The notes: generated by a model from the letters alone, not told the origin. A DNA stretch of 64,000 nucleotides from an uncultured virus (IMG/VR IMGVR_UViG_3300033149_004104) (IMGVR_UViG_3300033149_004104:1-64000); one strand, 5' to 3'; counted from the first letter of the stretch, positions 1 through 64,000 are shown. Translations and numbers: made by a program.

Positions 1-204
1 TGTGAAAGGCTGGATACAATTGAGGGATCGTTTTTATTATCCTGTTATGAAAGAAGTGCATTTAAAATTCCTGACAGCTGGGAAAAGTATCAGATAAAAA
101 CAGTTAAATCGGCGTCACCAAATAAACATAAATGTAAAAGTATAGAAACTGTATATAGAAAAGTAAGTAAGAAGGTGATGGAGCAGGGGTTATTGTTTAC
201 ATAA
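1..204 (+). CDS. C-terminal end of a Dam-like (D12 class) DNA adenine methyltransferase, copy 1 (5' partial)
   Basis: Frame 1 reads CERLDTIEGSFLLSCYERSAFKIPDSWEKYQIKTVKS...TVYRKV to TAA at 202-204, matching the C-terminus of 967..1764. Confidence 0.8.
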   Translation, partial: CERLDTIEGSFLLSCYERSAFKIPDSWEKYQIKTVKSASPNKHKCKSIETVYRKVSKKVMEQGLLFT

Positions 205-226
205 ATTAATAGAGAGAAGGCGGTAG

Positions 227-898
227 ATGAATAATAAAATACCTTTGAGTTATTATGGTGGGAAGTATAAAATATCTAAGAAACTAATTAAATTATTTCC
301 TCCTCATATAACTTATTGTGAGCCTTTTTGTGGCGGCGCTTCTGTTTTCTGGAATAAATCAAAAAGTAAAATTGAGGTGCTTAACGATCATGATGAACGT
401 CTGATAATTTTTTATAGATGTCTACAAGAAGGTTCTGAGGAGTTTTTAAGAAAAATTGAATATACTCCTTATAGTGAATCTGAACATAAAAAAGCGAATC
501 AAATTTTAAAGAATCATAAACAATATACGCAAGTAGATGTGGCTTGGGCTGTTTTTGTAGGTATAAATCAAAGTTTCTCAGGTTTAGCAGGAGGGACATG
601 GGGGAGAAGGATGAAAAGTGAATGTGGTACGTTAAATTTCTTAAATAAAAAAAAGGTATTACAACAGTTTTTTAAAAGATTAGAAAAAGTTTATATTAGT
701 TGTTGTGATGCTATCAAATGCTTGGATTATTGGGACTCTGAGGATACACTTTTTTATCTAGACCCGCCTTATCCGGAAGCGGATCAAGGTCATTATTCTG
801 GATATACTGTAGAAGATTTTAATAGACTGTGTGAAAGGCTGGATACAATTGAGGGATCGTTTTTATTATCCTGTTATGAAAGAAGTGCATTTAAATAG
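227..898 (+). CDS. Dam-like N6-adenine methyltransferase, copy 2, C-terminally truncated by an 89-nt deletion (possible pseudogene)
   Basis: YYGGK, EPFCGGASV and LDPPY motifs; lacks the terminal ~45 aa present in copies 1 and 3. Confidence 0.85.
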   Translation: MNNKIPLSYYGGKYKISKKLIKLFPPHITYCEPFCGGASVFWNKSKSKIEVLNDHDERLIIFYRCLQEGSEEFLRKIEYTPYSESEHKKANQILKNHKQYTQVDVAWAVFVGINQSFSGLAGGTWGRRMKSECGTLNFLNKKKVLQQFFKRLEKVYISCCDAIKCLDYWDSEDTLFYLDPPYPEADQGHYSGYTVEDFNRLCERLDTIEGSFLLSCYERSAFK

Positions 899-966
899 AA
901 AAGTAAGTAAGAAGGTGATGGAGCAGGGGTTATTGTTTACATAAATCAGTAAAAAAGGGATAATAA

Positions 967-1764
967 GTGGATAATAAAATACCTTTGAGTTATTATGGTG
1001 GGAAGTATAAAATATCTAAGAAACTAATTGAATTATTCCCCCCTCATACAACTTATTGTGAGCCTTTTTGTGGCGGAGCTTCTGTTTTCTGGAATAAACC
1101 AAAAAGTAAAATTGAGGCGCTTAATGATCATGATGAACGTCTGATAATTTTTTATAGATGTTTACAAGGGGGTTCTGAGGAGTTTTTAAGAAAAATTGAA
1201 TATACCCCTTATAGTGAAGTCGAATATAGAAAAGCAAATCAAATTTTAAAGAATCATAAACAACACACACAAGTAGATGTTGCGTGGGCTATTTTTGTAA
1301 GCATGAATCAAGGTTTTTCAGGTATAGCAGGAGGGGGATGGGGCAGAAGCAAAAAAGATGAACGTAATGCATTAAATTTCTTAAACAAGAAAAAAATGTT
1401 GCAACAATTTATTAAAAGATTAGAAAAAGTTTATATTAGTTGTAGTGATGTAATTCAGTGTATAGATTATTGGGACTTTGAGGATACACTTTTTTATCTA
1501 GACCCGCCTTATCCCGAGACTGATCAAGGTCATTATTCTGGATATTTAATGCAGGATTTTAATATATTGTGTGAGAAGTTGAATACTATTAAAGGTTCTT
1601 TTTTATTATCCTGTTATGAAAAAGCAGCGATGAAAGTTCCTGATAATTGGGAGAAATATCAGATAAAAACAGTTAAATCGGTGGGGCCAAACAGATGTAA
1701 AAGTATAGAGACTGTATATAGAAAAGTAAATGAAAAGATGAAAAGACAAATTTTCTTTATATAG
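967..1764 (+). CDS. Dam-like N6-adenine methyltransferase, copy 3 (full length)
   Basis: YYGGK, EPFCGGAS and LDPPY motifs. Confidence 0.9.
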   Translation: MDNKIPLSYYGGKYKISKKLIELFPPHTTYCEPFCGGASVFWNKPKSKIEALNDHDERLIIFYRCLQGGSEEFLRKIEYTPYSEVEYRKANQILKNHKQHTQVDVAWAIFVSMNQGFSGIAGGGWGRSKKDERNALNFLNKKKMLQQFIKRLEKVYISCSDVIQCIDYWDFEDTLFYLDPPYPETDQGHYSGYLMQDFNILCEKLNTIKGSFLLSCYEKAAMKVPDNWEKYQIKTVKSVGPNRCKSIETVYRKVNEKMKRQIFFI

Positions 1765-1790
1765 AAACAACAATAGATAGGAGGGAAAAC

Positions 1791-2777
1791 ATGTTTAAAA
1801 AATGGAAAGATATTGAAAATAGTTGTAAAGAGAAAATGATTAAAAAATTTTTTAATACGTATACTTTTGAAGATGAAATTTTTCAAGTGACAGAAAAAAT
1901 TCATGGTAGTAATCTGTCAATTATCTTTTACCCTGACGGGCATAGAGAATATGCTAGACGTAGCGGAGTATTAAAAGATGAAAACTTTTATAATTATAAA
2001 GAAGCCTTTAAAAAAGAAAACAATCCTGACCTTTATATTTTTCTTAATGCGATTCAACAATTTGCAATAAAAAATGGACAGATAATACAACTTATAGGAG
2101 AGCTTTTTGGTAAAGGAGTACAAAAGGGAATTTATTATGGAGAGGGAATTTATTGGCGCTGGTTCGGTACATACGCAAACGAAGAATTTCTAGCAGTAGA
2201 AGATGAGGAGCTTTTGTTGAGTAAAATCGAGGATTTAGGATTTGATGTGTATCCGGATAAAATTAGAGTGCCGCTTCTCTGTTTATTTTCTAATATAAGT
2301 TCAGCTAAAGATTTTATAGATCAAGTAAAACAAATAGACTTGGAGAAAGATAGTTTATTAACTCCTCCAGGATATAACAAAAAGAACATAGCTGAAGGTG
2401 TTGTTATACGACCTTATAATCGAAATTATGCGATTAATCATCAATGGTTTCTTTTTAAATATAAGCATCCAAAATTTGAGGAAATTATAATGGGAAAAAA
2501 TAAAGCAAAGAAGCCTAAAGTTAAGGTTTCAGAGAAAGTACAGAATATAGCTCAAGAAATGTGTAGATATGTAAATGAGAACAGGACAGAGAGCCTCTTT
2601 TCAAAAGAAGGAGAAATACAAGATGAAAAACAGATAGGAGAATATATCAAATTATATTTAGAAGATATATATAAAGATTGCCTTTTAGATTTAAAAGATT
2701 TAAAAAAAGAAGAAAAAAAGTATATTAATAAACAGATGACAAACTTGATAGTAAAGGAATTGAGAAGATGTTTATAG
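1791..2777 (+). CDS. RNA ligase, Rnl2 family
   Basis: Nucleotidyltransferase motifs TEKIHGSN (I), GELFG (III), EGVVIRP (IV), KYK (V). Confidence 0.85.
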   Translation: MFKKWKDIENSCKEKMIKKFFNTYTFEDEIFQVTEKIHGSNLSIIFYPDGHREYARRSGVLKDENFYNYKEAFKKENNPDLYIFLNAIQQFAIKNGQIIQLIGELFGKGVQKGIYYGEGIYWRWFGTYANEEFLAVEDEELLLSKIEDLGFDVYPDKIRVPLLCLFSNISSAKDFIDQVKQIDLEKDSLLTPPGYNKKNIAEGVVIRPYNRNYAINHQWFLFKYKHPKFEEIIMGKNKAKKPKVKVSEKVQNIAQEMCRYVNENRTESLFSKEGEIQDEKQIGEYIKLYLEDIYKDCLLDLKDLKKEEKKYINKQMTNLIVKELRRCL

Positions 2778-4804
2778 AAAATCTTACGATTGAGAACTAT
2801 GGCGCATTAAAAAATGCGATGTTAGAATTTCAAAAAGGATTCAATATTCTTAGTGGTTCTAATGGGGCAGGGAAGTCACATATTATTAGAGCATTAGCAT
2901 ATCTCATTCTTAATCACAATGAAGGTAAAATTGAAGATGATTTAAATTGGCATAGTAATTCTTTTACTATCCAGACTAAGATTAAATATGGTGGGAAAGA
3001 TTTTATAATTAAGAATCATTATGATGGAAAAAATGTATTGAAAGAGTTAATAATTTCCTCTAATGGAAATAAACAGCAGTACAGCGGAAATAAAGATGTA
3101 GTGGACGTACTTTCACAATATTTTGATCCTACTTATTCTAAACCGGCTCTTATAGCTTTTCAGGGTGAAATGGATGTAGTAACAGCAACTCCTGCTAAAA
3201 GACGAGAGAGTTTAAAAAATATTTACGATTTGAATTTTCAAAAAGAAATTCAGCAATTAGAAGATGAAAAAACGTCATTAGAATTAAAAGTACAGGAATT
3301 GGAAAAGCAGATAGCAATTCTTGAAAGTAAAAGCTATAATTTATATAAAAAAGAAAGACTCCCTTTTAATGAGAATACATATAAAGAAAAAGAAACAGAT
3401 GTTAAAAAATTACAAAGTAAGAAACAATCTTTAGAAAATGAGATAAACGATTTTGAATCAAAATTACAAAATGTTAATCGATTTAAAAGTTTTTATGAAA
3501 GTAAAGAAAGAGAAATTAAAGAATTATTGGACAAGAAAGATATTTTGCAAAGTAAGATAAACGAATTAAAAAATGTTATAACTAATCCCAATTATAATGT
3601 AGTAGATAAATTAAAAAAACAAATAGATGATATTAAACTCGAAAGGATTAAAGAGGATTTCGATATAAATGTTCTTAATTCTAAAAAAGAAAAACTTTAT
3701 GAAGAAAAAAATGAGCTTAAGAATATAAAAAAGAATATAGAATTGGTGGAAATGGGTAAGTGCCCGACTTGTGGAGCGGATTTTTCTAATGTCGATATAA
3801 ATGATTATAAGAGACGTTATGAAGAAAAAGAAGAAATAGTAAGCGCCATTAATAAAGAAATAGAGGCTATTGAGAAAGATTATAAAACTTGGCAGGAGAA
3901 AAAGAAAAAAAACGATAGAAAGAAGGAATTAAAAAATAATTTAATTAATCAACTTAAATATGAAGAAAAGAAAATAGAAGATGTTATTAACAGTAGTAAA
4001 GAAAGTTTAGAAGAAAGAAGTAATGAATTAGTTAATGTTAATAAAAAAATAGAAGATTATGCCGAGGAAAAGGAAGTTTTAAAAAAAGATTTACAAAAGG
4101 AGCTTGATCAACTACCAGATGAAGCAGATATAGAATCTAAGAATAAGCAAATTGAGGATATAAAAAACAAAATTGATTTAATAAGCCGGGAAATTGAAGA
4201 ATATAGAACAGTTCTTAATAAGAATAAATGGATAGAGGAAGAAAATAAAAAGATACTGAAACAAAAAGATGAGGATGAAAAATTAAAGCAAAAGATTAAT
4301 AAAGATCATGATCATTTATTGAAAGAAGTAAACGAATATAAAAAATCTGTAGATATTCTAAAAAAGGATTTTCCTAATTATATAATAAACGAACTTAAAA
4401 GCGATATAGAAACAGGAATGAATGAAATACTGGATAAAGCATATAACGGAAGATATCATGTACAAATAAAAGAAAATCGCAGTGGACTTTCTATTGTATA
4501 TGGAAACGATAAAGAAATAAAACTTGCAAGCGGAGCAGAAAAAAATTTATTTACCATAGGATTTAAGAATGCATTTACGAGGCTGGCAGGATTAAAGGTA
4601 CTTTTGTTGGATGAATGCGATAACTTCATGGATGAAGATATAGCGAAAAAGACCTTTGATGTTCTTCAGAATCTTATAGAACAAGAAGCACTTAATCAGG
4701 TTATTCTTATTACTCATAAGCAGAGTGTTAAAGAATTACTGGAGGGTGATTATAGAGCTAGAGTTTTTGAAGTAAAAAATGGTGGGGCATTTTTACTTGA
4801 ATGA
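2768..4804 (+). CDS. sbcC: SbcC/Rad50-like (gp46-like) ATPase
   Basis: Walker A GSNGAGKS, Q-loop, long coiled coil with CPTCG zinc hook, ASGAEK signature, LLLDE Walker B, ITH. Confidence 0.92.
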   Translation: MFIENLTIENYGALKNAMLEFQKGFNILSGSNGAGKSHIIRALAYLILNHNEGKIEDDLNWHSNSFTIQTKIKYGGKDFIIKNHYDGKNVLKELIISSNGNKQQYSGNKDVVDVLSQYFDPTYSKPALIAFQGEMDVVTATPAKRRESLKNIYDLNFQKEIQQLEDEKTSLELKVQELEKQIAILESKSYNLYKKERLPFNENTYKEKETDVKKLQSKKQSLENEINDFESKLQNVNRFKSFYESKEREIKELLDKKDILQSKINELKNVITNPNYNVVDKLKKQIDDIKLERIKEDFDINVLNSKKEKLYEEKNELKNIKKNIELVEMGKCPTCGADFSNVDINDYKRRYEEKEEIVSAINKEIEAIEKDYKTWQEKKKKNDRKKELKNNLINQLKYEEKKIEDVINSSKESLEERSNELVNVNKKIEDYAEEKEVLKKDLQKELDQLPDEADIESKNKQIEDIKNKIDLISREIEEYRTVLNKNKWIEEENKKILKQKDEDEKLKQKINKDHDHLLKEVNEYKKSVDILKKDFPNYIINELKSDIETGMNEILDKAYNGRYHVQIKENRSGLSIVYGNDKEIKLASGAEKNLFTIGFKNAFTRLAGLKVLLLDECDNFMDEDIAKKTFDVLQNLIEQEALNQVILITHKQSVKELLEGDYRARVFEVKNGGAFLLE

Positions 4805-4940
4805 CAAATTTTTAAAATAACGATTCCGATAATACTCTTATGCTATATAGTGAATTTTTTAAAAAAAGTATATTTTTTTATTAAAAATTTGGATAAAGAA
4901 ATATATATTAGACATATAAACGAATAAATTAAAGGAAGAA

Positions 4941-5864
4941 ATGGTGAATATTAAAAAGCAAAAGTTGATAATGTTGAAAGGGCTCCCCGCATCTGGAAAA
5001 ACTACTTGGGCAAAGGAACAAATTTTAAAAGCCAATGGATCAATAAAAAGAGTTAATAAAGACGATTTAAGAAAGATGATCGATATATCTCAATGGAGTA
5101 AAGAAAAAGAATTACATATCCTAAGGATTAGAGACACGATTATATATTATTACCTCAGTAACGGGTATTCAGTAATTGTAGATGATACAAATTTGAATCC
5201 ATATCATGAACAACGACTCAGACGAATTGTAAGCGAGTATAATAGTAATGTCAGAGAGCATTCTGTTGAGTTTGAAGTTAATGATTCTTTCTGTGATGTT
5301 GATTATCGAGAATGTATTAAAAGAGATTTGATAAGAGGAAAAGAAGCGGTGGGAGAAAAGGTTATCATTAATATGTATAGAAAATATTTACATAAGGCAC
5401 CCGTTCTTATTCCTTATAAAGTTGAATTACCCGACTGTATTTTAGTGGATGTTGATTGGACTCTTGCTATTCATGAATACCGTGATCCTTTTGATTATTA
5501 TAAATGCACAGAAGATAAATTAAATACACCAATTGCATCTTTAATAAACGATATTCAAAATCGACATTCACTATCGTATACAATGATTGTAACAGGTAGA
5601 GAGAATATAAAGTATGAATCGGGAGTAACAGTTTGGGATTTAACAAGTGAATGGCTTAATAAAAATCATATTCGTTATGATAGAATTTTTATTAGAGAAG
5701 AAGGAGATCATAGACCTGATTGGATGGTAAAAAAAGAAATGTTTGAAAAGCATATTAAGGATAAATATAACGTGTTATATGTTATAGACGACAGAAGGCA
5801 AACTATAGACATGTGGCGTAAAGAGGGATTGACAGTACTTGATGTAGCTGGTCACGATTTTTAA
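4941..5864 (+). CDS. pseT: Polynucleotide 5'-kinase / 3'-phosphatase (T4 PseT-like)
   Basis: N-terminal GLPASGKTT P-loop; C-terminal HAD motifs DVDWT, TGR, IDDR. Confidence 0.9.
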   Translation: MVNIKKQKLIMLKGLPASGKTTWAKEQILKANGSIKRVNKDDLRKMIDISQWSKEKELHILRIRDTIIYYYLSNGYSVIVDDTNLNPYHEQRLRRIVSEYNSNVREHSVEFEVNDSFCDVDYRECIKRDLIRGKEAVGEKVIINMYRKYLHKAPVLIPYKVELPDCILVDVDWTLAIHEYRDPFDYYKCTEDKLNTPIASLINDIQNRHSLSYTMIVTGRENIKYESGVTVWDLTSEWLNKNHIRYDRIFIREEGDHRPDWMVKKEMFEKHIKDKYNVLYVIDDRRQTIDMWRKEGLTVLDVAGHDF

Positions 5865-5877
5865 ATGAGGAAAAAAA

Positions 5878-7008
5878 ATGAATCTATATTTACAGAATTT
5901 TTTAATTGAGCATCCCAACGATTGGAAGGAAATATTAAAAGAAAAACCTTATGCATTTAAAGTTATAGAGAAAGACGATTTAGTATTATTTAAATATAAT
6001 CAGATAGACAGTGATTTTAATATTCCTTTAGTACAGGAGGCACGAGGAATTGTATTTGATAAAAGCGATTGGAGTGTTATTAAGCACCCTTTCCATAAAT
6101 TTTTTAACTATGGAGAATCTAACGCAGCCGTTATCGATTGGGGATCAGCTAGTATACAAGAAAAAATTGATGGCTCTCTTATCGCATGTTATTTTTATAA
6201 AAATGAATGGATGATATCGACTAACGGAACTATCGATGCACGAGATGCAAGTTTACAGTTTCCCGTTCAATTAAATAAAAAGAAAAAAATAAACTCATTT
6301 TACGATCTTGTAGTTTATACACTAGAACAAATGTTTGGACGTGATTATATTTTTGGAGTTTTCCAGAATATAGATAAAAAGTCAACGCATCTTTTTGAAA
6401 TAGCAACCCCAATTAATAGGATAGTTGTCCCCTATAAGGATTTTAAAATTTATTACTTATGTTCAAAGGTAAATAGTACAGGTATCGAATATTACAGTAA
6501 ACCATTACTTGATAGATTCCCAATTCCGAAAGTATATTCATTTAATTCATTGGAAGATTGTGTTAAAGCAGCTAAAGAATTACAATATGATAGTGAGGGC
6601 TATGTAATAGTGGATAAAAACTGGAATCGTATTAAAATTAAGAGTCCAGCATATATAGCTGCGCATCATTTAAGAGGTGAAGATGTCGTAACAGATAAAA
6701 AATTACTCAATCTTATTCTTGCTAATGAAGGGAATGAATTTCTTACGTATTTCCCCGAGTTTAAAGATGCCTATAATAATTTATATAATAGACTTTTACA
6801 GTTAAAAACAAGAATGGGGGCGGATGCAAAAAAGCTTGAAGAGATGCAGAAAGGGAATAAATCAAGAAAAGAAATAGCTTTATGGGCTAATAAAGAGTGC
6901 GTTATACCTGCGTTTATATTTCAATTGCTTGATAAGAAAATTGAAAACATTGATAATTTTATATATAATAAATGTAAAGTAGAAAAACTTTTAGAGTATA
7001 TAAAATAA
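5878..7008 (+). CDS. RNA ligase, T4 Rnl1 family
   Basis: KFFN, EKIDGSLI (motif I), EGYVIV and KIKS motifs; directly downstream of Pnk. Confidence 0.88.
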   Translation: MNLYLQNFLIEHPNDWKEILKEKPYAFKVIEKDDLVLFKYNQIDSDFNIPLVQEARGIVFDKSDWSVIKHPFHKFFNYGESNAAVIDWGSASIQEKIDGSLIACYFYKNEWMISTNGTIDARDASLQFPVQLNKKKKINSFYDLVVYTLEQMFGRDYIFGVFQNIDKKSTHLFEIATPINRIVVPYKDFKIYYLCSKVNSTGIEYYSKPLLDRFPIPKVYSFNSLEDCVKAAKELQYDSEGYVIVDKNWNRIKIKSPAYIAAHHLRGEDVVTDKKLLNLILANEGNEFLTYFPEFKDAYNNLYNRLLQLKTRMGADAKKLEEMQKGNKSRKEIALWANKECVIPAFIFQLLDKKIENIDNFIYNKCKVEKLLEYIK

Positions 7009-7033
7009 TATCTTATAGAGGGGGGGATATAAG

Positions 7034-7730
7034 ATGAGAATATTTAATGACAGGGTATACGGATTAGAAACTTCTATTGTTGCTAGTGGATATCCGATGC
7101 GAGATGTAGTAAAAGAATTTACTCCTGTTCTTTTAGTTAAAGATTCTATAAGGGCTAGAAAACTTGGAAGATCTAAAAGTAATAGTGGGCATGACTGCTA
7201 TTTAAAAGGTATCGTAGTGCAAGCCGATATAGAGTTTCCTCTGTATTGGCTTAAACAGTTTCAGCGATATCATTTCGTTGATATAGTATCAAGTCAATCA
7301 ACAATGCATCGGATTCTTAGTATGAACATAAAAGAACATTGCAATAAGTGGGTAGATGAAGAAGTAATAGATATAGTGAACAAATGGATAACATTATACA
7401 ATGATTTTGATAATAAATTACAAGAAATTAATAATAATGAAAGATTAACATTTAAAGAAGCATCTAATATACGCCCTCAAGATAAAATTTATATAGAGGA
7501 CAAAAAAAAAGGGGGGGGGGGGGGATTGGTATTCTAAAGAAGATATTTATATGAAAATAATATCAAATTTGCCTAGCGGATTCCAGATGGTTATGCGTAT
7601 TACTACTAATTATTTACAATTAAAAACTATTTACCGGCAGAGAAAAAATCACAAATTACCAGAATGGCGTATATTCTGTGATTGGATTTTATCATTGCCG
7701 GAATTTAAAGAATTAACAGGAGTTCCTTGA
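7034..7730 (+). pseudogene. Conserved phage protein of possible ThyX-like fold, split by a frameshift at an A9G14 homopolymer
   Basis: First frame (7034-7537) has GHDCYLKGI..QFQRYHF..SSQSTMH; the +1 frame from 7524 continues ...LPSGFQMVMRITTNYLQLKTIYRQRKNHKLPEWRIFCDWILSLP to TGA at 7728-7730, overlapping the next ATG. Confidence 0.65.
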
Positions 7731-8287
7731 TGTGGATACATAAATTTGTTTGGTATAAAATAACTTGTATTTTTAAAGAAGTAAAATGGTTTTTTCAAAA
7801 GTTGCTTAGGGGGTATGATGATTTGTACTTGCGGAATTTTTATTCTTCTTTTGTAAAAGAAGTATATCCTAAATTTAAAGCCTTTGCAGAAATGGAAAAA
7901 CGGGGAATAGCAACATGTTATTTTGAAAATCCTAAAGAGACATGTCATGATGACGAGAGTTTTAAAATAGCTTTTAAAAATTATAATAGTGTATTGAAGA
8001 AAATACTATTTGCTTTTGAATGGGTATTATATGATAATGAGTTGTGTGATAAAAAATTTAAGAAATATTTTGAAGAGAAGTATGGTAATCCGTATGAAAA
8101 GATTGAATCAAATCGACATGAACCGTTAACATATACATTAATAAGTAATGATGGTACACGAAGGAAAGAGTATCTTTTTGATGATAAACCGTTTTATTAT
8201 AATAGAAAAATGATAAAAGATTTTAATGATAAAGCTGAAGAGGGATTTAAACTTTTTGGAGAATATTTATTTACCTTTTGGGATTAA
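7730..8287 (+). CDS. Hypothetical phage protein
   Basis: 185-codon ORF, start overlaps upstream stop (TGATG); ends GFKLFGEYLFTFWD. Confidence 0.7.
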   Translation: MWIHKFVWYKITCIFKEVKWFFQKLLRGYDDLYLRNFYSSFVKEVYPKFKAFAEMEKRGIATCYFENPKETCHDDESFKIAFKNYNSVLKKILFAFEWVLYDNELCDKKFKKYFEEKYGNPYEKIESNRHEPLTYTLISNDGTRRKEYLFDDKPFYYNRKMIKDFNDKAEEGFKLFGEYLFTFWD

Positions 8288-8311
8288 AAAATTTATAAAG
8301 GCGGTATACTG

Positions 8312-8704
8312 ATGAATCAAAAAAACAGTGTAAAATTATTTAAGAGATTTACATTTTTTCATCCTGAAAAGAGGTTGACTGAAAGTCTTATGGCATTTGG
8401 ATTTGAATGTGGGGATGGGTGGTTTAATATTATTTGGAATTTATGTGAGAAAATAGAAGAGGAACTTAAGAATCATTCAAGATTAGATGATTTTGTAGTG
8501 TTGCAAGTAAAAGAAAAATTTGGCATGTTACGATTTTATACAAATTTTGAAATTGGAAAAATGAGGAAATATATTGAAGAAGCTGAAAAAGAATCTGCTA
8601 ATACATGTGAAATTTGTGGGAAAAAAGGAAAATTGAGAGATGATTTAGGCTGGATAGTTACGCTGTGCGATAAGCATTATAGTGAGAAATTAAACAAATG
8701 CTAA
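8312..8704 (+). CDS. Conserved hypothetical phage protein with C-terminal Cys cluster
   Basis: GDGWF, QVKEKFGMLRFY, CEICG...LCDKH. Confidence 0.7.
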   Translation: MNQKNSVKLFKRFTFFHPEKRLTESLMAFGFECGDGWFNIIWNLCEKIEEELKNHSRLDDFVVLQVKEKFGMLRFYTNFEIGKMRKYIEEAEKESANTCEICGKKGKLRDDLGWIVTLCDKHYSEKLNKC

Positions 8705-8988
8705 GAATTGTGGTATATGTTAATAAAGATAAAATAGACGAAATACGAATTCGTAATACAATGATTAAGAATGATAAAGGCGAAAATAAGTACATTTTAA
8801 CTATGCCAAAAGGATACGGGAGTATTGAAGTATGGCATGATAGAATTAAGCCTTGGCATATACTTGTAGAAAAAGTGCTTTATGAATTGAATAAGACAAA
8901 TTATAATAATATTATAAATAGAACGGCAGATAAAATAATTCGATATGTCAGGTATCAAGAAAACAATAAAAAAAATAAAGGGAATTGA
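8698..8988 (+). CDS. Hypothetical protein
   Basis: 96-aa ORF overlapping the upstream stop. Confidence 0.55.
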   Translation: MLRIVVYVNKDKIDEIRIRNTMIKNDKGENKYILTMPKGYGSIEVWHDRIKPWHILVEKVLYELNKTNYNNIINRTADKIIRYVRYQENNKKNKGN

Positions 8989-8994
8989 TATATT

Positions 8995-9003
8995 TACTAA
9001 TAT
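8995..9003 (+). promoter_or_regulatory. Putative late promoter TACTAATAT upstream of the terminase
   Basis: The same 9-mer precedes most structural genes. Confidence 0.65.
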
Positions 9004-9006
9004 TTT

Positions 9007-11052
9007 GTGAATAAAGAAATTTATGAATATTTGTCTCCATACCTATCAGATGATAGTAGTATACTTTTAAAAGAAGGCTATCTAGATGATAATATTAATG
9101 ATATTCTTGATTATTTACAAGTATTGCTTACAGATACGTCAATTCCTGATAACGTTAAAGCCTATAAACTTAGGAATCTATGGCAATTATTCTACAGGAT
9201 AAGACCTCCTACGGTAGAAGAGTTTCTTACTCCAAAGTGGATAGGCGTAATCGCAGACAAGATATATCCACAAGTAAAGGAGGCATTTAAACAGTACATG
9301 CAGCCATTAAATGGAAAAAGGGTATTGGCGTTAAGCACCTGTATTGGATGGGGAAAAACGACCCTGTCTACACTTATAGCAACATATATTGTTGTTCATT
9401 TGCATTATATGAAAAATCCGAAACGATTTTTTAATCTCAATGAAATAGGGGCTATTGTAATTGCTCTTATGAGCTTCACACAAAGGAAGGTAAACCAGTT
9501 ATTACTCCAGCCATTTTATACCTTGTTGAAATCTTCTCCAATGTTTGAAAGGGTATGGAGGGAGGACAGACTTGAAATTAAACAGAAAGAAATCGGTGAT
9601 AAAAAAATAGCCTATACAAGTGCGGGTAGAATGGGCGCTTTCCAATTTAGTAGAGATATTCATATAACAATTGCAAGCAGTAGAGAAGATTTGCTCGGTA
9701 TGAATATTATCTTAGGAATTGTTTCAGAAATTTCCTTTTGGATTAATCGTGGAATAGCTATTGAGGAGATTTGGGGGGCGTTTTCGGATATGAGAGAAAG
9801 AGTTAACTCACGATTTGCTCATCGATATTTAAGTGGAGTTATATTAGACAGCTCCCCATTAGATCTTTCTACATCCCCTATTGATAAGTGGATTTATGAG
9901 GGGGACGCTCAAACCGATCCTGAAGTACTCATCATAAATGCTAAGCATTGGGATATGTTTCCTGAAAAATACCCAAAGTGGCAGAAAACAAATCAAACTA
10001 TTCCGGTTTTTAAAGGAGATGCAGCGAGGCCTCCAAAAGTATTAAATGATGAAGAGTATGAACGATATGCAAAAGAAGAGATAATAGAATTCCCGATTGA
10101 TATGGTGGAAGCATTGAAAAACTCAACGGGGTTAAAAAGAGTAGTAGCTGATTTTGCAGGATGGCCTGCAGGAAGTCTTCCAAAGTTGATAGATGATAAA
10201 AGAGTGGTTGAAAATATTTTTACAAATAAACTTAATAATGTTTATACCTCTATTGTAGCGCCGGACGATAAAGACCCTGAAAAATTAATATGGTACAAAG
10301 TAAGGGACTTGTTCTTTATTAAATCAGGACGTTGTTATGAGTTTTATAGGGCCCCTCATGCATTACGTACAATTCATATTGATTTAGCTGAAAGCGGTGA
10401 TATGGCTTGTATAAGCATGTGCCATTTAGAGATTGATATTGATTCGGGTTCAAATATTGTAGTAGGAGATTTTACGATACCAATATCCCCCGAAAAGTCT
10501 AAAATAAATCTTGACGCTGTATGCAATTTTATACTCGATTTAAAAAAAGAAGGGCATATAAGTTTTTATAAAGTTACTGCAGATCAATATCAAAGTAGTG
10601 CTCTTTTACAAAGATTAAAACGGAATAATATAGAAGTTGACAAATTATCAGTTGATAGAGATACCACTCCCTACAGAGTGGTTATTAGTTGGATATATAA
10701 TAATAGAATCAGAATTGGAAGAAATGTTATTCTTAAGAATAATTTACTTTCACTTGTTGAAGTAAAAAATGAAAGGGGGAGAACAAAAATAGATCATACT
10801 AATGGTCGAATGGTGTATGAAGATAACGGTGATTGGAACAGATCATTAATGGGAATAAATGCAAAAGATGCAAGTGACAGTTTTGTTGGTAGTGCTTATA
10901 CTCTTATAGCAGAACTTGAAAATTCTATTCCACAATACACTTGGAGAGATGAACAATCTTTACAAAGTGATCAAAATGATGAAGATGTAGTTGATATGCC
11001 TATATTAGAAGAGTTACGTAAGAAGTTTAATTATATTTACTCTGATAATTAA
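9007..11052 (+). CDS. terL: Terminase large subunit
   Basis: Walker A-like CIGWGKTT, VSE Walker B, ILDSS motif; C-terminal RNase H-like IHIDLAESGD, ADQYQS, KIDH...KDASDS. Confidence 0.82.
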   Translation: MNKEIYEYLSPYLSDDSSILLKEGYLDDNINDILDYLQVLLTDTSIPDNVKAYKLRNLWQLFYRIRPPTVEEFLTPKWIGVIADKIYPQVKEAFKQYMQPLNGKRVLALSTCIGWGKTTLSTLIATYIVVHLHYMKNPKRFFNLNEIGAIVIALMSFTQRKVNQLLLQPFYTLLKSSPMFERVWREDRLEIKQKEIGDKKIAYTSAGRMGAFQFSRDIHITIASSREDLLGMNIILGIVSEISFWINRGIAIEEIWGAFSDMRERVNSRFAHRYLSGVILDSSPLDLSTSPIDKWIYEGDAQTDPEVLIINAKHWDMFPEKYPKWQKTNQTIPVFKGDAARPPKVLNDEEYERYAKEEIIEFPIDMVEALKNSTGLKRVVADFAGWPAGSLPKLIDDKRVVENIFTNKLNNVYTSIVAPDDKDPEKLIWYKVRDLFFIKSGRCYEFYRAPHALRTIHIDLAESGDMACISMCHLEIDIDSGSNIVVGDFTIPISPEKSKINLDAVCNFILDLKKEGHISFYKVTADQYQSSALLQRLKRNNIEVDKLSVDRDTTPYRVVISWIYNNRIRIGRNVILKNNLLSLVEVKNERGRTKIDHTNGRMVYEDNGDWNRSLMGINAKDASDSFVGSAYTLIAELENSIPQYTWRDEQSLQSDQNDEDVVDMPILEELRKKFNYIYSDN

Positions 11053-11094
11053 ATTTTTTTATAAAAAAATTTATATTTTATATACGGGAGAGTT

Positions 11095-11445
11095 ATGAAA
11101 GTAAATAAAGAAGGTAAAGAAATATTAGAAAGAATACATTTAATATCGGGAGTTAAAAAAGATGATGTAATTAGTGTATTGGAATCGTTATCGATTCTTA
11201 TTGTTTTAAACTATCTTAATAATGATGATACTTATATCCCATTTATTGGAAATTGTCATTTAGAATATAAAGGTGATAAAGTAATAGATGGGAAAGCAGA
11301 AGCTGTAGTAAAATGTATCTTTAGTGTAGATGATTTTCTTCTCCGTAACATCGGCCAAATAGAAGATGGTATTTCGGTTGATGCAGAAAAAATTCTTAAA
11401 AGGAAGATTTACTCTACATTAGGCGAATATCTAAACAAGGAGTAA
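11095..11445 (+). CDS. Small putative DNA-binding protein (HU/IHF-like N-terminus)
   Basis: KEILERIHLISGVKKDDVISVLESL...YIPFIG resembles the HU helix-helix-beta pattern. Confidence 0.4.
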   Translation: MKVNKEGKEILERIHLISGVKKDDVISVLESLSILIVLNYLNNDDTYIPFIGNCHLEYKGDKVIDGKAEAVVKCIFSVDDFLLRNIGQIEDGISVDAEKILKRKIYSTLGEYLNKE

Positions 11446-11485
11446 TAATTAAAAATTTTTAAAGAAAAAGAGATACTTTTGAAAA

Positions 11486-12229
11486 ATGAAACTACCGAAA
11501 TTTAGACCTTGTGTAAAGTGTGATAACGGATACATATATAGTACAAATTCATTTAATGAACCTGTAGTTACAATTTGCTCATGTTTACAGAAATATCAGT
11601 ATCAAATAAATCTGTTACAGAAATTAGAAAAAGCCAATATATTTCCTTCTCAATTTCTCTTGAAATATGATATAGATAACGATTATATCGGGCCTGATAA
11701 ACAAGGTAATATACCAAAATTGAAAAAATTTATAAGGGAATTTAAGGACACTTTTTATGATAAAACTCTGTATATATACGGAAAAGTTGGAACTCAAAAA
11801 ACAACAGTTGCTAATTGGATAGCAAAAGAGTTGATAGAGAAAGGCGTAAGTGTTTATTTTACTTTTTTAAATGATTTAATAAAAGAATTGCAAGAAAATA
11901 CTTTTAGTGAACTTGATTTGGAAGATAAATACTATGATTGTGATTGTCTTATTATAGACAGAGCTTTTGGTAGGGATAAAGTTACCATTTATAAAAGTGG
12001 ATATCAAATTCCGTTCTTAGATAATTTCCTTCGTAGAAGAATAGATCAATTAAATAAAGCAACTATTATTATATCAAATGATGCAATAGAGAATATATCT
12101 AAGAATGGATTTAACGAGGATATTCAAAGTTTGATCGAAAGAAAAACGAAACCGATTAAGTCAGTTTTTCTTTTTGAAGATTATTATGGAATTAAAGATG
12201 ATTTTGGAACATTAAAGTTATGGGAATAA
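11486..12229 (+). CDS. DnaC/IstB-like helicase loader
   Basis: N-terminal CxxC...CxC, P-loop variant YGKVGTQKT, LIID, TIIISN; adjacent to helicase. Confidence 0.75.
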   Translation: MKLPKFRPCVKCDNGYIYSTNSFNEPVVTICSCLQKYQYQINLLQKLEKANIFPSQFLLKYDIDNDYIGPDKQGNIPKLKKFIREFKDTFYDKTLYIYGKVGTQKTTVANWIAKELIEKGVSVYFTFLNDLIKELQENTFSELDLEDKYYDCDCLIIDRAFGRDKVTIYKSGYQIPFLDNFLRRRIDQLNKATIIISNDAIENISKNGFNEDIQSLIERKTKPIKSVFLFEDYYGIKDDFGTLKLWE

Positions 12230-12230
12230 T

Positions 12231-13652
12231 ATGAACGAAAAAAGTATTGTTTATCTTGAACAAAATATATTATCGTGTTGTATTGAAAATCCTAGATATA
12301 TTTTTGATATTGATAGTAAGTTTTTTTTATCCGAAGAAGGGGCTGAGTTATTTAAAACATTTAAGAATCTTTATATTCGGGATTTACCAATTAATAAAAG
12401 AAATATTTTAATTGATTTAAGCAAAAAAAATAAATCAATACAAGAAACTATTATTGATAGTTTATTTGATCTTAATGTTGAAAAAGATGAGTCAAATTTT
12501 CAAAAATACCTTAAAGATTTAAAAGAGCAACGATTTAAGTTTAATGTTATAAAACAAATAATTCCTAGTATGCTTAAAGAAAGCTCTAAAGCAGAGGTTT
12601 CAATTGGCGAAATAACCGAACTTGTTCAAAGTATACAAGAAGAACTTTATGAATTAAATAAGAAAGAAACAAAGTTGTATACTCCTGATCGTATGTTTAG
12701 TGATTATGAATTAACTTTGTATTCAAGGCAGGATACTGTATTTGATTATAGTACAGGCGATAGTTATTTAGATAGCATGCTATTAGAAAAATTCCAACCA
12801 GGAAGAATAACAACAATATTTGGCCCTAGCGGAGTGGGTAAAAGTGCTTTTGCCTTATTTCTTGTAAATAGACAGATGCATAAGATGATTCCTAGTATGT
12901 ATTTCACTCTTGAAATGACGTACGAATCTACTATGGATAGATTAGTTGCACAAATATTAAATATTCCTGTAAAAGAACTATACCCACAAATATATAGTAG
13001 AGATAACATTGAAGAGGTAAATCATTCAATTATTCAACAGGTAAGAGAGTTAAAAGAAAGATTTAAAGATTCGCAATTTTTTGAGCTTATTGAAGAGGAT
13101 TCTTTGTACATTCATAATATTGAATCACTGATACGGGATTTTAAAGTTAAAAGTAAAGTTGATTATGTAATCGTAACGATTGATTTGTTAACTATGTTAA
13201 AAGAATTTAACGAGGGAAGTAAAAGTAAAGCGGATAAATATGAAGATGCTATGAATTTATTACATGAGATGGCAAGAAGAAATAATGTTCATATAGTGGG
13301 GGTAGTGCAGGGAAGAAGACAGAATGAAAGAGTTAATATTACAAGCATAGATCAATTAGAAAGATTTAGACCCCAATCACAAGAAATAAAAAATTCGGGG
13401 GCTATTTATGAAAGATCACGAACAATATTGGGCATATTTAGAAAGAAGCACTTTGCTAATTTATATCTTCCAAATGATCCTAATACATCTATAATGCCAG
13501 ATATAATGGAAATTGATATTTTAAAACAGAACATGGGGGCAACAGGACGTATAAACTATTTGTTTGAACCTGAAACATATAGATTTATGAAAATTGTAGA
13601 TAATGTAGAAGAGATAGAAAATTCAGGAGAGGGAAATGAAGATATTAGTTAA
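12231..13652 (+). CDS. dnaB: Replicative DNA helicase, DnaB-like
   Basis: GPSGVGKS, FTLEM, TIDLL, VVQ, IKNSGAI, ILKQ motifs. Confidence 0.88.
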   Translation: MNEKSIVYLEQNILSCCIENPRYIFDIDSKFFLSEEGAELFKTFKNLYIRDLPINKRNILIDLSKKNKSIQETIIDSLFDLNVEKDESNFQKYLKDLKEQRFKFNVIKQIIPSMLKESSKAEVSIGEITELVQSIQEELYELNKKETKLYTPDRMFSDYELTLYSRQDTVFDYSTGDSYLDSMLLEKFQPGRITTIFGPSGVGKSAFALFLVNRQMHKMIPSMYFTLEMTYESTMDRLVAQILNIPVKELYPQIYSRDNIEEVNHSIIQQVRELKERFKDSQFFELIEEDSLYIHNIESLIRDFKVKSKVDYVIVTIDLLTMLKEFNEGSKSKADKYEDAMNLLHEMARRNNVHIVGVVQGRRQNERVNITSIDQLERFRPQSQEIKNSGAIYERSRTILGIFRKKHFANLYLPNDPNTSIMPDIMEIDILKQNMGATGRINYLFEPETYRFMKIVDNVEEIENSGEGNEDIS

Positions 13653-13712
13653 AAAATTTTTAAAAAAAATTTATATTATAATTAAAGAAAAATCTTTTTA
13701 AGGAGTGTAAAA

Positions 13713-14570
13713 ATGAATAATTTTAATTCTGTACAAGGACTTGATCTTAATCAAGTCAAACAAAGTATAGCGTTTCCTATTTCACGTATGGATTTAGTAA
13801 CAGAAAATCCACATGAGGAAACAAAATTTCAACTAGTACGGAGGGAAGATACGGGGAGGAAGTTAGGTATTATTAGAAAAAATCATCCCACTATTCCATA
13901 TCCGGATGTTATGGATTGGCTTACTGCTGAATTTGATAACGCTGAAGTAGTATATAAACTTCGAGATTCGGTAGTAAAAAATGATGGGTCATTATTTCAA
14001 GAATATCTTTTTGATTACAATATTGAACCGCCAGATGGTGAGGATATCTCCCCTCTTGTTATAGTAAAATCAAGTTACGTAGGCCCCCCGCTTGATATAT
14101 ACTTCGGCACCTATCGATTTGTGTGTAGTAATGGAGTAATAACAGGGGAAACAATTGAAAAAATTCACATTAATGCACGATCCTCCGATATTCTTAATTC
14201 ATCTATTCGAGATGATATAAGAGTGTCCTTAGATAAATTTGAAAGAGTAGCGGGGCTGTATAAAAATCTTACTCATGAAAAATTTAATCCATATCTTAAT
14301 GCAGTCATTGCCAATATGTATATTTCAACTGGAGTTAAGAAAGTAATTCTTAAAGAACTTCAAAAACAAGGCAGTGTTGAATTATTAAAAGAAAAAATTA
14401 AAGCTGAAGACTTTAATGAAAATTTTAGAGAAAATCTATTCAATATAATAAATGAAATTACCGCATGGGAATTTTACAATATTGTAACTAATATTGCCAC
14501 AAGAAAGAGTAATACTGTAGCGGCTCGATTAGGAAATTACATAAATATTTCTAAGGTATTTAGAATTTAA
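13713..14570 (+). CDS. DUF932-like phage protein
   Basis: LVRREDTGRKLGI and GTYRFVCSNG motifs. Confidence 0.65.
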   Translation: MNNFNSVQGLDLNQVKQSIAFPISRMDLVTENPHEETKFQLVRREDTGRKLGIIRKNHPTIPYPDVMDWLTAEFDNAEVVYKLRDSVVKNDGSLFQEYLFDYNIEPPDGEDISPLVIVKSSYVGPPLDIYFGTYRFVCSNGVITGETIEKIHINARSSDILNSSIRDDIRVSLDKFERVAGLYKNLTHEKFNPYLNAVIANMYISTGVKKVILKELQKQGSVELLKEKIKAEDFNENFRENLFNIINEITAWEFYNIVTNIATRKSNTVAARLGNYINISKVFRI

Positions 14571-14578
14571 ATAGAATT

Positions 14579-14690
14579 GGGGATGCAATTGGTTCGACTG
14601 TTAAAATAACACGGGGAGAGATACGATGCTCTCCCCGTGCTTTAAAAGACGACTTTAACTAGGACGAGGGTTCAAGGCCCTCCATCTCCA
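14579..14690 (+). ncRNA. Minimal tmRNA-like RNA: tRNA-like domain only, no mRNA-like domain
   Basis: 5' GGGGATG pairs with 3' CATCTCC-A (7 bp, G3.U70, A73); unpaired D-loop CAATTGGTTCGAC; GTTAAA/TTTAAC helix capped by an 11-bp hairpin; GGAC plus T-arm GAGGG-TTCAAGG-CCCTC. Confidence 0.8.
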
Positions 14691-14706
14691 AAAGTAGAGA
14701 AGTAAT

Positions 14707-14967
14707 ATGGTGTGTTTAGAGGATAAAGATAAAGATACTGCACTTACAAAAGTGGCGATAGGATTTACTCAAGCCGGCAATACTTTAGGAACTACTTCAG
14801 ATATGGAGGAGTTAACATTGGAGGTGGAAAGTCAGTATGGCGATATTTCTAAGGGGGGACTTTTTTTTGTTCTAAGAACTAATACAGGATGGAGTTTTGA
14901 TAATATTAACGATATTGAACAAACGATAAGAAAATTATGGAGTAAATTAAAAAATATAAAAATTTAA
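14707..14967 (+). CDS. Hypothetical protein
   Basis: 86-aa ORF with upstream AGAGAAG. Confidence 0.6.
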   Translation: MVCLEDKDKDTALTKVAIGFTQAGNTLGTTSDMEELTLEVESQYGDISKGGLFFVLRTNTGWSFDNINDIEQTIRKLWSKLKNIKI

Positions 14968-15021
14968 ATTTTTAAATAAAAAATTGAACCACATACTAAT
15001 ATATTGTAAAAGGTGGTTTTT

Positions 15022-15456
15022 ATGCTTAAGGCGATTGTAACAGGATCAAAAAATTTTAGTGATTATAAATTTCTCGAGGATATAATTGATGAAGTTTTAT
15101 TTGAGATATACGTTTTTTCAAAAGGATTTAATTATGTTGAAATAGTGTCAGGAACATCTTCTAAAGGGGTTGACAGTCTTAGTGTACAGTATGCAAAGAG
15201 TAGAAATTATCAAATTAAACAATTTCCAGTACAATGGGATTTATATGGTAGAAGAGCGGGAATATTACGCAACAATGAAATGGCAAAGTATTTATACAGA
15301 AATATATACGAGCACAAAGGGCTTGGAATTTGTATATGTTTTTGGGATGAAAAAAGTAAAGGCACTGCCAATATGATTGATACTGCAAAGCAGTATAATA
15401 TTCCTACTTATGTAATAAATTATAATTCCCTAGAATGGGATGAGGAGGAAATATAA
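15022..15456 (+). CDS. SLOG-family (YspA/DUF2493-like) protein
   Basis: IVTGSKNF, IVSG..KGVD, W..YG..AG..RN..M, FWDEKSKGTANMI motifs. Confidence 0.75.
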   Translation: MLKAIVTGSKNFSDYKFLEDIIDEVLFEIYVFSKGFNYVEIVSGTSSKGVDSLSVQYAKSRNYQIKQFPVQWDLYGRRAGILRNNEMAKYLYRNIYEHKGLGICICFWDEKSKGTANMIDTAKQYNIPTYVINYNSLEWDEEEI

Positions 15457-15596
15457 TGGGAGATAAGGTGAAACTTAATGAAAAAGAAATAACTCGAGAA
15501 GAATTAGAAAAAAAGAAAGAAGAGATCGCAAACATGTCAGGAGCTCGAATAGTTGAAGTCCGACCCGGAGAATTCAAGATTAGACTTTACGATTAA
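15456..15596 (+). CDS. Small 46-aa hypothetical protein (absent from ORF track)
   Basis: MGDKVKLNEKEITREELEKKKEEIANMSGARIVEVRPGEFKIRLYD; TAATG overlap and GAGGAGG RBS. Confidence 0.6.
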   Translation: MGDKVKLNEKEITREELEKKKEEIANMSGARIVEVRPGEFKIRLYD

Positions 15597-15624
15597 TTTT
15601 TTTTTAAAAAGGAAATCAGAAAAC

Positions 15625-16002
15625 ATGGAAAAAAAAGAAGAAAAAAATAGAATAAAAAAATTTGAAAATGATCCGCCTAAAAATTTATATTCTAGACTTG
15701 CATATCGATACCTTTTTAATAGATTAAAGACGTATATTCGAATTGTTATGGTGCATAAAAAAACTGAAGAAGAAGCAAAAGCTGAAATATATCGACATCT
15801 TGTTCGCTATATGCTTAAAATACAAGAATGTATAGATCAATTTGAAAAGGATTTAGAAAATTTATTAGAGGATGGCGACAGAGTTTATTTTCCATTAGAA
15901 GAGGAATGTATAGAAAAGACGAATGGCAAAATTCAAATAGTTTCAGTTGGAAAAGATCAAATTCATAAATGGGTAAAAACTTATAAAAAAAATGAACAAT
16001 AA
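15625..16002 (+). CDS. Hypothetical protein
   Basis: ATG after AAAGGAAA; the track's upstream TTG start overlaps the 46-aa gene. Confidence 0.6.
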   Translation: MEKKEEKNRIKKFENDPPKNLYSRLAYRYLFNRLKTYIRIVMVHKKTEEEAKAEIYRHLVRYMLKIQECIDQFEKDLENLLEDGDRVYFPLEEECIEKTNGKIQIVSVGKDQIHKWVKTYKKNEQ

Positions 16003-16061
16003 TAAAAAATTATCATAAAATGTATATATTAATATTAAAAATAAAACGGGGGTATCTAGAA

Positions 16062-16250
16062 ATGAAAAGAACGTTAAATGAAATAACCGCAATCATTAAA
16101 TTAAAGACCGATTTTGAAAAACTTAAAGCATTATTTATATTGTTGAATATCGATTTTGAAGTTGCTGGCAATAGTCTGCGCATAGAAAATAGAAGATTTG
16201 ATTTTGGACCAAAAACTGGAGATTTAACTAATATTGAAGATTGTGAATGA
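16062..16250 (+). CDS. Hypothetical protein
   Basis: ATG after GGGGG RBS-like run. Confidence 0.5.
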   Translation: MKRTLNEITAIIKLKTDFEKLKALFILLNIDFEVAGNSLRIENRRFDFGPKTGDLTNIEDCE

Positions 16251-16278
16251 AAAAAAGAAAGATAGGAGTTAAAATAAT

Positions 16279-17229
16279 ATGAAAAATAAAATTATCATAT
16301 TCGGTGATGATCATATTCGATATGATGAGCCTTTCTTTAGCGCTAAAAAAGATTATTTTCAATGGGTAATACAGCAAGATTTTAATAATAAAGATAATAT
16401 AGCAATTCATGTTGGGGATTTGTTTCATAGTAATCATCCAACTCCTCGTGAGTATGATTTAGCGTATTGGTTTTTACAAAAGTTAAGATTTTCTAAAGTA
16501 TTTATTCTCTCGGGAAATGGTATACATGAATATAACAGAGTAAAAGAGACGTATGCTATAAAACCTCTTGATAGAATAGATAATGTAGAAATTATTATTA
16601 AACCACAGGAATCGAAGTTAGGTAATCTTAATATTTTATTCCTTCCATGGATTCCAAGTCGTTATTATAATGACATGACTATGAGGGAGTGGTATGAAGG
16701 TCTTCCAGAGAAAGAGTACGATTATATATTTGGACATTTTGCTCACAAAGAATTTTACGGAACTGAAATTGATATTTCCCAATTAAAAGGGAAAAAAAGA
16801 ATGGGGCATATCCATGTGCCTGATGATGAGTATGTTGGAGTAAATACAATTACAAGAGCAGATGAAAAAGGAATACATTGCAGGCTTAATTGTATTGATA
16901 TGTTTACAGGAGAGGAAGAACTTATCGAAATTCCCAAATTTTTAGACTATTATGAAGTAGAATACCCAAATAAATTGCCGGATAATATAGAAGCTCGATA
17001 TTCGATATGGACGGTTACTAATGCTCCATCAAAAGAAAAAGCTGAACAGAAGTACAGTTACATTTATATAAAGAATATTGTTCTAGATAATAAAAGTTTG
17101 TCCAGGAGCAATAATAAAAATACTAATATAACAGGAAAAAAAGCGTCAATAAGGGAATATTTTGATTTCTTTATACAGGACTATGGAATAAGTAAAGAAA
17201 TAGAAAAAAAATTAAGGAGTGTTATATGA
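16279..17229 (+). CDS. sbcD: SbcD/Mre11-like (gp47-like) metallophosphoesterase nuclease
   Basis: GDDH, GDLF, GNGIH, FGH and GHIH motifs; partner SbcC present in the window. Confidence 0.82.
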   Translation: MKNKIIIFGDDHIRYDEPFFSAKKDYFQWVIQQDFNNKDNIAIHVGDLFHSNHPTPREYDLAYWFLQKLRFSKVFILSGNGIHEYNRVKETYAIKPLDRIDNVEIIIKPQESKLGNLNILFLPWIPSRYYNDMTMREWYEGLPEKEYDYIFGHFAHKEFYGTEIDISQLKGKKRMGHIHVPDDEYVGVNTITRADEKGIHCRLNCIDMFTGEEELIEIPKFLDYYEVEYPNKLPDNIEARYSIWTVTNAPSKEKAEQKYSYIYIKNIVLDNKSLSRSNNKNTNITGKKASIREYFDFFIQDYGISKEIEKKLRSVI

Positions 17230-17435
17230 TTGACATAAAAATAAGAGACGTGGAATTAGAGTTAACAGAGAAAGAGGCCTGGAATTTATATGATAATTTA
17301 AGTAAATTTTTTAAGGAAAAAGAAATGGGAAGTTATAAAAATTTATCGGATACTTCAAAAGATAATGAATTAAAGGTGGATTTGGAATGTTGGGGAAGCT
17401 CGAAAAGTCCATCTGTAAATTTGTATATTAAATAG
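17226..17435 (+). CDS. Hypothetical protein
   Basis: ATGA overlap with upstream gene, AGGAG RBS. Confidence 0.55.
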   Translation: MIDIKIRDVELELTEKEAWNLYDNLSKFFKEKEMGSYKNLSDTSKDNELKVDLECWGSSKSPSVNLYIK

Positions 17436-17469
17436 CAACTATTAAGAGGGGAGGCATTAAAAGTTATTT

Positions 17470-17727
17470 ATGAAAGTATGTAGAGATTTTGAAGTAGGAA
17501 AGACAGCATATAGCTATAAATGTAAAATATGTGGATTAAACGAAGACCTTTACTATCACATGGACGAGGAAAGACCAAAGAGCTATCAATGTCCTATGTG
17601 TAAAACTAAAAATTCAATGTACAGAGTATATGGGAATAATAAAATTATTATTCCATTTCAATGGGGGACTACAGATAACGAGATAAAATTTGATAAAAGG
17701 CCGAGTAGAAGGAAACAATATTTTTGA
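17470..17727 (+). CDS. FmdB-like zinc-ribbon protein
   Basis: YSYKCKICG...CPMC...MYRVY. Confidence 0.65.
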   Translation: MKVCRDFEVGKTAYSYKCKICGLNEDLYYHMDEERPKSYQCPMCKTKNSMYRVYGNNKIIIPFQWGTTDNEIKFDKRPSRRKQYF

Positions 17728-17731
17728 TAAT

Positions 17732-17740
17732 TACTAATAT
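17732..17740 (+). promoter_or_regulatory. Putative late promoter upstream of the portal
   Basis: TACTAATAT. Confidence 0.7.
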
Positions 17741-17776
17741 GGTATGTATTAAGATTTAGTAAAAAAAAGAGGAAAT

Positions 17777-19588
17777 ATGGCAAATAATAGCATAATTGAT
17801 AAGCTAAAAAGTATATTTAATATTTCCAGTGTAAAGACAAATAGTGGCAATCAGAAAAGGGTGCATCCAGGATATAGAGATGTTAAAACTGGGAAAATAA
17901 AACCGGTTAAGTTCCCCGACGACATATTACGTCTTTATGATTATTGGTTAAAGGATACATTTGAAACTTCATCTTCACTTAAAAATAGACTTGAAAGGTA
18001 TGCGGCTTTATCTTATGCTTATTATAATAACACTATTTTTTCAAAAGCTGTTAATCTTTATGCCGATGAAACTGTACAAAGTGATGTAAATGATGAAATA
18101 TTAAGCGTAGAGGCTGATAAAAAAGTAAAAAATTATATATATGATTTTCTAGATAAGTTGGGAGTTAGAGAAGGGCAGAAATTGTATGACGTGGCCCATA
18201 ATTTGGTATTATATGGCGACTCCTTTTGGATAAACTCAATTGATTATAGAAAAGGAAGCGGTTATACAGATAGTACTCCTGTAAATGTAGAGGATATATC
18301 AGATAGAATTGAATTTAATGCATCTAATGTAGCAAAAGATCAGAGAAGAAACAATAAGTTTCTTATTCATATTCAAAAAGATACTCGTCTTAATATTATT
18401 TATAAAATGCTGCAAGATACGAAAGAAAATAATGATTATTCTCAATTTTTTAAATCTTATCTATTTGGTTTTTGGTTATCAAATAAAGTTTATTTGCCTC
18501 CTTGGAATGTTAGCCATTTTAGAATGTTTACTACTATGAATGAATTTGCTCCTTTCGGTAGACCTGTTATGATTAATTGTTTAGGCCCATATAGACAACT
18601 TCAAGCCGGGAAAAATCTTATGGCATTAGCAAGACCTTATAATTTCCCAATCAAAAAATTTGAAGTAAAAGTAGATGAAAATATGGATCAAGGAGATATA
18701 TGGGAGGTTGTTGATGAAGCTAAAAGTGAGTATCACAACCTTGGTTATAGTGAAACTGATAAAGAACAGTTCGCTATGGGTGGTGAAGTGTGGCTTCCTC
18801 AAGGCCTTTTAAATATGGATAATATTGAAAGCAGAATGGATCTTGATGCTATTGCAGATATTGAAATGCTGCGAGATGATCTTATCATGGGTACGGATAT
18901 TCCCAAGGGGTATCTAATAGTAGATAGGGCGAGCTTTGGTACAAGTGGTCAGGCTTTATTACGACAACATAAACCATTTGCACGTTCAGTGTTTAAGATC
19001 CAAACAGTTATTCTGGAACAAATTTCACAATTAATCCGTTTACAATTTGTAATTAGTAATGATTTTGATTATGATACGCCTTTTGAATTAAGTATGCCGT
19101 TTCCTGAAGTTGAGGAGAGTAGTGATAGATTAAGGATGAAGAGTGATACGCTTAGACTTGCCAAGGACGTACTAGATAACATAGGGGATGCAATAGGTCT
19201 TGAACGAGGAGAGGCGCTGCCTCCCGATGTTGTAAAAGCAGTGTTTTCACAAATTTCATTTCTGAATGATGATGATATAATAAAATGGATTGACGATACA
19301 ATAAAAATGCAACAGCAAAAGCCTGATGAAGGAGAGGAGTCTAAAGACTATATGTTTGAAAGTAAAAAATTTGCAAATAGGAATAAGATACAGGAACGTT
19401 TGACTCCGAAAACAATACGTGAATGCTGGAATAAAGCTAGAAAAAATACAAGAATATATGAAAACATTAGTAACGACAGGCATCATTATAGCTCTTATAA
19501 TATGAACCCCGATCATAGATTACAATTGGAACTTTTATCAATTGATCCTAAAAAATTAAAGGAAAAATATGGTATTAATAAGGAATAA
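17777..19588 (+). CDS. Portal protein (T4 gp20-like)
   Basis: AVNLYADE, YGDSF, VSHFR...PFGRP, WLP, DIEMLRDDL...IPKGYL, FAR pattern; first gene of the head module. Confidence 0.85.
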   Translation: MANNSIIDKLKSIFNISSVKTNSGNQKRVHPGYRDVKTGKIKPVKFPDDILRLYDYWLKDTFETSSSLKNRLERYAALSYAYYNNTIFSKAVNLYADETVQSDVNDEILSVEADKKVKNYIYDFLDKLGVREGQKLYDVAHNLVLYGDSFWINSIDYRKGSGYTDSTPVNVEDISDRIEFNASNVAKDQRRNNKFLIHIQKDTRLNIIYKMLQDTKENNDYSQFFKSYLFGFWLSNKVYLPPWNVSHFRMFTTMNEFAPFGRPVMINCLGPYRQLQAGKNLMALARPYNFPIKKFEVKVDENMDQGDIWEVVDEAKSEYHNLGYSETDKEQFAMGGEVWLPQGLLNMDNIESRMDLDAIADIEMLRDDLIMGTDIPKGYLIVDRASFGTSGQALLRQHKPFARSVFKIQTVILEQISQLIRLQFVISNDFDYDTPFELSMPFPEVEESSDRLRMKSDTLRLAKDVLDNIGDAIGLERGEALPPDVVKAVFSQISFLNDDDIIKWIDDTIKMQQQKPDEGEESKDYMFESKKFANRNKIQERLTPKTIRECWNKARKNTRIYENISNDRHHYSSYNMNPDHRLQLELLSIDPKKLKEKYGINKE

Positions 19589-19659
19589 TTTTTAAATCTT
19601 TATACTAATATAATATATAAAGTATTTAATAGAGAAAAAACATTTTTAGGAGTTGAAAT

Positions 19660-20049
19660 ATGAGAGAACAAGATTACTTAGTAAGTACAAATGAATTCGC
19701 TTCATTAGATGAGCTTGCTGATGCTACCGTGAAATGGTTTCGGAGATATCGCCCTATGCATAGATTTGTAAATGCCTCTGCTAAATGGGCGAATAAAGAA
19801 AAAACCAAAGCGATTGTCTATTGTGGAGATAGCGGTCATGTGCATGAACTTGTTCTTAGAGAAAATCCTGAGATATCTTATGCTGACGCTACATTTTATG
19901 CCTGGTACCTAGTGAATGAAAGAGAAAAAGTAAGAAGAAAGAGAAATACAATTATTGAAATTCAAGAAAATATAGAAATTGATCAAGGAGATGAGATTAT
20001 CATCCTTGAAAAAGGTGATAAAATAAGAATTCTTGATAAAAATAGATAG
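19660..20049 (+). CDS. Hypothetical head-associated protein with C-terminal LEKGDKI module
   Basis: TACTAATAT at 19603; ends IEIQENIEIDQGDEIIILEKGDKIRIL. Confidence 0.65.
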   Translation: MREQDYLVSTNEFASLDELADATVKWFRRYRPMHRFVNASAKWANKEKTKAIVYCGDSGHVHELVLRENPEISYADATFYAWYLVNEREKVRRKRNTIIEIQENIEIDQGDEIIILEKGDKIRILDKNR

Positions 20050-20111
20050 TTTTCCCCTTTTAAAGGAGTTGTTTTGATAAAAAACAAATTAGTGAGAGGA
20101 TTAAATATACA

Positions 20112-21692
20112 ATGGAAACACGACAAAAGCTGGTTGAAAGTTATGTAGTTAATGGATCTAATTTAAAAAAGATTCCCTTAACCGAGTCCACTAAAATTAT
20201 AGAAAAAGATGGTAAAGAATATAAGTGTAGGGCGGCCTATGAATTGCCGGTGTGGCGGTTAGGAGAAAAGAATCTTAATGAACGTATCTACAGTAAAGAA
20301 CTAGCCGAGAAGCTTATAAAAGAAAATCCCGTTACCTTAGGGTTAGCTAATCATCCTGAAAATGAAGCTGATGTTACTTATACTTTTGCAGTAGAGCGGA
20401 ATCCGCATATCAAAGAAAATATTTTGTATGTAGATGCATATCTGGTAGGAGATAACGGGGAGTTGGCTAACGAGATTATCGAAGCGGGGGGAAATATTGG
20501 ACTTAGTTCTAGTGCGTATGGAGATGTTGATAGTGAGGGGAGAGTACAACTTGAGGGATTTGAAATTGAAAGATTTTGCGATTGGGTAGAGATGCCTTCT
20601 TATGGAGTATATGCTGGAAAAGAAAATGCTATCGGATCAGAAAAAAATAAGGAAAGTTTTTCAAATTCTAATACTAATATAATAATAGAAAAAGAAGAAA
20701 AAGGTAAAAAGGAGAATAAAAATATGAGTACTGAAAATAAAGAAACTTCTAAAACTAAGAGCTTAGAAGAAAAGAATCTTAGATTAGGAGTAAGAAACCT
20801 TTTTAAAGAAGCTGAAAACAAGGAATCACTTCAAGAGAAACTCGAAGTTTATAAAGAGGTTATTGACTATTGTGGTGATTCAGAATTTGGTGAAGATTAT
20901 GTAAAGAAAGCGGCTGAAAAAATTGAAGAAATTCAACAGGAATTATATGAGTTAGCAGATAAAGGAAAGGAAGTTGATGAACTTAAAGAGAACTCCGAAA
21001 AAACTCATAAAGAATTAGAAGAGAAAGTAGAAACCCTTGAAAAGGAAAAATCAGATCTTCAAGAACAGTATGAAATGGCAACACAGCTTCTTGATGATAT
21101 GAAAACAAGAGAATCAAAAATTAAAGAAATGTATGAAATGGCAATAGCAGAGAAGAACGGAATGGTTTCTGCTGAGGAGTATCAAGAATTGGCGGTATAT
21201 TTAAAAGGTAAAGAGGAGAAATTGGAAGAATTACTTGAGGAAAATAGAAGATTGAAGAAAAGAATAAGATTTTATATGCAGGAAACGATGAATCGTAATC
21301 GTGTGAAAGAAGTAAACGGAGATGAAAAAGAAGACGAGGATGAAGAAGATGAGGAAAGAGAGGAAGATAAAGATAAGAAAAAAGAATCTTCATTTGTAAG
21401 AAAAAGTAACAGAGAAGCTGACTATCGTTTTGTAAGAGATAATAAACAGGTAAGAGATTATTATGAGGATCTCTTGCTTGAAAATCCTAATGTGGAAAAA
21501 ATTAAAGAAGAAATTCTTGGATGTGGTACCCTTTTTGAAGCACAGAAAAAGTATCTTAATTTAAAAGATTTGGTAGAGGATATTCCTAATCCAAATTCGA
21601 TTAAAAGGTTGAGAATGAGCAATATTGAAGAGGAAGATAAGCAATTAAAAAATAGAAAAACGAGACTTACAATAAGAGAGGGGTGGGTATAA
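20112..21692 (+). CDS. Prohead protease (gp21-like) fused to a coiled-coil scaffold
   Basis: NLNERIY, NHP, IGLSSSAYG, DWVEMPS protease motifs, then an E/K-rich coiled coil. Confidence 0.82.
   Translation: METRQKLVESYVVNGSNLKKIPLTESTKIIEKDGKEYKCRAAYELPVWRLGEKNLNERIYSKELAEKLIKENPVTLGLANHPENEADVTYTFAVERNPHIKENILYVDAYLVGDNGELANEIIEAGGNIGLSSSAYGDVDSEGRVQLEGFEIERFCDWVEMPSYGVYAGKENAIGSEKNKESFSNSNTNIIIEKEEKGKKENKNMSTENKETSKTKSLEEKNLRLGVRNLFKEAENKESLQEKLEVYKEVIDYCGDSEFGEDYVKKAAEKIEEIQQELYELADKGKEVDELKENSEKTHKELEEKVETLEKEKSDLQEQYEMATQLLDDMKTRESKIKEMYEMAIAEKNGMVSAEEYQELAVYLKGKEEKLEELLEENRRLKKRIRFYMQETMNRNRVKEVNGDEKEDEDEEDEEREEDKDKKKESSFVRKSNREADYRFVRDNKQVRDYYEDLLLENPNVEKIKEEILGCGTLFEAQKKYLNLKDLVEDIPNPNSIKRLRMSNIEEEDKQLKNRKTRLTIREGWV
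20724..21692 (+). CDS. Nested in-frame scaffold protein (internal start Met205)
   Basis: TACTAATAT at 20672, AAGGAG at about 20709, in-frame ATG at 20724 at the protease/coiled-coil boundary. Confidence 0.6.
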   Translation: MSTENKETSKTKSLEEKNLRLGVRNLFKEAENKESLQEKLEVYKEVIDYCGDSEFGEDYVKKAAEKIEEIQQELYELADKGKEVDELKENSEKTHKELEEKVETLEKEKSDLQEQYEMATQLLDDMKTRESKIKEMYEMAIAEKNGMVSAEEYQELAVYLKGKEEKLEELLEENRRLKKRIRFYMQETMNRNRVKEVNGDEKEDEDEEDEEREEDKDKKKESSFVRKSNREADYRFVRDNKQVRDYYEDLLLENPNVEKIKEEILGCGTLFEAQKKYLNLKDLVEDIPNPNSIKRLRMSNIEEEDKQLKNRKTRLTIREGWV

Positions 21693-21706
21693 GCATGGAG
21701 ATAAAA

Positions 21707-22147
21707 ATGAAAGAAAAAGATAAGATTGATTTTGAGCAGGAAGTAATTGATGCATACTATGATTACAAAGAATATGAAGATTTAGAACGGGAAGATGCTA
21801 TTATAGCTACTGCCAGACTTTTATTGATGAAGCCGAGCGATGTAGAAAAGATTCTTATTAAGAATAAAATATATGAAGACAAAAGAATCAGGGCAAAAAA
21901 GAAGAAAAGCCGACTTAAAAAAGTTTTGAATGAAGTATCAGATTTCCATGATTTTAAATCAAGAGTGTGGATAGAAGGTAAAAAATCTTTAGATTATTAT
22001 GGAGATCTGGGAGACGTTTTAGAAGAAATTTTTAGAGACTTTACAGAAGAGGAAATTCGAAACAGTAGAAAAGAATGGGCTATTCTTTTTAGAGGAAGTG
22101 TAGTGGCATATATAGACTTTGAAGAAGTGCTAGATGCACTTGAATAA
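21707..22147 (+). CDS. Hypothetical head-region protein
   Basis: ORF between scaffold and capsid genes, GGAG RBS. Confidence 0.6.
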   Translation: MKEKDKIDFEQEVIDAYYDYKEYEDLEREDAIIATARLLLMKPSDVEKILIKNKIYEDKRIRAKKKKSRLKKVLNEVSDFHDFKSRVWIEGKKSLDYYGDLGDVLEEIFRDFTEEEIRNSRKEWAILFRGSVVAYIDFEEVLDALE

Positions 22148-22252
22148 TTAGAGAAATTAAATTATAAAAAATGAAACGAAAAAATTATACTTTTAATTTT
22201 TATTTACTAATACAATATATAGAGAAGAGAATAAAAGAAGGAGAATAAAAGT

Positions 22253-22567
22253 ATGAGTATGGTAACAACTTCTGTAACAAACGGTGTTTCAATGGGATAT
22301 GTCCATACGGTAACTGCTGCCGATGCAGCGAGTGGCGAAATTATATTTGATTTTCAGACAGATTATAACTTAGCTGCTGTGTTTATGGTAACAAATCCCG
22401 GAACAAGCGATCCTAATCAAAGTGCTCCAGTAGTTGATCTTGGCGATGCTGAAATATCTTACCCTGACGTGGGGCAGGTTAAGATTGCTAATGGTGATTC
22501 TACATTTACATTAACTGCTGGATATATGATTCATGTAATAGCTCAAAGACGGTCAAGTGCTGAATAA
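22253..22567 (+). CDS. Putative virion structural (decoration-like) protein
   Basis: Small, T/A/G/S-rich, beta-type composition; TACTAATAC and AAGGAG upstream. Confidence 0.5.
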   Translation: MSMVTTSVTNGVSMGYVHTVTAADAASGEIIFDFQTDYNLAAVFMVTNPGTSDPNQSAPVVDLGDAEISYPDVGQVKIANGDSTFTLTAGYMIHVIAQRRSSAE

Positions 22568-22582
22568 AAAGGAGGGAGATAA

Positions 22583-23200
22583 ATGAAAGCAATAAAAAGA
22601 AAAAACGGCACACATGATACTTTTAAAGCTAAAAGAAAATCTATAATTATCGAAATTGATAAACCGGTTCGTATTCCTGATACTGATATCATTCTCACGA
22701 AAGGGGATAAAATAGAAGTACTTCATGAGGGGGTAGAACAAAGTATTTCTATTACAAATGATTGCACCAAAGGAACACTTAGTGTATATGAAAATGACGA
22801 TGGGGGTCAGTTTGTATCGGGGAATATTGAAATATTTAATTGTCCAAGTGGGGGAAAAATTACCGCTGATGTAGTAAAAAAAGTCCTTGATTCGGTAGTT
22901 AGTGGATTGAAACTTCAAGCACCTGAATTTGAACTAGTTAGTGAAAAAAGAAATAATAATAACAGATCGGTTAAAGAATCAATTAGGGGAGATTACATAT
23001 CATTTGATTATGCCGGGCATTCTTGGCTCTGGCCTGTTGAAGTAGATAAATATGGAGATATAGAACTTTCTCTTAATACAATTTCAAGTGAAGATGATTC
23101 GAGTGTTGTCTTGTCAGCAGATGATGTTATTGAATTGACTGACGAATATATTTATTTTGACGATGGAACAAATGTTCCTTATACTCTTGTAAATTTATAA
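22583..23200 (+). CDS. Hypothetical head-region protein with N-terminal LTKGDKI module
   Basis: IEIDKPVRIPDTDIILTKGDKIEVLHE; strong GGAGG RBS. Confidence 0.65.
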   Translation: MKAIKRKNGTHDTFKAKRKSIIIEIDKPVRIPDTDIILTKGDKIEVLHEGVEQSISITNDCTKGTLSVYENDDGGQFVSGNIEIFNCPSGGKITADVVKKVLDSVVSGLKLQAPEFELVSEKRNNNNRSVKESIRGDYISFDYAGHSWLWPVEVDKYGDIELSLNTISSEDDSSVVLSADDVIELTDEYIYFDDGTNVPYTLVNL

Positions 23201-23231
23201 AATTATAAAAAAAAACTTTTTAGAAAATTGT

Positions 23232-23240
23232 TACTAATAT
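23232..23240 (+). promoter_or_regulatory. Putative late promoter upstream of the major capsid gene
   Basis: TACTAATAT. Confidence 0.7.
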
Positions 23241-23379
23241 AATGTGGAGGATTAAAAATAATTCTTCACTTAACTATTTTCTTTTAAAAATAAAAGAAAA
23301 TATAGAACTGTTTCTTTCAAATAAACGTTCAAAGTAAAAATTAAAAATCTCAAAAAAAGAAAGAAGAGGAGAAATTATT

Positions 23380-24819
23380 ATGCGTAGGCAAATGAAGGAA
23401 GCCTTTCTCCGGGAGGAGCGAACTGTAGCACTTTCTGAAAGGAAAAGGCATGCAGATAGGCTCTTTGAGAAATGGCAGAAAAAAGCAGATATAGGCAAGA
23501 ATATGGACAAGCTTATGGATACAAATCCAGAGAAAGCCCGTAACTTAGCCATTATTCTTGAGAATCAGGAGAATCACCTTAAAGCTCTTACTGAGACTCA
23601 AATCAGTAATGACTTTCAAACAACTCCTGAAAACGTACTAAGAATTGTACGTCTTGGATATCCGAACAGTATACGTGGAGAGATCTTTTTTGATTATCCT
23701 ATGATTACTGCTCGTGATTCGATTTATTACCTTAGACCGGTATATTCTTCAACTGCAAGAGGTGCTACCGCTGGTACTGTAACTCACGAGTCTAGCGCTT
23801 GGAGATATGCAAATGAAGCTCAGGAGCAGATAATTGACCCTTCTGCGGAAGACTCCGATACTGATTATAGCGCTACTCTTAGCGGTTATCCTGTACGTCC
23901 TTATACCGTTATCGTAATGATAGACGATAAGCCAGTTGGTTCTGATGATGGTAGCGGGAATATAACTGGAAGCGGACTTAATCCTGCACTTACAAATAGT
24001 ATTACCTATTCCACCGGAGCAATTACGTTGAACTTTACCCCTTCTGCTATTACAGGCGGTGAGGAGATCAAGGTGTACTACAGAACTGATACAGAAGATG
24101 AGACTAATGGAAGGGATTATATTAAATCTGTTGAGCTTCAGTTAACTGATTATCAGTTTAGAGCGCATCCTTATCCTTTATACGTAAGCTGGACTAAGAT
24201 GGCAGAGCTTCTTCTTGGAACTACTCTTGATATCGATGCTGAAGAGGCGTTGATAGCAGGGGCTGGTGACGAATTGAAGAAAACATTGGACTTTATGGCT
24301 GTTAAGTTCGGATATAGGTACAGCGAGCAGAATGCTATAACTACATTTAATGCTGATTGGGCAACTGGAGGTGCAGATAGCGAAAAAGCTCATGCGCAGT
24401 CTCTTACTAAAGTTGCAAAACAAGCTGCTAACCAGATTTATTCTGAATTACAGCGCGGTGGGATTAGTGCATGGGTAGTTGGAAATGATGCATCGGCATT
24501 CCTGACTTTACACGATCAGTATACCTCTGATGGTGCACAACCTGAAATAGGTATTTATAGAGTAGGTACATGGATGGGGAAGCCGGTTTATCAAGCACCT
24601 ACAGATGTTATTCCTACCAATGAAATGCTTGGTGTTTGGAGGAATCCAAATGCTGATGGTGGGGACTACAGTATAATCTTCGGAACACTGATACCGTTGT
24701 ACCAGACACAGGTTTTAGAATATAAGGAAGGATATAGCGAAACCGGTCTTTTCCATTATGGAGATTGGAAAGCTATTAATCCTAAGTATCTAACTAGAGT
24801 TCAACTTCAAAATTTATAA
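23380..24819 (+). CDS. Major capsid protein (T4 gp23-like)
   Basis: LAIILENQ..L.E propeptide, VLRIVR..YPN, PM....IYYL; 479 aa; followed by a strong terminator. Confidence 0.88.
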   Translation: MRRQMKEAFLREERTVALSERKRHADRLFEKWQKKADIGKNMDKLMDTNPEKARNLAIILENQENHLKALTETQISNDFQTTPENVLRIVRLGYPNSIRGEIFFDYPMITARDSIYYLRPVYSSTARGATAGTVTHESSAWRYANEAQEQIIDPSAEDSDTDYSATLSGYPVRPYTVIVMIDDKPVGSDDGSGNITGSGLNPALTNSITYSTGAITLNFTPSAITGGEEIKVYYRTDTEDETNGRDYIKSVELQLTDYQFRAHPYPLYVSWTKMAELLLGTTLDIDAEEALIAGAGDELKKTLDFMAVKFGYRYSEQNAITTFNADWATGGADSEKAHAQSLTKVAKQAANQIYSELQRGGISAWVVGNDASAFLTLHDQYTSDGAQPEIGIYRVGTWMGKPVYQAPTDVIPTNEMLGVWRNPNADGGDYSIIFGTLIPLYQTQVLEYKEGYSETGLFHYGDWKAINPKYLTRVQLQNL

Positions 24820-24850
24820 AAGTTTAAAGCTTATTTGGGCACTCCTTAAT

Positions 24851-24886
24851 AAAGCCTGTTCATTCGATTGGACAGGCTTTTTTTTT
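24851..24886 (+). terminator. Rho-independent terminator after the capsid gene
   Basis: AAAGCCTGTTCA/TGGACAGGCTTT stem followed by a T-run. Confidence 0.85.
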
Positions 24887-25082
24887 ATTTTTTTTAAATT
24901 TTTAAGAAAAATTTCTTATATTAATATAAGGAGCTAATAAAATGAAGAATAAAAAAGAATGGCTTAACGAAGAAAATTTATATAACGATTTAAAATTTAT
25001 ATTATAGTATATCATATATTATTAACTCTCATATTTATAATGAATGTAAGAAAATATAAATTAAAGAAAGGATATATTAAAA

Positions 25083-25622
25083 ATGATACCGATAAAAGAT
25101 AAAGATAATAAAATCAAAAATATAAATCCCGATCGAGTTAAATGGTTTGGAACAGAAGTAAAGAGAGTATATAAAAAAGACGGAGATTTTAAACGGTTTG
25201 AATCACTCACATGGATTCAAACTTATAAAGGTGATAGATTTTACACCGATTTAAGTATTGGAAAATTAAAGAAACAGTTTAAATTCTTTCAAAGTGATAA
25301 AAAAGTTATTAAAGAATTAAAAAAAGGAAAGTTTGTGAAAGCGATTGAGTGGTGTTGTGAAACAGTAAAAGAGAGAGGAACAAAAATTCGAAATGATGAA
25401 ATGAAACAAATACTTGAATCAATACGCCGGCATAGACCTTTCACATTAGATGGTAAATATCTATATTATTATATAGATGGAAGAGTATTTAAGGACTCTA
25501 GAAATGGGCGGCTGGTTTATGTAGATATTAAGAAAAATATACTTGTTAATGTGAATATAGATGGTAAACTCACCGCTAACAAAATAGAAGAGTGGATAAT
25601 TAAATATAACAGTAAAAAATAA
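25083..25622 (+). CDS. Hypothetical basic protein
   Basis: 179-aa ORF, AAGGA RBS. Confidence 0.6.
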   Translation: MIPIKDKDNKIKNINPDRVKWFGTEVKRVYKKDGDFKRFESLTWIQTYKGDRFYTDLSIGKLKKQFKFFQSDKKVIKELKKGKFVKAIEWCCETVKERGTKIRNDEMKQILESIRRHRPFTLDGKYLYYYIDGRVFKDSRNGRLVYVDIKKNILVNVNIDGKLTANKIEEWIIKYNSKK

Positions 25623-25660
25623 CTCCTTTAATACTAATATAGTAAAGGAGTTTGTTAAAT

Positions 25661-26395
25661 ATGGCCATACTTTCAATTCCCGATAATATTTATGAAAGAA
25701 TTTTAACTTGTATTGGGTATCCGATTATAAGTGAATCGGATATGGGGCTTACTAAAGATCAGATTTTAGACTTACTTATTCTCCCCCCTTTAAAAAATGT
25801 TTACTATAAATGGTTTCCAATACTTGAGAGAGAGGATTATAGCACTTCTGCTTCTTTTGAAATAGATTTTCCAGATGAACAAACCTTTGGGGTAGTTGAT
25901 ATTCGTCTTGTATGGCAAGGAGTTGGAGGAGCGGGTAGAACGGGTAATCCGCTTCTTGACCAATTTAATATCAGAATAAAAGGGCAAACTCGTAATAAAT
26001 GGAATACAGGAAACGATTACGGGTATACTCAAGTTTATTACGCTGAACAGGCGTATAGCAGAGCAAGAATTCAAAATGTTAAAGCTTTAAAACAATGGGT
26101 AGATTATACAAATAGAAAAGTGAAGGGGTATACGAATGCTATCGGAAAAATATCTATTACCTGGGCTAAATGGGCAAATGATTGGAGCGGTGTACAATTC
26201 AAATTTGAAGAAGATGTTATCAAACTTTGTCAATCTTATGTACTTGGATATTTTGGAAGATTATTAAATCAAGGAACCGGTGATTTACCGACTGAGCTTA
26301 CTGGAGATGATATGATAAGCAGGAGTGAAGATTTAGAAGAACAAATTATAGAAAAATTTAAACAATATAGCAAGGTTGTTATTTTGAGAGGATAG
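25661..26395 (+). CDS. Neck / head-tail adaptor protein (gp13-like)
   Basis: TACTAATAT at 25632, AAGGAG RBS; N-terminal ILTCIGYP, C-terminal GDDMISRSEDLEEQII; position after capsid. Confidence 0.6.
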   Translation: MAILSIPDNIYERILTCIGYPIISESDMGLTKDQILDLLILPPLKNVYYKWFPILEREDYSTSASFEIDFPDEQTFGVVDIRLVWQGVGGAGRTGNPLLDQFNIRIKGQTRNKWNTGNDYGYTQVYYAEQAYSRARIQNVKALKQWVDYTNRKVKGYTNAIGKISITWAKWANDWSGVQFKFEEDVIKLCQSYVLGYFGRLLNQGTGDLPTELTGDDMISRSEDLEEQIIEKFKQYSKVVILRG

Positions 26396-26471
26396 TGTGA
26401 TAAGAATACTTGAAGTTAAGACAAACAGAGTAATTTTAAATTATTAAAATTAGAGAAAAAAGTTAGTTGAT

Positions 26472-27170
26472 ATGGGAGATTATACTATTAAAGAAGTACT
26501 TCAAATTACAGATAAATATTATCCAAATAGATTTACATATAAAGAACGTGATGTAGTAAAACGTATTGTTATAAAAGAAGTGAAAGAAGTACAACGACAT
26601 GATATTCCTGGAGGCCCGAGAGTATATACGAAATATGTTATTGAAAGCAAATCATGGCCACAGTATTATCCTTATTTTACTAGAACAGATAGCAGAGGTA
26701 GACGTAGACGCTATCAAAGAAGTGTAGCTCATTATTATGATGTAATATTCGAAACGGATAGATTGAGCTTAAATACTAAGAAATGGGTGGGTAGAGTTGG
26801 CAGTGGAAAAAAGTGGAATGCTAGACCGCCACAATCGCAAATAAAAAGTTTATATCCTGAAACAAGGGAAAAATTTAGAAGAAGGGCTAGAGGTAATCAA
26901 CAAGAATATAAGAGACTTGTAGAAAGACATAAAAGAAGTGCACCGTATCTTGATGTAGGCGATTATAATAGTAGAGTAAATGGAATTATGGGGGATTTTT
27001 GTTTTAGACAAGCTTGGGCATATTACACTCATGGCCATCTATTTGGAAGACAATATTATGGTAACGTACCTTCTTCAATTACAAATCCTAACGCTATTGT
27101 TTTTTTCGATAAACATCAATTAAATGTAATTGACCAACTTATGAGAAGAGGGATCTTAAAAGATGATTAA
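26472..27170 (+). CDS. Hypothetical basic late protein
   Basis: 232-aa ORF with C-terminal DFCFR...ITNP...DKH. Confidence 0.6.
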   Translation: MGDYTIKEVLQITDKYYPNRFTYKERDVVKRIVIKEVKEVQRHDIPGGPRVYTKYVIESKSWPQYYPYFTRTDSRGRRRRYQRSVAHYYDVIFETDRLSLNTKKWVGRVGSGKKWNARPPQSQIKSLYPETREKFRRRARGNQQEYKRLVERHKRSAPYLDVGDYNSRVNGIMGDFCFRQAWAYYTHGHLFGRQYYGNVPSSITNPNAIVFFDKHQLNVIDQLMRRGILKDD

Positions 27171-27675
27171 GATTATAAATTTTAAAGAAAAGATTTATGG
27201 AAATATGGCAATAGTTTTCCATAGAACTAGCGTTTCAGATTTAGTAAATAAAGTTTTTACAAGTGGATTTAAACCTGGTACAGGAGATAAATATGGAAGA
27301 GGATTTTATGCTACTTATGAACTTGAGTCACAAGAGCGACCAGAAATGAAGAAATATGGAACCTGGAAAAATGGAACTTGGAGAAATGGAGTCTGAAAAG
27401 ACGGAACCTGGAAAAAAGGAATCTGGAAAGATGGGATTTGGGAAGACGGAGCTTGGGAAGGCGGGCAATGGGAAAAAGGAGTTTGGAAAAAAGGTACCTG
27501 GGAAAATGGGATTTGGGAGTATGGAACTTGGGAAAATGGAGATTGGAAAGATGGAATTTGGGAAAGTGGGGTGTGGAAAGGTGGAAAGATATGGAACCCT
27601 CAAACAAAAAAATATCAGTATAGTGACAAAAACCCTTATGATTGCGAATGGAGCTTGAGTTATTATAAAAGATAA
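27163..27675 (+). pseudogene. Truncated ADP-ribosyltransferase-like N-terminus fused to GxWxx repeats, interrupted by one in-frame TGA
   Basis: FHRT...GFKPG..KYGRGFYAT; TGA at 27394-27396 occupies a Trp position; the same frame continues to KNPYDCEWSLSYYKR and stop at 27675. Confidence 0.7.
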
Positions 27676-27708
27676 TAATATTTATGACATAAGGAGGGAG
27701 AGTAAAAC

Positions 27709-29001
27709 GTGATTAAAATATTTAAAAACCTGAACCTTCTTGAAAAGAAAGATCACATTATAAGAAAAATGCCCAATTTGACTAGTGAGCAGAAGGAAGA
27801 ACTAATAAACTTTTTCAATAGACACCCAAATTATGAAAATAGGGTCGATTGGAATAAGTGGAGAACTTTAACATACGAAGATTTTAAAGACATTCTTGAA
27901 ATTGAATCCAAAACTCAAAGGAAGAAATCCGTTAAGACAAGAGGAATAAAAGGACTAAAAGAGGGTAAGGATTATATTCAATTGAAGAATTTGCCCGACG
28001 ATATACAAGGATATATTCCTTTGAATTACGAGGCATCAAAATTTATTGCTTCTAGATATGTAGGAGGCATTGAAGGAAAATGGTGTACTGCATATCAAAA
28101 AACCGATAAATATTGGGAAGAATATAAAAGCTACGGGGTAATTTTTATATATTTAATCAAAGACAATGAAAAATATGCAATAGCTGTTTATCTCGACAAT
28201 AAAACTTATGAAATTTATAATAAAGATGACGATAAAATTTCTTTTATAGAAGGCATTAATATTAAATCAGATATATTAAATGATCGAAATGTTTCTCTTT
28301 TTGAAAAAGTAAGAAAAGAAATCGGTTTTGAACATTGGATTACCAAAGCTGAAATATCAAAGGATGCTAAGTTTGAATATGGCGAATTTAGGCAAATAGT
28401 TTGGTTAGATGGGGCGTGGTATAAAGGGACTTGGTATAACGGAATTTGGAAAAATGGAATTTGGAAAAATGGAACTTGGGAAGATGGTTCTTGGAAGAGT
28501 GGAACTTGGAAGAGTGGAACTTGGAAGTTTGGAACTTGGGAAGATGGAATATGGGAAAATGGAAATTGGATAATGGGATTATGGGAAGATGGAATTTGGA
28601 AAGACGGAACTTGGAAAGATGGAACTTGGGAGGATGGAACATGGAAAAGTGGAATTTGGAACAAAGGGGGATGGACAAAAGGGATATGGGAAGACGGAAT
28701 ATGGAAAAATGGAATTTGGGGTGGAGGAACCTGGGAAAGTGGAATTTGGAAGGATGGATCTTGGATTAAGGGGACGTGGATTAATGGAACTTGGGAATTT
28801 GGAACTTGGTATAACGGAATTTGGAAAAACGGAACTTGGAAAGATGGAACTTGGATTGATGGGGAATGGAAAGACGGAATCTGGAAAGATGGAGTATGGA
28901 AAGGTGGAAAAATATGGGATCCTCAAATAGAAAAATATCAATATAGTGACAAAAACCCCTATGATTGTGAATGGAGCTTAAGTTATTACAAAGAACAATA
29001 G
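27709..29001 (+). CDS. GxWxx-repeat protein, family A
   Basis: N-domain KKDHIIRKMPNL...GKWCTAY; about 33 GxWxx units; C-tag KNPYDCEWSLSY. Confidence 0.85.
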   Translation: MIKIFKNLNLLEKKDHIIRKMPNLTSEQKEELINFFNRHPNYENRVDWNKWRTLTYEDFKDILEIESKTQRKKSVKTRGIKGLKEGKDYIQLKNLPDDIQGYIPLNYEASKFIASRYVGGIEGKWCTAYQKTDKYWEEYKSYGVIFIYLIKDNEKYAIAVYLDNKTYEIYNKDDDKISFIEGINIKSDILNDRNVSLFEKVRKEIGFEHWITKAEISKDAKFEYGEFRQIVWLDGAWYKGTWYNGIWKNGIWKNGTWEDGSWKSGTWKSGTWKFGTWEDGIWENGNWIMGLWEDGIWKDGTWKDGTWEDGTWKSGIWNKGGWTKGIWEDGIWKNGIWGGGTWESGIWKDGSWIKGTWINGTWEFGTWYNGIWKNGTWKDGTWIDGEWKDGIWKDGVWKGGKIWDPQIEKYQYSDKNPYDCEWSLSYYKEQ

Positions 29002-29033
29002 TATTTATATTATAAAGATGGTGGTTGAGGGGC

Positions 29034-30311
29034 ATGATCAAAATATTTAAAAATTTAAACTTACTTGAAAAAAAAGATCATATTATAAGAAAAATACCTA
29101 ATTTGACTAATGAGCAGAAGGAGGAGCTGATAAACTTTTTCGATAAACACCCAAATTACGAAAATAGAATTGATTGGAACAGGTGGAGGACTTTAACATA
29201 CGAAGATTTTAAGGGTATTCTTGAAATTGAATCAAAGACTCAGAAAAAAAAATCCGTTAAGATAAGTGGAATAAAAGGACTAAAAGAGGGTGAGGATTAT
29301 ATTCAACTGAAAGGGTTGCCCGATGATACGCAAGGATACATACCTCTAAATTACGAGGCTTCAAAATTTATTGCTTCTAGATATGTAGGGGGTATCGAGG
29401 GGAGATGGTGTACAGCATATCAAAAAACTAGGGAATATTGGGAAAAATATACAAGTGAGAATATAATCTTAATTTATTTGATTAATAATAATACAAAATA
29501 TGCAATAGCCGTTTATCCAAATAATAAAACTCATAAAATTTATGATAGTGATGACAACAAAATTTCTTATATTCCCGGTATTGATATTAACCGAGATATA
29601 TTAAATAAAAGAAACATTTCTATTTTTGAAAAAATAAGAAGAGAAGTTGAAGACTATAAGCATTGGATTCATAAAGCTGAAATATCAAGAGACGCTAGAT
29701 TCGAAATTGATAAAACAAATCAAGTAATTTGGTACAAAGGGACTTGGGTAGATGGGGTATGGGAAAGGGGAACTTGGATTAATGGGATTTGGTTTGATGG
29801 TTATTGGGCAAAAGGAGCTTGGAAGAATGGAATTTGGAGAGGGGGAACTTGGGAAAAAGGAACTTGGGAAGACGGAACCTGGGAAAAAGGAATTTGGTAT
29901 GGCGGGACTTGGAAAGATGGAATTTGGGAACATGGAACTTGGAAAGATGGAACTTGGAAATATGGAACCTGGAAAAATGGAGTTTGGGAAAGTGGAACTT
30001 GGAAAGATGGAGTCTGGAAAAGCGGAACCTGGAAAAATGGAGCCTGGGAAAGCGGAACTTGGAAAGATGGAACCTGGAAGCTTGGAATCTGGGAACTTGG
30101 GACTTGGATTAATGGAACCTGGGAGTCTGGAACTTGGGAATATGGAACCTGGAAAGATGGAGTCTGGGAAGGTGGGGATTGGGACGATGGAAATTGGGAA
30201 AAGGGAGTATGGAAAGGTGGAAGGATATGGAATCCAGAAACAGGAAAATATCAATATAGCGATAAGAACCCAAACGAATGTGAATGGAGCTTAAGTTATT
30301 ACAAAAGATAA
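29034..30311 (+). CDS. GxWxx-repeat protein, family A
   Basis: Paralog of 27709; ATG after GAGGGG RBS. Confidence 0.85.
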   Translation: MIKIFKNLNLLEKKDHIIRKIPNLTNEQKEELINFFDKHPNYENRIDWNRWRTLTYEDFKGILEIESKTQKKKSVKISGIKGLKEGEDYIQLKGLPDDTQGYIPLNYEASKFIASRYVGGIEGRWCTAYQKTREYWEKYTSENIILIYLINNNTKYAIAVYPNNKTHKIYDSDDNKISYIPGIDINRDILNKRNISIFEKIRREVEDYKHWIHKAEISRDARFEIDKTNQVIWYKGTWVDGVWERGTWINGIWFDGYWAKGAWKNGIWRGGTWEKGTWEDGTWEKGIWYGGTWKDGIWEHGTWKDGTWKYGTWKNGVWESGTWKDGVWKSGTWKNGAWESGTWKDGTWKLGIWELGTWINGTWESGTWEYGTWKDGVWEGGDWDDGNWEKGVWKGGRIWNPETGKYQYSDKNPNECEWSLSYYKR

Positions 30312-30330
30312 TAATATGGGGGAGTAAAAC

Positions 30331-31473
30331 GTGATTAAAATATTTAAAAATCTGAACCTTCTTGAAAAAAAAGATCACATTATAAGAAAAATACCTAATT
30401 TGACTAGTGAACAGAAGGAGGAGCTAATAAATTTTTTCAATAAACACCCAAATTACGAGAACAGAATTGATTGGAATAAGTGGAAAACTTTAACATACGA
30501 AGATTTTAAAGACATTCTAGGGATTGAATCTAAGACTCAAAGGAAAAAATCCGTTAAGATAAGTGGAATAAAAGGATTAAAAGAGGGCGAGGATTATATT
30601 CAATTGAAGAATTTGCCTGACGATACGCAAGGATATATCCCTTTGAATTACGAGGCTTCAAAATTTATTGCTTCTAGATATGTAGGGGGTATCGAGGGGA
30701 AATGGTGTACAGCATACCAAAAAACTAGGGAATATTGGGAAGAATATAAAAGTGATAGGATAATTTTTATATATTTAATCAAAGACAATGAAAAATATGC
30801 AATAGCCGTTTATCCTGACAATAGAACTTATGAAGTTTATGATAAAAATGATAACAAAATTTCTTATATTCCCGGTATTGATATTAAACGAGATATATTA
30901 AATAAAAAAAATATTTCTATTTTTGAAAAAATAAAAAGAGAAGTTGAAGACTACAAGCATTGGATTTATAAAGTTAAAATATCAAAAGACGCTAGATTTG
31001 AAATTGATAAGACGAATCGGGTATTTTGGTATGAAGGGACTTGGATAGATGAGGTATGGGAAAGTGGAACCTGGAAAGATGGAACTTGGCTTGATGGTTA
31101 TTGGACAGATGGAACTTGGGAGAATGGAACCTGGGAAAATGGTACTTGGGAATATGGAATCTGGGAAAATGGGGTTTGGAAAGACGGAATTTGGAAAGAT
31201 GGAACTTGGTTGAAGGGGGTTTGGAAAGAGGGAATTTGGAAAAATGGAGTTTGGGAAAATGGAACTTGGGAAGATGGGACATGGGAGGATGGGTTTTGGG
31301 AAAATGGAATCTGGAAAGATGGAACTTGGAAAGATGGAACTTGGAAGGATGGAATCTGGAAAGACGGAGTGTGGAAAGGTGGAAAGATATGGAACCCTCA
31401 AACAAAAAAATATCAGTATAGTAACAAAAACCCCTATGATTGTGAATGGGGTTTAAGCTATTACAAGAAATAA
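30331..31473 (+). CDS. GxWxx-repeat protein, family A (mosaic)
   Basis: Paralog of 27709 and 29034. Confidence 0.85.
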   Translation: MIKIFKNLNLLEKKDHIIRKIPNLTSEQKEELINFFNKHPNYENRIDWNKWKTLTYEDFKDILGIESKTQRKKSVKISGIKGLKEGEDYIQLKNLPDDTQGYIPLNYEASKFIASRYVGGIEGKWCTAYQKTREYWEEYKSDRIIFIYLIKDNEKYAIAVYPDNRTYEVYDKNDNKISYIPGIDIKRDILNKKNISIFEKIKREVEDYKHWIYKVKISKDARFEIDKTNRVFWYEGTWIDEVWESGTWKDGTWLDGYWTDGTWENGTWENGTWEYGIWENGVWKDGIWKDGTWLKGVWKEGIWKNGVWENGTWEDGTWEDGFWENGIWKDGTWKDGTWKDGIWKDGVWKGGKIWNPQTKKYQYSNKNPYDCEWGLSYYKK

Positions 31474-31509
31474 TAATACTTATATTATAAAAATGGGGGG
31501 TTGAGGGGC

Positions 31510-32298
31510 ATGATCAAAATATTTAAAAATTTGAACCTTCTTGAAAAAAAAGATCACATTATAAGAAAAATGCCCAATTTAACTAGTGAACAGAAGGAAG
31601 AAATAATAAATTTTTTTAATAAGTGTCCAAATTACGAGAATGGAATTGATTGGAACGAGTGGGAAACTTTAATATATGAAGATTTTAAGAATATTCTTAA
31701 AATTGATCCCAGAATTCAAGGAAGGGAATTTGTTAAAATAAGCGGAATAAAAGAATTAAAGAGGGGTGATGATTATATTCAATTGAAGAAAGCCCCTAAT
31801 AATGTGCAAGAATACACCCCCTTAGATTATAAAGCGTCAAAATTTATTATTTCTGAAAAAGAAATCGGTTTTGAGCATTGGATTACCAAAGCTGAAATAT
31901 TAAAGGAGGCTAAATTTAAATTTGATGGGCCTACACAAATAATTTGGTTAAGTGGAACTTGGAAAAACGGAACTTGGAAAAACGGAACTTGGAAGGATGG
32001 GATTTGGGAAAACGGAACCTGGCAAACTGGAACTTGGGAAAATGGAACTTGGAAAAACGGAACTTGGGAAGACGGAATTTGGAAAAATGGAACTTGGAAA
32101 TTTGGAACTTGGAAAGGTGGGGTTTGGAATGATGGGATTTGGGTAATGGGAATTTGGAAAGATGGAAATTGGAAAGATGGAGCATGGAAAGGCGGGGAGA
32201 TATGGAATCTAGAAACAAGAAAATATGAATATAGCGATAAAAACCCATACGAATGTGAATGGAGTTTAAGTTATAGAAAGTTTCCATATCAATATTAA
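31510..32298 (+). CDS. GxWxx-repeat protein, family A, with internal deletion of about 86 aa
   Basis: YKASKFIISEKEIGFEHW joins segments about 86 aa apart in 27709; about 16 repeats. Confidence 0.75.
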   Translation: MIKIFKNLNLLEKKDHIIRKMPNLTSEQKEEIINFFNKCPNYENGIDWNEWETLIYEDFKNILKIDPRIQGREFVKISGIKELKRGDDYIQLKKAPNNVQEYTPLDYKASKFIISEKEIGFEHWITKAEILKEAKFKFDGPTQIIWLSGTWKNGTWKNGTWKDGIWENGTWQTGTWENGTWKNGTWEDGIWKNGTWKFGTWKGGVWNDGIWVMGIWKDGNWKDGAWKGGEIWNLETRKYEYSDKNPYECEWSLSYRKFPYQY

Positions 32299-32311
32299 AA
32301 AGAGGTGTGTT

Positions 32312-32545
32312 GTGGAAATAATAAATGAAGAAGAATTTAGAATAGATTATAGCAATTTTTATATAGCATATAATAAAACTCAAGATTTATGGTATGCACG
32401 ACATGAGAATGAAGATTTATATGAAGAAGATGTTATTATTGATATAGAAAATTTAAAAGATGAACCGGTGGAGCTATTTGATGGCTTTATACTTGATATA
32501 CAAGAATTTAAAGAAATAGAGGGGCTAAAAAATACGATCATTTAG
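32312..32545 (+). CDS. Small acidic hypothetical protein within the paralog array
   Basis: 77-aa ORF, GAGGTG RBS. Confidence 0.55.
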   Translation: MEIINEEEFRIDYSNFYIAYNKTQDLWYARHENEDLYEEDVIIDIENLKDEPVELFDGFILDIQEFKEIEGLKNTII

Positions 32546-32678
32546 TACTAAGATATGAAAAGATAGATTAAGATGATGCTTGGTTAGAAAAATGATTACA
32601 ATTTTTGAATTTTAAGAAAAAACTTATAGAGTTTAAGTTATAATAAAAAATAGATTAGAGAGATATGCGGTATAAAAG

Positions 32679-33911
32679 ATGGTTAGAATATTCAAAAATT
32701 TAAATTTACTCGAAAAGAAAGATCATATTATAAGAAAAATGCCCAATTTGACTAGTGAACAAAAAGAAGAGCTGATAAATTTCTTTAGTAGGCATCCTAA
32801 CTATGAAAATAGAATTGATTGGAATAAGTGGAAAACTTTAACATACGAAGATTTTAAAGACATTCTAGGAATTGAATCAAAGACTCAAAGAAAGAAATCT
32901 GTTAAGATAAGTGGAATAAAAGGATTAAAAGAGGGCAAGGATTATATTCAACTGAAAGGGTTGCCTGACGATATGCAAGGATACATTCCTTTAAACTATG
33001 AGGCATCAAAATTTATTGCCTCTAAATATGTAGGAGGCATCAAAGGAAAATGGTGCACAGCATATCGAAAAAGTAAGGAATATTGGGAAAAATATACAAG
33101 TAAGAGTATAATCTTAATTTATTTGATTGGTAATAATACAAAATATGCAATATCCGTTTATCTAGATAATAGAACTTATGAAATTTATGATAGTAAGGAT
33201 AACAAAATTTCTTATATTCCCGGTATTGATATTAAACGAGATATATTAAATAAAAGAAATATTTTTATTTTTGAAAAAATAAGAAGAGAAGTTGAAGACT
33301 ACAAGCATTGGATTTATAAAGTTAAAATATTAAAAGGCGCTAGATTTGAAATTGATAAGACAAATCAAGTAATTTGGTATAAAGGAATTTGGATAGATGG
33401 AGTATGGGAAAGGGGAACTTGGGTTAATGGAGTTTGGCTTGATGGTTATTGGACAGATGGAACTTGGGAAGACGGAACTTGGAAAGAGGGGACTTGGGAA
33501 AAGGGAACCTGGAAAGACGGAACCTGGGAAAAAGGAATTTGGTATGGCGGGATTTGGAAAGATGGGATCTGGGAATTTGGAACTTGGAAAGATGGAACTT
33601 GGAAAGGGGGGACTTGGGAAAAGGGTACTTGGGAAGACGGAACTTGGGAAGATGGCTTCTGGGAAAACGGAACTTGGGAAGATGGGACTTGGCTGGAGGG
33701 GGTTTGGAAAGATGGAACTTGGGAAGACGGAACTTGGGAAGATGGAACTTGGAAATATGGAGTCTGGGAAGGTGGAGTTTGGAAAGATGGAATTTGGGAA
33801 AGTGGAGTGTGGGAAGGTGGAAAGATATGGAACCTGAAAACAAAAAAATATAAATATAGCGATAAGAACCCATACGAATGTGAATGGAGTTTGAGTTATT
33901 ACAAAAGATAA
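32679..33911 (+). CDS. GxWxx-repeat protein, family A
   Basis: Paralog; C-tag KNPYECEWSLSYYKR. Confidence 0.85.
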   Translation: MVRIFKNLNLLEKKDHIIRKMPNLTSEQKEELINFFSRHPNYENRIDWNKWKTLTYEDFKDILGIESKTQRKKSVKISGIKGLKEGKDYIQLKGLPDDMQGYIPLNYEASKFIASKYVGGIKGKWCTAYRKSKEYWEKYTSKSIILIYLIGNNTKYAISVYLDNRTYEIYDSKDNKISYIPGIDIKRDILNKRNIFIFEKIRREVEDYKHWIYKVKILKGARFEIDKTNQVIWYKGIWIDGVWERGTWVNGVWLDGYWTDGTWEDGTWKEGTWEKGTWKDGTWEKGIWYGGIWKDGIWEFGTWKDGTWKGGTWEKGTWEDGTWEDGFWENGTWEDGTWLEGVWKDGTWEDGTWEDGTWKYGVWEGGVWKDGIWESGVWEGGKIWNLKTKKYKYSDKNPYECEWSLSYYKR

Positions 33912-33944
33912 TAATATTTATGGCGTAAAAAGGGAGAATAAAAG

Positions 33945-35132
33945 ATGATTAGAATATTTAAAAATTTAAACTTACTTGAAAAAAAAGATCATATTATAAG
34001 AAAGATGCCCAATTTGACTAGTGAGCAGAAGGAAGAGCTAATAAACTTTTTCAACAAACATCCAAATTATGAAAACAGGATTGATTGGAACAAATGGAAA
34101 ACTTTAACTTATGATGATTTTAAAAATGTTCTAGGGATTGAATCTAAAACTCAGAGAAAAAAATCTGTCAAAACAAAAGGAATACGGGGATTAAAGGAAG
34201 GCGAGGATTATGTTCAATTAAAAGAACTTCCAAATAATGTAGAGGCATATATTCCTTTAAATTATGAGGCTTCAAAATTTATTGCCTCCAAATATGTAGG
34301 GGGTATCGAGGGAAAATGGTGTACTGCATATCAAAAAACCGATGAGTATTGGAAGAAATATACAAATGAGAGTATAATCTTAATTTATTTAATTAGTAAT
34401 GATACAAAATATGCAATAGCCGTTTATCCAAATAATAAAACTCATAAAATTTATGATAGTGATGATAACAAAATTTCTTATATCCCTGATATTTATATTA
34501 ACCGAGATATATTAAATAAAAGAAACATTTCTATTTTTGAAAAAATAAGAAGAGAAGTTGAAGATTATAAGCATTGGGTTCATAAAGCTGAAATATCGAA
34601 AGACGCCAAATTCGAAATTGATAAGACAAATCAAGTAATTTGGTACAAAGGGGTTTGGATAGATGGATTATGGGAAAGGGGAACCTGGAAAGATGGAACT
34701 TGGGAATATGGAATCTGGAAAGATGGTATCTGGGAAAAAGGAATCTGGAAAGATGGTATTTGGGAAGACGGAACTTGGAAATTTGGAACTTGGGTATACG
34801 GAATTTGGATAGATGGAACTTGGGAAAACGGAACTTGGAAGAAGGGAACCTGGGAAGATGGAGTCTGGGAAACCGGAACTTGGGCGAAAGGAACTTGGGA
34901 AGATGGAATCTGGAAAGATGGGGTTTGGAAAGATGGAACCTGGGAGTCTGGAACTTGGGAATATGGAACCTGGAAAGATGGCATCTGGGAAGGTGGGGAT
35001 TGGGACGATGGAAATTGGGAAAAGGGAGTATGGAAAGGTGGAAGGATATGGAGTTCAAAAACAGAAAGATATGAATATAGTGTAAAAAATCCTTATGACT
35101 GTAAATGGAGTTTAAGCTATAAAAAACGTTAG
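33945..35132 (+). CDS. GxWxx-repeat protein, family A
   Basis: Paralog; C-tag KNPYDCKWSLSY. Confidence 0.85.
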   Translation: MIRIFKNLNLLEKKDHIIRKMPNLTSEQKEELINFFNKHPNYENRIDWNKWKTLTYDDFKNVLGIESKTQRKKSVKTKGIRGLKEGEDYVQLKELPNNVEAYIPLNYEASKFIASKYVGGIEGKWCTAYQKTDEYWKKYTNESIILIYLISNDTKYAIAVYPNNKTHKIYDSDDNKISYIPDIYINRDILNKRNISIFEKIRREVEDYKHWVHKAEISKDAKFEIDKTNQVIWYKGVWIDGLWERGTWKDGTWEYGIWKDGIWEKGIWKDGIWEDGTWKFGTWVYGIWIDGTWENGTWKKGTWEDGVWETGTWAKGTWEDGIWKDGVWKDGTWESGTWEYGTWKDGIWEGGDWDDGNWEKGVWKGGRIWSSKTERYEYSVKNPYDCKWSLSYKKR

Positions 35133-35183
35133 ATTGTAAATAATTAAAGTTTTATTTGCTTAATTACTAATATAATAGAACGA

Positions 35184-35636
35184 ATGGGAAATAGTATGGA
35201 AAATAAAAAGATAATAGAAGAATTCAACAGGCTTCTTAAAGTAAGACTCTATAAGCAAGGAGAAAATCAGTGGCGCCTTGTACCGGTGCAAAAACGTGAT
35301 GGTACACAAATTAGAAGAGGAGAAATTATATTCAGAGGAGATGAAGAAAAGCTTAAATTACTTCTCCGTAGATTAAAAGCTAAAGATAATGAAACCGATC
35401 CGCCGTCGGTAAAGAATAGAACATATCAACAAATGATAGACGGAGCAAAGGATAAAAGCGATCCGTGGATTTGGATCGAACTAAAAGATTGGAATAAATA
35501 TAGAAATAATAATAAGATAACTACTATGGAAAATTATAAAACTTTAAATCTTGAAATTAATAAACCGGTAAAAATAGAACAGAAAGACGGGGCTCTTATT
35601 TTAGAGAGAGGGGATAAAATACGTATATTACAATAA
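35184..35636 (+). CDS. Hypothetical late protein with C-terminal LERGDKI module
   Basis: TACTAATAT at 35165; ends LEINKPVKIEQKDGALILERGDKIRILQ. Confidence 0.65.
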   Translation: MGNSMENKKIIEEFNRLLKVRLYKQGENQWRLVPVQKRDGTQIRRGEIIFRGDEEKLKLLLRRLKAKDNETDPPSVKNRTYQQMIDGAKDKSDPWIWIELKDWNKYRNNNKITTMENYKTLNLEINKPVKIEQKDGALILERGDKIRILQ

Positions 35637-35666
35637 AACAGAATACATAGGTGGATAATATTAATA

Positions 35667-36029
35667 ATGAAAGCTATATTTAAAGTTTATGAACAAGAGA
35701 CATTGGAGAATTATTTTAAAAAAGAACTAACATGGACTCTTTCAGAAAAGTTAGAATATAATATTGCTATACAGAATCAAACAAAAATCATAAATTTTAG
35801 CGATATTGATAATATAAAACTTATACTTTTTTCAAGTACAAATAATGAAATATTTAAAGTAAGAATTAGCACTTCTACAGATACTATAACATTTACAGTA
35901 GATGATATATTCTTATTTACCCCGACCGACTTAATGATAAATAGTATAACAGAAATAGCATTGGTTGAGGAATTGGGCAATGAAGTAGAGGTAAAAACGA
36001 TATTTTATGGAGAATTACAAGAAAGCTAA
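35667..36029 (+). CDS. Hypothetical protein
   Basis: 120-aa ORF with AGGTGG RBS. Confidence 0.6.
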   Translation: MKAIFKVYEQETLENYFKKELTWTLSEKLEYNIAIQNQTKIINFSDIDNIKLILFSSTNNEIFKVRISTSTDTITFTVDDIFLFTPTDLMINSITEIALVEELGNEVEVKTIFYGELQES

Positions 36030-36050
36030 ATTATAAAAAAGGATTATAAT

Positions 36051-36299
36051 ATGACAGATATTGAAATTTTTTTACAAAGAAACATGGACAGGATGGATAG
36101 GGACACGTTGATAGGGGTGATGGCCGATAAATTTAATTTGAGCTTGGAACAAGCAGAAGAAATAATTATGGAAAGGGAAAAAATAAGAAAAAAAGAATCC
36201 CTTATAACAGTAACAAGATCTTTTTTAATAGAGACGAATAATATAGTTTTTGCTTTAGAAAAAGGGGATAAAATTAATATATTACATAGAGTTGAGTAA
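36051..36299 (+). CDS. Hypothetical protein with C-terminal LEKGDKI module
   Basis: Ends ITVTRSFLIETNNIVFALEKGDKINILH. Confidence 0.6.
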   Translation: MTDIEIFLQRNMDRMDRDTLIGVMADKFNLSLEQAEEIIMEREKIRKKESLITVTRSFLIETNNIVFALEKGDKINILHRVE

Positions 36300-37276
36300 T
36301 GCCATTACCAGAACCAAGAAAAGATGAAAGTAAACAAGATTTTATTAGTAGATGTGCAGGAGACAGCACAATGAATAGTGAGTTTCCTGATCAAAAACAA
36401 AGACTTGCGGTTTGTTATAGTCAATGGAAAAAACAAAAAAAAGAAGAAATTATAAAACAAATAGAAAAGAAAAAAGAGAATGTAATTGAAATAACTAGAC
36501 CGGTGAAAATAGAACAAAAAAATAAGATTATTTTCTTAGAAAAAGGGGATAAGATTACACTATTAGAAGTGTCTCCTTTAAGAGAGTTTAATAATTTTTT
36601 TATAGAAGCAAGTATTTCAAGTGATGCAATAATCGAATGGGATCAAAGGAATGATACCCCAACCTGGAAGAGGGGAATTTGGGGAAGTGGAACATGGAAA
36701 GAAGGAGATTGGGAAAATGGAACTTGGAAAGATGGAACTTGGAAAGATGGAACTTGGGAACTTGGAATTTGGGAGAGGGGGACTTGGGAAGATGGTATTT
36801 GGGAAAGCGGTATTTGGAAAAGTGGGACTTGGAAAGATGGTACTTGGAAAGGTGGAACTTGGATAAAAGGAACCTGGGAATTCGGAACTTGGATAGAAGG
36901 AACCTGGAGAAAGGGTACTTGGAAAAATGGAGTTTGGAAGTATGGAACTTGGTATGGTGGGATTTGGGAAGATGGAATTTGGATGTATGGAGTTTGGAAT
37001 GATGGAATCTGGAAAAATGGGACTTGGAAAGATGGAACCTGGGAAAATGGAACTTGGTTATACGGAACATGGGAAAGCGGAACTTGGAAAGATGGAACTT
37101 GGGAAAATGGAACTTGGAAAGATGGAACTTGGATCGACGGGGTATGGATAGACGGAATTTGGGAAGGTGGAGTATGGAAAGGTGGGAAAATATGGAATCC
37201 TAAAATAAGAAATTATGAATATAGCAACAAAAATCCATACGAATGTGAATGGAGTTTAAGTTATATGAAGAGGTGA
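36299..37276 (+). CDS. GxWxx-repeat protein with a distinct N-terminus (PLPEP..DFISRC domain plus LEKGDKI module)
   Basis: N-terminal MPLPEPRKDESKQDFISRC..QRLAVCYSQW; repeats; C-tag KNPYECEWSLSY. Confidence 0.85.
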   Translation: MPLPEPRKDESKQDFISRCAGDSTMNSEFPDQKQRLAVCYSQWKKQKKEEIIKQIEKKKENVIEITRPVKIEQKNKIIFLEKGDKITLLEVSPLREFNNFFIEASISSDAIIEWDQRNDTPTWKRGIWGSGTWKEGDWENGTWKDGTWKDGTWELGIWERGTWEDGIWESGIWKSGTWKDGTWKGGTWIKGTWEFGTWIEGTWRKGTWKNGVWKYGTWYGGIWEDGIWMYGVWNDGIWKNGTWKDGTWENGTWLYGTWESGTWKDGTWENGTWKDGTWIDGVWIDGIWEGGVWKGGKIWNPKIRNYEYSNKNPYECEWSLSYMKR

Positions 37277-37284
37277 TTGTTATT

Positions 37285-37872
37285 ATGAATAAGAAAATAA
37301 AAAAAATTTCTCCATACGTACAAGAACTCGTAAAATTGACTGGCAAAAAGGTAAGTGAAATAGAAAAACTTTGGGATAAAGCAAAAAAAATTGCAAAAGA
37401 TATGTACGGAATCGAAGAAAAAGATTTTAAAGAAACGCATTATAGATTTATGGTTGATACAGTAAAAAACATGCTGGGATTTAATGAAAATAAGTCTCTT
37501 GTTGTTGAATTTATAAATTCAGAAAAATCAGCTAAAGAATTTATTCAAGAAGCTATTACTACAACAAGTGATTTTCCCCAACTTTGGAAAAGCCATATTA
37601 AATCGGAAGAAGATGAAGATGATGAAATAAATGTTGGTGAAGAAATAGATAAAATTGTTAAACAAACAGAAATCGAAGATAATTATAATGACGGGTCAAA
37701 TAAAAAAATAGTGTATGATATAGAACAATTAAAGAAATTTCCTATTGAGGAAGTATATAAAATAGAGGAAGGTATCACGATGGAAATTAAGCTGCCCAAT
37801 GGAAAGCGAAAATATATTAAAGCGGAGTCGATAGAAAAAGCAAAAGAAGAAGGATGGTGTATAGGGGATTAG
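37285..37872 (+). CDS. Hypothetical (possible prohead core) protein
   Basis: EIEKLWDKAK helical motif, acidic middle; ATG after GAGGTG. Confidence 0.55.
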   Translation: MNKKIKKISPYVQELVKLTGKKVSEIEKLWDKAKKIAKDMYGIEEKDFKETHYRFMVDTVKNMLGFNENKSLVVEFINSEKSAKEFIQEAITTTSDFPQLWKSHIKSEEDEDDEINVGEEIDKIVKQTEIEDNYNDGSNKKIVYDIEQLKKFPIEEVYKIEEGITMEIKLPNGKRKYIKAESIEKAKEEGWCIGD

Positions 37873-37907
37873 TTTAAAAAAATGTAAAAAAAGTATATAT
37901 TAATAAT

Positions 37908-38468
37908 ATGAAAAACACACTTGAAAAATATGTAGAATTTGTACAAGAGCAAATTCAAAAGTATCACAGATACTCCCAACTTATAAATTATGATGCCGGG
38001 GAAATAAATCCTGAAGCAATTAATACAGCACTTGCTCAATATAATGACATATTACTTATGCTTATCTCAGAATACAATAGATTAAAAGCGGATGCGCATG
38101 ATGTTGAGGTTGAATATCAAATATGGTGGGATGATAAATTTACTTCTATGCGTAGGCAATTAAACCCACCGGATATTGTTGCCTCTAAATGGCTTTCTAA
38201 GAGTGAAATAGAATCAGAAACTCGAGCTCAGTATTCTAAAGAATATAGAGAATGGCAAGATAAATTATTTCAAGCACAACAGAAGAAAGCTTTTTTAGGA
38301 CAATTATTGGACTCATGGAAAAAAATGGATTCAATTCTTATCACAATTAGTACAAATCTAAGAGCAGAAATGCGTTCTCTATCACTTGATAATAGACTGA
38401 TGTATAAAAAAGAAGAATTAGCGAGCTCTTCCACTCCAATAAGACGGGAAAAAATCATTAAAAAATAA
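37908..38468 (+). CDS. Possible UvsY-like recombination mediator (all-helical)
   Basis: Helical pattern LSKSEIESE...FLGQLLDSW...ISTNLRAE resembles UvsY-type proteins. Confidence 0.4.
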   Translation: MKNTLEKYVEFVQEQIQKYHRYSQLINYDAGEINPEAINTALAQYNDILLMLISEYNRLKADAHDVEVEYQIWWDDKFTSMRRQLNPPDIVASKWLSKSEIESETRAQYSKEYREWQDKLFQAQQKKAFLGQLLDSWKKMDSILITISTNLRAEMRSLSLDNRLMYKKEELASSSTPIRREKIIKK

Positions 38469-38518
38469 TTGTAAACCTATTACTAATATACTATAGACAT
38501 TAGAAATAGGTTAGCTTA

Positions 38519-39037
38519 GTGGGGTATCAAGATAAAATTTCCTCTACATTTGCGCAATGGACTCGCAATATAAACGATTATAAAATCCAGCAAAGTGGAT
38601 TTGAAGGTCAAGTTATTCGTCTTAAGACAACAGCAAACATGTACGGGGACGAAACAGAGTGGGAAATAGTTTCTCATGACATTGTAACTGTTTCACTTTC
38701 TATTCCAGGTGAGATTCCTTTAACAAGATTGCGAAAGGACGTAACTGAAGAAGTTCCAGAAATTAAAAATGTTTTTCTTTACGATATATTGCCTATTACA
38801 GGCAGTTCACGTTTTGAAGATAATATAGAGAAAGATGATTTACTTATACATAAAATATATACTGAAAGGGAAAAAGATTCATACTATCTTGTACTTAAAG
38901 TATCTGAAATTCAAGGGAATATATCAATTAAGCAACTTATTAGAAAATCTTTTTCTTGTGCTCCATATAATGGATCCCTTCCACAAAAGGTACAAGATAT
39001 TATCGATAGTTATATAGAAGATGAGGATAAAATATAA
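38519..39037 (+). CDS. Putative head-completion / neck protein (gp14-like)
   Basis: TACTAATAT at 38481; NMYGDE motif; beta-rich. Confidence 0.45.
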   Translation: MGYQDKISSTFAQWTRNINDYKIQQSGFEGQVIRLKTTANMYGDETEWEIVSHDIVTVSLSIPGEIPLTRLRKDVTEEVPEIKNVFLYDILPITGSSRFEDNIEKDDLLIHKIYTEREKDSYYLVLKVSEIQGNISIKQLIRKSFSCAPYNGSLPQKVQDIIDSYIEDEDKI

Positions 39038-40452
39038 TGACTACAGGGGAAAAATTAAAAAAAAATTTAGGTCTTGAAAAATTAAAATATGTTAAAATAA
39101 GTAGGGCAGTTTTGTCTTCGTATAGAATTTTATTTGTTTGGTACGATAGTTACAGGCCTACAATGCCTATAACCAATCACAGAATAAAAAAGTTTCCGTG
39201 GATAGCTCATATTTTTCATGGAACCGACTTATACCACAATACAAATAAAATAACAGTTTTTACTCCAGCTATTAATATAGAGGATTATAATGGTGCTATT
39301 AGAGGGTCACTAATTATTCCTGTTAATCTAGCGGGGGATAGATTTATTAATAAGAAACAATTTACAAAAATTTTTGAAAGTAAATTGAATGAGAAGTTTG
39401 TTGATTATATCAAAAGCGTATTCAATAATAAAGAGTATACAATTTATGTAAACCCCACTGCTAAAGAAGTAAAAGAAATACATAAAGAAGACCCTGATAA
39501 TCCGGGAATGCGGGGCATATTCCTTTCAAATATTAATAAAGTATTCGTTGCTAATTCAAATTTGTTACATAAAAGTATAAAAAACTATTTAGAAAAGCTT
39601 TATTCTCCTCTTAATCTTAATGAATATGGATTATATTTCACAACTGATAGCAGAATAGAAACAATAATAATAGAATGTATAAGCGATGACGCATTTAAAG
39701 AATTTGTATCTAGTGATTTTTATAATAAATTTCTTTTAAATTATGAAATCGAGTTAAAAGAAGTGCTACTTGAGAAACAATCTATATTACTTGGAGAGAG
39801 GGCTTTAAAAGAATTTGTAACACTTAATGATTTAAAAAGTGTTGATACTATTAGTAATTTTACACAAGTATGGAGAAAAGATAGGAATCGAGTTATGGGC
39901 GCAGAGAATATAACTGCTAAACTTATTGATTGTGTTATAGATGAAGCTGATAGAAGTGTTACATTTCAATTTCTTACTGAAGCGACAGAATTGGGGAATA
40001 AAGAACCAAACGATAATATAAATAGCCCATACAGATTTTATCCGGGGCCTAAAGGGGAAGTTGATCCCGAGACTTTTAAAATAAAGCGTAATAGAAGCAG
40101 AACGTATGAAATACAAATTAAAATACTTGAATTTTTTGATTGGCTAGATGCATTTGAAGGTGAAAAAATAGGACGAAAAGAAATAAATGAAATTTTAGAA
40201 GTAAGTAATGTACAAATATTTAGTACAAGCCCATCTTTTCATTGGCAAGGGATGAATTATAATCTTTCTCAAATAGATGCAAGTATATATCCAACTGACA
40301 TTCCAAATTCAGTATGGGGGCCACGACATGGCGATCCTAGTGGATATTTTCTTGACAAACACACTTATGGATTACTAAGACAAATTTCATTTTTTGCACA
40401 ACAAATGGGAAGTATGTTAACTGGTAAACTTCAAAGAAGAGGGCTAATATAA
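39037..40452 (+). CDS. Hypothetical multi-domain late protein
   Basis: 471-aa ORF; C-terminal STSPSFHWQG...DKH domain. Confidence 0.65.
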   Translation: MTTGEKLKKNLGLEKLKYVKISRAVLSSYRILFVWYDSYRPTMPITNHRIKKFPWIAHIFHGTDLYHNTNKITVFTPAINIEDYNGAIRGSLIIPVNLAGDRFINKKQFTKIFESKLNEKFVDYIKSVFNNKEYTIYVNPTAKEVKEIHKEDPDNPGMRGIFLSNINKVFVANSNLLHKSIKNYLEKLYSPLNLNEYGLYFTTDSRIETIIIECISDDAFKEFVSSDFYNKFLLNYEIELKEVLLEKQSILLGERALKEFVTLNDLKSVDTISNFTQVWRKDRNRVMGAENITAKLIDCVIDEADRSVTFQFLTEATELGNKEPNDNINSPYRFYPGPKGEVDPETFKIKRNRSRTYEIQIKILEFFDWLDAFEGEKIGRKEINEILEVSNVQIFSTSPSFHWQGMNYNLSQIDASIYPTDIPNSVWGPRHGDPSGYFLDKHTYGLLRQISFFAQQMGSMLTGKLQRRGLI

Positions 40453-40527
40453 TATTTTAAGATTTTTTTACTAAAATATCATAGGAATATAATATTTAAA
40501 ATTGTTATAATAGAGAGGATAAGAATA

Positions 40528-41103
40528 ATGATCAATATTATAAGAGAAATTAGATTTAGCAAATACTTTCCTTTTGTGGTTAATAAAGATTCGTTGAAAC
40601 ATTTTCAAGCAAATTTTAAACTAGATCCGTCTATTGTACAGATACAAAATGACGAAGGCGAATGGGTGAGCTTAGATACTATAATAGATAAAGAAAAAGG
40701 GCTGAAATATACTGTAGATATTAAAAAGGTGTCTGGAGGCAAACGAGTACCGGTTAATCGAGGTAATATTATAGACGAGATAAAAGTTTTTGTACATGTA
40801 GTTACTTTTTCAAATGATTTTACAACTATGAGGAATTTAAAAGGCAATTTTGGCATTATGGTTTTTTCAACTGTTGCCAGAATTTTAATAGAGTTTCAAA
40901 AGAGGTATTCAACGCAATTTCAATGTTTTACATTTACTCCAGCACATCCTAAATTAGAAGGTGTTTATGAAATATTAGCTAGAGAATCCGAAAAACAAGG
41001 AGACCTGGTATATATAAATAGTAATATTGGAAGATCATCAAAAAAATGGTATTTATTAAATAAGAAACTTTGGAAAAAATATACACAAATTAAAGGAGTT
41101 TAA
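40528..41103 (+). CDS. Hypothetical protein
   Basis: 191-aa ORF, GAGGA RBS, MINIIRE leader. Confidence 0.65.
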   Translation: MINIIREIRFSKYFPFVVNKDSLKHFQANFKLDPSIVQIQNDEGEWVSLDTIIDKEKGLKYTVDIKKVSGGKRVPVNRGNIIDEIKVFVHVVTFSNDFTTMRNLKGNFGIMVFSTVARILIEFQKRYSTQFQCFTFTPAHPKLEGVYEILARESEKQGDLVYINSNIGRSSKKWYLLNKKLWKKYTQIKGV

Positions 41104-41105
41104 TT

Positions 41106-42659
41106 ATGAGATTTATAACACGAGAGATAAGATCTCTAGCGAAGATTCATCCTAGAAGGATTGATGAAGCTTTTCAAGTTCATTCGTTAAAAAAAGCAGC
41201 TAAGAATATATTCAGTTATCTAGGTAAAAAGGTAGGTTGGCGAGAACTTGTTGGTATATCTGAAGATATAATGGTTCCAACATATTATTCGTTAACAGGT
41301 ATAGGTAATTTTGTAGGATTTGAAGCATATCTTACTTCTGGTGGAAAAATAAGATTGGATTTTTCTATTAAAGATGGATCAGGAAAAGTATATTCAGTAT
41401 CGTGGTTTGAAAAACCTGCTAGAAAAGCAACTAAATATATTAAAATTCCCCCGCAATTTAACATAGTTGAAGTGTTAGATCATGTAATTGTCGCATTAAC
41501 TGGTGAATATAGTCAATTGTTTTCAGAATCTATTTCTTTCAGAGAAAGAGTTAGAAAATTTGATTTTGTAAGAGAGTGGTTGACGAACACTCCAGATAAA
41601 GGACGAATCTATAGTGAAATTAAGAGAAGAGGAACCGATTGGGACGGTTTATTAGTTCAATATTATGAATATCACGAGTCTAAAGGGCAACCGCGTTCTA
41701 AAGTGAGCTTAAATAAAGTAACTTTTCAAGTTTATTGTAGTAAAATTTTCAAGGAGGAGGGGCAAGAAAATTTAAGTAATAGTATACCTCATGTAAATGT
41801 TTCGGCTGGGGTAGAAGAACAAGCGGTTAGTAGCGATGTTGAGTCAGAAAACCTATTCCAAAATGAGCTTTTAGAAAATGAGCATATTGAAAAATTTGAG
41901 TATTTAAAATTTCAATTATATAATATTAAAAACGGGGATCCGAATACGTTATCTTTATATATTTATGGGAGAGGTGGAATTGGAAAAAGCTACTGGGCAA
42001 AAAAGATATTAGGCGATTTACCCAATACTTATTATACTAAAGGCAAGATAAAAGGATATCAAGGCCTTCTTCAATTGCTCTACGATCATAAAGATAATGA
42101 AATATTGATATTAGATGATATAATTAGCAAAGAGGATATGAAAAATACCACAATTGAAAACATTTTAAAAGCTGTACTAGATCCAGAACCTCCTAGACGA
42201 GTAAAAGTTGAAAGAAGGATACCTAGTTCAGAAATAAGTTCTGCAGAAGCTCCGATATCAGGTGAAGAGGACATAGTTGATTTTACATCTGAACAAGGAA
42301 TAATTGTTGAAGATAATTTATATAATTTTGAATTTAATTCAAGAGTAGTTTTTATTACAAATTATCCTGAAAAACCGCAAGCCTTTGGTGACCGTGTTTT
42401 AAGTATATCTATGTTATTTTCTGATACGCAAGTGGCCGATATTATAAAAAACGTTTTGGATAAAATTGAACCCGTAGATGTAGGAATAGAGAATAAACAA
42501 TTTATTCTAAATTGGTTGCAAGAAAGATATAGAGGAAGACGTAAATTACAACAATTGAGTTTTCGTGTTTTTCAAAAGGTGTTGAGCATATATATGGGTG
42601 CTAAACATCTGGGTGGGAATAAATGGCAGAAATGGGCTTTTTATGAATTAGCTTCATAA
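41106..42659 (+). CDS. Protein with C-terminal AAA-type ATPase domain
   Basis: YGRGGIGKS Walker A, ILILDD Walker B, VVFITN sensor, DR finger. Confidence 0.75.
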   Translation: MRFITREIRSLAKIHPRRIDEAFQVHSLKKAAKNIFSYLGKKVGWRELVGISEDIMVPTYYSLTGIGNFVGFEAYLTSGGKIRLDFSIKDGSGKVYSVSWFEKPARKATKYIKIPPQFNIVEVLDHVIVALTGEYSQLFSESISFRERVRKFDFVREWLTNTPDKGRIYSEIKRRGTDWDGLLVQYYEYHESKGQPRSKVSLNKVTFQVYCSKIFKEEGQENLSNSIPHVNVSAGVEEQAVSSDVESENLFQNELLENEHIEKFEYLKFQLYNIKNGDPNTLSLYIYGRGGIGKSYWAKKILGDLPNTYYTKGKIKGYQGLLQLLYDHKDNEILILDDIISKEDMKNTTIENILKAVLDPEPPRRVKVERRIPSSEISSAEAPISGEEDIVDFTSEQGIIVEDNLYNFEFNSRVVFITNYPEKPQAFGDRVLSISMLFSDTQVADIIKNVLDKIEPVDVGIENKQFILNWLQERYRGRRKLQQLSFRVFQKVLSIYMGAKHLGGNKWQKWAFYELAS

Positions 42660-42676
42660 AATCAAAGAGAAAAAAA

Positions 42677-43030
42677 GTGAAAAGAAAATTAGAAATTTAT
42701 ATGTATAGTAACAACTGGGTTTTTGATGAACCAGGGGTTTGTGAAAAAGAACCGTTTGTTATGGGCAGTTCAGAAATTATAACAAATGTAGCAAAGAAAA
42801 AAGGTATTAAAAATTTACGAGAGAAAGTTTTGTTACTTATATTTAGCGATTCTCCTTTTCAAGGGGCAGATTGTAAATTATTTTGGGATGGTGAATCTTT
42901 AAATGGTAATTGGTATGTCAACTCTGAAACAAATGAAAAAGGATGGCTATGTCCGGTGTTATTATATTATTTTAATAAAGCACCAGAGAATATTTATTTT
43001 TCTGTAGAAGAAAAAATAAATTGTTATTAG
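42677..43030 (+). CDS. Conserved hypothetical protein (DUF6717-like)
   Basis: WVFDE..KEPFVMG, GNWY, GWLCPVLLYYF..APENIY. Confidence 0.55.
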   Translation: MKRKLEIYMYSNNWVFDEPGVCEKEPFVMGSSEIITNVAKKKGIKNLREKVLLLIFSDSPFQGADCKLFWDGESLNGNWYVNSETNEKGWLCPVLLYYFNKAPENIYFSVEEKINCY

Positions 43031-43049
43031 CAAACAAGGGGATTGATTG

Positions 43050-44522
43050 ATGATCATTATAAGAAAATTAAATGAATATTTATCAGGATTTGATTATCGT
43101 CTTCCTGATGACCCCGAATTGATTTTATACGATTTCTATTTCTTAACTACTTACGGGAACGATATAGAAACAAATATGCCTGAGGCGGACTTCGCAATAA
43201 AGGAGGCTTCTGATAAAATTGTAGAGAGTCTTCATGCCCACATGTTAAAGGCAGTAAAATATGCGCTATGTAGTGAAATTAGACATATTTTCGATGGATT
43301 AAGAGATATTGAATCTCTTGAAGAATTAGCAAAAATGGATAAAAAAATAAATAGATTTGTTAATTCATATTCTAGAAATTATGAATTAAGTACTGGTATT
43401 GATCTTACGAATCGAGAACTTCGAGGTGTACTTACAAAAGAAACAGAATCAAGCAGACTAGCCTCTTATGAAGCTATTATTGAAACACAAAAAGAATTAA
43501 ATATGACAAATATGGAATTGGCTAAAATTTTTAGTAGCCTGTTTTTAGAATTAGATTGGAAACGTGATTACGGGGGAAGAGCTTGGGATATGATAGTTGA
43601 TGGATATAAAATGCTTCTGAAAGCTAAGAGGAAAAATGAAAAAATCATTGCCATCGATCACACTTATGATTTACAGCATAATACTGATACGGTTTTTAAT
43701 AAACTGCAGATATACTATAAAGATAGCTCTGGATATGGGTGGATTAGAAGAGCGTTAAATTGGAAAAAGGATGTAGAAGATATTCGTTTTTTTTATGAAA
43801 AAGTATCACCTCAACTACGGAGAATAGTAGCTTTTATAGCGTATAATGTGTACGGACTTACAATGGAAGATAAATCTTATCAGCATAGAGTTTGGACAGG
43901 CGGAATTTGGGCGGGGGGAACTTGGAATGATGGAATTTGGAAAAATGGGATTTGGAAAGATGGAACTTGGAATGACGGGGCTTGGATTAACGGAACCTGG
44001 GAGAAAGGAGCCTGGAGAAATGGAATTTGGAAAAATGGAATATGGCAAAATGGAACCTGGGAGCTTGGAACCTGGGAAAATGGTACTTGGGAATATGGAA
44101 TTTGGGAAAACGGTACTTGGAAATATGGAACTTGGTTTTACGGAACTTGGAAAAATGGAACTTGGGAAGACGGGGAATGGAAAGATGGGGTCTGGGAATA
44201 TGGAGTTTGGAAAAATGGAGTTTGGAAGTATGGAACTTGGTATAATGGAACCTGGGAAAACGGGACTCGAGAAAGTGGAACATGGCTAGAAGGGGTTTGG
44301 AAAAATGGAGTTTGGGAAGATGGTACTTGGTTGTATGGAGTTTGGAAAGATGGGGTTTGGAATGATGGAATCTGGGAAAATGGGATTTGGGAAGATGGAA
44401 TTTGGAGAAACGGAGCTTGGGAGGGTGGCAAAATATGGAATCCTAAAACAAGAGAATATGAATATAGTAATAAAAACCCATACAAGTGTGAATGGAGTTT
44501 AAGCTATAGAAAAGAGCGATAA
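43050..44522 (+). CDS. GxWxx-repeat protein, family B
   Basis: N-domain DPELILYDFYFL...YGGRAW...IDHTYDLQHNT..VFNK; repeats; C-tag KNPYKCEWSLSY. Confidence 0.85.
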   Translation: MIIIRKLNEYLSGFDYRLPDDPELILYDFYFLTTYGNDIETNMPEADFAIKEASDKIVESLHAHMLKAVKYALCSEIRHIFDGLRDIESLEELAKMDKKINRFVNSYSRNYELSTGIDLTNRELRGVLTKETESSRLASYEAIIETQKELNMTNMELAKIFSSLFLELDWKRDYGGRAWDMIVDGYKMLLKAKRKNEKIIAIDHTYDLQHNTDTVFNKLQIYYKDSSGYGWIRRALNWKKDVEDIRFFYEKVSPQLRRIVAFIAYNVYGLTMEDKSYQHRVWTGGIWAGGTWNDGIWKNGIWKDGTWNDGAWINGTWEKGAWRNGIWKNGIWQNGTWELGTWENGTWEYGIWENGTWKYGTWFYGTWKNGTWEDGEWKDGVWEYGVWKNGVWKYGTWYNGTWENGTRESGTWLEGVWKNGVWEDGTWLYGVWKDGVWNDGIWENGIWEDGIWRNGAWEGGKIWNPKTREYEYSNKNPYKCEWSLSYRKER

Positions 44523-44540
44523 AACAAAGGTCTGTCAGCA

Positions 44541-46091
44541 ATGATTAAAATAATTCGAGTAAAGCCAAAAATAAAAGAAATCTTCTCAAACTTTGTATAC
44601 AGAATGCCTGATGATCCTGAGTTGATTTTATACGATTTTTATTTCTTAACTACTTACGGAAAAAATATAGAAACAAACATGCCCGAAGCAGATTTTGCGA
44701 TAAACGAAGCGGTCGAACAGATTATTGAAAATCTTCATGCACACATGTTAAAGGCTGTAAAATATGCTCTATGCGCTGAGATTCGTCATATTTTTGATTC
44801 TACAGCAGCTGAATCATTAAAGCAATTAGTTGAAAAAAACAAGAACATTGGAACCTTTATCAAGACATATTATAAAAAATATATCACTTTTACAGAAATA
44901 AGTAGAACACCGCTTGATTTCTTACTTGATGATAGATCGGGGGAGGCTGACAGATTAAGAAACGTTCTTTCTAAAGAGACAGATTCAAAAAGAAAAAGCT
45001 CATACAGGGCAGTTACAGAGACACAAAAAGATTTAAAGATAACAAACTCTGAACTGTCAAAAATATTTGAATACGTATTCTTAAAGCTTGTTTGGCAACC
45101 ACAATTCGGAGGCCCAGCATGGGCCGATATTGCCAAAGCTTATTATAGACTTCTAAGGGCTAAGAGGAAAAACGAAAAAATCATTGCCATTGACCATGCC
45201 TATGATTTACAGCATAACACCGATACGGTTTTTAATAAGTTGCAGATATACTATAAAGATGGTTATAGTTGGATTAAAGATGCTTTGGATTGGAAAAGAG
45301 ATGTAAAGGATATTCGATCTTTTTACAATAAAGTTTCTCCTCAATTAAGGAGAATAGTAGCCTTCATAGCATACAATGTATATGGGCTTACAATGGAGGG
45401 AGGAACTCCTCGTTCAGTTGATCAAGATAAAATCTGGACGAGGGGGCTCTGGAAGGGGGGAACCTGGACAGGAGAAATTTGGAAATATGGAATTTGGGAG
45501 AAAGGAACTTGGAAAGGCGGGACTTGGAAAGATGGAATTTGGAAAGACGGAACTTGGGAAGATGGAATTTGGAAAGACGGAATTTGGAAAAATGGAACTT
45601 GGAAAAATGGAACTTGGAAGGGTGGAACTTGGGAAAGTGGAAGTTGGAGAAATGGAATTTGGGAAGATGGGATTTGGAAAGAAGGTGATTGGGAAAATGG
45701 AACTTGGAAAGATGGATTCTGGATGTACGGATATTGGAAAAATGGTACCTGGAAGAGCGGAACTTGGAAAGATGGGATTTGGAAAAGTGGAACCTGGAAA
45801 AATGGAACTTGGAGATATGGAACTTGGAAAAGTGGAACTTGGAAAAATGGAACCTGGAGGGATGGGATCTGGGAAAATGGAACTTGGGAAGATGGAACTT
45901 GGTTTAAAGGGGTTTGGAAAAATGGAACTTGGAAAAATGGAACTTGGGAAAATGGATTTTGGAAAGATGGGGTTTGGGAAGGCGGAATATGGAAGAGTGG
46001 GGAGATATGGAATCCGGAGACAGATGAATATGAATATAGTGATAGAAATCCATACGAATGTGAATGGAGTTTAAGTTATAGAAAAGGATAA
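44541..46091 (+). CDS. GxWxx-repeat protein, family B
   Basis: Paralog of 43050. Confidence 0.85.
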   Translation: MIKIIRVKPKIKEIFSNFVYRMPDDPELILYDFYFLTTYGKNIETNMPEADFAINEAVEQIIENLHAHMLKAVKYALCAEIRHIFDSTAAESLKQLVEKNKNIGTFIKTYYKKYITFTEISRTPLDFLLDDRSGEADRLRNVLSKETDSKRKSSYRAVTETQKDLKITNSELSKIFEYVFLKLVWQPQFGGPAWADIAKAYYRLLRAKRKNEKIIAIDHAYDLQHNTDTVFNKLQIYYKDGYSWIKDALDWKRDVKDIRSFYNKVSPQLRRIVAFIAYNVYGLTMEGGTPRSVDQDKIWTRGLWKGGTWTGEIWKYGIWEKGTWKGGTWKDGIWKDGTWEDGIWKDGIWKNGTWKNGTWKGGTWESGSWRNGIWEDGIWKEGDWENGTWKDGFWMYGYWKNGTWKSGTWKDGIWKSGTWKNGTWRYGTWKSGTWKNGTWRDGIWENGTWEDGTWFKGVWKNGTWKNGTWENGFWKDGVWEGGIWKSGEIWNPETDEYEYSDRNPYECEWSLSYRKG

Positions 46092-46128
46092 TTATTATTA
46101 GAAAGTTATAAAAAGGGAAGTAATAATA

Positions 46129-47892
46129 ATGATTAAAATAGTTCGAGTAAAACCGAAAATAAAAGAAATTTTCTCAAACTTTGTATATAGGATGCCTAAA
46201 GATCCCGAGTTAATTCTGTACGATTTTTATTTTTTGACTACTTACGGGAAAGATATAGAAACAAATATGCCTGAGGCTGACTTTGCAATAAAGGAGGCTT
46301 CTGATGAAATTGTAGAATCCCTTCATACCCACATGCTAAAGGCAGTAAAATATGCCCTGTGTGCCGAGATTCGTCATATTTTTGATGCTATAGCAACCGA
46401 ATCATTGAAACGATTGGTTGGGGAAAACAAGAATATAGGGGCATTTATTAAAGTGTACTATAGAAAATATCTTGCCTTTATAGAAATAGGTAAAGTACCG
46501 CTTGACTTTTTACTCGATGATAGATCGGAGGAGGCTGGCAGATTAAGAAACGTTCTCTCTAAAGAAACTGATTTGAAAAGGAAAAGCTCATATAGAGCGA
46601 TTGCAGAAACGCAAAAAGAGTTGAAGATAACAAATTCGGAACTGTCAAAAATATTTGAATATTTATTCTTAAATCTTATTTGGTATTCACAATTCGGAGG
46701 TTTTGCATGGGCCGATATTGCCGAAGCTTATTATAGACTTTTAAAGGCTAAGAGGAAAAATGAAAAAATCATTGCTATAGATCATGCCTATGATTTGCAA
46801 CACAATACCGATATAGTTTTCAATAAATTACGGCTATATTACAAAGATGGTTATAGTTGGATTAAAAGAGCACTGGATTGGAAAAAGAATGTGAAGGATA
46901 TTCGATCTTTTTACAAAAAAGTTTCTCCTCAATTAAAGAGAATAGTAGCCTTCATAGCATACAATGTATACGGGCTTACAATGGAGGGGGGAACTCCTCG
47001 TTCAGTTGATCAAGATAGAATCCGGACAGGAAGATCCTGGGAGGGAGGAACCTGGACAGGGGGAATCTGGGAAAACGGGACTTGGGAAAAAGGAACCTGG
47101 GAAAACGGAACCTGGAAAAACGGAACTTGGAAACTTGGAATCTGGGAACTTGGGACTTGGGAAAATGGAACTTGGGAGTCTGGGACTTGGGAATATGGAA
47201 CCTGGAAAAATGGAGTCTGGAAAGACGGAGATTGGGAAGATGGAATTTGGAAGGGAGGAATTTGGGAATATGGAACTTGGATGAGTGGAGTCTGGAAATT
47301 TGGAACTTGGAAAGACGGAACATGGGAAAATGGGGTTTGGGAAAAAGGAATTTGGGAAAAAGGAACTTGGAAAAGTGGAGCTTGGAAGAACGGGGTTTGG
47401 AAAAATGGAACTTGGAAAGATGGAAGATGGGAAGATGGAATCTGGAAAGATGGAACTTGGGAAGACGGGGTTTGGAAAAATGGAACTTGGGAAAATGGGA
47501 CTTGGGAAAATGGAATTTGGTTAGAAGGGATCTGGAAAAATGGAACTTGGAAAAACGGAACTTGGGAATATGGATTCTGGAAAAATGGGGTTTGGAAAGA
47601 TGGAACTTGGGAAGATGGAACATGGGGAGAGGGGGTCTGGAAAGAAGGAATTTGGAAGGGAGGAATTTGGGAATACGGAACTTGGAATAATGGAATTTGG
47701 AAATTCGGAACCTGGAATAATGGAATTTGGAATAATGGGATTTGGGAAGATGGAGTGTGGAAAGATGGGGTTTGGAAAGATGGAGCATGGAAAGGTGGGG
47801 AAATATGGAATCCAAAGACAAATGAATATGAATATAGTAATAAAAACCCATACGAATGTGAGTGGGGTTTAAGTTATAGAAAAGAGCAATAA
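46129..47892 (+). CDS. GxWxx-repeat protein, family B
   Basis: Paralog; about 50 repeats. Confidence 0.85.
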   Translation: MIKIVRVKPKIKEIFSNFVYRMPKDPELILYDFYFLTTYGKDIETNMPEADFAIKEASDEIVESLHTHMLKAVKYALCAEIRHIFDAIATESLKRLVGENKNIGAFIKVYYRKYLAFIEIGKVPLDFLLDDRSEEAGRLRNVLSKETDLKRKSSYRAIAETQKELKITNSELSKIFEYLFLNLIWYSQFGGFAWADIAEAYYRLLKAKRKNEKIIAIDHAYDLQHNTDIVFNKLRLYYKDGYSWIKRALDWKKNVKDIRSFYKKVSPQLKRIVAFIAYNVYGLTMEGGTPRSVDQDRIRTGRSWEGGTWTGGIWENGTWEKGTWENGTWKNGTWKLGIWELGTWENGTWESGTWEYGTWKNGVWKDGDWEDGIWKGGIWEYGTWMSGVWKFGTWKDGTWENGVWEKGIWEKGTWKSGAWKNGVWKNGTWKDGRWEDGIWKDGTWEDGVWKNGTWENGTWENGIWLEGIWKNGTWKNGTWEYGFWKNGVWKDGTWEDGTWGEGVWKEGIWKGGIWEYGTWNNGIWKFGTWNNGIWNNGIWEDGVWKDGVWKDGAWKGGEIWNPKTNEYEYSNKNPYECEWGLSYRKEQ

Positions 47893-47910
47893 AATAAGGA
47901 GCTATCAGCA

Positions 47911-49701
47911 ATGATTAAAATAATTCAAGTAAAATCAAAAATGAAAGAAATTTTCTCAAATTTTGTATACAGGATGCCCAAAGATCCTGAGTTAATTTTG
48001 TACGATTTTTATTTCTTGACTACTTACGGGAACGATATAGAAACAAATATGCCTGAGGCTGATTTTGCAATAAAAGAGGCTTCTGATGAAATTGTTGAAA
48101 ATCTTCATGCACACATGCTAAAGGCAGTAAAATATGCCCTGTGTGCCGAGATTCGTCATATTTTTGATGCTACAGCAATTGAATCATTAAAACAATTGGT
48201 TGAGAAAAACAAGAACATTGGGGCTTTTATTAAAATGTACTATAAAAAATATCTCACCTTTACAGATGTAGGTAAGGCCCCACTTGATTTTTTACTTGAT
48301 GATAGATCGGGCGAGGCTGACAGATTAAGAAATGTTCTCTCTAAAGAAACCGATTTAAGAAGAAAATGCTCATACAGAGCAGTTACAGAGACACAAAAAG
48401 AGTTGAGGATAACAAACTCTGAACTGTCAAAAATATTTGAATACCTATTTTTGAATCTTGTCTGGCAATCACAATTCGGTGGTTCAGCATGGGCTGATAT
48501 TGCCAAATCTTATTATATGCTTTTAAAAGCCAAGAGGAAAAATGAAAAAATCATCGCTATTGATCATGCTTACGATTTGCAACATAATACCGATACGGTT
48601 TTCAATAAATTACAGTTATATTATAAAGACGGTTATAGTTGGATTAGAAATGCTTTAGATTGGAAAAGGGATGTAGATGATATTCGTTCTTTTTATGAAA
48701 AAGTTTCCCCCCAGCTAAGGAGAATAGTGGCATTTATAGCATACAATGTATATGGGATTACGATGGAGGGGTGGCTTTCCCATTCAGTTGATCAAGATAA
48801 AATTTGGACAGGGGGGTCCTGGAAAGGAGGAACTTGGACAGGAGGGACTTGGGAAAATGGGACATGGGAAAAAGGAATTTGGGAAAACGGTATTTGGGCG
48901 GGTGGAACTTGGGTAAGTGGGGCCTGGAAAGATGGAGTTTGGGAAAGTGGAACTTGGAAATTCGGAACTTGGACGGATGGGACTTGGGAAAATGGAACTT
49001 GGGAAAATGGGATTTGGGAATATGGAACTTGGAAAGATGGAACTTGGATATATGGAATTTGGAAAAACGGAACTTGGTTATTTGGAACTTGGTATGACGG
49101 GATTTGGAAAAAGGGGGTCTGGATATATGGAACTTGGAAAAATGGAACTTGGGAAGATGGAACTTGGAAAAATGGAACCTGGAAAGATGGAACTTGGAGA
49201 AATGGAGTCTGGAAAGATGGAACCTGGAAAAATGGAGTCTGGGAACTTGGAACCTGGAAAGATGGAGTTTGGGAAAGTGGAATTTGGAAATATGGAACTT
49301 GGAAGCTTGGAATCTGGGAACTTGGGACTTGGGAAAATGGAATTTGGGAAGATGGGGATTGGGAAGATGGAACCTGGAAAAATGGAATTTGGAAAGGTGG
49401 GGATTGGGAAGATGGAACCTGGAAAGACGGGATCTGGGAACTTGGAACTTGGAAAGATGGAGTTTGGAAAAGTGGAACTTGGGAGGATGGAGTTTGGAAA
49501 AGTGGAACTTGGGAAAATGGAGCCTGGACAATGGGGACTTGGGAAGATGGGATCTGGGAAAATGGAACTTGGAAAGAAGGAACCTGGAAAGACGGGATAT
49601 GGAAAGGTGGGGGGATATGGAATCCAGAAACAAAAGAATATGAATATAGTAATAAAAACCCATACGAGTGTGAGTGGAGTTTAAGCTATAGAAAGAGATA
49701 A
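47911..49701 (+). CDS. GxWxx-repeat protein, family B
   Basis: Paralog; longest array (more than 50 units). Confidence 0.85.
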   Translation: MIKIIQVKSKMKEIFSNFVYRMPKDPELILYDFYFLTTYGNDIETNMPEADFAIKEASDEIVENLHAHMLKAVKYALCAEIRHIFDATAIESLKQLVEKNKNIGAFIKMYYKKYLTFTDVGKAPLDFLLDDRSGEADRLRNVLSKETDLRRKCSYRAVTETQKELRITNSELSKIFEYLFLNLVWQSQFGGSAWADIAKSYYMLLKAKRKNEKIIAIDHAYDLQHNTDTVFNKLQLYYKDGYSWIRNALDWKRDVDDIRSFYEKVSPQLRRIVAFIAYNVYGITMEGWLSHSVDQDKIWTGGSWKGGTWTGGTWENGTWEKGIWENGIWAGGTWVSGAWKDGVWESGTWKFGTWTDGTWENGTWENGIWEYGTWKDGTWIYGIWKNGTWLFGTWYDGIWKKGVWIYGTWKNGTWEDGTWKNGTWKDGTWRNGVWKDGTWKNGVWELGTWKDGVWESGIWKYGTWKLGIWELGTWENGIWEDGDWEDGTWKNGIWKGGDWEDGTWKDGIWELGTWKDGVWKSGTWEDGVWKSGTWENGAWTMGTWEDGIWENGTWKEGTWKDGIWKGGGIWNPETKEYEYSNKNPYECEWSLSYRKR

Positions 49702-49739
49702 CAAAATAATAAAATTATAGAAAAAAGGGGTTGCCAGCA

Positions 49740-51173
49740 ATGATTAAAATAATTCGAGTAAAACCAAAAATAAAAGAAATTTTCTCAAATTTTGTATACA
49801 GGATGCCTGATGATCCTGAGTTAATTCTGTATGATTTCTATTTCTTGACTACTTATGGGAAAGATATAGAAACAAACATGCCTGAGGCTGATTTTGCGAT
49901 AAACGAAGCGGTCGAACAGATTATTGAAAATCTTCATACCCACATGTTGAAGGCAGTAAAATATGCCTTGTGTGCCGAGATTCGTCATATTTTTGATGCT
50001 ACAGCAACCGAATCATTAAAACAATTAGTTGAAAAAAATAAGAACATTAGAACCTTTATCAAGACATATTATAAAAAATATATCACTTTTACAGAAATAA
50101 GTAGAACACCGCTTGACTTTTTACTCGATGATAGATCGGGCGGGGCTGATAGATTAAGAAACGTTCTTTCTAAAGAAACAGATTCAAAAAGAAAAAGCTC
50201 ATACAGGGCAATTACAGAGACACAAAAAGAGTTAAAGATAACAAACTTGGAACTGTCAAAAATATTTGAATACCTATTTTTGAATCTTGTCTGGCAATCA
50301 CAATTCGGTGGTTCAGCATGGGCTGATATTGCTAAATCTTATTACATGCTTTTAAAAGCCAAAAGGAAAAATGAAAAAATCATTGCCATTGATCATGCCT
50401 ATGATTTGCAGCATAATACTGATACGGTTTTTAATAAGTTGCAGATATACTATAAAGATGGTTATAGTTGGATTAGAGATGCTTTGGATTGGAAAAGGGA
50501 TGTAGAAGATATTCGATTTTTTTACAATAAAGTATCGCCTCAACTACGGAGAATAGTAGCTTTTATAGCGTACAATGTATATGGGATTACGATGGAGGAT
50601 AAACTTTATCAACATGGAGTTTGGACAGGGGGAGCTTGGAAAGGTGGAATTTGGACAGGAGGGACTTGGAAAAAAGGTACTTGGATATATGGAACATGGG
50701 AAAATGGTATTTGGGAAGACGGAACTTGGGAAAGTGGAACTTGGAAAAACGGAACTTGGAAAAACGGAACTTGGAAATTCGGAACTTGGGTAGACGGAAC
50801 TTGGAAAAGAGGTACTTGGGAAAACGGGGTTTGGCAAAATGGAACATGGAAAGATGGAACTTGGATATATGGAATTTGGAAAAGTGGAATTTGGAAAAAT
50901 GGATTCTGGGAGGACGGAATTTGGGAACTTGGAACTTGGGAAAATGGAGATTGGAAGAACGGAACTTGGAGGGATGGGATTTGGAAAGATGGAATTTGGA
51001 AAAATGGAATATGGCAAAATGGAACCTGGGAAAAAGGAGTTTGGAAAGATGGAGTTTGGAAAGATGGAATTTGGAAAAACGGCAAAATATGGAACTCAGA
51101 GACAAGAGAATATGAATATAGTAATAAAAACCCATACGAGTGTGAGTGGAGTTTAAGTTATGGTAAAAAATAA
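49740..51173 (+). CDS. GxWxx-repeat protein, family B (mosaic)
   Basis: Paralog with segments matching 44541, 47911 and 43050. Confidence 0.85.
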   Translation: MIKIIRVKPKIKEIFSNFVYRMPDDPELILYDFYFLTTYGKDIETNMPEADFAINEAVEQIIENLHTHMLKAVKYALCAEIRHIFDATATESLKQLVEKNKNIRTFIKTYYKKYITFTEISRTPLDFLLDDRSGGADRLRNVLSKETDSKRKSSYRAITETQKELKITNLELSKIFEYLFLNLVWQSQFGGSAWADIAKSYYMLLKAKRKNEKIIAIDHAYDLQHNTDTVFNKLQIYYKDGYSWIRDALDWKRDVEDIRFFYNKVSPQLRRIVAFIAYNVYGITMEDKLYQHGVWTGGAWKGGIWTGGTWKKGTWIYGTWENGIWEDGTWESGTWKNGTWKNGTWKFGTWVDGTWKRGTWENGVWQNGTWKDGTWIYGIWKSGIWKNGFWEDGIWELGTWENGDWKNGTWRDGIWKDGIWKNGIWQNGTWEKGVWKDGVWKDGIWKNGKIWNSETREYEYSNKNPYECEWSLSYGKK

Positions 51174-51222
51174 ACTATTTAAATTTAATATTAAAAAATT
51201 ATTTGATTAAAAGGTAAAAAAG

Positions 51223-52566
51223 GTGATAAGATTATACTCTCCGGTAAAATTAAATAAAATTAAACTTCAAAAACTACCTTCAAACTTATATTTTTCTTCT
51301 AAACCTCATGTTCTTGATATTGAAGACTTTATAGAAACTCTCAAAAAATACAATATTTTTGATGTTGTTGTCCTTATGACACGAGAAGAAATAACAGATT
51401 ATTATTTCTATAATTTATTTTCTTTTTATGAAAAAAATAATATAAACTTTATTCATTATCCAATCGAAGATTTGGGAATACCAAAGAGCTTAAAAAGTTT
51501 TGATCTAGTTATACATAGAATAATCGATCTGTTAAATAAAGGTAGAAATGTTATAATTCATTGTAGTGGAGGAGTAGGAAGAAGCGGTCTAGTAATTGTT
51601 GGGGTATTAATGAATATACTTAAAAAACCCCCTAATGTTATTCTAGATGTAATAAGAGATCAAAAATTTATTGTAGAGACTAGAGAACAAGAAATCTTTT
51701 TATCTAATTATTATAAAATGATAAAGGCATCAACTGAACAGTTTAAAGAACAAGAAGATTCAGAGGTTGTTGATCTTAAAAAAGAAATACTTCAAATTGA
51801 ACAAGATATAATTAAACTTAGGGCACAACAGCTTGAAACTGACGATCCCGACGAGATAGAAGATATTAAACGACAAATTGATGATTTGAACCAACAAAAA
51901 CAAGATATAAGCGATAAAATAGTAGATATTAAAGAAAGATTATACAATAAAAAATTGAAAAAATTAAAGGAAGAAATTTCTCTTTTACAAGAAGCTAGAA
52001 TGATTCCTACATTCCCTGGACATGAAATACAAGGGGACGTCTATGATATATGGCAAAATTATAAAAAAGCTATGGAAAAACGCAGACCGGATAGCTATTT
52101 GGAATATGACAAATTTGAATATTATCTGGAAACCTCCGCTTCTGTATATAAATATAAGAATAGTTATGTAATTGGACAATATGATGGAAATTTGTTTATT
52201 CCAACTCATTTTTCACCTGCCGGGTTAAAGGAAGGTATTGATATAATTAAATCGATGAAAAAATATGATAACATTGTATTTATAGTTACTAAAGATCTAA
52301 AAGATATGTTAAATAAGATGGGGTTTAAGACTCTTCCTGTTACGATAATAAGACAATTCAGAGGGGTGGATGTTGAAAAGTCGATAGTCTATTCTAATAT
52401 ATTTTACATAGCTGTTGAGAGAATATGGATGCAATTATTAAGATTGATACAATTTGTAAAAGCTAAATTTAGAAAAGTTACTTTTAATTTAGTAAATAAA
52501 TTTAAAGATCGATTTGATTTTGAAGACGATTTTATTATTGATGAAAAAACATTGTATGATGATTAA
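51223..52566 (+). CDS. Dual-specificity / tyrosine protein phosphatase domain fused to a coiled coil and an unknown C-terminal domain
   Basis: HYPIED acid loop, HCSGGVGRSG (CX5R) active-site motif, VETREQ. Confidence 0.85.
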   Translation: MIRLYSPVKLNKIKLQKLPSNLYFSSKPHVLDIEDFIETLKKYNIFDVVVLMTREEITDYYFYNLFSFYEKNNINFIHYPIEDLGIPKSLKSFDLVIHRIIDLLNKGRNVIIHCSGGVGRSGLVIVGVLMNILKKPPNVILDVIRDQKFIVETREQEIFLSNYYKMIKASTEQFKEQEDSEVVDLKKEILQIEQDIIKLRAQQLETDDPDEIEDIKRQIDDLNQQKQDISDKIVDIKERLYNKKLKKLKEEISLLQEARMIPTFPGHEIQGDVYDIWQNYKKAMEKRRPDSYLEYDKFEYYLETSASVYKYKNSYVIGQYDGNLFIPTHFSPAGLKEGIDIIKSMKKYDNIVFIVTKDLKDMLNKMGFKTLPVTIIRQFRGVDVEKSIVYSNIFYIAVERIWMQLLRLIQFVKAKFRKVTFNLVNKFKDRFDFEDDFIIDEKTLYDD

Positions 52567-52629
52567 AAAAAACAAATATTCAGAATAGAATTACTAATAT
52601 AACGGATAAGTAAAAAGAGGGAGATACAA

Positions 52630-53139
52630 ATGGCTGATGTGAAAAAAATCATACAAGACATAGAAAGTAAAGACCTTAGTAGTACAAATAAACAACAAGC
52701 TGCTTTTGCTGAAATGATAAAAGGATTAGCTTTTAGTGATGATCCTCTCGCAAACAAATTTATGAAAAAAGTGGATAAAGCAATTACTAAAATTGCTAAA
52801 GATGTATTAAGTAAAGAGGAATCCTTTAGTAAATTTATTACTATTTCAAAAAGCGTTCATATTCCAGAATCCAATATTATTCTTACCAAAGGAGATAAAA
52901 TCAGAATTATAGAACAGGATAAATGGATTCAAAAAGCTGTAAAGCACCCTGGAGCGTTATCTAAAGCCCTTGGTATACCGGAAGAGGAAAATATACCAGC
53001 AGCATTACTCAATGCGATTATTAATGCAGAAACCGGAGAGACTATATCAAATCCAACAAAGGTGGGCAAGTCTAGTATCAAAGTAACTACTGAACTTAAA
53101 AGAATGGCTAACTTAGCACGTACCTTAAAAGGGATATAA
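52630..53139 (+). CDS. Late protein with LTKGDKI module and KWIQKAVKHPGAL domain
   Basis: TACTAATAT at 52592; modular sequence. Confidence 0.65.
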   Translation: MADVKKIIQDIESKDLSSTNKQQAAFAEMIKGLAFSDDPLANKFMKKVDKAITKIAKDVLSKEESFSKFITISKSVHIPESNIILTKGDKIRIIEQDKWIQKAVKHPGALSKALGIPEEENIPAALLNAIINAETGETISNPTKVGKSSIKVTTELKRMANLARTLKGI

Positions 53140-53143
53140 CTTA

Positions 53144-53446
53144 ATGAAACAAATTAAAAAAATTTTTCTTTTTATTAAGAAATACTGGTTTGTAGTTGCA
53201 ACTGTTAGTGGCGTAATAATATTTTTTCTTATTAAATTATTTGCTAATACTTCTGTAAAAAAGAACGAAATAAAGCAAAAAATAGAAGTTATTAAAAAGT
53301 CTAATAATGAAACAATTAAAGAAGTAGAAAAAGAAATAAAACAAATGGATGAGGAAATAGAACAGATAAAAAAGAATAGACGGGAGGTTATTAAAAATAA
53401 AAAAGAGCGAGATAAAAAAGCAAAAAAATATTTTAAGGGAATTTAA
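53144..53446 (+). CDS. Membrane-anchored coiled-coil protein (i-spanin-like)
   Basis: One N-terminal TM (YWFVVATVSGVIIFFLIKLF) plus charged coiled coil. Confidence 0.5.
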   Translation: MKQIKKIFLFIKKYWFVVATVSGVIIFFLIKLFANTSVKKNEIKQKIEVIKKSNNETIKEVEKEIKQMDEEIEQIKKNRREVIKNKKERDKKAKKYFKGI

Positions 53447-53458
53447 AACAAGAATATT

Positions 53459-53959
53459 ATGAAAAAATTTTTATCATTTTTAATGATTTTATATATCTCA
53501 TTAAATCATCTTACAGCCGAAGAAGTAAAAATAGACCATCCCAACCCTAATAAAGACCCAATTGTTCTTATTGTCCCCGATACTTACGAGGAGCTTAAAG
53601 AAGCCTATATAGAGATGGCAAAATTGTATCTTGGGGAACGATACGATTTGGAACAGTGCTTATCGGATCAAGAAAAACTTTTTAAAAATTATGATAAAAT
53701 AAAAGAAGAGGTTATTACTCCTCTTATGGATCAACTTAAAAAGAATGAAAAAGCTATTAAAGATATAGCAAATAAAAAAGTAAAAATTGAACCATTTCAA
53801 TTCGGTATATTTCTTCAAACAGGGATAGAACTTAAAAATGAAACAATTATCCATACATTCTACGGAATGCCGTACATACAATTATTTCAAACAATAAATG
53901 TAGGGGTATTTATTGGATATCCTTTACAGTTAGGAATTGGAGCGGGGGTACAATTTTAG
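53459..53959 (+). CDS. Exported protein with coiled coil and C-terminal amphipathic beta strands ending in Phe (spanin-like)
   Basis: Signal peptide MKKFLSFLMILYISLNHLTA; ends VGVFIGYPLQLGIGAGVQF. Confidence 0.45.
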   Translation: MKKFLSFLMILYISLNHLTAEEVKIDHPNPNKDPIVLIVPDTYEELKEAYIEMAKLYLGERYDLEQCLSDQEKLFKNYDKIKEEVITPLMDQLKKNEKAIKDIANKKVKIEPFQFGIFLQTGIELKNETIIHTFYGMPYIQLFQTINVGVFIGYPLQLGIGAGVQF

Positions 53960-54196
53960 ATGATTAAGATATTTTCAAAGTATGAAAAATTAAAGGAAAT
54001 ACTTAGTAGATATAATGTCAAAGATTGGAATCGAGTACAGATGCAAATATGGCTTAAATTAGTACAAGATAACATAGTAGAAATGGACGATATGAATAAA
54101 CTATTCATGTTTGGTCAAATATTTAGTGATTATTTTGATAAATATGGAAAAATAATTCCTTATGATCTAGTAAAGAAAAAATTATCAGAGGTATAA
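53960..54196 (+). CDS. Hypothetical protein with MIKIF...KE leader
   Basis: 78-aa ORF abutting the upstream stop. Confidence 0.55.
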   Translation: MIKIFSKYEKLKEILSRYNVKDWNRVQMQIWLKLVQDNIVEMDDMNKLFMFGQIFSDYFDKYGKIIPYDLVKKKLSEV

Positions 54197-54200
54197 AATT

Positions 54201-54755
54201 GTGGCTATAACCAGGGGATTCAGAACAGATAGTAGTGGAGTATTTATAACGATGACTTGGGCACATGTACTTGCACATAAAGGGGAGGTATTTGAAGTAA
54301 ATGATTATGATGTAGATGTAGACATAGCAGGGCCTAAATACTGGCATTTCAAAACAGCAGATGACGATGAAAATGCGGTTCATTTTCGATATGATGTAAC
54401 TTGTAATGGTGGTGCAATGATAGAGGTCTTTGAAGACTCCACGCTTTCAAACGACGGCACTTCTCTTACTATATTTAACATGAATAGGCAATCTACTAAA
54501 ACTTCCAGTCTTCTGACTGCATATTATGATCCTGCTGTTAGCAGTGACGGAACAAGACTTACTGTTCATGAAATTGGCAGTACGGGAGGCGGGAGCCGTT
54601 TTGCAGGTACAGTACCTGGGTTTCTAGGCGCACTAGAATTTATTCTTAAATCCAATACCTCGTATTTAATAAAGGTAACAGTACGACAAGACGACTCGAC
54701 TGTGGGCATGAATGTATTCTTTTATGAATATAACTATACAGACTTAACTTCATAA
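54201..54755 (+). CDS. Putative virion structural protein
   Basis: Beta-rich, T/S/G-rich; EFILKSNTSYLIKVT; next to the tail module. Confidence 0.5.
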   Translation: MAITRGFRTDSSGVFITMTWAHVLAHKGEVFEVNDYDVDVDIAGPKYWHFKTADDDENAVHFRYDVTCNGGAMIEVFEDSTLSNDGTSLTIFNMNRQSTKTSSLLTAYYDPAVSSDGTRLTVHEIGSTGGGSRFAGTVPGFLGALEFILKSNTSYLIKVTVRQDDSTVGMNVFFYEYNYTDLTS

Positions 54756-54768
54756 TTACTAATATAAT

Positions 54769-55473
54769 ATGGCAGTAGTATCATCATATTACTCTGATAA
54801 AAATTTTCTGAATATAGCATACGCAATTGATCTTTCTCTAATAAGCCATTTCTCATCTATGTTATTTAATAATGATGTTAACAGGGTACAGTATTCTAGC
54901 AATGCATACGCCATGAGAAAAAGAAGCGATAATAATAATGGGCGACTAGATTTACCGTTTTTAAATTTCAAAGCTGTTAGCTATGAACCAGGAGAAAGAG
55001 CTTGGTGGAATGCCTCTGCATATACAAAAGGCGTTTATATACCCGAATTATCACAAAAAATAAAAATGGCGCCTGTAACAATTGGATATGAAGCATCTAT
55101 TTGGCTACATAAAGATAGTGATTTACGATACGCCTTTAGTGAACTTATCTTTGATGCAGATAATAAAACAATTTTAAATGTTCAACAGGCGACATATATA
55201 GATATTAATGGACAAACAGTATCTCTTCCTACAGTATTAAATTATACAGGGCTTGATTTTGAACCCGAGTACAATGAACAAGACTGGTTAGAACGGAATA
55301 ATATTCACAGTGCTAGTTTAGATTTTGAGATAGGTACATTTGCTATAAAATCAAATGATAATATATGTATCCCCGAGAGAGTATTGTTTAACTTTGCTAA
55401 TACTAAGGATATGAAAAATTATACTTACGATGAAGTATATAACTTTTTAGTTGAAGATTTAAATAGCAAATGA
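54769..55473 (+). CDS. Tail completion / sheath terminator-like protein
   Basis: TACTAATAT at 54757; LDLPF..., PVTIGYEASIW pattern; immediately before the sheath. Confidence 0.55.
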   Translation: MAVVSSYYSDKNFLNIAYAIDLSLISHFSSMLFNNDVNRVQYSSNAYAMRKRSDNNNGRLDLPFLNFKAVSYEPGERAWWNASAYTKGVYIPELSQKIKMAPVTIGYEASIWLHKDSDLRYAFSELIFDADNKTILNVQQATYIDINGQTVSLPTVLNYTGLDFEPEYNEQDWLERNNIHSASLDFEIGTFAIKSNDNICIPERVLFNFANTKDMKNYTYDEVYNFLVEDLNSK

Positions 55474-55539
55474 TTAACTTTTTAATAGTTCTTTTACTAA
55501 TATAATGTAATATACGTGAAAAGAAAAGGAGACTAATAT

Positions 55540-57117
55540 ATGGCATTATCAAATAGCTGGAGATTAGATGTTCGTGAAATAGATAAATCTAGTACAGTAC
55601 GCCTTTCTGTGAATACAACGGGTGCAATGGTAATACGAGCATCAAAAGGGCCTACTAAACCCGTTTTTATAAATCCTAATAAAGAACAGAGAATTATTAA
55701 TCTTTTGGGTAAACCTTCGGTAAGTTATCCTGATGTACAAGAGGTAATAGAATATAATAAGGAAGCCCCGGTGTGGGTTTCAGCTCCCTATGCTGTAAGT
55801 GATACTTATGGGGGGGTATTAGTTTCTTCTACTGGAACAGCTCCATTAGAAAGCGGACTTACTGATTCTGACATAGAAAGCTATACTTTTTCTGAAAGTT
55901 CACAATATTTTGTTCTTCTTTCAAGAAGTCCTTATAAAACTGATGACCTTGCAGTACTTGTAACTCAAACAATATTAAGGGAAAACGAGGCTAATGAGTT
56001 AAAAGCATTTGAAATTGAACTTTATCAAAAAGATAAGGGCCTTTGGGATTTAAAAAAAGAGTATACGGTATGTTTAGATAGCGAGGGAGTAGACGGATTT
56101 GGTAGAGGAATATATATAGAAGATGTTCTAGAAAACGACGATTTTCTTAAAGTTATAGTAAATGAAAATTATGATACAACGTTGACATTTAATGACGATT
56201 CTGAGAAAGTCGAATTTGCTGGAGGCTCTAGGACAGATCCTACGATTGAAGAGTTGACTGATGGGTGGGATTATTTTAAAAAACCAAGGCAATATGAAGC
56301 AAATATTTTTATGGACTGTACAGCTGATGATGGTATTCCATCTATTTTTAATAATTTACGAAATAATTATCAAAAATATGCGCACTATATTATAAAACTC
56401 CCTATGAGCGAGAATGTATCCACGGCTATTTCTACTAAACAAGATTACGGAATAGATAACAGGGGATTATCGTTTTCTTGGAATCATGGTAAGGTTAAAA
56501 ACTTTTATGGCGGATCCTCCTTTTGGACATCTCTTATAGGAAGAGTAGGTAGAAAATATGCTCAAATGGCGCCCATTTTTAATGGTGGAGCTCCTGCATG
56601 GATCGATGAGAATGGATATGGAGGTCAATTAGGCCCGGGAATAGAGGAAATGGAATTTGACCCTACTGAAACAGAATTGGAACAACTTGATGAGAATGGT
56701 ATTAATCCTATAATATTAGATCCGGGAGTTGGGGCTTTAATAGTATCACAGAGAACTGCCCAATCACCGACCAAACTTTCTGACACTTCTTGGATTGCTC
56801 ATAGCAGATTGTTCGATTTTATACTTAAGAATATAATAGAACAAGTTCTAGTACAACAAATTGTGAAACTTAATGATACACAACATAGGCAAATGGCTAA
56901 ATCTAAAGGCAACACAATTATGGCTTCTATAGCTGCTGAAAATCTAATATCTGATTATGCTATAATTTGTGATGAAACCAATAACACTGATGAAATGTTA
57001 GCGCAAAGATATTTTGTATATGATGTAATTCTTAAAGTAACTCCCTATTCAGAGCAGATAAGGTTTAACTTTGTTAACATAGGACAAACTGTAGAGGTAA
57101 GTGAGTTTGTGGGGTAA
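55540..57117 (+). CDS. Contractile tail sheath protein
   Basis: VREID...ASKGP N-terminus, FAGGS, APA, LDENGINPI, SQRT, RL, ICDETNNT...VILKVTP..EQIRFNF. Confidence 0.92.
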   Translation: MALSNSWRLDVREIDKSSTVRLSVNTTGAMVIRASKGPTKPVFINPNKEQRIINLLGKPSVSYPDVQEVIEYNKEAPVWVSAPYAVSDTYGGVLVSSTGTAPLESGLTDSDIESYTFSESSQYFVLLSRSPYKTDDLAVLVTQTILRENEANELKAFEIELYQKDKGLWDLKKEYTVCLDSEGVDGFGRGIYIEDVLENDDFLKVIVNENYDTTLTFNDDSEKVEFAGGSRTDPTIEELTDGWDYFKKPRQYEANIFMDCTADDGIPSIFNNLRNNYQKYAHYIIKLPMSENVSTAISTKQDYGIDNRGLSFSWNHGKVKNFYGGSSFWTSLIGRVGRKYAQMAPIFNGGAPAWIDENGYGGQLGPGIEEMEFDPTETELEQLDENGINPIILDPGVGALIVSQRTAQSPTKLSDTSWIAHSRLFDFILKNIIEQVLVQQIVKLNDTQHRQMAKSKGNTIMASIAAENLISDYAIICDETNNTDEMLAQRYFVYDVILKVTPYSEQIRFNFVNIGQTVEVSEFVG

Positions 57118-57155
57118 AATTTCTACTAATATAAAAGAAAGGAGATTTAGAAATT

Positions 57156-57674
57156 ATGAGTATAGAACAGCTATATGATTTAGGAGATGATGCTTTACAG
57201 AATTTATTTGAAATGACAATAGCTCCTACTCAATATCTATCAGAACTAGCACCTACTTTATTACGTGTTCAAAATTTAACTATCCCTGCTAGTGGTGCAA
57301 ATAAATATGAAGTTCATTACAAAACGGTAATGATAGAGAAAATAGGAGGTAAGCCTGATTCTCCTAAAGAGTTTACTTTTGATATACGAATCGACAGAAA
57401 TTACTTGGTATATAAAGGTCTTGTTGCTTGGAAGAATGCGGTTAGTAATACTAAGACAGGTGTTATGATGCCAGATACCGGTGGGTTAAGAGTCCCTATA
57501 ACAGTATATCCTGTGACCCCTGAAGGTGATAAAATTACAGGTTTTGGAGAATGGTTATTTGAAGGGTGTTGCCCCACTAATATAAGTGATATTGGATATG
57601 ATTATAGCTCGGGAGATCCCATTACGGTAACAGTTACTATGAGTTTTTTGGCCATGAATGATAACAATTTATAA
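57156..57674 (+). CDS. Tail tube protein
   Basis: Follows sheath; NLFEM, W...FEGCCPTNISDIGYDYS...VTVTMSF gp19-like pattern. Confidence 0.85.
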   Translation: MSIEQLYDLGDDALQNLFEMTIAPTQYLSELAPTLLRVQNLTIPASGANKYEVHYKTVMIEKIGGKPDSPKEFTFDIRIDRNYLVYKGLVAWKNAVSNTKTGVMMPDTGGLRVPITVYPVTPEGDKITGFGEWLFEGCCPTNISDIGYDYSSGDPITVTVTMSFLAMNDNNL

Positions 57675-57705
57675 TTTTTTAAAGCCTTTCCATATTTTAT
57701 TTTTT

Positions 57706-57730
57706 ATCCCTCTTTTTTGAGGGATTTTTT
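57706..57730 (+). terminator. Rho-independent terminator after the tube gene
   Basis: ATCCCTC/GAGGGAT stem followed by a T-run. Confidence 0.7.
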
Positions 57731-57767
57731 ATTCTCCAAGTAAATGAAAAATTACTAATATAATAGT

Positions 57768-58379
57768 ATGATTCTATTTAATAAATATCTAAGAAAACTT
57801 AGAGCACTCGACATTCAAAATCCTAATTTATGGGAATTCTATTTTACTGATAATCAAGATATTCAATTCAATGTGGTTAGTATGTCTTTACCTTTTAAAT
57901 CGTTAGAATTAGAAAAACATAATTCCGGATTACAGTATTACAGATCTTGTTCTTTAGAAGACTCCTTTTCTATTACTTTTAATGAAACCACCGACTTTGC
58001 TGTACTTTCTTATCTTAAAAGATGGTTTAATGAAATATACGATGAGGAAAATAGAGTTTTTAAAAGCGGTGATCATAATAAGATAGGAATAATGAATTTC
58101 AGTAAGCATGTGTTTTTTGACATTTTTAGCATTCTAGGCTTACCTGTTACACTTAAAGAACTAGAAAAAAATACTCTATCTGTTACATTTTATAATATGC
58201 TATTAGCATCTATTGATGCTATTGATTTATCTTACGATAATACATCTGGAGGATTTACAGTAAGTGCCGAATTTTCTTCTTCAGAAATTCAATTTGATTT
58301 CTCTAATATTAAACAACCGTTGTCTGCGGCTATAGAGTCTAGAATTTCTTCTGGATTATCAAGTATGAGATTAGAATAA
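57768..58379 (+). CDS. Tube-like baseplate / tube initiator protein
   Basis: TACTAATAT at 57753; tube-fold pattern (SITFNE...W...IDLSYD...VSAEF). Confidence 0.6.
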   Translation: MILFNKYLRKLRALDIQNPNLWEFYFTDNQDIQFNVVSMSLPFKSLELEKHNSGLQYYRSCSLEDSFSITFNETTDFAVLSYLKRWFNEIYDEENRVFKSGDHNKIGIMNFSKHVFFDIFSILGLPVTLKELEKNTLSVTFYNMLLASIDAIDLSYDNTSGGFTVSAEFSSSEIQFDFSNIKQPLSAAIESRISSGLSSMRLE

Positions 58380-58393
58380 GGAGATTATAAACC

Positions 58394-59434
58394 ATGAGTG
58401 ATGAAGTAAAGGATTTCTTTGTTAACGATGAAGAGAATAAACAGCAAGAGATACAAAAAAGTAAGAAAAAAGATCAAAGATCAGACATCGTACCTAATGA
58501 CTATATAAAAGTAAAATTAAGTACCTGTGGAAAACTTTCAGCTCCACCCATTGTTCATGTCAGAGACTATAGCGGGGAGGAGGCTTTTAAGCTTTCGTTG
58601 ATGAATGATGATAATATGGTAGAAACTATTATTGATGTAATAAATAATCTTCTATATGAAGATTTTGATGCTGGGAAATTTCACGAGAGGGAAGTAGAAG
58701 AAATTTTACTTAATATTCATGCCAACTTTTGGGATTCTACCATAAGCTATAATTATGAACCTACTGAGGAGGAGTTAAACGAATTAAAAGAAAGTGATAG
58801 TGAAAAATTAAAGAAAATCCAAAATAGCAATGAGCCCTTAAAAGTAGCTATTCCTATAACTAATATCGAAACTAAACCGTTGCCCGATAATTTCAGTGAG
58901 CCTATTTCTATAAAAGATAAGAATATAAAAGTTCAATTTATACTTCCTAGAATTGAACATATTCTTGAAACCAGCAAATATCTGCAGACAAAATTTGCCC
59001 AGGAAGATCAAAAATTTGCTACTTTAAAACAAATAATAAGCCATAATGATAGAATGAAAAGAGAGAGAAAATTTAATGAAATAGAATACATTTCAGAAGA
59101 TAAAATGCAAGAATATAATAATTATCAAATTAGAAGAACTAGAGAATATATATTAATACAGCAATCGCTACTGATTAAAAAAATTAATAATCAAAAATTA
59201 ATAACAATAAATGAAAAAAGAAAGGCGTATGAACGAATACCTCAGAGATTATGGGATGTCCTGGGAAATATACTAAATAAAGACCTGTTTTTTGGCGTAC
59301 AAAGAGAAGTAAAAGTCAAATCTCCATTAACTAACAAAAAAGTTACTAGGAGGTTTCAATTTCGATTATTGGATTTTATACCGACCCTGGAGTTACAGGA
59401 CACTTCAGGATATACTATTTCATTTGGGGAATAG
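58394..59434 (+). CDS. Baseplate hub assembly / tail chaperone protein (gp26-like)
   Basis: VKLSTCGKL...VRDYSGEE, position between tube genes and tape measure. Confidence 0.55.
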   Translation: MSDEVKDFFVNDEENKQQEIQKSKKKDQRSDIVPNDYIKVKLSTCGKLSAPPIVHVRDYSGEEAFKLSLMNDDNMVETIIDVINNLLYEDFDAGKFHEREVEEILLNIHANFWDSTISYNYEPTEEELNELKESDSEKLKKIQNSNEPLKVAIPITNIETKPLPDNFSEPISIKDKNIKVQFILPRIEHILETSKYLQTKFAQEDQKFATLKQIISHNDRMKRERKFNEIEYISEDKMQEYNNYQIRRTREYILIQQSLLIKKINNQKLITINEKRKAYERIPQRLWDVLGNILNKDLFFGVQREVKVKSPLTNKKVTRRFQFRLLDFIPTLELQDTSGYTISFGE

Positions 59435-59558
59435 TAATTTCAGTGAAACATATTTTGATTATATGAGAATGCCAGCTCATATAATTAGAGACAGATTTAA
59501 GAAGTGGAAAAAATTAATGGAAAAACAAAACATAAATAATAAAAGGTTTTCCTTATGA
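59331..59558 (+). CDS. Overlapping +1-frame ORF (gp51-like or frameshift extension), absent from ORF track
   Basis: Open 75 codons: ...YRPWSYRTLQDILFHLGNSNFSETYFDYMRMPAHIIRDRFKKWKKLME...; its stop overlaps the tape-measure ATG (ATGA). Confidence 0.5.
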   Translation, partial: LTKKLLGGFNFDYWILYRPWSYRTLQDILFHLGNSNFSETYFDYMRMPAHIIRDRFKKWKKLMEKQNINNKRFSL

Positions 59559-61870
59559 GTGATAGTATACCAATTTTAACAAGAAGAGAAGATACTCAAA
59601 ATTTAGGTACAGAGATAGAGAAGCATCTTTTTGATATATCAGATTCTTTAGGTAGAGTGAAGGAAAGATTTATACAGCAACAGGAGAGAACAGGAATTAT
59701 TGTAAAAAATGTTCTAGGCAATATAACAGATAACTTATTTAAAAAAAGAGAGAAAAAATATGAGATAGTGCCTCCGAATGAAGGACAACTTAAAAAAATG
59801 GGGGTCGAGGGCGCCAGTGCTGTATATTTAGGAGAAAAACTAGATGAAATAATAAAAGAAGATAAAAAAGAAGAAAGAAGAAAAGATGGAAAGGGACTTT
59901 TTACTGGTTTGGGTTTGGGGGCTACTGGGATAGGAGCAGTAGCGGCTAGATTATTTCCTAGTTTAATGAAAGTTCTCCCTTTAGCTGCAATTGCTGGAGG
60001 TATAATTTGGATGGTGGTTGATGGTATTAAAGCTTCAATAAAGGCTGAAGAATGGGGTGTTAGCAAAATATCCGCTATCCTTGGTGGTGTATTAGGAGGA
60101 ACGGGTAAAGGATTAGAAAATGCATTTAAAAATGCGGGGAAATTTGCATTGCTAGGCGCAGGTATAGGTACACTGATAGCCCCCGGATTAGGTACTATAG
60201 CTGGAGGGATTTTAGGCGCTGCTATAGGAGGGATTCTAGGTTTTATAGGTGGAGAAAAGATAGCTCAAAGCATTGAGAAAATAAAAGAAATAGGCGGCAA
60301 TGTGTGGGAAAAAGCTAAAGAAATACTCCCCACTCTAATTGATAATATATTTGGTGGCTTAATCGATAGAATTAAAGAAAAAATAGGTTCAATTAAGGAA
60401 ATATGGAAGGGCGACGACTCAATTGGAAGTAAAATAGGAGAAACCATAGGACATATTGTAACTTTTGTTCCCGGGGTTATATGGAAGTGGATCTTAGAAG
60501 ATATTTGGCCTCCTATATGGGAAAAAATAAATGAGTATAAAGATGAGCTTTTAGGAATAATTATTTCTCCTTTTACAGGAGCCTGGGAGGCAATTCTAGG
60601 ATGGAGGGAAAGATTTGGGAAAATTTGGAAAGACGAAGATAAAACTATTTGGACTAAAATAAAAGAAAGTGCTTTAAATTATATTTCATTTATTCCTCAA
60701 ATTTTAGGAGGGTTCTTTGGAGGATTGTTTACTTCAGTAAGAAATTTCTTTAAAAAAGTCTTTGGAAAAGAAGAAGACATAATGAGTGAAAAGGAACAAC
60801 GTGAAACTTCTAAGGAAACCGGTTCAATGATATTCGATTTATTTAAAATTATCACGGGTTTTTTAGGAGATATATTCAAAGGATTTCTTTCGGGTATAAG
60901 AAGCGGATTGGGATTAGATAAGGGCTGGTTCCAAGAAAAGATAATTAATCCCATAGTACAAACTATTGGGAACTTAATTTCTAAAGCTATAGAAATAAAG
61001 GAGAAAGCGGAAAAGTGGATAAAAGATCATATTACTGGGCCTATAGGTAATTTCTTCGGGGGAATAGGGAAAAGAATTTCAATTTTAATACATGGGGGAA
61101 CAATAGAAGGAGAAGAATATGAAGGAGTTGTTAACTGGGTAAAAACACGGTTTGCAGATCCCATAGTTAAATTTTTTAATAATTTAAAGGATAAAGTCGA
61201 TGAATATAAAACCAAGATATCAGACTGGGTAACTACGTATATTATTAACCCCGTGAAGAATTTTTTCAATATAATAGGTGAATTTTTAGCTAAGGCGCAA
61301 TTAACTGGTGCTAAGTTTGCCCATCCACTCCAGTTTGGTAAAATAGGAAGAAACATAGAACAACTCCTGGGGCTAGGTTTAACACATTCACAAATACTTA
61401 AATTAACAAGTGCAATAGAAGGCGATATACCCACATCGCTTAAACAAATTGTCTCTGAATTACAAAGGTGGTATGGTGTAGAGGCGAAGAGAAGCTACCT
61501 TCAAAGAAAATATGGAATAGAAGTAAAAGAAACAGAAAACGCTCAAGATGTTATTATTACTCCAGAAGGTAAGCTAATCAGAACTCATCCAGACGATACG
61601 CTTATAGCTACTAAAAATCCAGTAGTAAACGTCGATTCTGAATTTGATAAAGAAATTTCTAGTGATATTAGAAAATTGGAAAGAGAAACATCTTCTACAA
61701 TAATAGAACAAAATAATAAGATAATAGATTTGCTTTCCACAATAGCCGAAAGAACAATAGGAGAACAAAATAATAATGTATTGATTGATAGTAGAGGCGG
61801 AGTAGGCAGTGAATTTGATCCATTCTCTTCAATGCAAATTTTTAAAAAGGGGTTAGCTTATGGCGTATAG
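59555..61870 (+). CDS. Tape measure-like protein
   Basis: G/A-rich hydrophobic segment, periodic W/F helical repeats, C-terminal DVIITPEG...HPDDTLIATK. Confidence 0.75.
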   Translation: MSDSIPILTRREDTQNLGTEIEKHLFDISDSLGRVKERFIQQQERTGIIVKNVLGNITDNLFKKREKKYEIVPPNEGQLKKMGVEGASAVYLGEKLDEIIKEDKKEERRKDGKGLFTGLGLGATGIGAVAARLFPSLMKVLPLAAIAGGIIWMVVDGIKASIKAEEWGVSKISAILGGVLGGTGKGLENAFKNAGKFALLGAGIGTLIAPGLGTIAGGILGAAIGGILGFIGGEKIAQSIEKIKEIGGNVWEKAKEILPTLIDNIFGGLIDRIKEKIGSIKEIWKGDDSIGSKIGETIGHIVTFVPGVIWKWILEDIWPPIWEKINEYKDELLGIIISPFTGAWEAILGWRERFGKIWKDEDKTIWTKIKESALNYISFIPQILGGFFGGLFTSVRNFFKKVFGKEEDIMSEKEQRETSKETGSMIFDLFKIITGFLGDIFKGFLSGIRSGLGLDKGWFQEKIINPIVQTIGNLISKAIEIKEKAEKWIKDHITGPIGNFFGGIGKRISILIHGGTIEGEEYEGVVNWVKTRFADPIVKFFNNLKDKVDEYKTKISDWVTTYIINPVKNFFNIIGEFLAKAQLTGAKFAHPLQFGKIGRNIEQLLGLGLTHSQILKLTSAIEGDIPTSLKQIVSELQRWYGVEAKRSYLQRKYGIEVKETENAQDVIITPEGKLIRTHPDDTLIATKNPVVNVDSEFDKEISSDIRKLERETSSTIIEQNNKIIDLLSTIAERTIGEQNNNVLIDSRGGVGSEFDPFSSMQIFKKGLAYGV

Positions 61871-62609
61871 AATAAAAATACCCGAGGGAAAAAAAGTAAC
61901 TATAAATAAAAATGGAGAACCTTTACTTCCTAATACTCCACTTATCTTAGACGATGACGTAACCATTTCATTATCATCTTCTTTTTCTCCATTTTTAGGA
62001 GCTTTATTTTCATCTCCATCTACTAAAACAGCAAAAATAATTAGTTCATTAGGCGCAATTATAGCTAGAAAATTTGGAGAAGAAAGGGGAGTGTCAACTC
62101 AATTAAAACAATTTGGAATTCAAACTTGGGACTCCACTGATCCTATATCTTTAAATTTAACTTTTTCTTTTTTTAGAGGATTAAGAGGGCTTTATGATGC
62201 TAAGAAGGAAGTATACGACCCGATTATGACTTTATGTGAGTTGCCCTTGCCTTCCTTGGGTGTCTTAGATAGTGTATTAACCGCTCCTGGTCCAACTGGT
62301 GCAGAAGCAGTAGAAGAGGTGGCTTCTTTATTGAGTGAAGAGGCTAAGGCAGCGTTATCCGACCTTACAAATTATTATTCTATAAGAATAGGAAATATAA
62401 TCTCGATTTCAGGAATAGTTATACTTAAAGCAGAGCCCACTTTTACAAGCGAATGTGATGAAAGGGGATATCCCATTTGGGGGCAGATAAACTTAGATAT
62501 AAATTCAATAGAAACCGCTACTGTAGATTTATTAAGAGAAGGCGCTTCTCCTGTAGATAAGATCTCTCCCGAACCAAAGTATACGCCTCCGCCTTTAAGC
62601 GGGCCTTAA
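61860..62609 (+). CDS. Baseplate protein (tube-initiator-like)
   Basis: Follows tape measure; W..TDPISLNLTF, LP...APGP, IRIG, GYPI pattern. Confidence 0.55.
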   Translation: MAYRIKIPEGKKVTINKNGEPLLPNTPLILDDDVTISLSSSFSPFLGALFSSPSTKTAKIISSLGAIIARKFGEERGVSTQLKQFGIQTWDSTDPISLNLTFSFFRGLRGLYDAKKEVYDPIMTLCELPLPSLGVLDSVLTAPGPTGAEAVEEVASLLSEEAKAALSDLTNYYSIRIGNIISISGIVILKAEPTFTSECDERGYPIWGQINLDINSIETATVDLLREGASPVDKISPEPKYTPPPLSGP

Positions 62610-62633
62610 TCTTTAGAGGAGGGCAATTTAGTA

Positions 62634-62945
62634 ATGTTAACACGTTATTCCTTTATGAAAAGCTCAAATACTTTAGCTTCGGATGGTACTTATTATCCCG
62701 ATCCCTTAACTTTCTCTACTCAAAAATTTAGATTTACTGAATACGGTGTAGATTATTCTTTAATTGATATTGATATATCCAGATTTGATATATTAATAAG
62801 CAAAGTTTATAATAATCAAAGATACAAAGATTTAATACTCGATATTAATAATATCGATTATATTTGGAATCAAGAAATAGGACGAACAATAATTTTTCCT
62901 ACTAAATCTGATTTAGAAAGGTTTATCGAAGATTTTATAGAATAA
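62634..62945 (+). CDS. Baseplate wedge protein (gp53/LysM-like)
   Basis: RFDILISKVY...ILDINNI...GRTIIFP. Confidence 0.65.
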   Translation: MLTRYSFMKSSNTLASDGTYYPDPLTFSTQKFRFTEYGVDYSLIDIDISRFDILISKVYNNQRYKDLILDINNIDYIWNQEIGRTIIFPTKSDLERFIEDFIE

Positions 62946-64000
62946 TGAAATACTACGGATATAATATAAAATTAAAAATTAATAAGAGCGTTGATCTCGA
63001 TGATCCTAGTCTTTACTCTTTTTCTCTTACAGATAGTATCTTCAACTTACTTAATTTCGGCACTATATCGTTCTATGATATAGGCGGACATTTTAGAGAA
63101 TTTCTAATATTGGAAAACGGCAATGAAGTAAATGTAACTTTTGGTAGAGGGGAGACAATTAATAAATGTAATTATAATATAAAAAGTAACAGTATAGATA
63201 GAACAGAGAGTACAAATAGTATAACAGGAGAAATAAAAACAAAAGTAGAACATGCTTGGGGATCAGCAGATGAAAAAATAAAAAGCATTGCTTACGATGA
63301 TACGATATCTAATATAATTTTAAAACTTGCGAATAGCTATCAATTTAAAAATAAAGATATTACTACAACTCACGATAGAGATATTTGGTATCAACCTTTA
63401 TTAAATGATATTGATTTTATACAACAACAGTTATTGCCTAATGTGTATTCAACTTCAAGTAGCGATACTCCTTTATTTTGTTATACCACATACGATAACA
63501 ATATTCACCTTATTAGCGCAAAAGAAATGTTTGACAAAAAACCAGTAAAAGAATTGTTTTTTACTCCTGCATCTTATAAAGAATTTGAAAGCATGATATT
63601 TGTTTTAAAACACTGGACTGTTAATTCTGATGATTATGATAATTTGTTGAATCAAACCATTACTTATATAGATAAAGAGAGCGGTAGTATAATAGAAAAA
63701 ACAGATAAATTTAAAGATCATTTAATAAATAAAAGCGGTAAGTTATTTCACATAGGAGATGATAATCAAGCTAAAGGATACGAAAAATTCTTATATAAAG
63801 AAAAAGGGCAAAGAGAAAATATCTATAAAGGACAAATTATTAATAAATTAAAAAAGAATTATTTTATAAATGAGTTGATGATTACCTGCCCCTATGATCC
63901 TAATTTAAAAGCAGGAGAAACGATAAAGTTAAATATTTTTTTATCTGGGGAGGGAAAGAATCCTGTAAGATCAAAAAGACTCAGTGGAAAATATATAATT
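62945..64000 (+). CDS. Baseplate hub protein (gp27-like), 3' partial
   Basis: Open frame from ATG at 62945: DSIFN..FGTISFYD, WYQP, and near the window end PNLKAGETIKL...LSGKYI. Confidence 0.65.
   Translation, partial: MKYYGYNIKLKINKSVDLDDPSLYSFSLTDSIFNLLNFGTISFYDIGGHFREFLILENGNEVNVTFGRGETINKCNYNIKSNSIDRTESTNSITGEIKTKVEHAWGSADEKIKSIAYDDTISNIILKLANSYQFKNKDITTTHDRDIWYQPLLNDIDFIQQQLLPNVYSTSSSDTPLFCYTTYDNNIHLISAKEMFDKKPVKELFFTPASYKEFESMIFVLKHWTVNSDDYDNLLNQTITYIDKESGSIIEKTDKFKDHLINKSGKLFHIGDDNQAKGYEKFLYKEKGQRENIYKGQIINKLKKNYFINELMITCPYDPNLKAGETIKLNIFLSGEGKNPVRSKRLSGKYII

Follow-up and report, generated by a model that had tools for sequence, protein, structure and literature searches.

A putative tag-less mini-tmRNA gene in an uncultured phage and its place in a covarying family of TLD-only elements

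What kind of gene is a 112-nt stretch of phage DNA that begins and ends like a tmRNA and carries a single hairpin in place of a message, and what might it do? We address this question for an element in the window, that is, the 64 kb of DNA analysed here, which form the first part of a 135,563-bp IMG/VR virus record (G000) estimated to be 82% complete. Trans-translation is the main bacterial ribosome-rescue and protein-tagging system and a drug target. The pair G3·U70 together with A73 specifies alanyl-tRNA synthetase (AlaRS), the loop/elbow of tmRNA and its helix 2a bind SmpB, and non-stop ribosomes, whose A site is empty, take up Ala-tmRNA in complex with SmpB and EF-Tu. The original prediction for this locus was of a mini-tmRNA in which the alanyl tRNA-like domain (TLD) is intact while the whole message domain is replaced by a hairpin. 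This reading is upheld by two covariance models, by covariation across a family of similar elements and by the relatives of this phage.

Anatomy and detection of the element

The features of the locus are collected in Table 1. Everything that had been read in the sequence was found again, namely the acceptor stem GGGGATG/CATCTCC with G3·U70, the discriminator A and the lack of an encoded CCA, the A being followed by AAAG. The stemless loop, the helix GTTAAA/TTTAAC and the 11-bp hairpin at the coordinates given, GGAC, and the T-arm with its 5-bp stem and 7-nt loop were all confirmed, and the 112 nt do lie between two coding sequences. Positions 14579-14690 are a complete tmRNA tRNA-like domain without a message domain: the mRNA-like part (resume codon, tag ORF and stop) and PK1-PK4 are missing, and the interior is a single hairpin. 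The G+C content of the element is 48%, as against about 30% for the genome. No exact second copy of the hairpin arms occurs in the whole genome (135.6 kb), and the two single-mismatch copies of one arm, at 47621 and 127974 of G000, are probably due to chance.

Table 1. Features of the mini-tmRNA locus and of its surroundings, in window coordinates
Feature	Position	Strand	Basis or remark
DnaC-like loader and DnaB-like helicase (replication module)	11486..13652	+	profile matches
Upstream DUF932-family ORF	13713..14570	+	PF06067; stop 8 nt before the RNA; used as synteny marker
Whole mini-tmRNA gene (TLD-only tmRNA)	14579..14690	+	112 nt to the discriminator; RF00023 and R1 matches
Acceptor stem, 5' strand GGGGATG, including G3 of G3·U70	14579..14585	+	sequence; 7/7 pairing
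Stemless D-loop analogue, 13 nt, ending GGTTCGAC	14586..14598	+	aligned to tmRNA consensus GGaUUCGAC
Helix P2a, 5' strand, T + GTTAAA (GTTAAA at 14600-14605)	14599..14605	+	sequence, RF00023 alignment
Perfect 11-bp GC-rich hairpin with 8-nt loop	14610..14639	+	sequence, fold; stands where PK1, tag ORF and PK2-4 would be
A-rich 14-nt 3' internal loop; alternative TTTAA partner at 14641-14645	14640..14653	+	sequence, fold
Helix P2a, 3' strand: TTTAAC (14654-14659), bulged T, A	14654..14661	+	sequence, RF00023 alignment
GGAC, tmRNA motif preceding the T-arm	14662..14665	+	sequence
T-arm: 5-bp GAGGG/CCCTC, 7-nt loop TTCAAGG	14666..14682	+	sequence, RF00023 alignment, pairing screen
Acceptor stem, 3' strand CATCTCC (14683-14689, T70), and discriminator A (14690)	14683..14690	+	sequence
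Downstream 86-aa ORF of no known family	14707..14967	+	start 16 nt past the discriminator

Two tools had been named as checks on the prediction, Infernal with the tmRNA model and ARAGORN, and they gave a divided answer. The bacterial tmRNA model RF00023 aligns end to end (model positions 1-374) over 14579-14693, with 274 of its 374 positions giving way to an 8-nt loop; the match has an E value of 1.7e-16 on 501 nt (14400-14900) and of 1.1e-17 per whole genome. Its score of 44.4 bits is nevertheless 2.6 bits below the Rfam gathering cut-off of 47, Rfam at gathering thresholds reports nothing in the window, nor elsewhere in the genome, and ARAGORN makes no call at the element in either the window or the whole genome. 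A run of every Rfam family against 14400-14900, with matches listed to an E value of 10, did not bring up the mitochondrial tmRNA model RF02544. An unusual tRNA was also considered and rejected: no D-arm and no anticodon arm with an anticodon was found, the loop at 14586-14598 is stemless, and neither ARAGORN nor Rfam calls a tRNA here.

The RNA is predicted to fold stably, at -43.7 kcal/mol by RNAfold (z -4.79), and none of 200 shuffled sequences was equally stable. The tmRNA-like fold comes to -35.2 kcal/mol, as against -38.9 kcal/mol for the constrained optimum without P2a and -43.7 kcal/mol for the unconstrained one. The 6-7 AU/GC pairs of P2a in the window copy are aligned both by RF00023 and by a model of the family built in this work (R1, see below), but energy minimisation does not choose them, and in these calculations P2a of the window copy would be thermodynamically marginal.

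The element follows replication genes, and neither a promoter nor a terminator that could convincingly be assigned to it was seen. A Pfam scan of 141 ORFs from the record (13 + 52 + 76) revealed replication and nucleotide-metabolism genes, as well as an RNA-repair set at 1791-7008 that consists of an Rnl2-like ligase, an ATPase, a PNKP kinase-phosphatase and an Rnl1-like ligase; the neighbourhood downstream of the element also holds a SLOG/YspA-family protein. Among the same 141 ORFs there was no integrase, SmpB, AlaRS, CCA-adding enzyme, ArfB, Pth or release factor, and a six-frame search of the record, itself 82% complete, with the SmpB profile (PF01668) was likewise empty. Neither ARAGORN nor Rfam detected a tRNA gene over threshold in the 135.6-kb record. 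ARAGORN made one odd tRNA-like call in the record, outside the window. Besides the mini-tmRNA, three tRNA-like minihelices lie in 5' UTRs of the same genome.

A family of short elements in phages

The original prediction had called for a covariation search for similar short elements in phage genomes, and such elements proved to be widespread. A first scan of viral contigs with a pattern of TLD loop, short gap, GGAC and T-stem returned at least 120 loci. Among the matches listed, 121 were screened, of which 11 passed the stem filter and 110 failed. Eight of these 11, again among the matches listed, have 7/7 acceptor pairing at tmRNA spacing, and comprise the window element, three identical copies on contigs of 106-140 kb and four different elements of 107-124 nt. 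The other three (L040, L044 and L065), with 6/7 acceptor pairs and odd spacing, were put down, like the 110 failures, to coding sequence or tRNA pairs and dropped. A tighter pattern, in which the gap was 20-50 nt, gave 68 loci in viral contigs, all 68 with a 5/5 T-arm, and a pattern with a gap of 50-80 nt gave ten loci, three of which (L202, L205 and L210) had 3/7 acceptor pairs and were discarded as false positives. With variable loop length allowed, the set amounts to 51 distinct TLD-only elements with 7/7 acceptor pairing, from 74 to 124 nt long and mostly of 74-81 nt; CCA is encoded in 24 of them. All 51 carry G3·U70 and all 51 carry A73, where G3 was fixed by most of the patterns, the filter let either C or U stand at position 70, and position 73 was ignored.

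From 45 short members we built the covariance model R1, which gives a 51.4-bit match in the window at 14579-14690 (E about 3e-10 in 296 kb), finds no second match in the 135.6-kb record, and scores 57.8 bits on the published element of phage DS6A. GGAC is invariant in the alignment of these 45 sequences, though it was fixed by the search pattern. For the analysis of covariation we used 53 distinct sequences and excluded four weak R1 matches (22.6-27.9 bits) that are tRNA-like. Paired cells make up 93.0% as against 65.5% in shuffles, and the covariation score is 0.637 as against 0.134 in shuffles (0 of 500 reach the observed value) and 0.077-0.104 for slid partners, figures in which the pairing of acceptor and T-arm is imposed by the filters and the alignment is fitted to the model. 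P2a lies outside any filter, and here the covariation is strong, with compensatory changes in 7/7 pairs and 92.1% of cells paired. The exact 112-nt form was seen only on four contigs, and since these are near-identical there is no covariation within that form itself. On the evidence of alignment and covariation, we assign the window element to a covarying phage family that includes DS6A.

Representatives of this family are easily overlooked. They escape ARAGORN, which labels the element at 3 of the 51 metagenomic loci and is wrong each time; most of their scores lie under or close to the Rfam cut-off; and they are unannotated in GenBank isolates. A blastn search with one member recovered the unannotated element in the Streptomyces phages LuckySocke, GiJojo, pSt2308, Shaeky, BRock and Alone3, and in LuckySocke and BRock it lies within a tRNA cluster, close to an RNA ligase gene. 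Ordinary tRNA genes are found within 1.5 kb at 13 of the 51 metagenomic loci. A search of bacteria and archaea with one genome per species (185,579 genomes) gave 56 pattern matches, only ten of them supported by R1, as compared with 68 loci in viral contigs, and the TLD-only kind is therefore mainly viral. As for the window phage itself, blastn with the 3.5-kb neighbourhood and with the element found no match in 50,697 phage records, a single-protein locus search with the DUF932 protein led only to near-identical contigs, and the flanks of the mid-size elements L030, L204, L206-L208 and L169 are unrelated to the window genome save for one weak match.

More distant relatives were reached through DUF932 homologues of 31-76% identity, 24 of which were aligned to find related loci in viral and metagenome contigs, and five related records were searched. 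G001 (90.6 kb, 62% complete) carries an 81-nt element that scores 64.4 bits with R1, G004 (147 kb, 100% complete) one of 104 nt with 55.4 bits, and G002 (146.6 kb, 100% complete) one of 127 nt with 48.2 bits. G003 (147.6 kb, 86% complete) gave a weak 60-nt match of 28.4 bits that we did not count, and G005 (89.9 kb, 42% complete) gave no R1 match. With RF00023, the elements of G004 (59.9 bits) and G001 (50.3 bits) are above the cut-off and that of G002 scores 44.9 bits. The original prediction had named a full-length tmRNA here in relatives as a finding that would speak against it; by RF00023 none of the five records holds a full-length tmRNA, three of the five hold mini forms, and the prediction withstood this check. 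SmpB was absent from the related records searched.

The DUF932 homologues of the relatives that carry mini forms are 42-46% identical to that of the window phage, and the synteny of DnaB and DUF932 is retained. In G001 the mini-tmRNA follows the DUF932 homologue at a distance of about 310 nt, the same place as in the window, and sits inside a tRNA cluster that reads Glu, mini-tmRNA, Asn, Arg, Leu, Asp, Tyr. No homologue of the downstream 86-aa ORF occurs close to the mini-tmRNAs of the relatives. The acceptor GGGGATG/CATCTCC is identical in G000, G001 and G002 while the inner arms are wholly different. The TLD-only kind accommodates inner arms of widely varying form (81 to 127 nt) and keeps the alanine identity set everywhere. 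CCA is encoded in none of the four mini-tmRNAs (window phage, G001, G002 and G004) and in none of the 12 adjacent tRNA genes, so its absence is the norm in this lineage rather than a flaw. It appears that the window phage lost its tRNA genes yet retained the mini-tmRNA, the element having been kept at a syntenic site while the tRNA genes around it disappeared.

Possible functions

Our favoured reading, which we hold with moderate confidence, is that the element serves the phage as a working gene, whose product, a tag-less mini-tmRNA, interferes with tagging by host SmpB and tmRNA. Under this proposal we infer a chain that runs from transcription, processing and CCA addition through charging and SmpB binding to an effect on tagging and a benefit for the phage. 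The mini-tmRNA would be transcribed together with the DnaC/DnaB/DUF932 block of replication genes and excised as a tRNA is, with RNase P acting at the 5' end and the pathway for CCA-less precursors at the 3' end. A host enzyme would then add CCA, as it must for the tRNAs of this phage lineage, and host AlaRS would charge the RNA with alanine through G3·U70 and A73. Once charged, it would be bound by host SmpB and EF-Tu and would rival host tmRNA both in binding SmpB and in reaching stalled, non-stop ribosomes. As the mini-tmRNA has neither a resume codon nor a tag frame, the nascent chains would receive no SsrA degradation tag, and the net result would be dominant-negative interference with host trans-translation during infection.

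There is a precedent for such interference. According to PMC4131195 and PMC11915505, which both cite Mao et al. (2009), the endogenous tmRNA of E. coli was strongly inhibited by a similar TLD-only RNA, chargeable or not, "perhaps by titrating SmpB". The alanine identity set does not vary within the family, yet the inhibition cited for E. coli is independent of charging, and a passive sponge for SmpB therefore cannot explain all of the conservation. The pattern of conservation argues that charging, and not only the sponging of SmpB, is under selection, and the constancy of the alanine identity points to a natural role in which the RNA also enters the ribosome. Several points nonetheless weigh against the interference reading: the Rfam score falls short of the cut-off and ARAGORN misses the element, P2a is not chosen by energy minimisation, CCA would have to be added, a sponge and a dead-end acceptor are not separable by sequence, and the advantage that a phage would draw from blocked trans-translation is not obvious. 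The cultivable Streptomyces phages that carry the element put its function within reach of direct testing.

An alternative that we consider unlikely is that the RNA rescues ribosomes without tagging. In that case the charged mini-tmRNA, with SmpB and EF-Tu, would accept the stalled peptide on its one alanine, and the ribosome would be freed by a stop-independent factor of the ArfB type or by drop-off and Pth; ribosomes would be recycled for the phage and truncated proteins would escape degradation. The presence of G3·U70 and A73 in all 51 elements argues that charging matters, which a sponge would not need, and this mini-tmRNA has been kept in a genome with no detectable tRNA gene in 135.6 kb. 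The same role has been proposed for the message-less tmRNAs of mitochondria (PMC11915505). However, release factor, ArfB and Pth were not found among the 141 scanned ORFs, and the only published experimental statement, as cited, is of inhibition and not of rescue. Sequence alone does not separate rescue from interference.

A bolder combination of these ideas, to which we give somewhat less credence still, joins the charged mini-tmRNA as a one-alanine, tag-free acceptor with the PNKP and RNA-ligase module that accompanies it in this lineage in a common counter to immunity that attacks translation, such as anticodon nucleases and mRNA interferases. If so, the repair enzymes would mend cut tRNAs while the mini-tmRNA would spare phage proteins stalled on ribosomes from SsrA tagging and destruction.

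That the TLD acts instead as a decoy in immunity, soaking up or misleading host factors such as anticodon-type nucleases or the SmpB-like domains of CoCoNuT restriction systems, alongside phage RNA repair, strikes us as improbable. SmpB-like domains do occur in defence systems (PMC10542128), the window phage encodes Rnl2-like and Rnl1-like ligases and PNKP, and in Streptomyces phages the element is near an RNA ligase gene. PNKP is present in the three relatives with a strong mini-tmRNA (G001, G002 and G004) and in neither of the other two (G003 and G005), but relatedness confounds this association, as does the fact that the latter records are incomplete (86% and 42% complete). No nuclease is linked to the TLD, and for a decoy there is no obvious requirement for the whole alanine identity set.

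It is very improbable that the tRNA-like shape is punctuation for mRNA processing, a site for RNase P or RNase Z that would split the mRNA of the replication genes from the genes downstream. The tight fit of the element, with gaps of 8 nt to the ORF upstream and 16 nt to the ORF downstream, the lack of a convincing promoter or terminator belonging to it, and the three other tRNA-like minihelices in 5' UTRs of this genome would all suit such a site. Punctuation would have no need of the tmRNA-specific loop, GGAC or G3·U70, yet these are invariant across unrelated phages, and the element of relatives sits inside ordinary tRNA clusters.

The original prediction had also allowed for a one-off deletion or an attachment-site remnant, that is, a non-functional piece of a decayed tmRNA gene or of host ssrA. 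Many phages insert into ssrA and bear fragments of it (PMC9004378), and a score below the Rfam cut-off is what a remnant might show. Given that the element keeps both ends, perfectly paired with each other, that the family covaries, that mini forms are kept in relatives whose neighbouring protein is only 42-46% identical, that the element stands out at 48% G+C from a 30% G+C genome, and that no integrase was found among the 141 scanned ORFs, we do not believe that it is a remnant; conservation, covariation and the integrase not found cause both the decay and the attachment-site readings to fail, and we regard them as extremely improbable.

Scarcely credible, finally, is the idea of a smallest complete tmRNA whose four-codon tag frame (GAC GAC TTT AAC TAG, for Asp-Asp-Phe-Asn and a TAG stop) would be read after transfer, for although this frame is present, beginning in the 3' internal loop and continuing into P2a, and G002 and G004 also have short frames that end before the T-arm, with GACGA common to all three by eye, the lack of such a frame in G001 and L086 defeats the reading, which is further opposed by the facts that the frame crosses the P2a strand that holds the TLD together, that stops are frequent in AT-rich sequence, and that the element has neither a pseudoknot nor a long helix 2 with which to deliver a message to the decoding site.

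Comparison with known systems

Phage TLD-only tmRNA as a kind is already published: PMC4131195 lists "Mycobacterium phage DS6A (TLD only)" and PMC11915505 states likewise. The functional ideas of the original prediction, namely titration of SmpB, release without a tag and a decoy, match the hypothesis published for DS6A, as far as these sources present it. In the literature searched, DS6A is the sole phage named with a TLD-only tmRNA, no wide phage family is described, and the term "mini-tmRNA" was not found. The paper on phage Melnitz (PMC9004378) and the AcrIIIA1 paper turned out to have no bearing on TLD-only RNAs.

Compared with canonical SsrA (RF00023), the window element has in common the acceptor with G3·U70 and A73, the GGNUUCGAC loop, P2a as the models align it, GGAC and the T-arm, and differs in having no PK1, resume codon, tag ORF, stop codon, helix 5 or PK2-4. 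With resume codon, tag ORF and stop missing, it cannot template a tag. Other phages also carry genes derived from ssrA, often in or near tRNA clusters, for example, the Bxz1-type mycobacteriophages, Bacillus phage G and Methylophilales phage Melnitz (PMC4131195; PMC9004378). In contrast to the window element, which has no tag frame and is missed by ARAGORN, these full-length or two-piece phage tmRNAs keep the tag frame and are found by ARAGORN.

Message-less tmRNAs are also known from organelles, where jakobid and oomycete mitochondria and the plastids of Mallomonadaceae, with genes of about 65 bp, likewise keep only the tRNA-like part (PMC11915505). According to that source, these tmRNAs without a CDS are conserved together with SmpB and presumably still assist with incomplete mRNAs; they depend on an SmpB encoded elsewhere, as the window element would. 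They differ in being organelle genes of endosymbiont origin and, in mitochondria, in being usually permuted (PMC11915505).

The closest counterpart remains DS6A. Both elements are phage-encoded, have a complete alanyl TLD with no tag frame and no pseudoknots, and are matched by R1, and that of DS6A is unannotated in its GenBank record. The DS6A element is about 80 nt long with a 3-bp inner hairpin, whereas the window element has 112 nt, an 11-bp hairpin and a 14-nt internal loop and, unlike DS6A, does not encode CCA. The actinobacteriophage element has 70% G+C and the window phage a genome of about 30% G+C, and blastn finds no sequence similarity between the two. The window element extends the TLD-only kind to a distant, low-G+C phage lineage of about 135 kb, and what is particular to it is the long perfect hairpin, the CCA-less lineage and the retention in a phage without tRNA genes.

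Neighbours and other carriers of the mini-tmRNA

A gene of the SLOG/YspA family lies near the mini-tmRNA both in the window and in the related virus record G002, and the two proteins share 31% identity (table); this could represent a linkage or plain synteny. Beyond these records, the cultivated Streptomyces phages LuckySocke and BRock each carry an unannotated mini-tmRNA within a tRNA cluster, and in GiJojo the mini-tmRNA spot carries a hypothetical-protein annotation. By eye, the mid-size mini-tmRNAs of loci L204 (= L086) and L288 (= L207) have the interior motif CGACGAAAGGCCCA...AACGAAAG in common; AAAGACGAC is common to those of the window and G002. The contig flanks of L204 and L288, which were compared with the virus record of the window (G000), show no relation to it. 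The common interior motifs could constitute a conserved inner-arm module of mini-tmRNAs.

Coordinates of the features discussed
Feature	Location	Strand	Context
SLOG/YspA-family protein	window 15013-15456		~320 nt downstream of mini-tmRNA
SLOG/YspA homologue	L289 (G002) 908-1294		~200 nt upstream of mini-tmRNA
Mini-tmRNA, LuckySocke	L199 2496-2573		tRNA cluster
Mini-tmRNA, BRock	L200 2492-2569		tRNA cluster
tRNA-like minihelix 1	L129 10300-10345 (G000 ~109.3 kb)	minus	5' UTR
tRNA-like minihelix 2	L129 11590-11640 (G000 ~110.6 kb)	minus	5' UTR
tRNA-like minihelix 3	L129 13990-14030 (G000 ~113.0 kb)	minus	5' UTR
Two adjoining Dam-like D12-class N6-adenine DNA methyltransferase ORFs	window 227-1764
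NeuB	L128/L129, G000 ~94-103 kb	minus	glycan cluster
CMP-sugar cytidylyltransferase	L128/L129, G000 ~94-103 kb	minus	glycan cluster
Sialyltransferase-family GT29	L128/L129, G000 ~94-103 kb	minus	glycan cluster
Sulfotransferase	L128/L129, G000 ~94-103 kb	minus	glycan cluster
UDP-glucose dehydrogenase	L128/L129, G000 ~94-103 kb	minus	glycan cluster
GT2 + GT8 glycosyltransferases	L128/L129, G000 ~94-103 kb	minus	glycan cluster
Rnl2-like RNA ligase	window 1791-2777		RNA-repair module
AAA/SMC-like ATPase	window 2768-4804		RNA-repair module
PNKP kinase-phosphatase	window 4941-5864		RNA-repair module
T4 Rnl1-like ligase	window 5878-7008		RNA-repair module

Minihelices and other features of the genome

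Three tRNA-like minihelices lie in G000 beyond the window, each with a short GCCG/CGGC stem closing around both a TGGTGGTTAG-like loop and a perfect T-arm, and each placed directly 5' of an RBS. The third forms the end of a GC-rich RNA of ~130 nt that is preceded by a strong promoter (TTGACT-17-TATAAT). Rfam returned partial T-arm matches only, and ARAGORN labels one of the three tRNA-???.

The same record holds a phage-borne glycan cluster and, within the window, arrays of paralogous 380-600-aa ORFs at 27709-35132 and 43047-51173, for which no Pfam family was found. The GC skew of these arrays is very strong (up to 0.46), long open frames occur in several frames on both strands, and the one array ORF that was translated contains dozens of five-residue G-[TI]-W-x-[DNSK] repeats.

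RNA-repair genes

The window also encodes a four-gene RNA-repair module. Among the five relatives searched, PNKP homologues were found in G001, G002 and G004 and not in G003 or G005. As a set, the genes at 1791-7008 resemble the T4 answer to anticodon nucleases.

What the first reader, a model, noticed from the sequence alone, without database searches (positions are those of the whole stretch)
27163..51173. Modular 13-gene system: interchangeable N-terminal domains on a Trp-rich GxWxx solenoid with an invariant C-terminal tag
Seen: 13 genes, about 17 kb in total, in two clusters within the late region. Each has roughly 16 to more than 50 strict G-x-W-x-x units and ends GG.IWNP.T..Y.YS.KNPY[ED]CEW[SG]LSY. 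Four unrelated N-termini use this chassis: an ADP-ribosyltransferase-like fragment (27163), family A with a GKWCTAY motif (6 copies), a PLPEP/LEKGDKI type (36299) and family B with a DHxYDLQHN motif (5 copies). The x positions vary freely while G and W are almost invariant. Known: pentapeptide repeats generally form beta-solenoids; the classical A(D/N)Lxx family includes DNA mimics. I do not recognise this G/W type as a characterised family. Inference: a polymorphic, probably virion-packaged effector or adhesin repertoire with a variable-length, variable-surface rod and a common cap or docking tag.
Basis: partly seen in the sequence, partly recalled or inferred. Interest (0 to 1): 0.88.

Follow-up and report, generated by a model that had tools for sequence, protein, structure and literature searches.

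The report
Phage tryptophan-solenoid modular protein repertoire
An uncultured large phage devotes about an eighth of its genome to thirteen related genes that join enzyme-like front domains to a rod built from five-residue tryptophan repeats, an uncatalogued protein module that is widespread in phages and also occurs on predatory bacteria.

Summary
Thirteen + strand genes (16.5 kb of a 135.6 kb myophage record) carry 15-54 in-register G-x-W-x-x units (426 units, 410 strict) and one conserved C-terminal motif. One gene is broken by a TGA at a Trp position and one has lost part of its N-domain.

The x positions are not free: T/I/V, then K/E, then D/N/G. No Pfam, PHROG or NCBIfam model names the repeat.

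A profile search finds 1,282 clusters. AlphaFold gives a right-handed beta-solenoid with one short strand per unit, and the tag reads best as its C-cap.

N-domains A, B and a third family (truncated in gene 27163) are widespread on their own. Elsewhere they carry LRR, DUF285, ankyrin or SH3/MIB repeats, so the solenoid is a swappable binding arm.

All 13 genes lie in three units headed by a motif that also precedes the capsid, sheath and tube genes.

Most likely these are late-made, possibly virion-carried effectors aimed by the arm. Packaging is untested, and external fibres or unpackaged proteins remain open.

This scan met the repeat before in other phage genomes. New here: small lipoproteins with the same module in Bdellovibrionales genomes.

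The parts
27163..27675 (+). P0: remnant gene. It has 65 aa of N-domain family P, then 15 GxWxx units and the tag, and is broken by TGA at 27394-27396 (a Trp position)
   Evidence: full-length relatives of the N-part
27709..29001 (+). A1: N-domain A (GKWCTAY), N-cap, 35 units, tag
29025..30311 (+). A2: N-domain A, 33 units, tag (the start homologous to its paralogs is the ATG at 29034)
30331..31473 (+). A3: N-domain A, 24 units, tag; folded (model m089199546ddd)
31501..32298 (+). A4: N-domain A with an internal deletion of about 87 aa (no GKWCTAY), 17 units, tag with a 6-aa extension
32679..33911 (+). A5: N-domain A, 30 units, tag
33945..35132 (+). A6: N-domain A, 27 units, tag
36299..37276 (+). 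C: 120-aa N-part (MPLPEP..., DFISRC...QRLAVCYSQW), N-cap, 35 units, tag
43047..44522 (+). B1: N-domain B (IDHTYDLQHN), 36 units, tag
44541..46091 (+). B2: N-domain B, 38 units, tag
46129..47892 (+). B3: N-domain B, 51 units, tag
47911..49701 (+). B4: N-domain B, 54 units, tag
49731..51173 (+). B5: N-domain B, 31 units, tag (homologous start at 49740); folded (model m17ab2052a327)
25631..25641 (+). Promoter-like motif ATACTAATATA heading the unit 25652-35132 (two unknown genes, P0, A1-A6)
   Evidence: no + strand terminator-like site inside the unit
35164..35174 (+). Promoter-like motif TTACTAATATA heading the unit 35184-38468 that holds gene C
38480..38490 (+). Promoter-like motif TTACTAATATA heading the unit 38519-52566 that holds B1-B5 and the phosphatase-like gene 51223

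Best explanation
Each gene encodes a two-part protein. The C-terminal part is a self-contained module. It has an N-cap (W-[IL]-x-x-A-x-[IV]-x-x-D-[AS]-x-[FY]-E ... [IV]-W), then 15-54 GxWxx units, then a C-cap (the 'tag'). It folds into a thin right-handed beta-solenoid with one short strand (G-x-W) and one two-residue turn per unit.

Gly and Trp lie on the same face of each strand and most likely form the core. T/I/V, K/E and D/N/G make the variable surface. It is best seen as a Trp/Gly variant of the pentapeptide-repeat type of solenoid.

This module is a swappable, rigid binding arm. The N-domains (A, B, P and the small C type) look enzyme-like, with invariant polar residues, and are the working ends. 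Paralogs differ in arm length and charge and so would address different targets.

The genes are made late, together with the structural proteins. Most likely the proteins are loaded into the particle and delivered to the next host, as T4 does with Alt and its internal proteins, and the arm places the N-domain on a host component.

Shown: the repeat, the caps, the modular exchange, purifying selection and the shared promoter-like motif.
Inferred: the core packing, the binding role, the enzymatic nature of the N-domains, late expression, packaging and delivery.
For: Repeat and caps. The N-cap and C-cap are conserved in unrelated phages. Among the tag-class representatives, 17 of 24 are short proteins of 118-155 aa that consist of the module alone.

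Fold: model B5 has mean pLDDT 82.6, with 74-88 over residues 330-400 and a DSSP pattern of EEE-- per unit. Its best low-rmsd matches are right-handed solenoids:
- bactofilin 2n3d, Z 8.0, rmsd 2.3 A, 95 aligned
- TibA 4q1q, Z 7.3, rmsd 2.6
- pentapeptide proteins 2j8k, Z 6.5, rmsd 3.7, 174 model residues against 181 chain residues
- also 3pss, 6fls, 2g0y and 2bm4
- the SV2 luminal pentapeptide domain, Z 4.4-4.8, 95 against 99 residues
Left-handed helices fit only at rmsd about 11. GxFxx-rich relatives touch Pentapeptide_4 and LD_SV2; P0041 scores 6.7e-13, 49.3 bits against a cut-off of 29.

Swappable arm:
- N-domain A has 40 non-self homologs: 5 with GxWxx, 9 of 45 scanned with DUF285, 3 with LRR_4, 1 with Ank.
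- N-domain B has 83 non-self homologs: 15 with GxWxx, 5 of 78 scanned with SH3_15, 2 with MIB_HERC2.
- N-domain P has 22 relatives: 20 with InlJ-like LRR, 1 with 38 GxWxx units and the same tag.

Functional genes: omega is 0.08-0.20 in N-domains over 20 paralog pairs and 0.10-0.28 in tags. dS is 0.46-2.1.

Enzyme-like N-domains: B has invariant E80, D218, H219, H225 and N226. P has invariant H20, R21, T22, Y44 and Y49.

Late expression: TTACTAATATA occurs 25 times at up to 1 mismatch, against 6.3 +/- 2.4 expected, and 0 of 100 shuffles reach 25. It precedes the capsid, sheath and tube genes and heads the three units that hold all 13 genes.

Virion link: in 7 of 14 other phage loci examined, GxWxx genes sit beside portal, head-closure, adaptor or terminase genes. 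Families A, B and P all have a variable leader that ends in hydrophobic-x-Glu just before the conserved domain. T4 internal proteins are diverse defence-countering proteins that share only a capsid-targeting sequence (PMC3012670, passages read).
Against: - No proteomic or expression data exist; no RNA holder was listed.
- No S77, S78 or phrog_207 prohead protease was found in the record, although nothing rang anywhere for phrog_207. The record is about 82% complete.
- Hydrophobic-x-Glu is a weak motif found near the start of many ORFs of this genome, and it may simply be the first residues of the domains.
- None of the N-domains matches any enzyme family. N-domain B gives only weak helical-bundle fold matches (Z 4.3 or less).
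- In 4 of 14 other loci the genes lie among DNA-metabolism genes, and in 1 beside an endolysin.
- In Bdellovibrionales the module is on secreted lipoproteins, which fits an outward-facing adhesin at least as well.
- Solenoid matches are middling (Z 8.2 or less). The A3 model of the same repeat was poor (pLDDT 30-69) and there resembled MORN and Lpt sheets.
- The number of units per turn was inferred from residue spans only.
Confidence: 0.4

Rival explanations
1. They are external virion fibres or decorations. The N-domains anchor to the capsid or tail, and the solenoid is a projecting rod of variable length and surface that sticks to hosts, particles or mucus. In other words, a multi-adhesin repertoire.
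For: - The genes share a late promoter-like motif with the structural genes and start just after the capsid gene.
- A conserved N-part with an exchangeable C-part is the usual layout of receptor-binding proteins (established knowledge).
- The alternative partners, InlJ-like LRR and BspA-like DUF285, are typical surface-adhesin repeats.
- The solenoid resembles the autotransporter adhesins TibA and Ag43 and phage tailspike helices.
- Bdellovibrionales use the module on lipoproteins, that is, outside the cytoplasm.
Against: - No PHROG or Pfam link of any N-domain to tail, baseplate or decoration families.
- The invariant residues of N-domains B and P are polar and catalytic-looking.
- The genes are not beside the baseplate and fibre genes, which lie at 62-80 kb.
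- SH3, MIB-HERC2 and ankyrin partners are more typical of intracellular binding.
- Stand-alone 118-155 aa forms have no anchor domain.
Confidence: 0.25
2. They are unpackaged intracellular proteins: enzymes or binders that act in the infected cell, in host takeover or counter-defence. They diversified by duplication like the ankyrin, LRR and MORN gene expansions of large viruses.
For: - Enzyme-like N-domains.
- Generic protein-binding partner repeats.
- In 4 of 14 other loci the genes sit among replication and recombination genes.
- In the T4-like Pseudomonas phage PspYZU05 the single member lies among small non-structural genes.
- A phosphatase-like gene and a P-loop gene share the B unit.
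Against: - The promoter-like motif is shared with structural genes.
- Head and connector neighbourhoods occur in 7 of 14 other loci.
- Late synthesis is an odd time for host takeover unless the proteins are carried to the next cell (inference).
Confidence: 0.2
3. They are DNA mimics like the classical pentapeptide-repeat proteins Qnr, MfpA and AlbG, blocking host DNA-binding enzymes.
For: Five-residue period and weak fold similarity to Qnr, MfpA, EfsQnr and AlbG (Z 5.6-6.1).
Against: - The repeat regions are not uniformly acidic. Net charge runs from -18 to +7 and pI from 4.1 to 9.4.
- No match to the Pentapeptide models for the window proteins.
- The module is also used on secreted lipoproteins.
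Confidence: 0.04
4. It is an assembly artefact or decaying repeat DNA without function.
For: - Short-read assemblers struggle with repeats.
- One gene carries a stop and one a deletion.
- Contigs of run X1 break inside the arrays.
Against: - Three further contigs show identical arrays.
- Paralogs are 78-87% identical, so they can be resolved.
- Twelve frames are open, with omega 0.08-0.28 in N-domains and tags at dS 0.46-2.1.
Confidence: 0.02

Closest known systems
Pentapeptide repeat proteins (Rfr fold; Pfam Pentapeptide PF00805, Pentapeptide_4 PF13599, SV2 luminal domain PF23894; MfpA, Qnr, Np275/276)
   Same: - Strict five-residue period.
- A small residue two positions before a large hydrophobic one.
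- One short strand plus a two-residue turn per unit in the model.
- A right-handed solenoid, with residue spans that fit about 20 residues per turn.
- GxFxx-rich relatives bridge to the Pfam models.
   Different: - Gly/Trp replace Ala/(Leu, Phe).
- None of the window proteins reaches any Pfam pentapeptide model.
- It has its own N-cap and C-cap.
- It is not uniformly acidic.
- Fold scores are only middling, and bactofilin and TibA fit better.
MORN repeats (the source of the database label 'phosphatidylinositol 4-phosphate 5-kinase-like' on Pseudomonas phage PspYZU05 gp54)
   Same: They share the G-x-W-x-x-G core. The low-confidence A3 model resembled MORN sheets (Z 5.1-6.3).
   Different: - The period is 5, not about 23.
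- No MORN Pfam hit.
- The better model has one strand per five residues, a solenoid and not hairpins.
T4 internal proteins IPI-III and Alt (capsid-targeted cargo ejected with the DNA)
   Same: - Diverse, paralog-rich late proteins with short N-terminal leaders ending in hydrophobic-x-Glu.
- One N-domain family with an ART-like motif (recalled resemblance).
- T4 internal proteins are described as diverse counter-defence proteins that share only the targeting sequence (PMC3012670).
   Different: - This phage is not T4-like (capsid relatives).
- No S77 protease was found.
- The proteins are much larger.
- Packaging is untested.
Repeat-domain gene expansions and modular receptor-binding proteins of large viruses (ankyrin, LRR, MORN, FNIP families; multi-tailspike phages)
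   Same: Tandem paralog arrays, with a conserved part combined with exchangeable repeat or binding domains.
   Different: The repeat type is new, the conserved parts are unannotated domains, and no link to the tail was found.

Membership tests
Pentapeptide repeat family (Rfr fold) | Tandem five-residue repeats | tested here: met
   426 units in register, 15-54 per gene
Pentapeptide repeat family (Rfr fold) | Match to the curated Pfam models (PF00805, PF13599, PF13576, PF01469) at the gathering score | tested here: not met
   0 of 6 window proteins matched at E up to 1. Of 100 relatives, only sub-threshold Pentapeptide_4 hits were found, plus one LD_SV2 hit above its cut-off (P0041)
Pentapeptide repeat family (Rfr fold) | Right-handed quadrilateral beta-helix with four repeats per coil | tested here: inconclusive
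   The model is a right-handed solenoid. It matches PRP structures at Z 5.6-6.5 with near 1:1 residue spans, but bactofilin and TibA score higher.
MORN repeat | Repeat of about 23 residues, Y-x-G-x-W-x-x-G-x-x-x-G-x-G (recalled consensus), forming beta-hairpins | tested here: not met
   The period is 5. There is no Pfam MORN hit. The better model has one strand per unit. The MORN-like fold rows come from the low-confidence model only
T4-type capsid-targeted internal proteins | Short N-terminal targeting leader removed at (L/I)-x-E by the prohead protease (recalled) | tested here: inconclusive
   Leaders ending in hydrophobic-x-Glu are conserved in families A, B and P. The motif is common among the ORFs of this genome
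T4-type capsid-targeted internal proteins | A gp21-type (S77) prohead protease in the same genome | tested here: not met
   No S77, S78 or phrog_207 match in the record at E up to 1. The record is about 82% complete, and phrog_207 rang nowhere in the controls
T4-type capsid-targeted internal proteins | Presence inside the mature head | not testable with these tools
   Needs virion proteomics
ADP-ribosyltransferase (claimed for gene 27163) | Sequence membership in an ART family and the complete H-Y-E or R-S-E catalytic set | tested here: not met
   No Pfam hit for the fragment or for 22 full-length relatives. No PDB sequence relative was found. The fragment keeps only the first 65 aa of a domain of about 200 aa. 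The H-x-T and G-x-G-F-Y resemblance is recalled, not tested
Phage receptor-binding proteins / tail fibres | An N-terminal anchor related to known fibre or spike anchors, with the gene beside the baseplate genes | tested here: not met
   No tail-category PHROG for any N-domain. The genes lie between the head and tail-sheath modules, and the baseplate and large fibre-like ORFs lie at 62-80 kb
Bacterial polymorphic toxin systems | N-terminal trafficking part, C-terminal toxin and an adjacent immunity gene | tested here: not met
   The order is reversed: the variable repeat is C-terminal. No small gene follows each paralog, and intergenic gaps are 18-50 nt

The most novel reading that the evidence does not exclude
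Phages of many lineages share a combinatorial kit. It has a handful of unannotated enzyme-like 'warhead' domains (A, B, P and others) and interchangeable 'aiming' repeats (the Trp solenoid, Cys-ladder LRR, BspA-like, SH3/MIB). The proteins are made late, packed into the head behind a short leader, and injected to disarm host defences. In this reading the GxWxx solenoid is a fast-evolving, antibody-like binder scaffold whose length and surface are tuned paralog by paralog. Predatory bacteria have borrowed the same scaffold for surface lipoproteins.
Probability: 0.2. Interest if true: 0.85.

Novelty: new variant of a known kind. Interest (0 to 1): 0.62.

Why it matters
The repeat is a large protein family. 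A profile search found 1,282 clusters at 50% identity. No curated library names it, and the few database labels are misleading ('PIP5K-like'). I found no description in six literature searches.

If the solenoid is a binder scaffold with a Trp/Gly core, it is a new solution to pentapeptide-solenoid packing and a compact natural scaffold of tunable length.

The paired finding matters for phage-host conflict. Three unannotated N-domains recombine with at least five kinds of binding repeats. That points to a widespread modular effector system in uncultured phages whose targets are unknown.

The link to lipoproteins of Bdellovibrionales suggests a shared tool of phages and predatory bacteria.

Tried and rejected
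- Genetic code 4 for the TGA in gene 27163: rejected, because TGA ends 9 of 71 ORFs and Trp is TGG throughout.
- Rheinheimera Barba phage 'pentapeptide' hits (115 of 125 records): a different repeat (NTGNx), matched by composition only.
- Super-period of 2, 3 or 4 units in the variable positions: none. All autocorrelations at lags 1-10 had magnitude 0.14 or less.
- Foldseek against the PDB: no match at E 0.001 or better for either model.
- VIA-align on the A3 model covered only the poorly modelled repeat.
- N-domain B as a di-metal helical bundle (ExxH at 80-83, DxxH at 222-225): only NrdB at Z 3.0 and weak Foldseek rows for PolF and desaturase. It is left as a lead.
- The Atlas look-ups gave only viral unnamed clusters. 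They also gave weak rows (TM about 0.2) linking the N-part of gene C to prohead-protease clusters.
- The NCBIfam scan returned no hit for 9 of the 13 proteins scanned, and for the other four only weak hits far below the curated cut-offs.
- Prohead protease searches (S77, S78, phrog_207) and a lenient PHROG scan of 22 neighbouring ORFs gave nothing useful.
- Sequencing runs: one DNA holder (X1, 23% of words), and no RNA holder listed. Its short contigs (about 200-450 nt) break in the arrays, and its five joints, four of them with 28 or fewer letters on the shorter side, settle nothing about copy number.
- Complex prediction, meant to test whether the tag makes dimers, was not available.
- A tag-only pattern scan of 185,579 species genomes found no relative.
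- dN/dS of the repeat's variable positions (0.19-1.30, median 0.77 of 19 defined pairs) is not taken as evidence of positive selection. Units were paired by register and may not be orthologous.
- Literature: six searches found no description of this repeat. Subscription journals are not covered.

Full report
**What the window is.** The window is bases 1-64000 of a linear viral record of 135,563 bases, judged about 82% complete. G+C is about 30%. All 71 ORFs of 60 aa or more that I kept lie on the + strand.

PHROG and Pfam scans identify these genes:
- a major head protein (23380-24819)
- a tail sheath (55540-57117)
- two tube genes, a tape measure and a DnaB-like helicase
- two RNA ligases and a polynucleotide kinase

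The capsid protein has only distant relatives (27% identity or less) among 50,697 phage records. TGA, TAG and TAA are all used as stops.

**The observation.** Thirteen genes carry the repeat and the tag. Walking back in fives from the tag gives 426 units, 15 to 54 per gene. Of these, 410 are strict G-x-W.

Residues at each of the five unit positions:

| Position | Residues | Count of 426 |
|---|---|---|
| 1 | Gly | 413 |
| 2 | Thr 207, Ile 108, Val 60 | 375 |
| 3 | Trp | 423 |
| 4 | Lys 178, Glu 148 | 326 |
| 5 | mostly Asp 135, Asn 103, Gly 43 | 281 |

So the 'x' positions are restricted. Simulated sequence gives no such run: 0 in 50 simulations, against 21 runs in the window.

The last 58 residues align with 24 invariant columns. 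A profile of them finds exactly 13 full copies in the whole record.

Three other viral contigs reproduce the arrays with 0-1 mismatch and no indel. Paralogs share only 78-87% of their DNA. An assembly artefact is therefore unlikely.

Two genes are damaged. Gene 27163 has TGA in a Trp position. A4 has lost about 87 residues of its N-domain, including GKWCTAY.

**The genes are kept by selection.** Among 20 paralog pairs, Nei-Gojobori omega is 0.08-0.20 in the N-domains. It is 0.10-0.28 in the tags, for the 16 pairs with a defined dS. dS is 0.46-2.1, so the duplicates are old. The variable repeat positions give omega 0.19-1.30, but units were paired by register only. I read this as relaxed constraint, not proven positive selection.

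**What the repeat is.** No Pfam, PHROG or NCBIfam model matches the window proteins. A profile of the last 58 residues, run against 1.84 billion representatives, finds 1,282 clusters at E 0.001 or better and 477 at 1e-10 or better.

The best 150 show alternative C-terminal ends:

| C-terminal class | Count of 150 |
|---|---|
| the tag seen here (2 are the window's own; 17 are proteins of only 118-155 aa) | 24 |
| a related P-x-E-Y-F type | 42 |
| a DSPDKW type | 13 |
| IGCK type | 3 |
| GKPENA type | 1 |
| unclassified | 67 |

A conserved stretch before the first unit (W-[IL]-x-x-A ... D-[AS]-x-[FY]-E ... [IV]-W) recurs in unrelated phages. The module therefore has its own N-cap and C-cap and can stand alone.

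A few relatives rich in GxFxx touch Pentapeptide_4 and the SV2 luminal pentapeptide domain. The only clear member among cultured phages is gp54 of the T4-like Pseudomonas phage PspYZU05. It is labelled 'phosphatidylinositol 4-phosphate 5-kinase-like', a MORN look-alike label. The many Rheinheimera phage hits are a different repeat.

**Fold.** The model of B5 has mean pLDDT 82.6. Its N-domain is a confident all-helical fold. The repeat reaches pLDDT 74-88 over residues 330-400. DSSP gives three strand residues (G-x-W) and two turn residues per unit.

VIA-align against 48,161 chains matches the repeat to right-handed solenoids:

| Structure | Z | rmsd (A) | Notes |
|---|---|---|---|
| bactofilin 2n3d | 8.0 | 2.3 | 95 aligned |
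| TibA 4q1q | 7.3 | 2.6 | |
| Ag43 7kob | 7.2 | 4.1 | |
| Np275/276 2j8k | 6.5 | 3.7 | 174 model residues against 181 |
| Qnr, MfpA, AlbG and other pentapeptide proteins | 5.6-6.1 | | |

Left-handed helices reach similar Z only at rmsd about 11. The SV2 luminal domain aligns 95 model residues to 99 of its own.

These near 1:1 spans with 20-residue-per-turn structures suggest four units per turn.

Gly and Trp are two positions apart in a strand, so they face the same side. Given their invariance, I infer that they form the core. The volumes of Trp plus Gly are about those of Phe plus Ala (recalled residue volumes).

The A3 model was poor in the repeat (pLDDT 30-69) and there resembled MORN and Lpt sheets. 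I give it little weight. Repeat-region charge differs widely between paralogs, from net -18 to +7. That argues against a common DNA-mimic role and for diversified surfaces.

**The N-domains.**
- *N-domain A (about 230 aa).* It has 40 homologs outside this phage. Five carry GxWxx. Others carry DUF285 (9 of 45 scanned), LRR_4 (3) or ankyrin (1).
- *N-domain B (about 290 aa).* It has 83 homologs outside this phage. Fifteen carry GxWxx. Others carry SH3_15 (5 of 78) or MIB_HERC2 (2). It matches PHROG 20946 of unknown function and four unnamed viral proteins in BFVD.
- *N-domain P.* The 65-aa N-part of gene 27163 is the start of a third family of about 200 aa. Twenty-two full-length relatives share 71-84% identity over it. 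Twenty of them end in repeats that match the Cys-ladder LRR of internalin J (E 8e-13). One has 38 GxWxx units and the same tag.

None of the three has a Pfam family or a PDB sequence relative. Their invariant residues are largely polar: B has E80, D218, H219, H225 and N226; P has H20, R21, T22, Y44 and Y49. They look more like enzymes than anchors. The ART label for P rests on a recalled motif resemblance only.

The solenoid thus occupies the slot that elsewhere holds classical binding repeats.

**Expression context.** TTACTAATATA occurs 25 times at up to one mismatch, against 6.3 +/- 2.4 expected. Exact or near-exact copies sit 4-140 bases before these genes:
- the capsid gene
- the sheath gene
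- both tube genes
- a portal-sized gene

Three copies (25631, 35164, 38480) head the three gene strings that contain all 13 genes. A strong terminator-like hairpin follows the capsid gene, and none lies on the + strand inside 25.6-44 kb. I infer late co-expression with structural genes. This is not shown.

**Context elsewhere.** I examined 14 of the 66 viral loci, chosen because they hold several or large GxWxx genes:
- 7 place the genes beside portal, head-closure, adaptor, terminase or sheath-stabiliser genes
- 4 place them among DNA-metabolism genes
- 1 places them beside an endolysin
- 2 are uninformative

Tandem arrays recur: five copies in L020, seven in L055, and three each in L012, L031 and L039.

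Families A, B and P all begin with a variable leader that ends in hydrophobic-x-Glu just before the conserved domain. This recalls the T4 capsid-targeting leader. T4 internal proteins are described as diverse counter-defence proteins that share only that leader (PMC3012670, passages read).

Here the motif is too simple to carry weight, and no prohead protease was recognised.

Earlier notes of this scan reached the same 'head cargo' reading on T4-like phages. They are leads, not support.

**Beyond phages.** A scan of one genome for each of 185,579 species found 34 loci:
- *Bdellovibrionales.* Eleven loci lie in nine assemblies. There the module sits on small proteins with lipoprotein signal peptides. 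They often form tandem arrays and have a Cys-containing N-cap and a GKPANA end.
- *Myxococcota.* One genome has 1,100-aa secreted proteins with GIWEN runs.
- *DPANN and CPR bins.* Several hits look like mis-binned phage contigs. L076 equals viral locus L045 in length and protein.

The Atlas neighbours were all viral. So the module is mainly viral, but it is also used outside the cytoplasm by predatory bacteria. This supports a binding or spacer role and keeps the external-fibre rival alive.

**Verdict.** The finding is real. It concerns an uncatalogued Trp/Gly pentapeptide solenoid with its own caps, used as an exchangeable arm on at least three unannotated phage N-domains and expanded to 13 genes here.

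What the proteins do and where they act is unresolved. I rank the readings as follows:
- late-made, virion-carried effectors: 0.4
- external fibres: 0.25
- unpackaged intracellular proteins: 0.2

Noticed in passing
L069-L102, especially L075 (1-6255), L071, L077, L079, L089: GxWxx modules occur in cellular genome assemblies. Nine Bdellovibrionales MAGs, some chromosome-level, carry tandem arrays of small lipoproteins. Each has a signal peptide plus lipobox, an N-cap with two Cys, 11-38 units and a GKPANA end. One Myxococcota MAG has 1,100-aa secreted proteins with GIWEN runs.
   Followed up: partly
window 23231, 25631, 35164, 38480, 52591, 54756, 55494, 57123, 57752 and others: The motif TTACTAATATA is enriched fourfold and sits just upstream of the capsid, sheath and tube genes and other + strand genes. 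It is a likely late promoter of this phage. Genome-wide, 20 of 21 core matches are on the + strand, between 9 and 85 kb.
   Followed up: partly
window 7511-7525: A run of 15 G follows 9 A near the 3' end of ORF 7034-7537, just upstream of ORF 7551-7730. It may be a slippage-prone tract or a sequencing problem.
   Followed up: no
window 227-898 and 967-1764: Two tandem Dam-like (D12 class) adenine methyltransferase genes have identical 40-base upstream stretches, which points to a recent duplication.
   Followed up: no
window 1791-2777, 4941-5864, 5878-7008: An RNA repair set: an Rnl2-like ligase, a polynucleotide kinase-phosphatase and an Rnl1-like ligase, as in T4's answer to tRNA-cleaving defences.
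   Followed up: no
window 51223-52566: A 447-aa protein with an N-terminal dual-specificity phosphatase-like domain (CDKN3, DSPc, Tc-R-P; E down to 1e-14) directly follows B5 in the same putative unit.
   Followed up: no
window 41106-42659 and 42677-43030: A P-loop protein (PHROG 1250, Walker A GRGGIGKS) and a DUF6717 protein sit immediately upstream of the B array.
   Followed up: no
window 53960-54196: A 78-aa ORF starts MIKIFSKYEKLKE, the same kind of leader as families A, B and P0, but it has no repeat.
   Followed up: no
window 36299-36440 (N-part of gene C): The motif DFISRC...QRLAVCYSQW is one I recall from the N-termini of phage prohead proteases. The Atlas structure rows pointed weakly (TM about 0.2) to Peptidase_S78/DUF3721 clusters. 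No Pfam hit was found.
   Followed up: partly
L076 versus L045: A 95,161-base contig filed in a Candidatus Shapirobacteria MAG has the same length as the contig behind viral locus L045, and its 517-aa GxWxx ORF starts with the same 50 residues. It is probably a phage contig binned with a CPR genome.
   Followed up: no
L020 (1963-9381): A T4-like phage carries five tandem GxWxx genes. Head-closure and late-sigma-factor genes lie upstream, and DNA-end-protector and portal genes lie downstream. All five start MILNF[EK]QFELF.
   Followed up: partly
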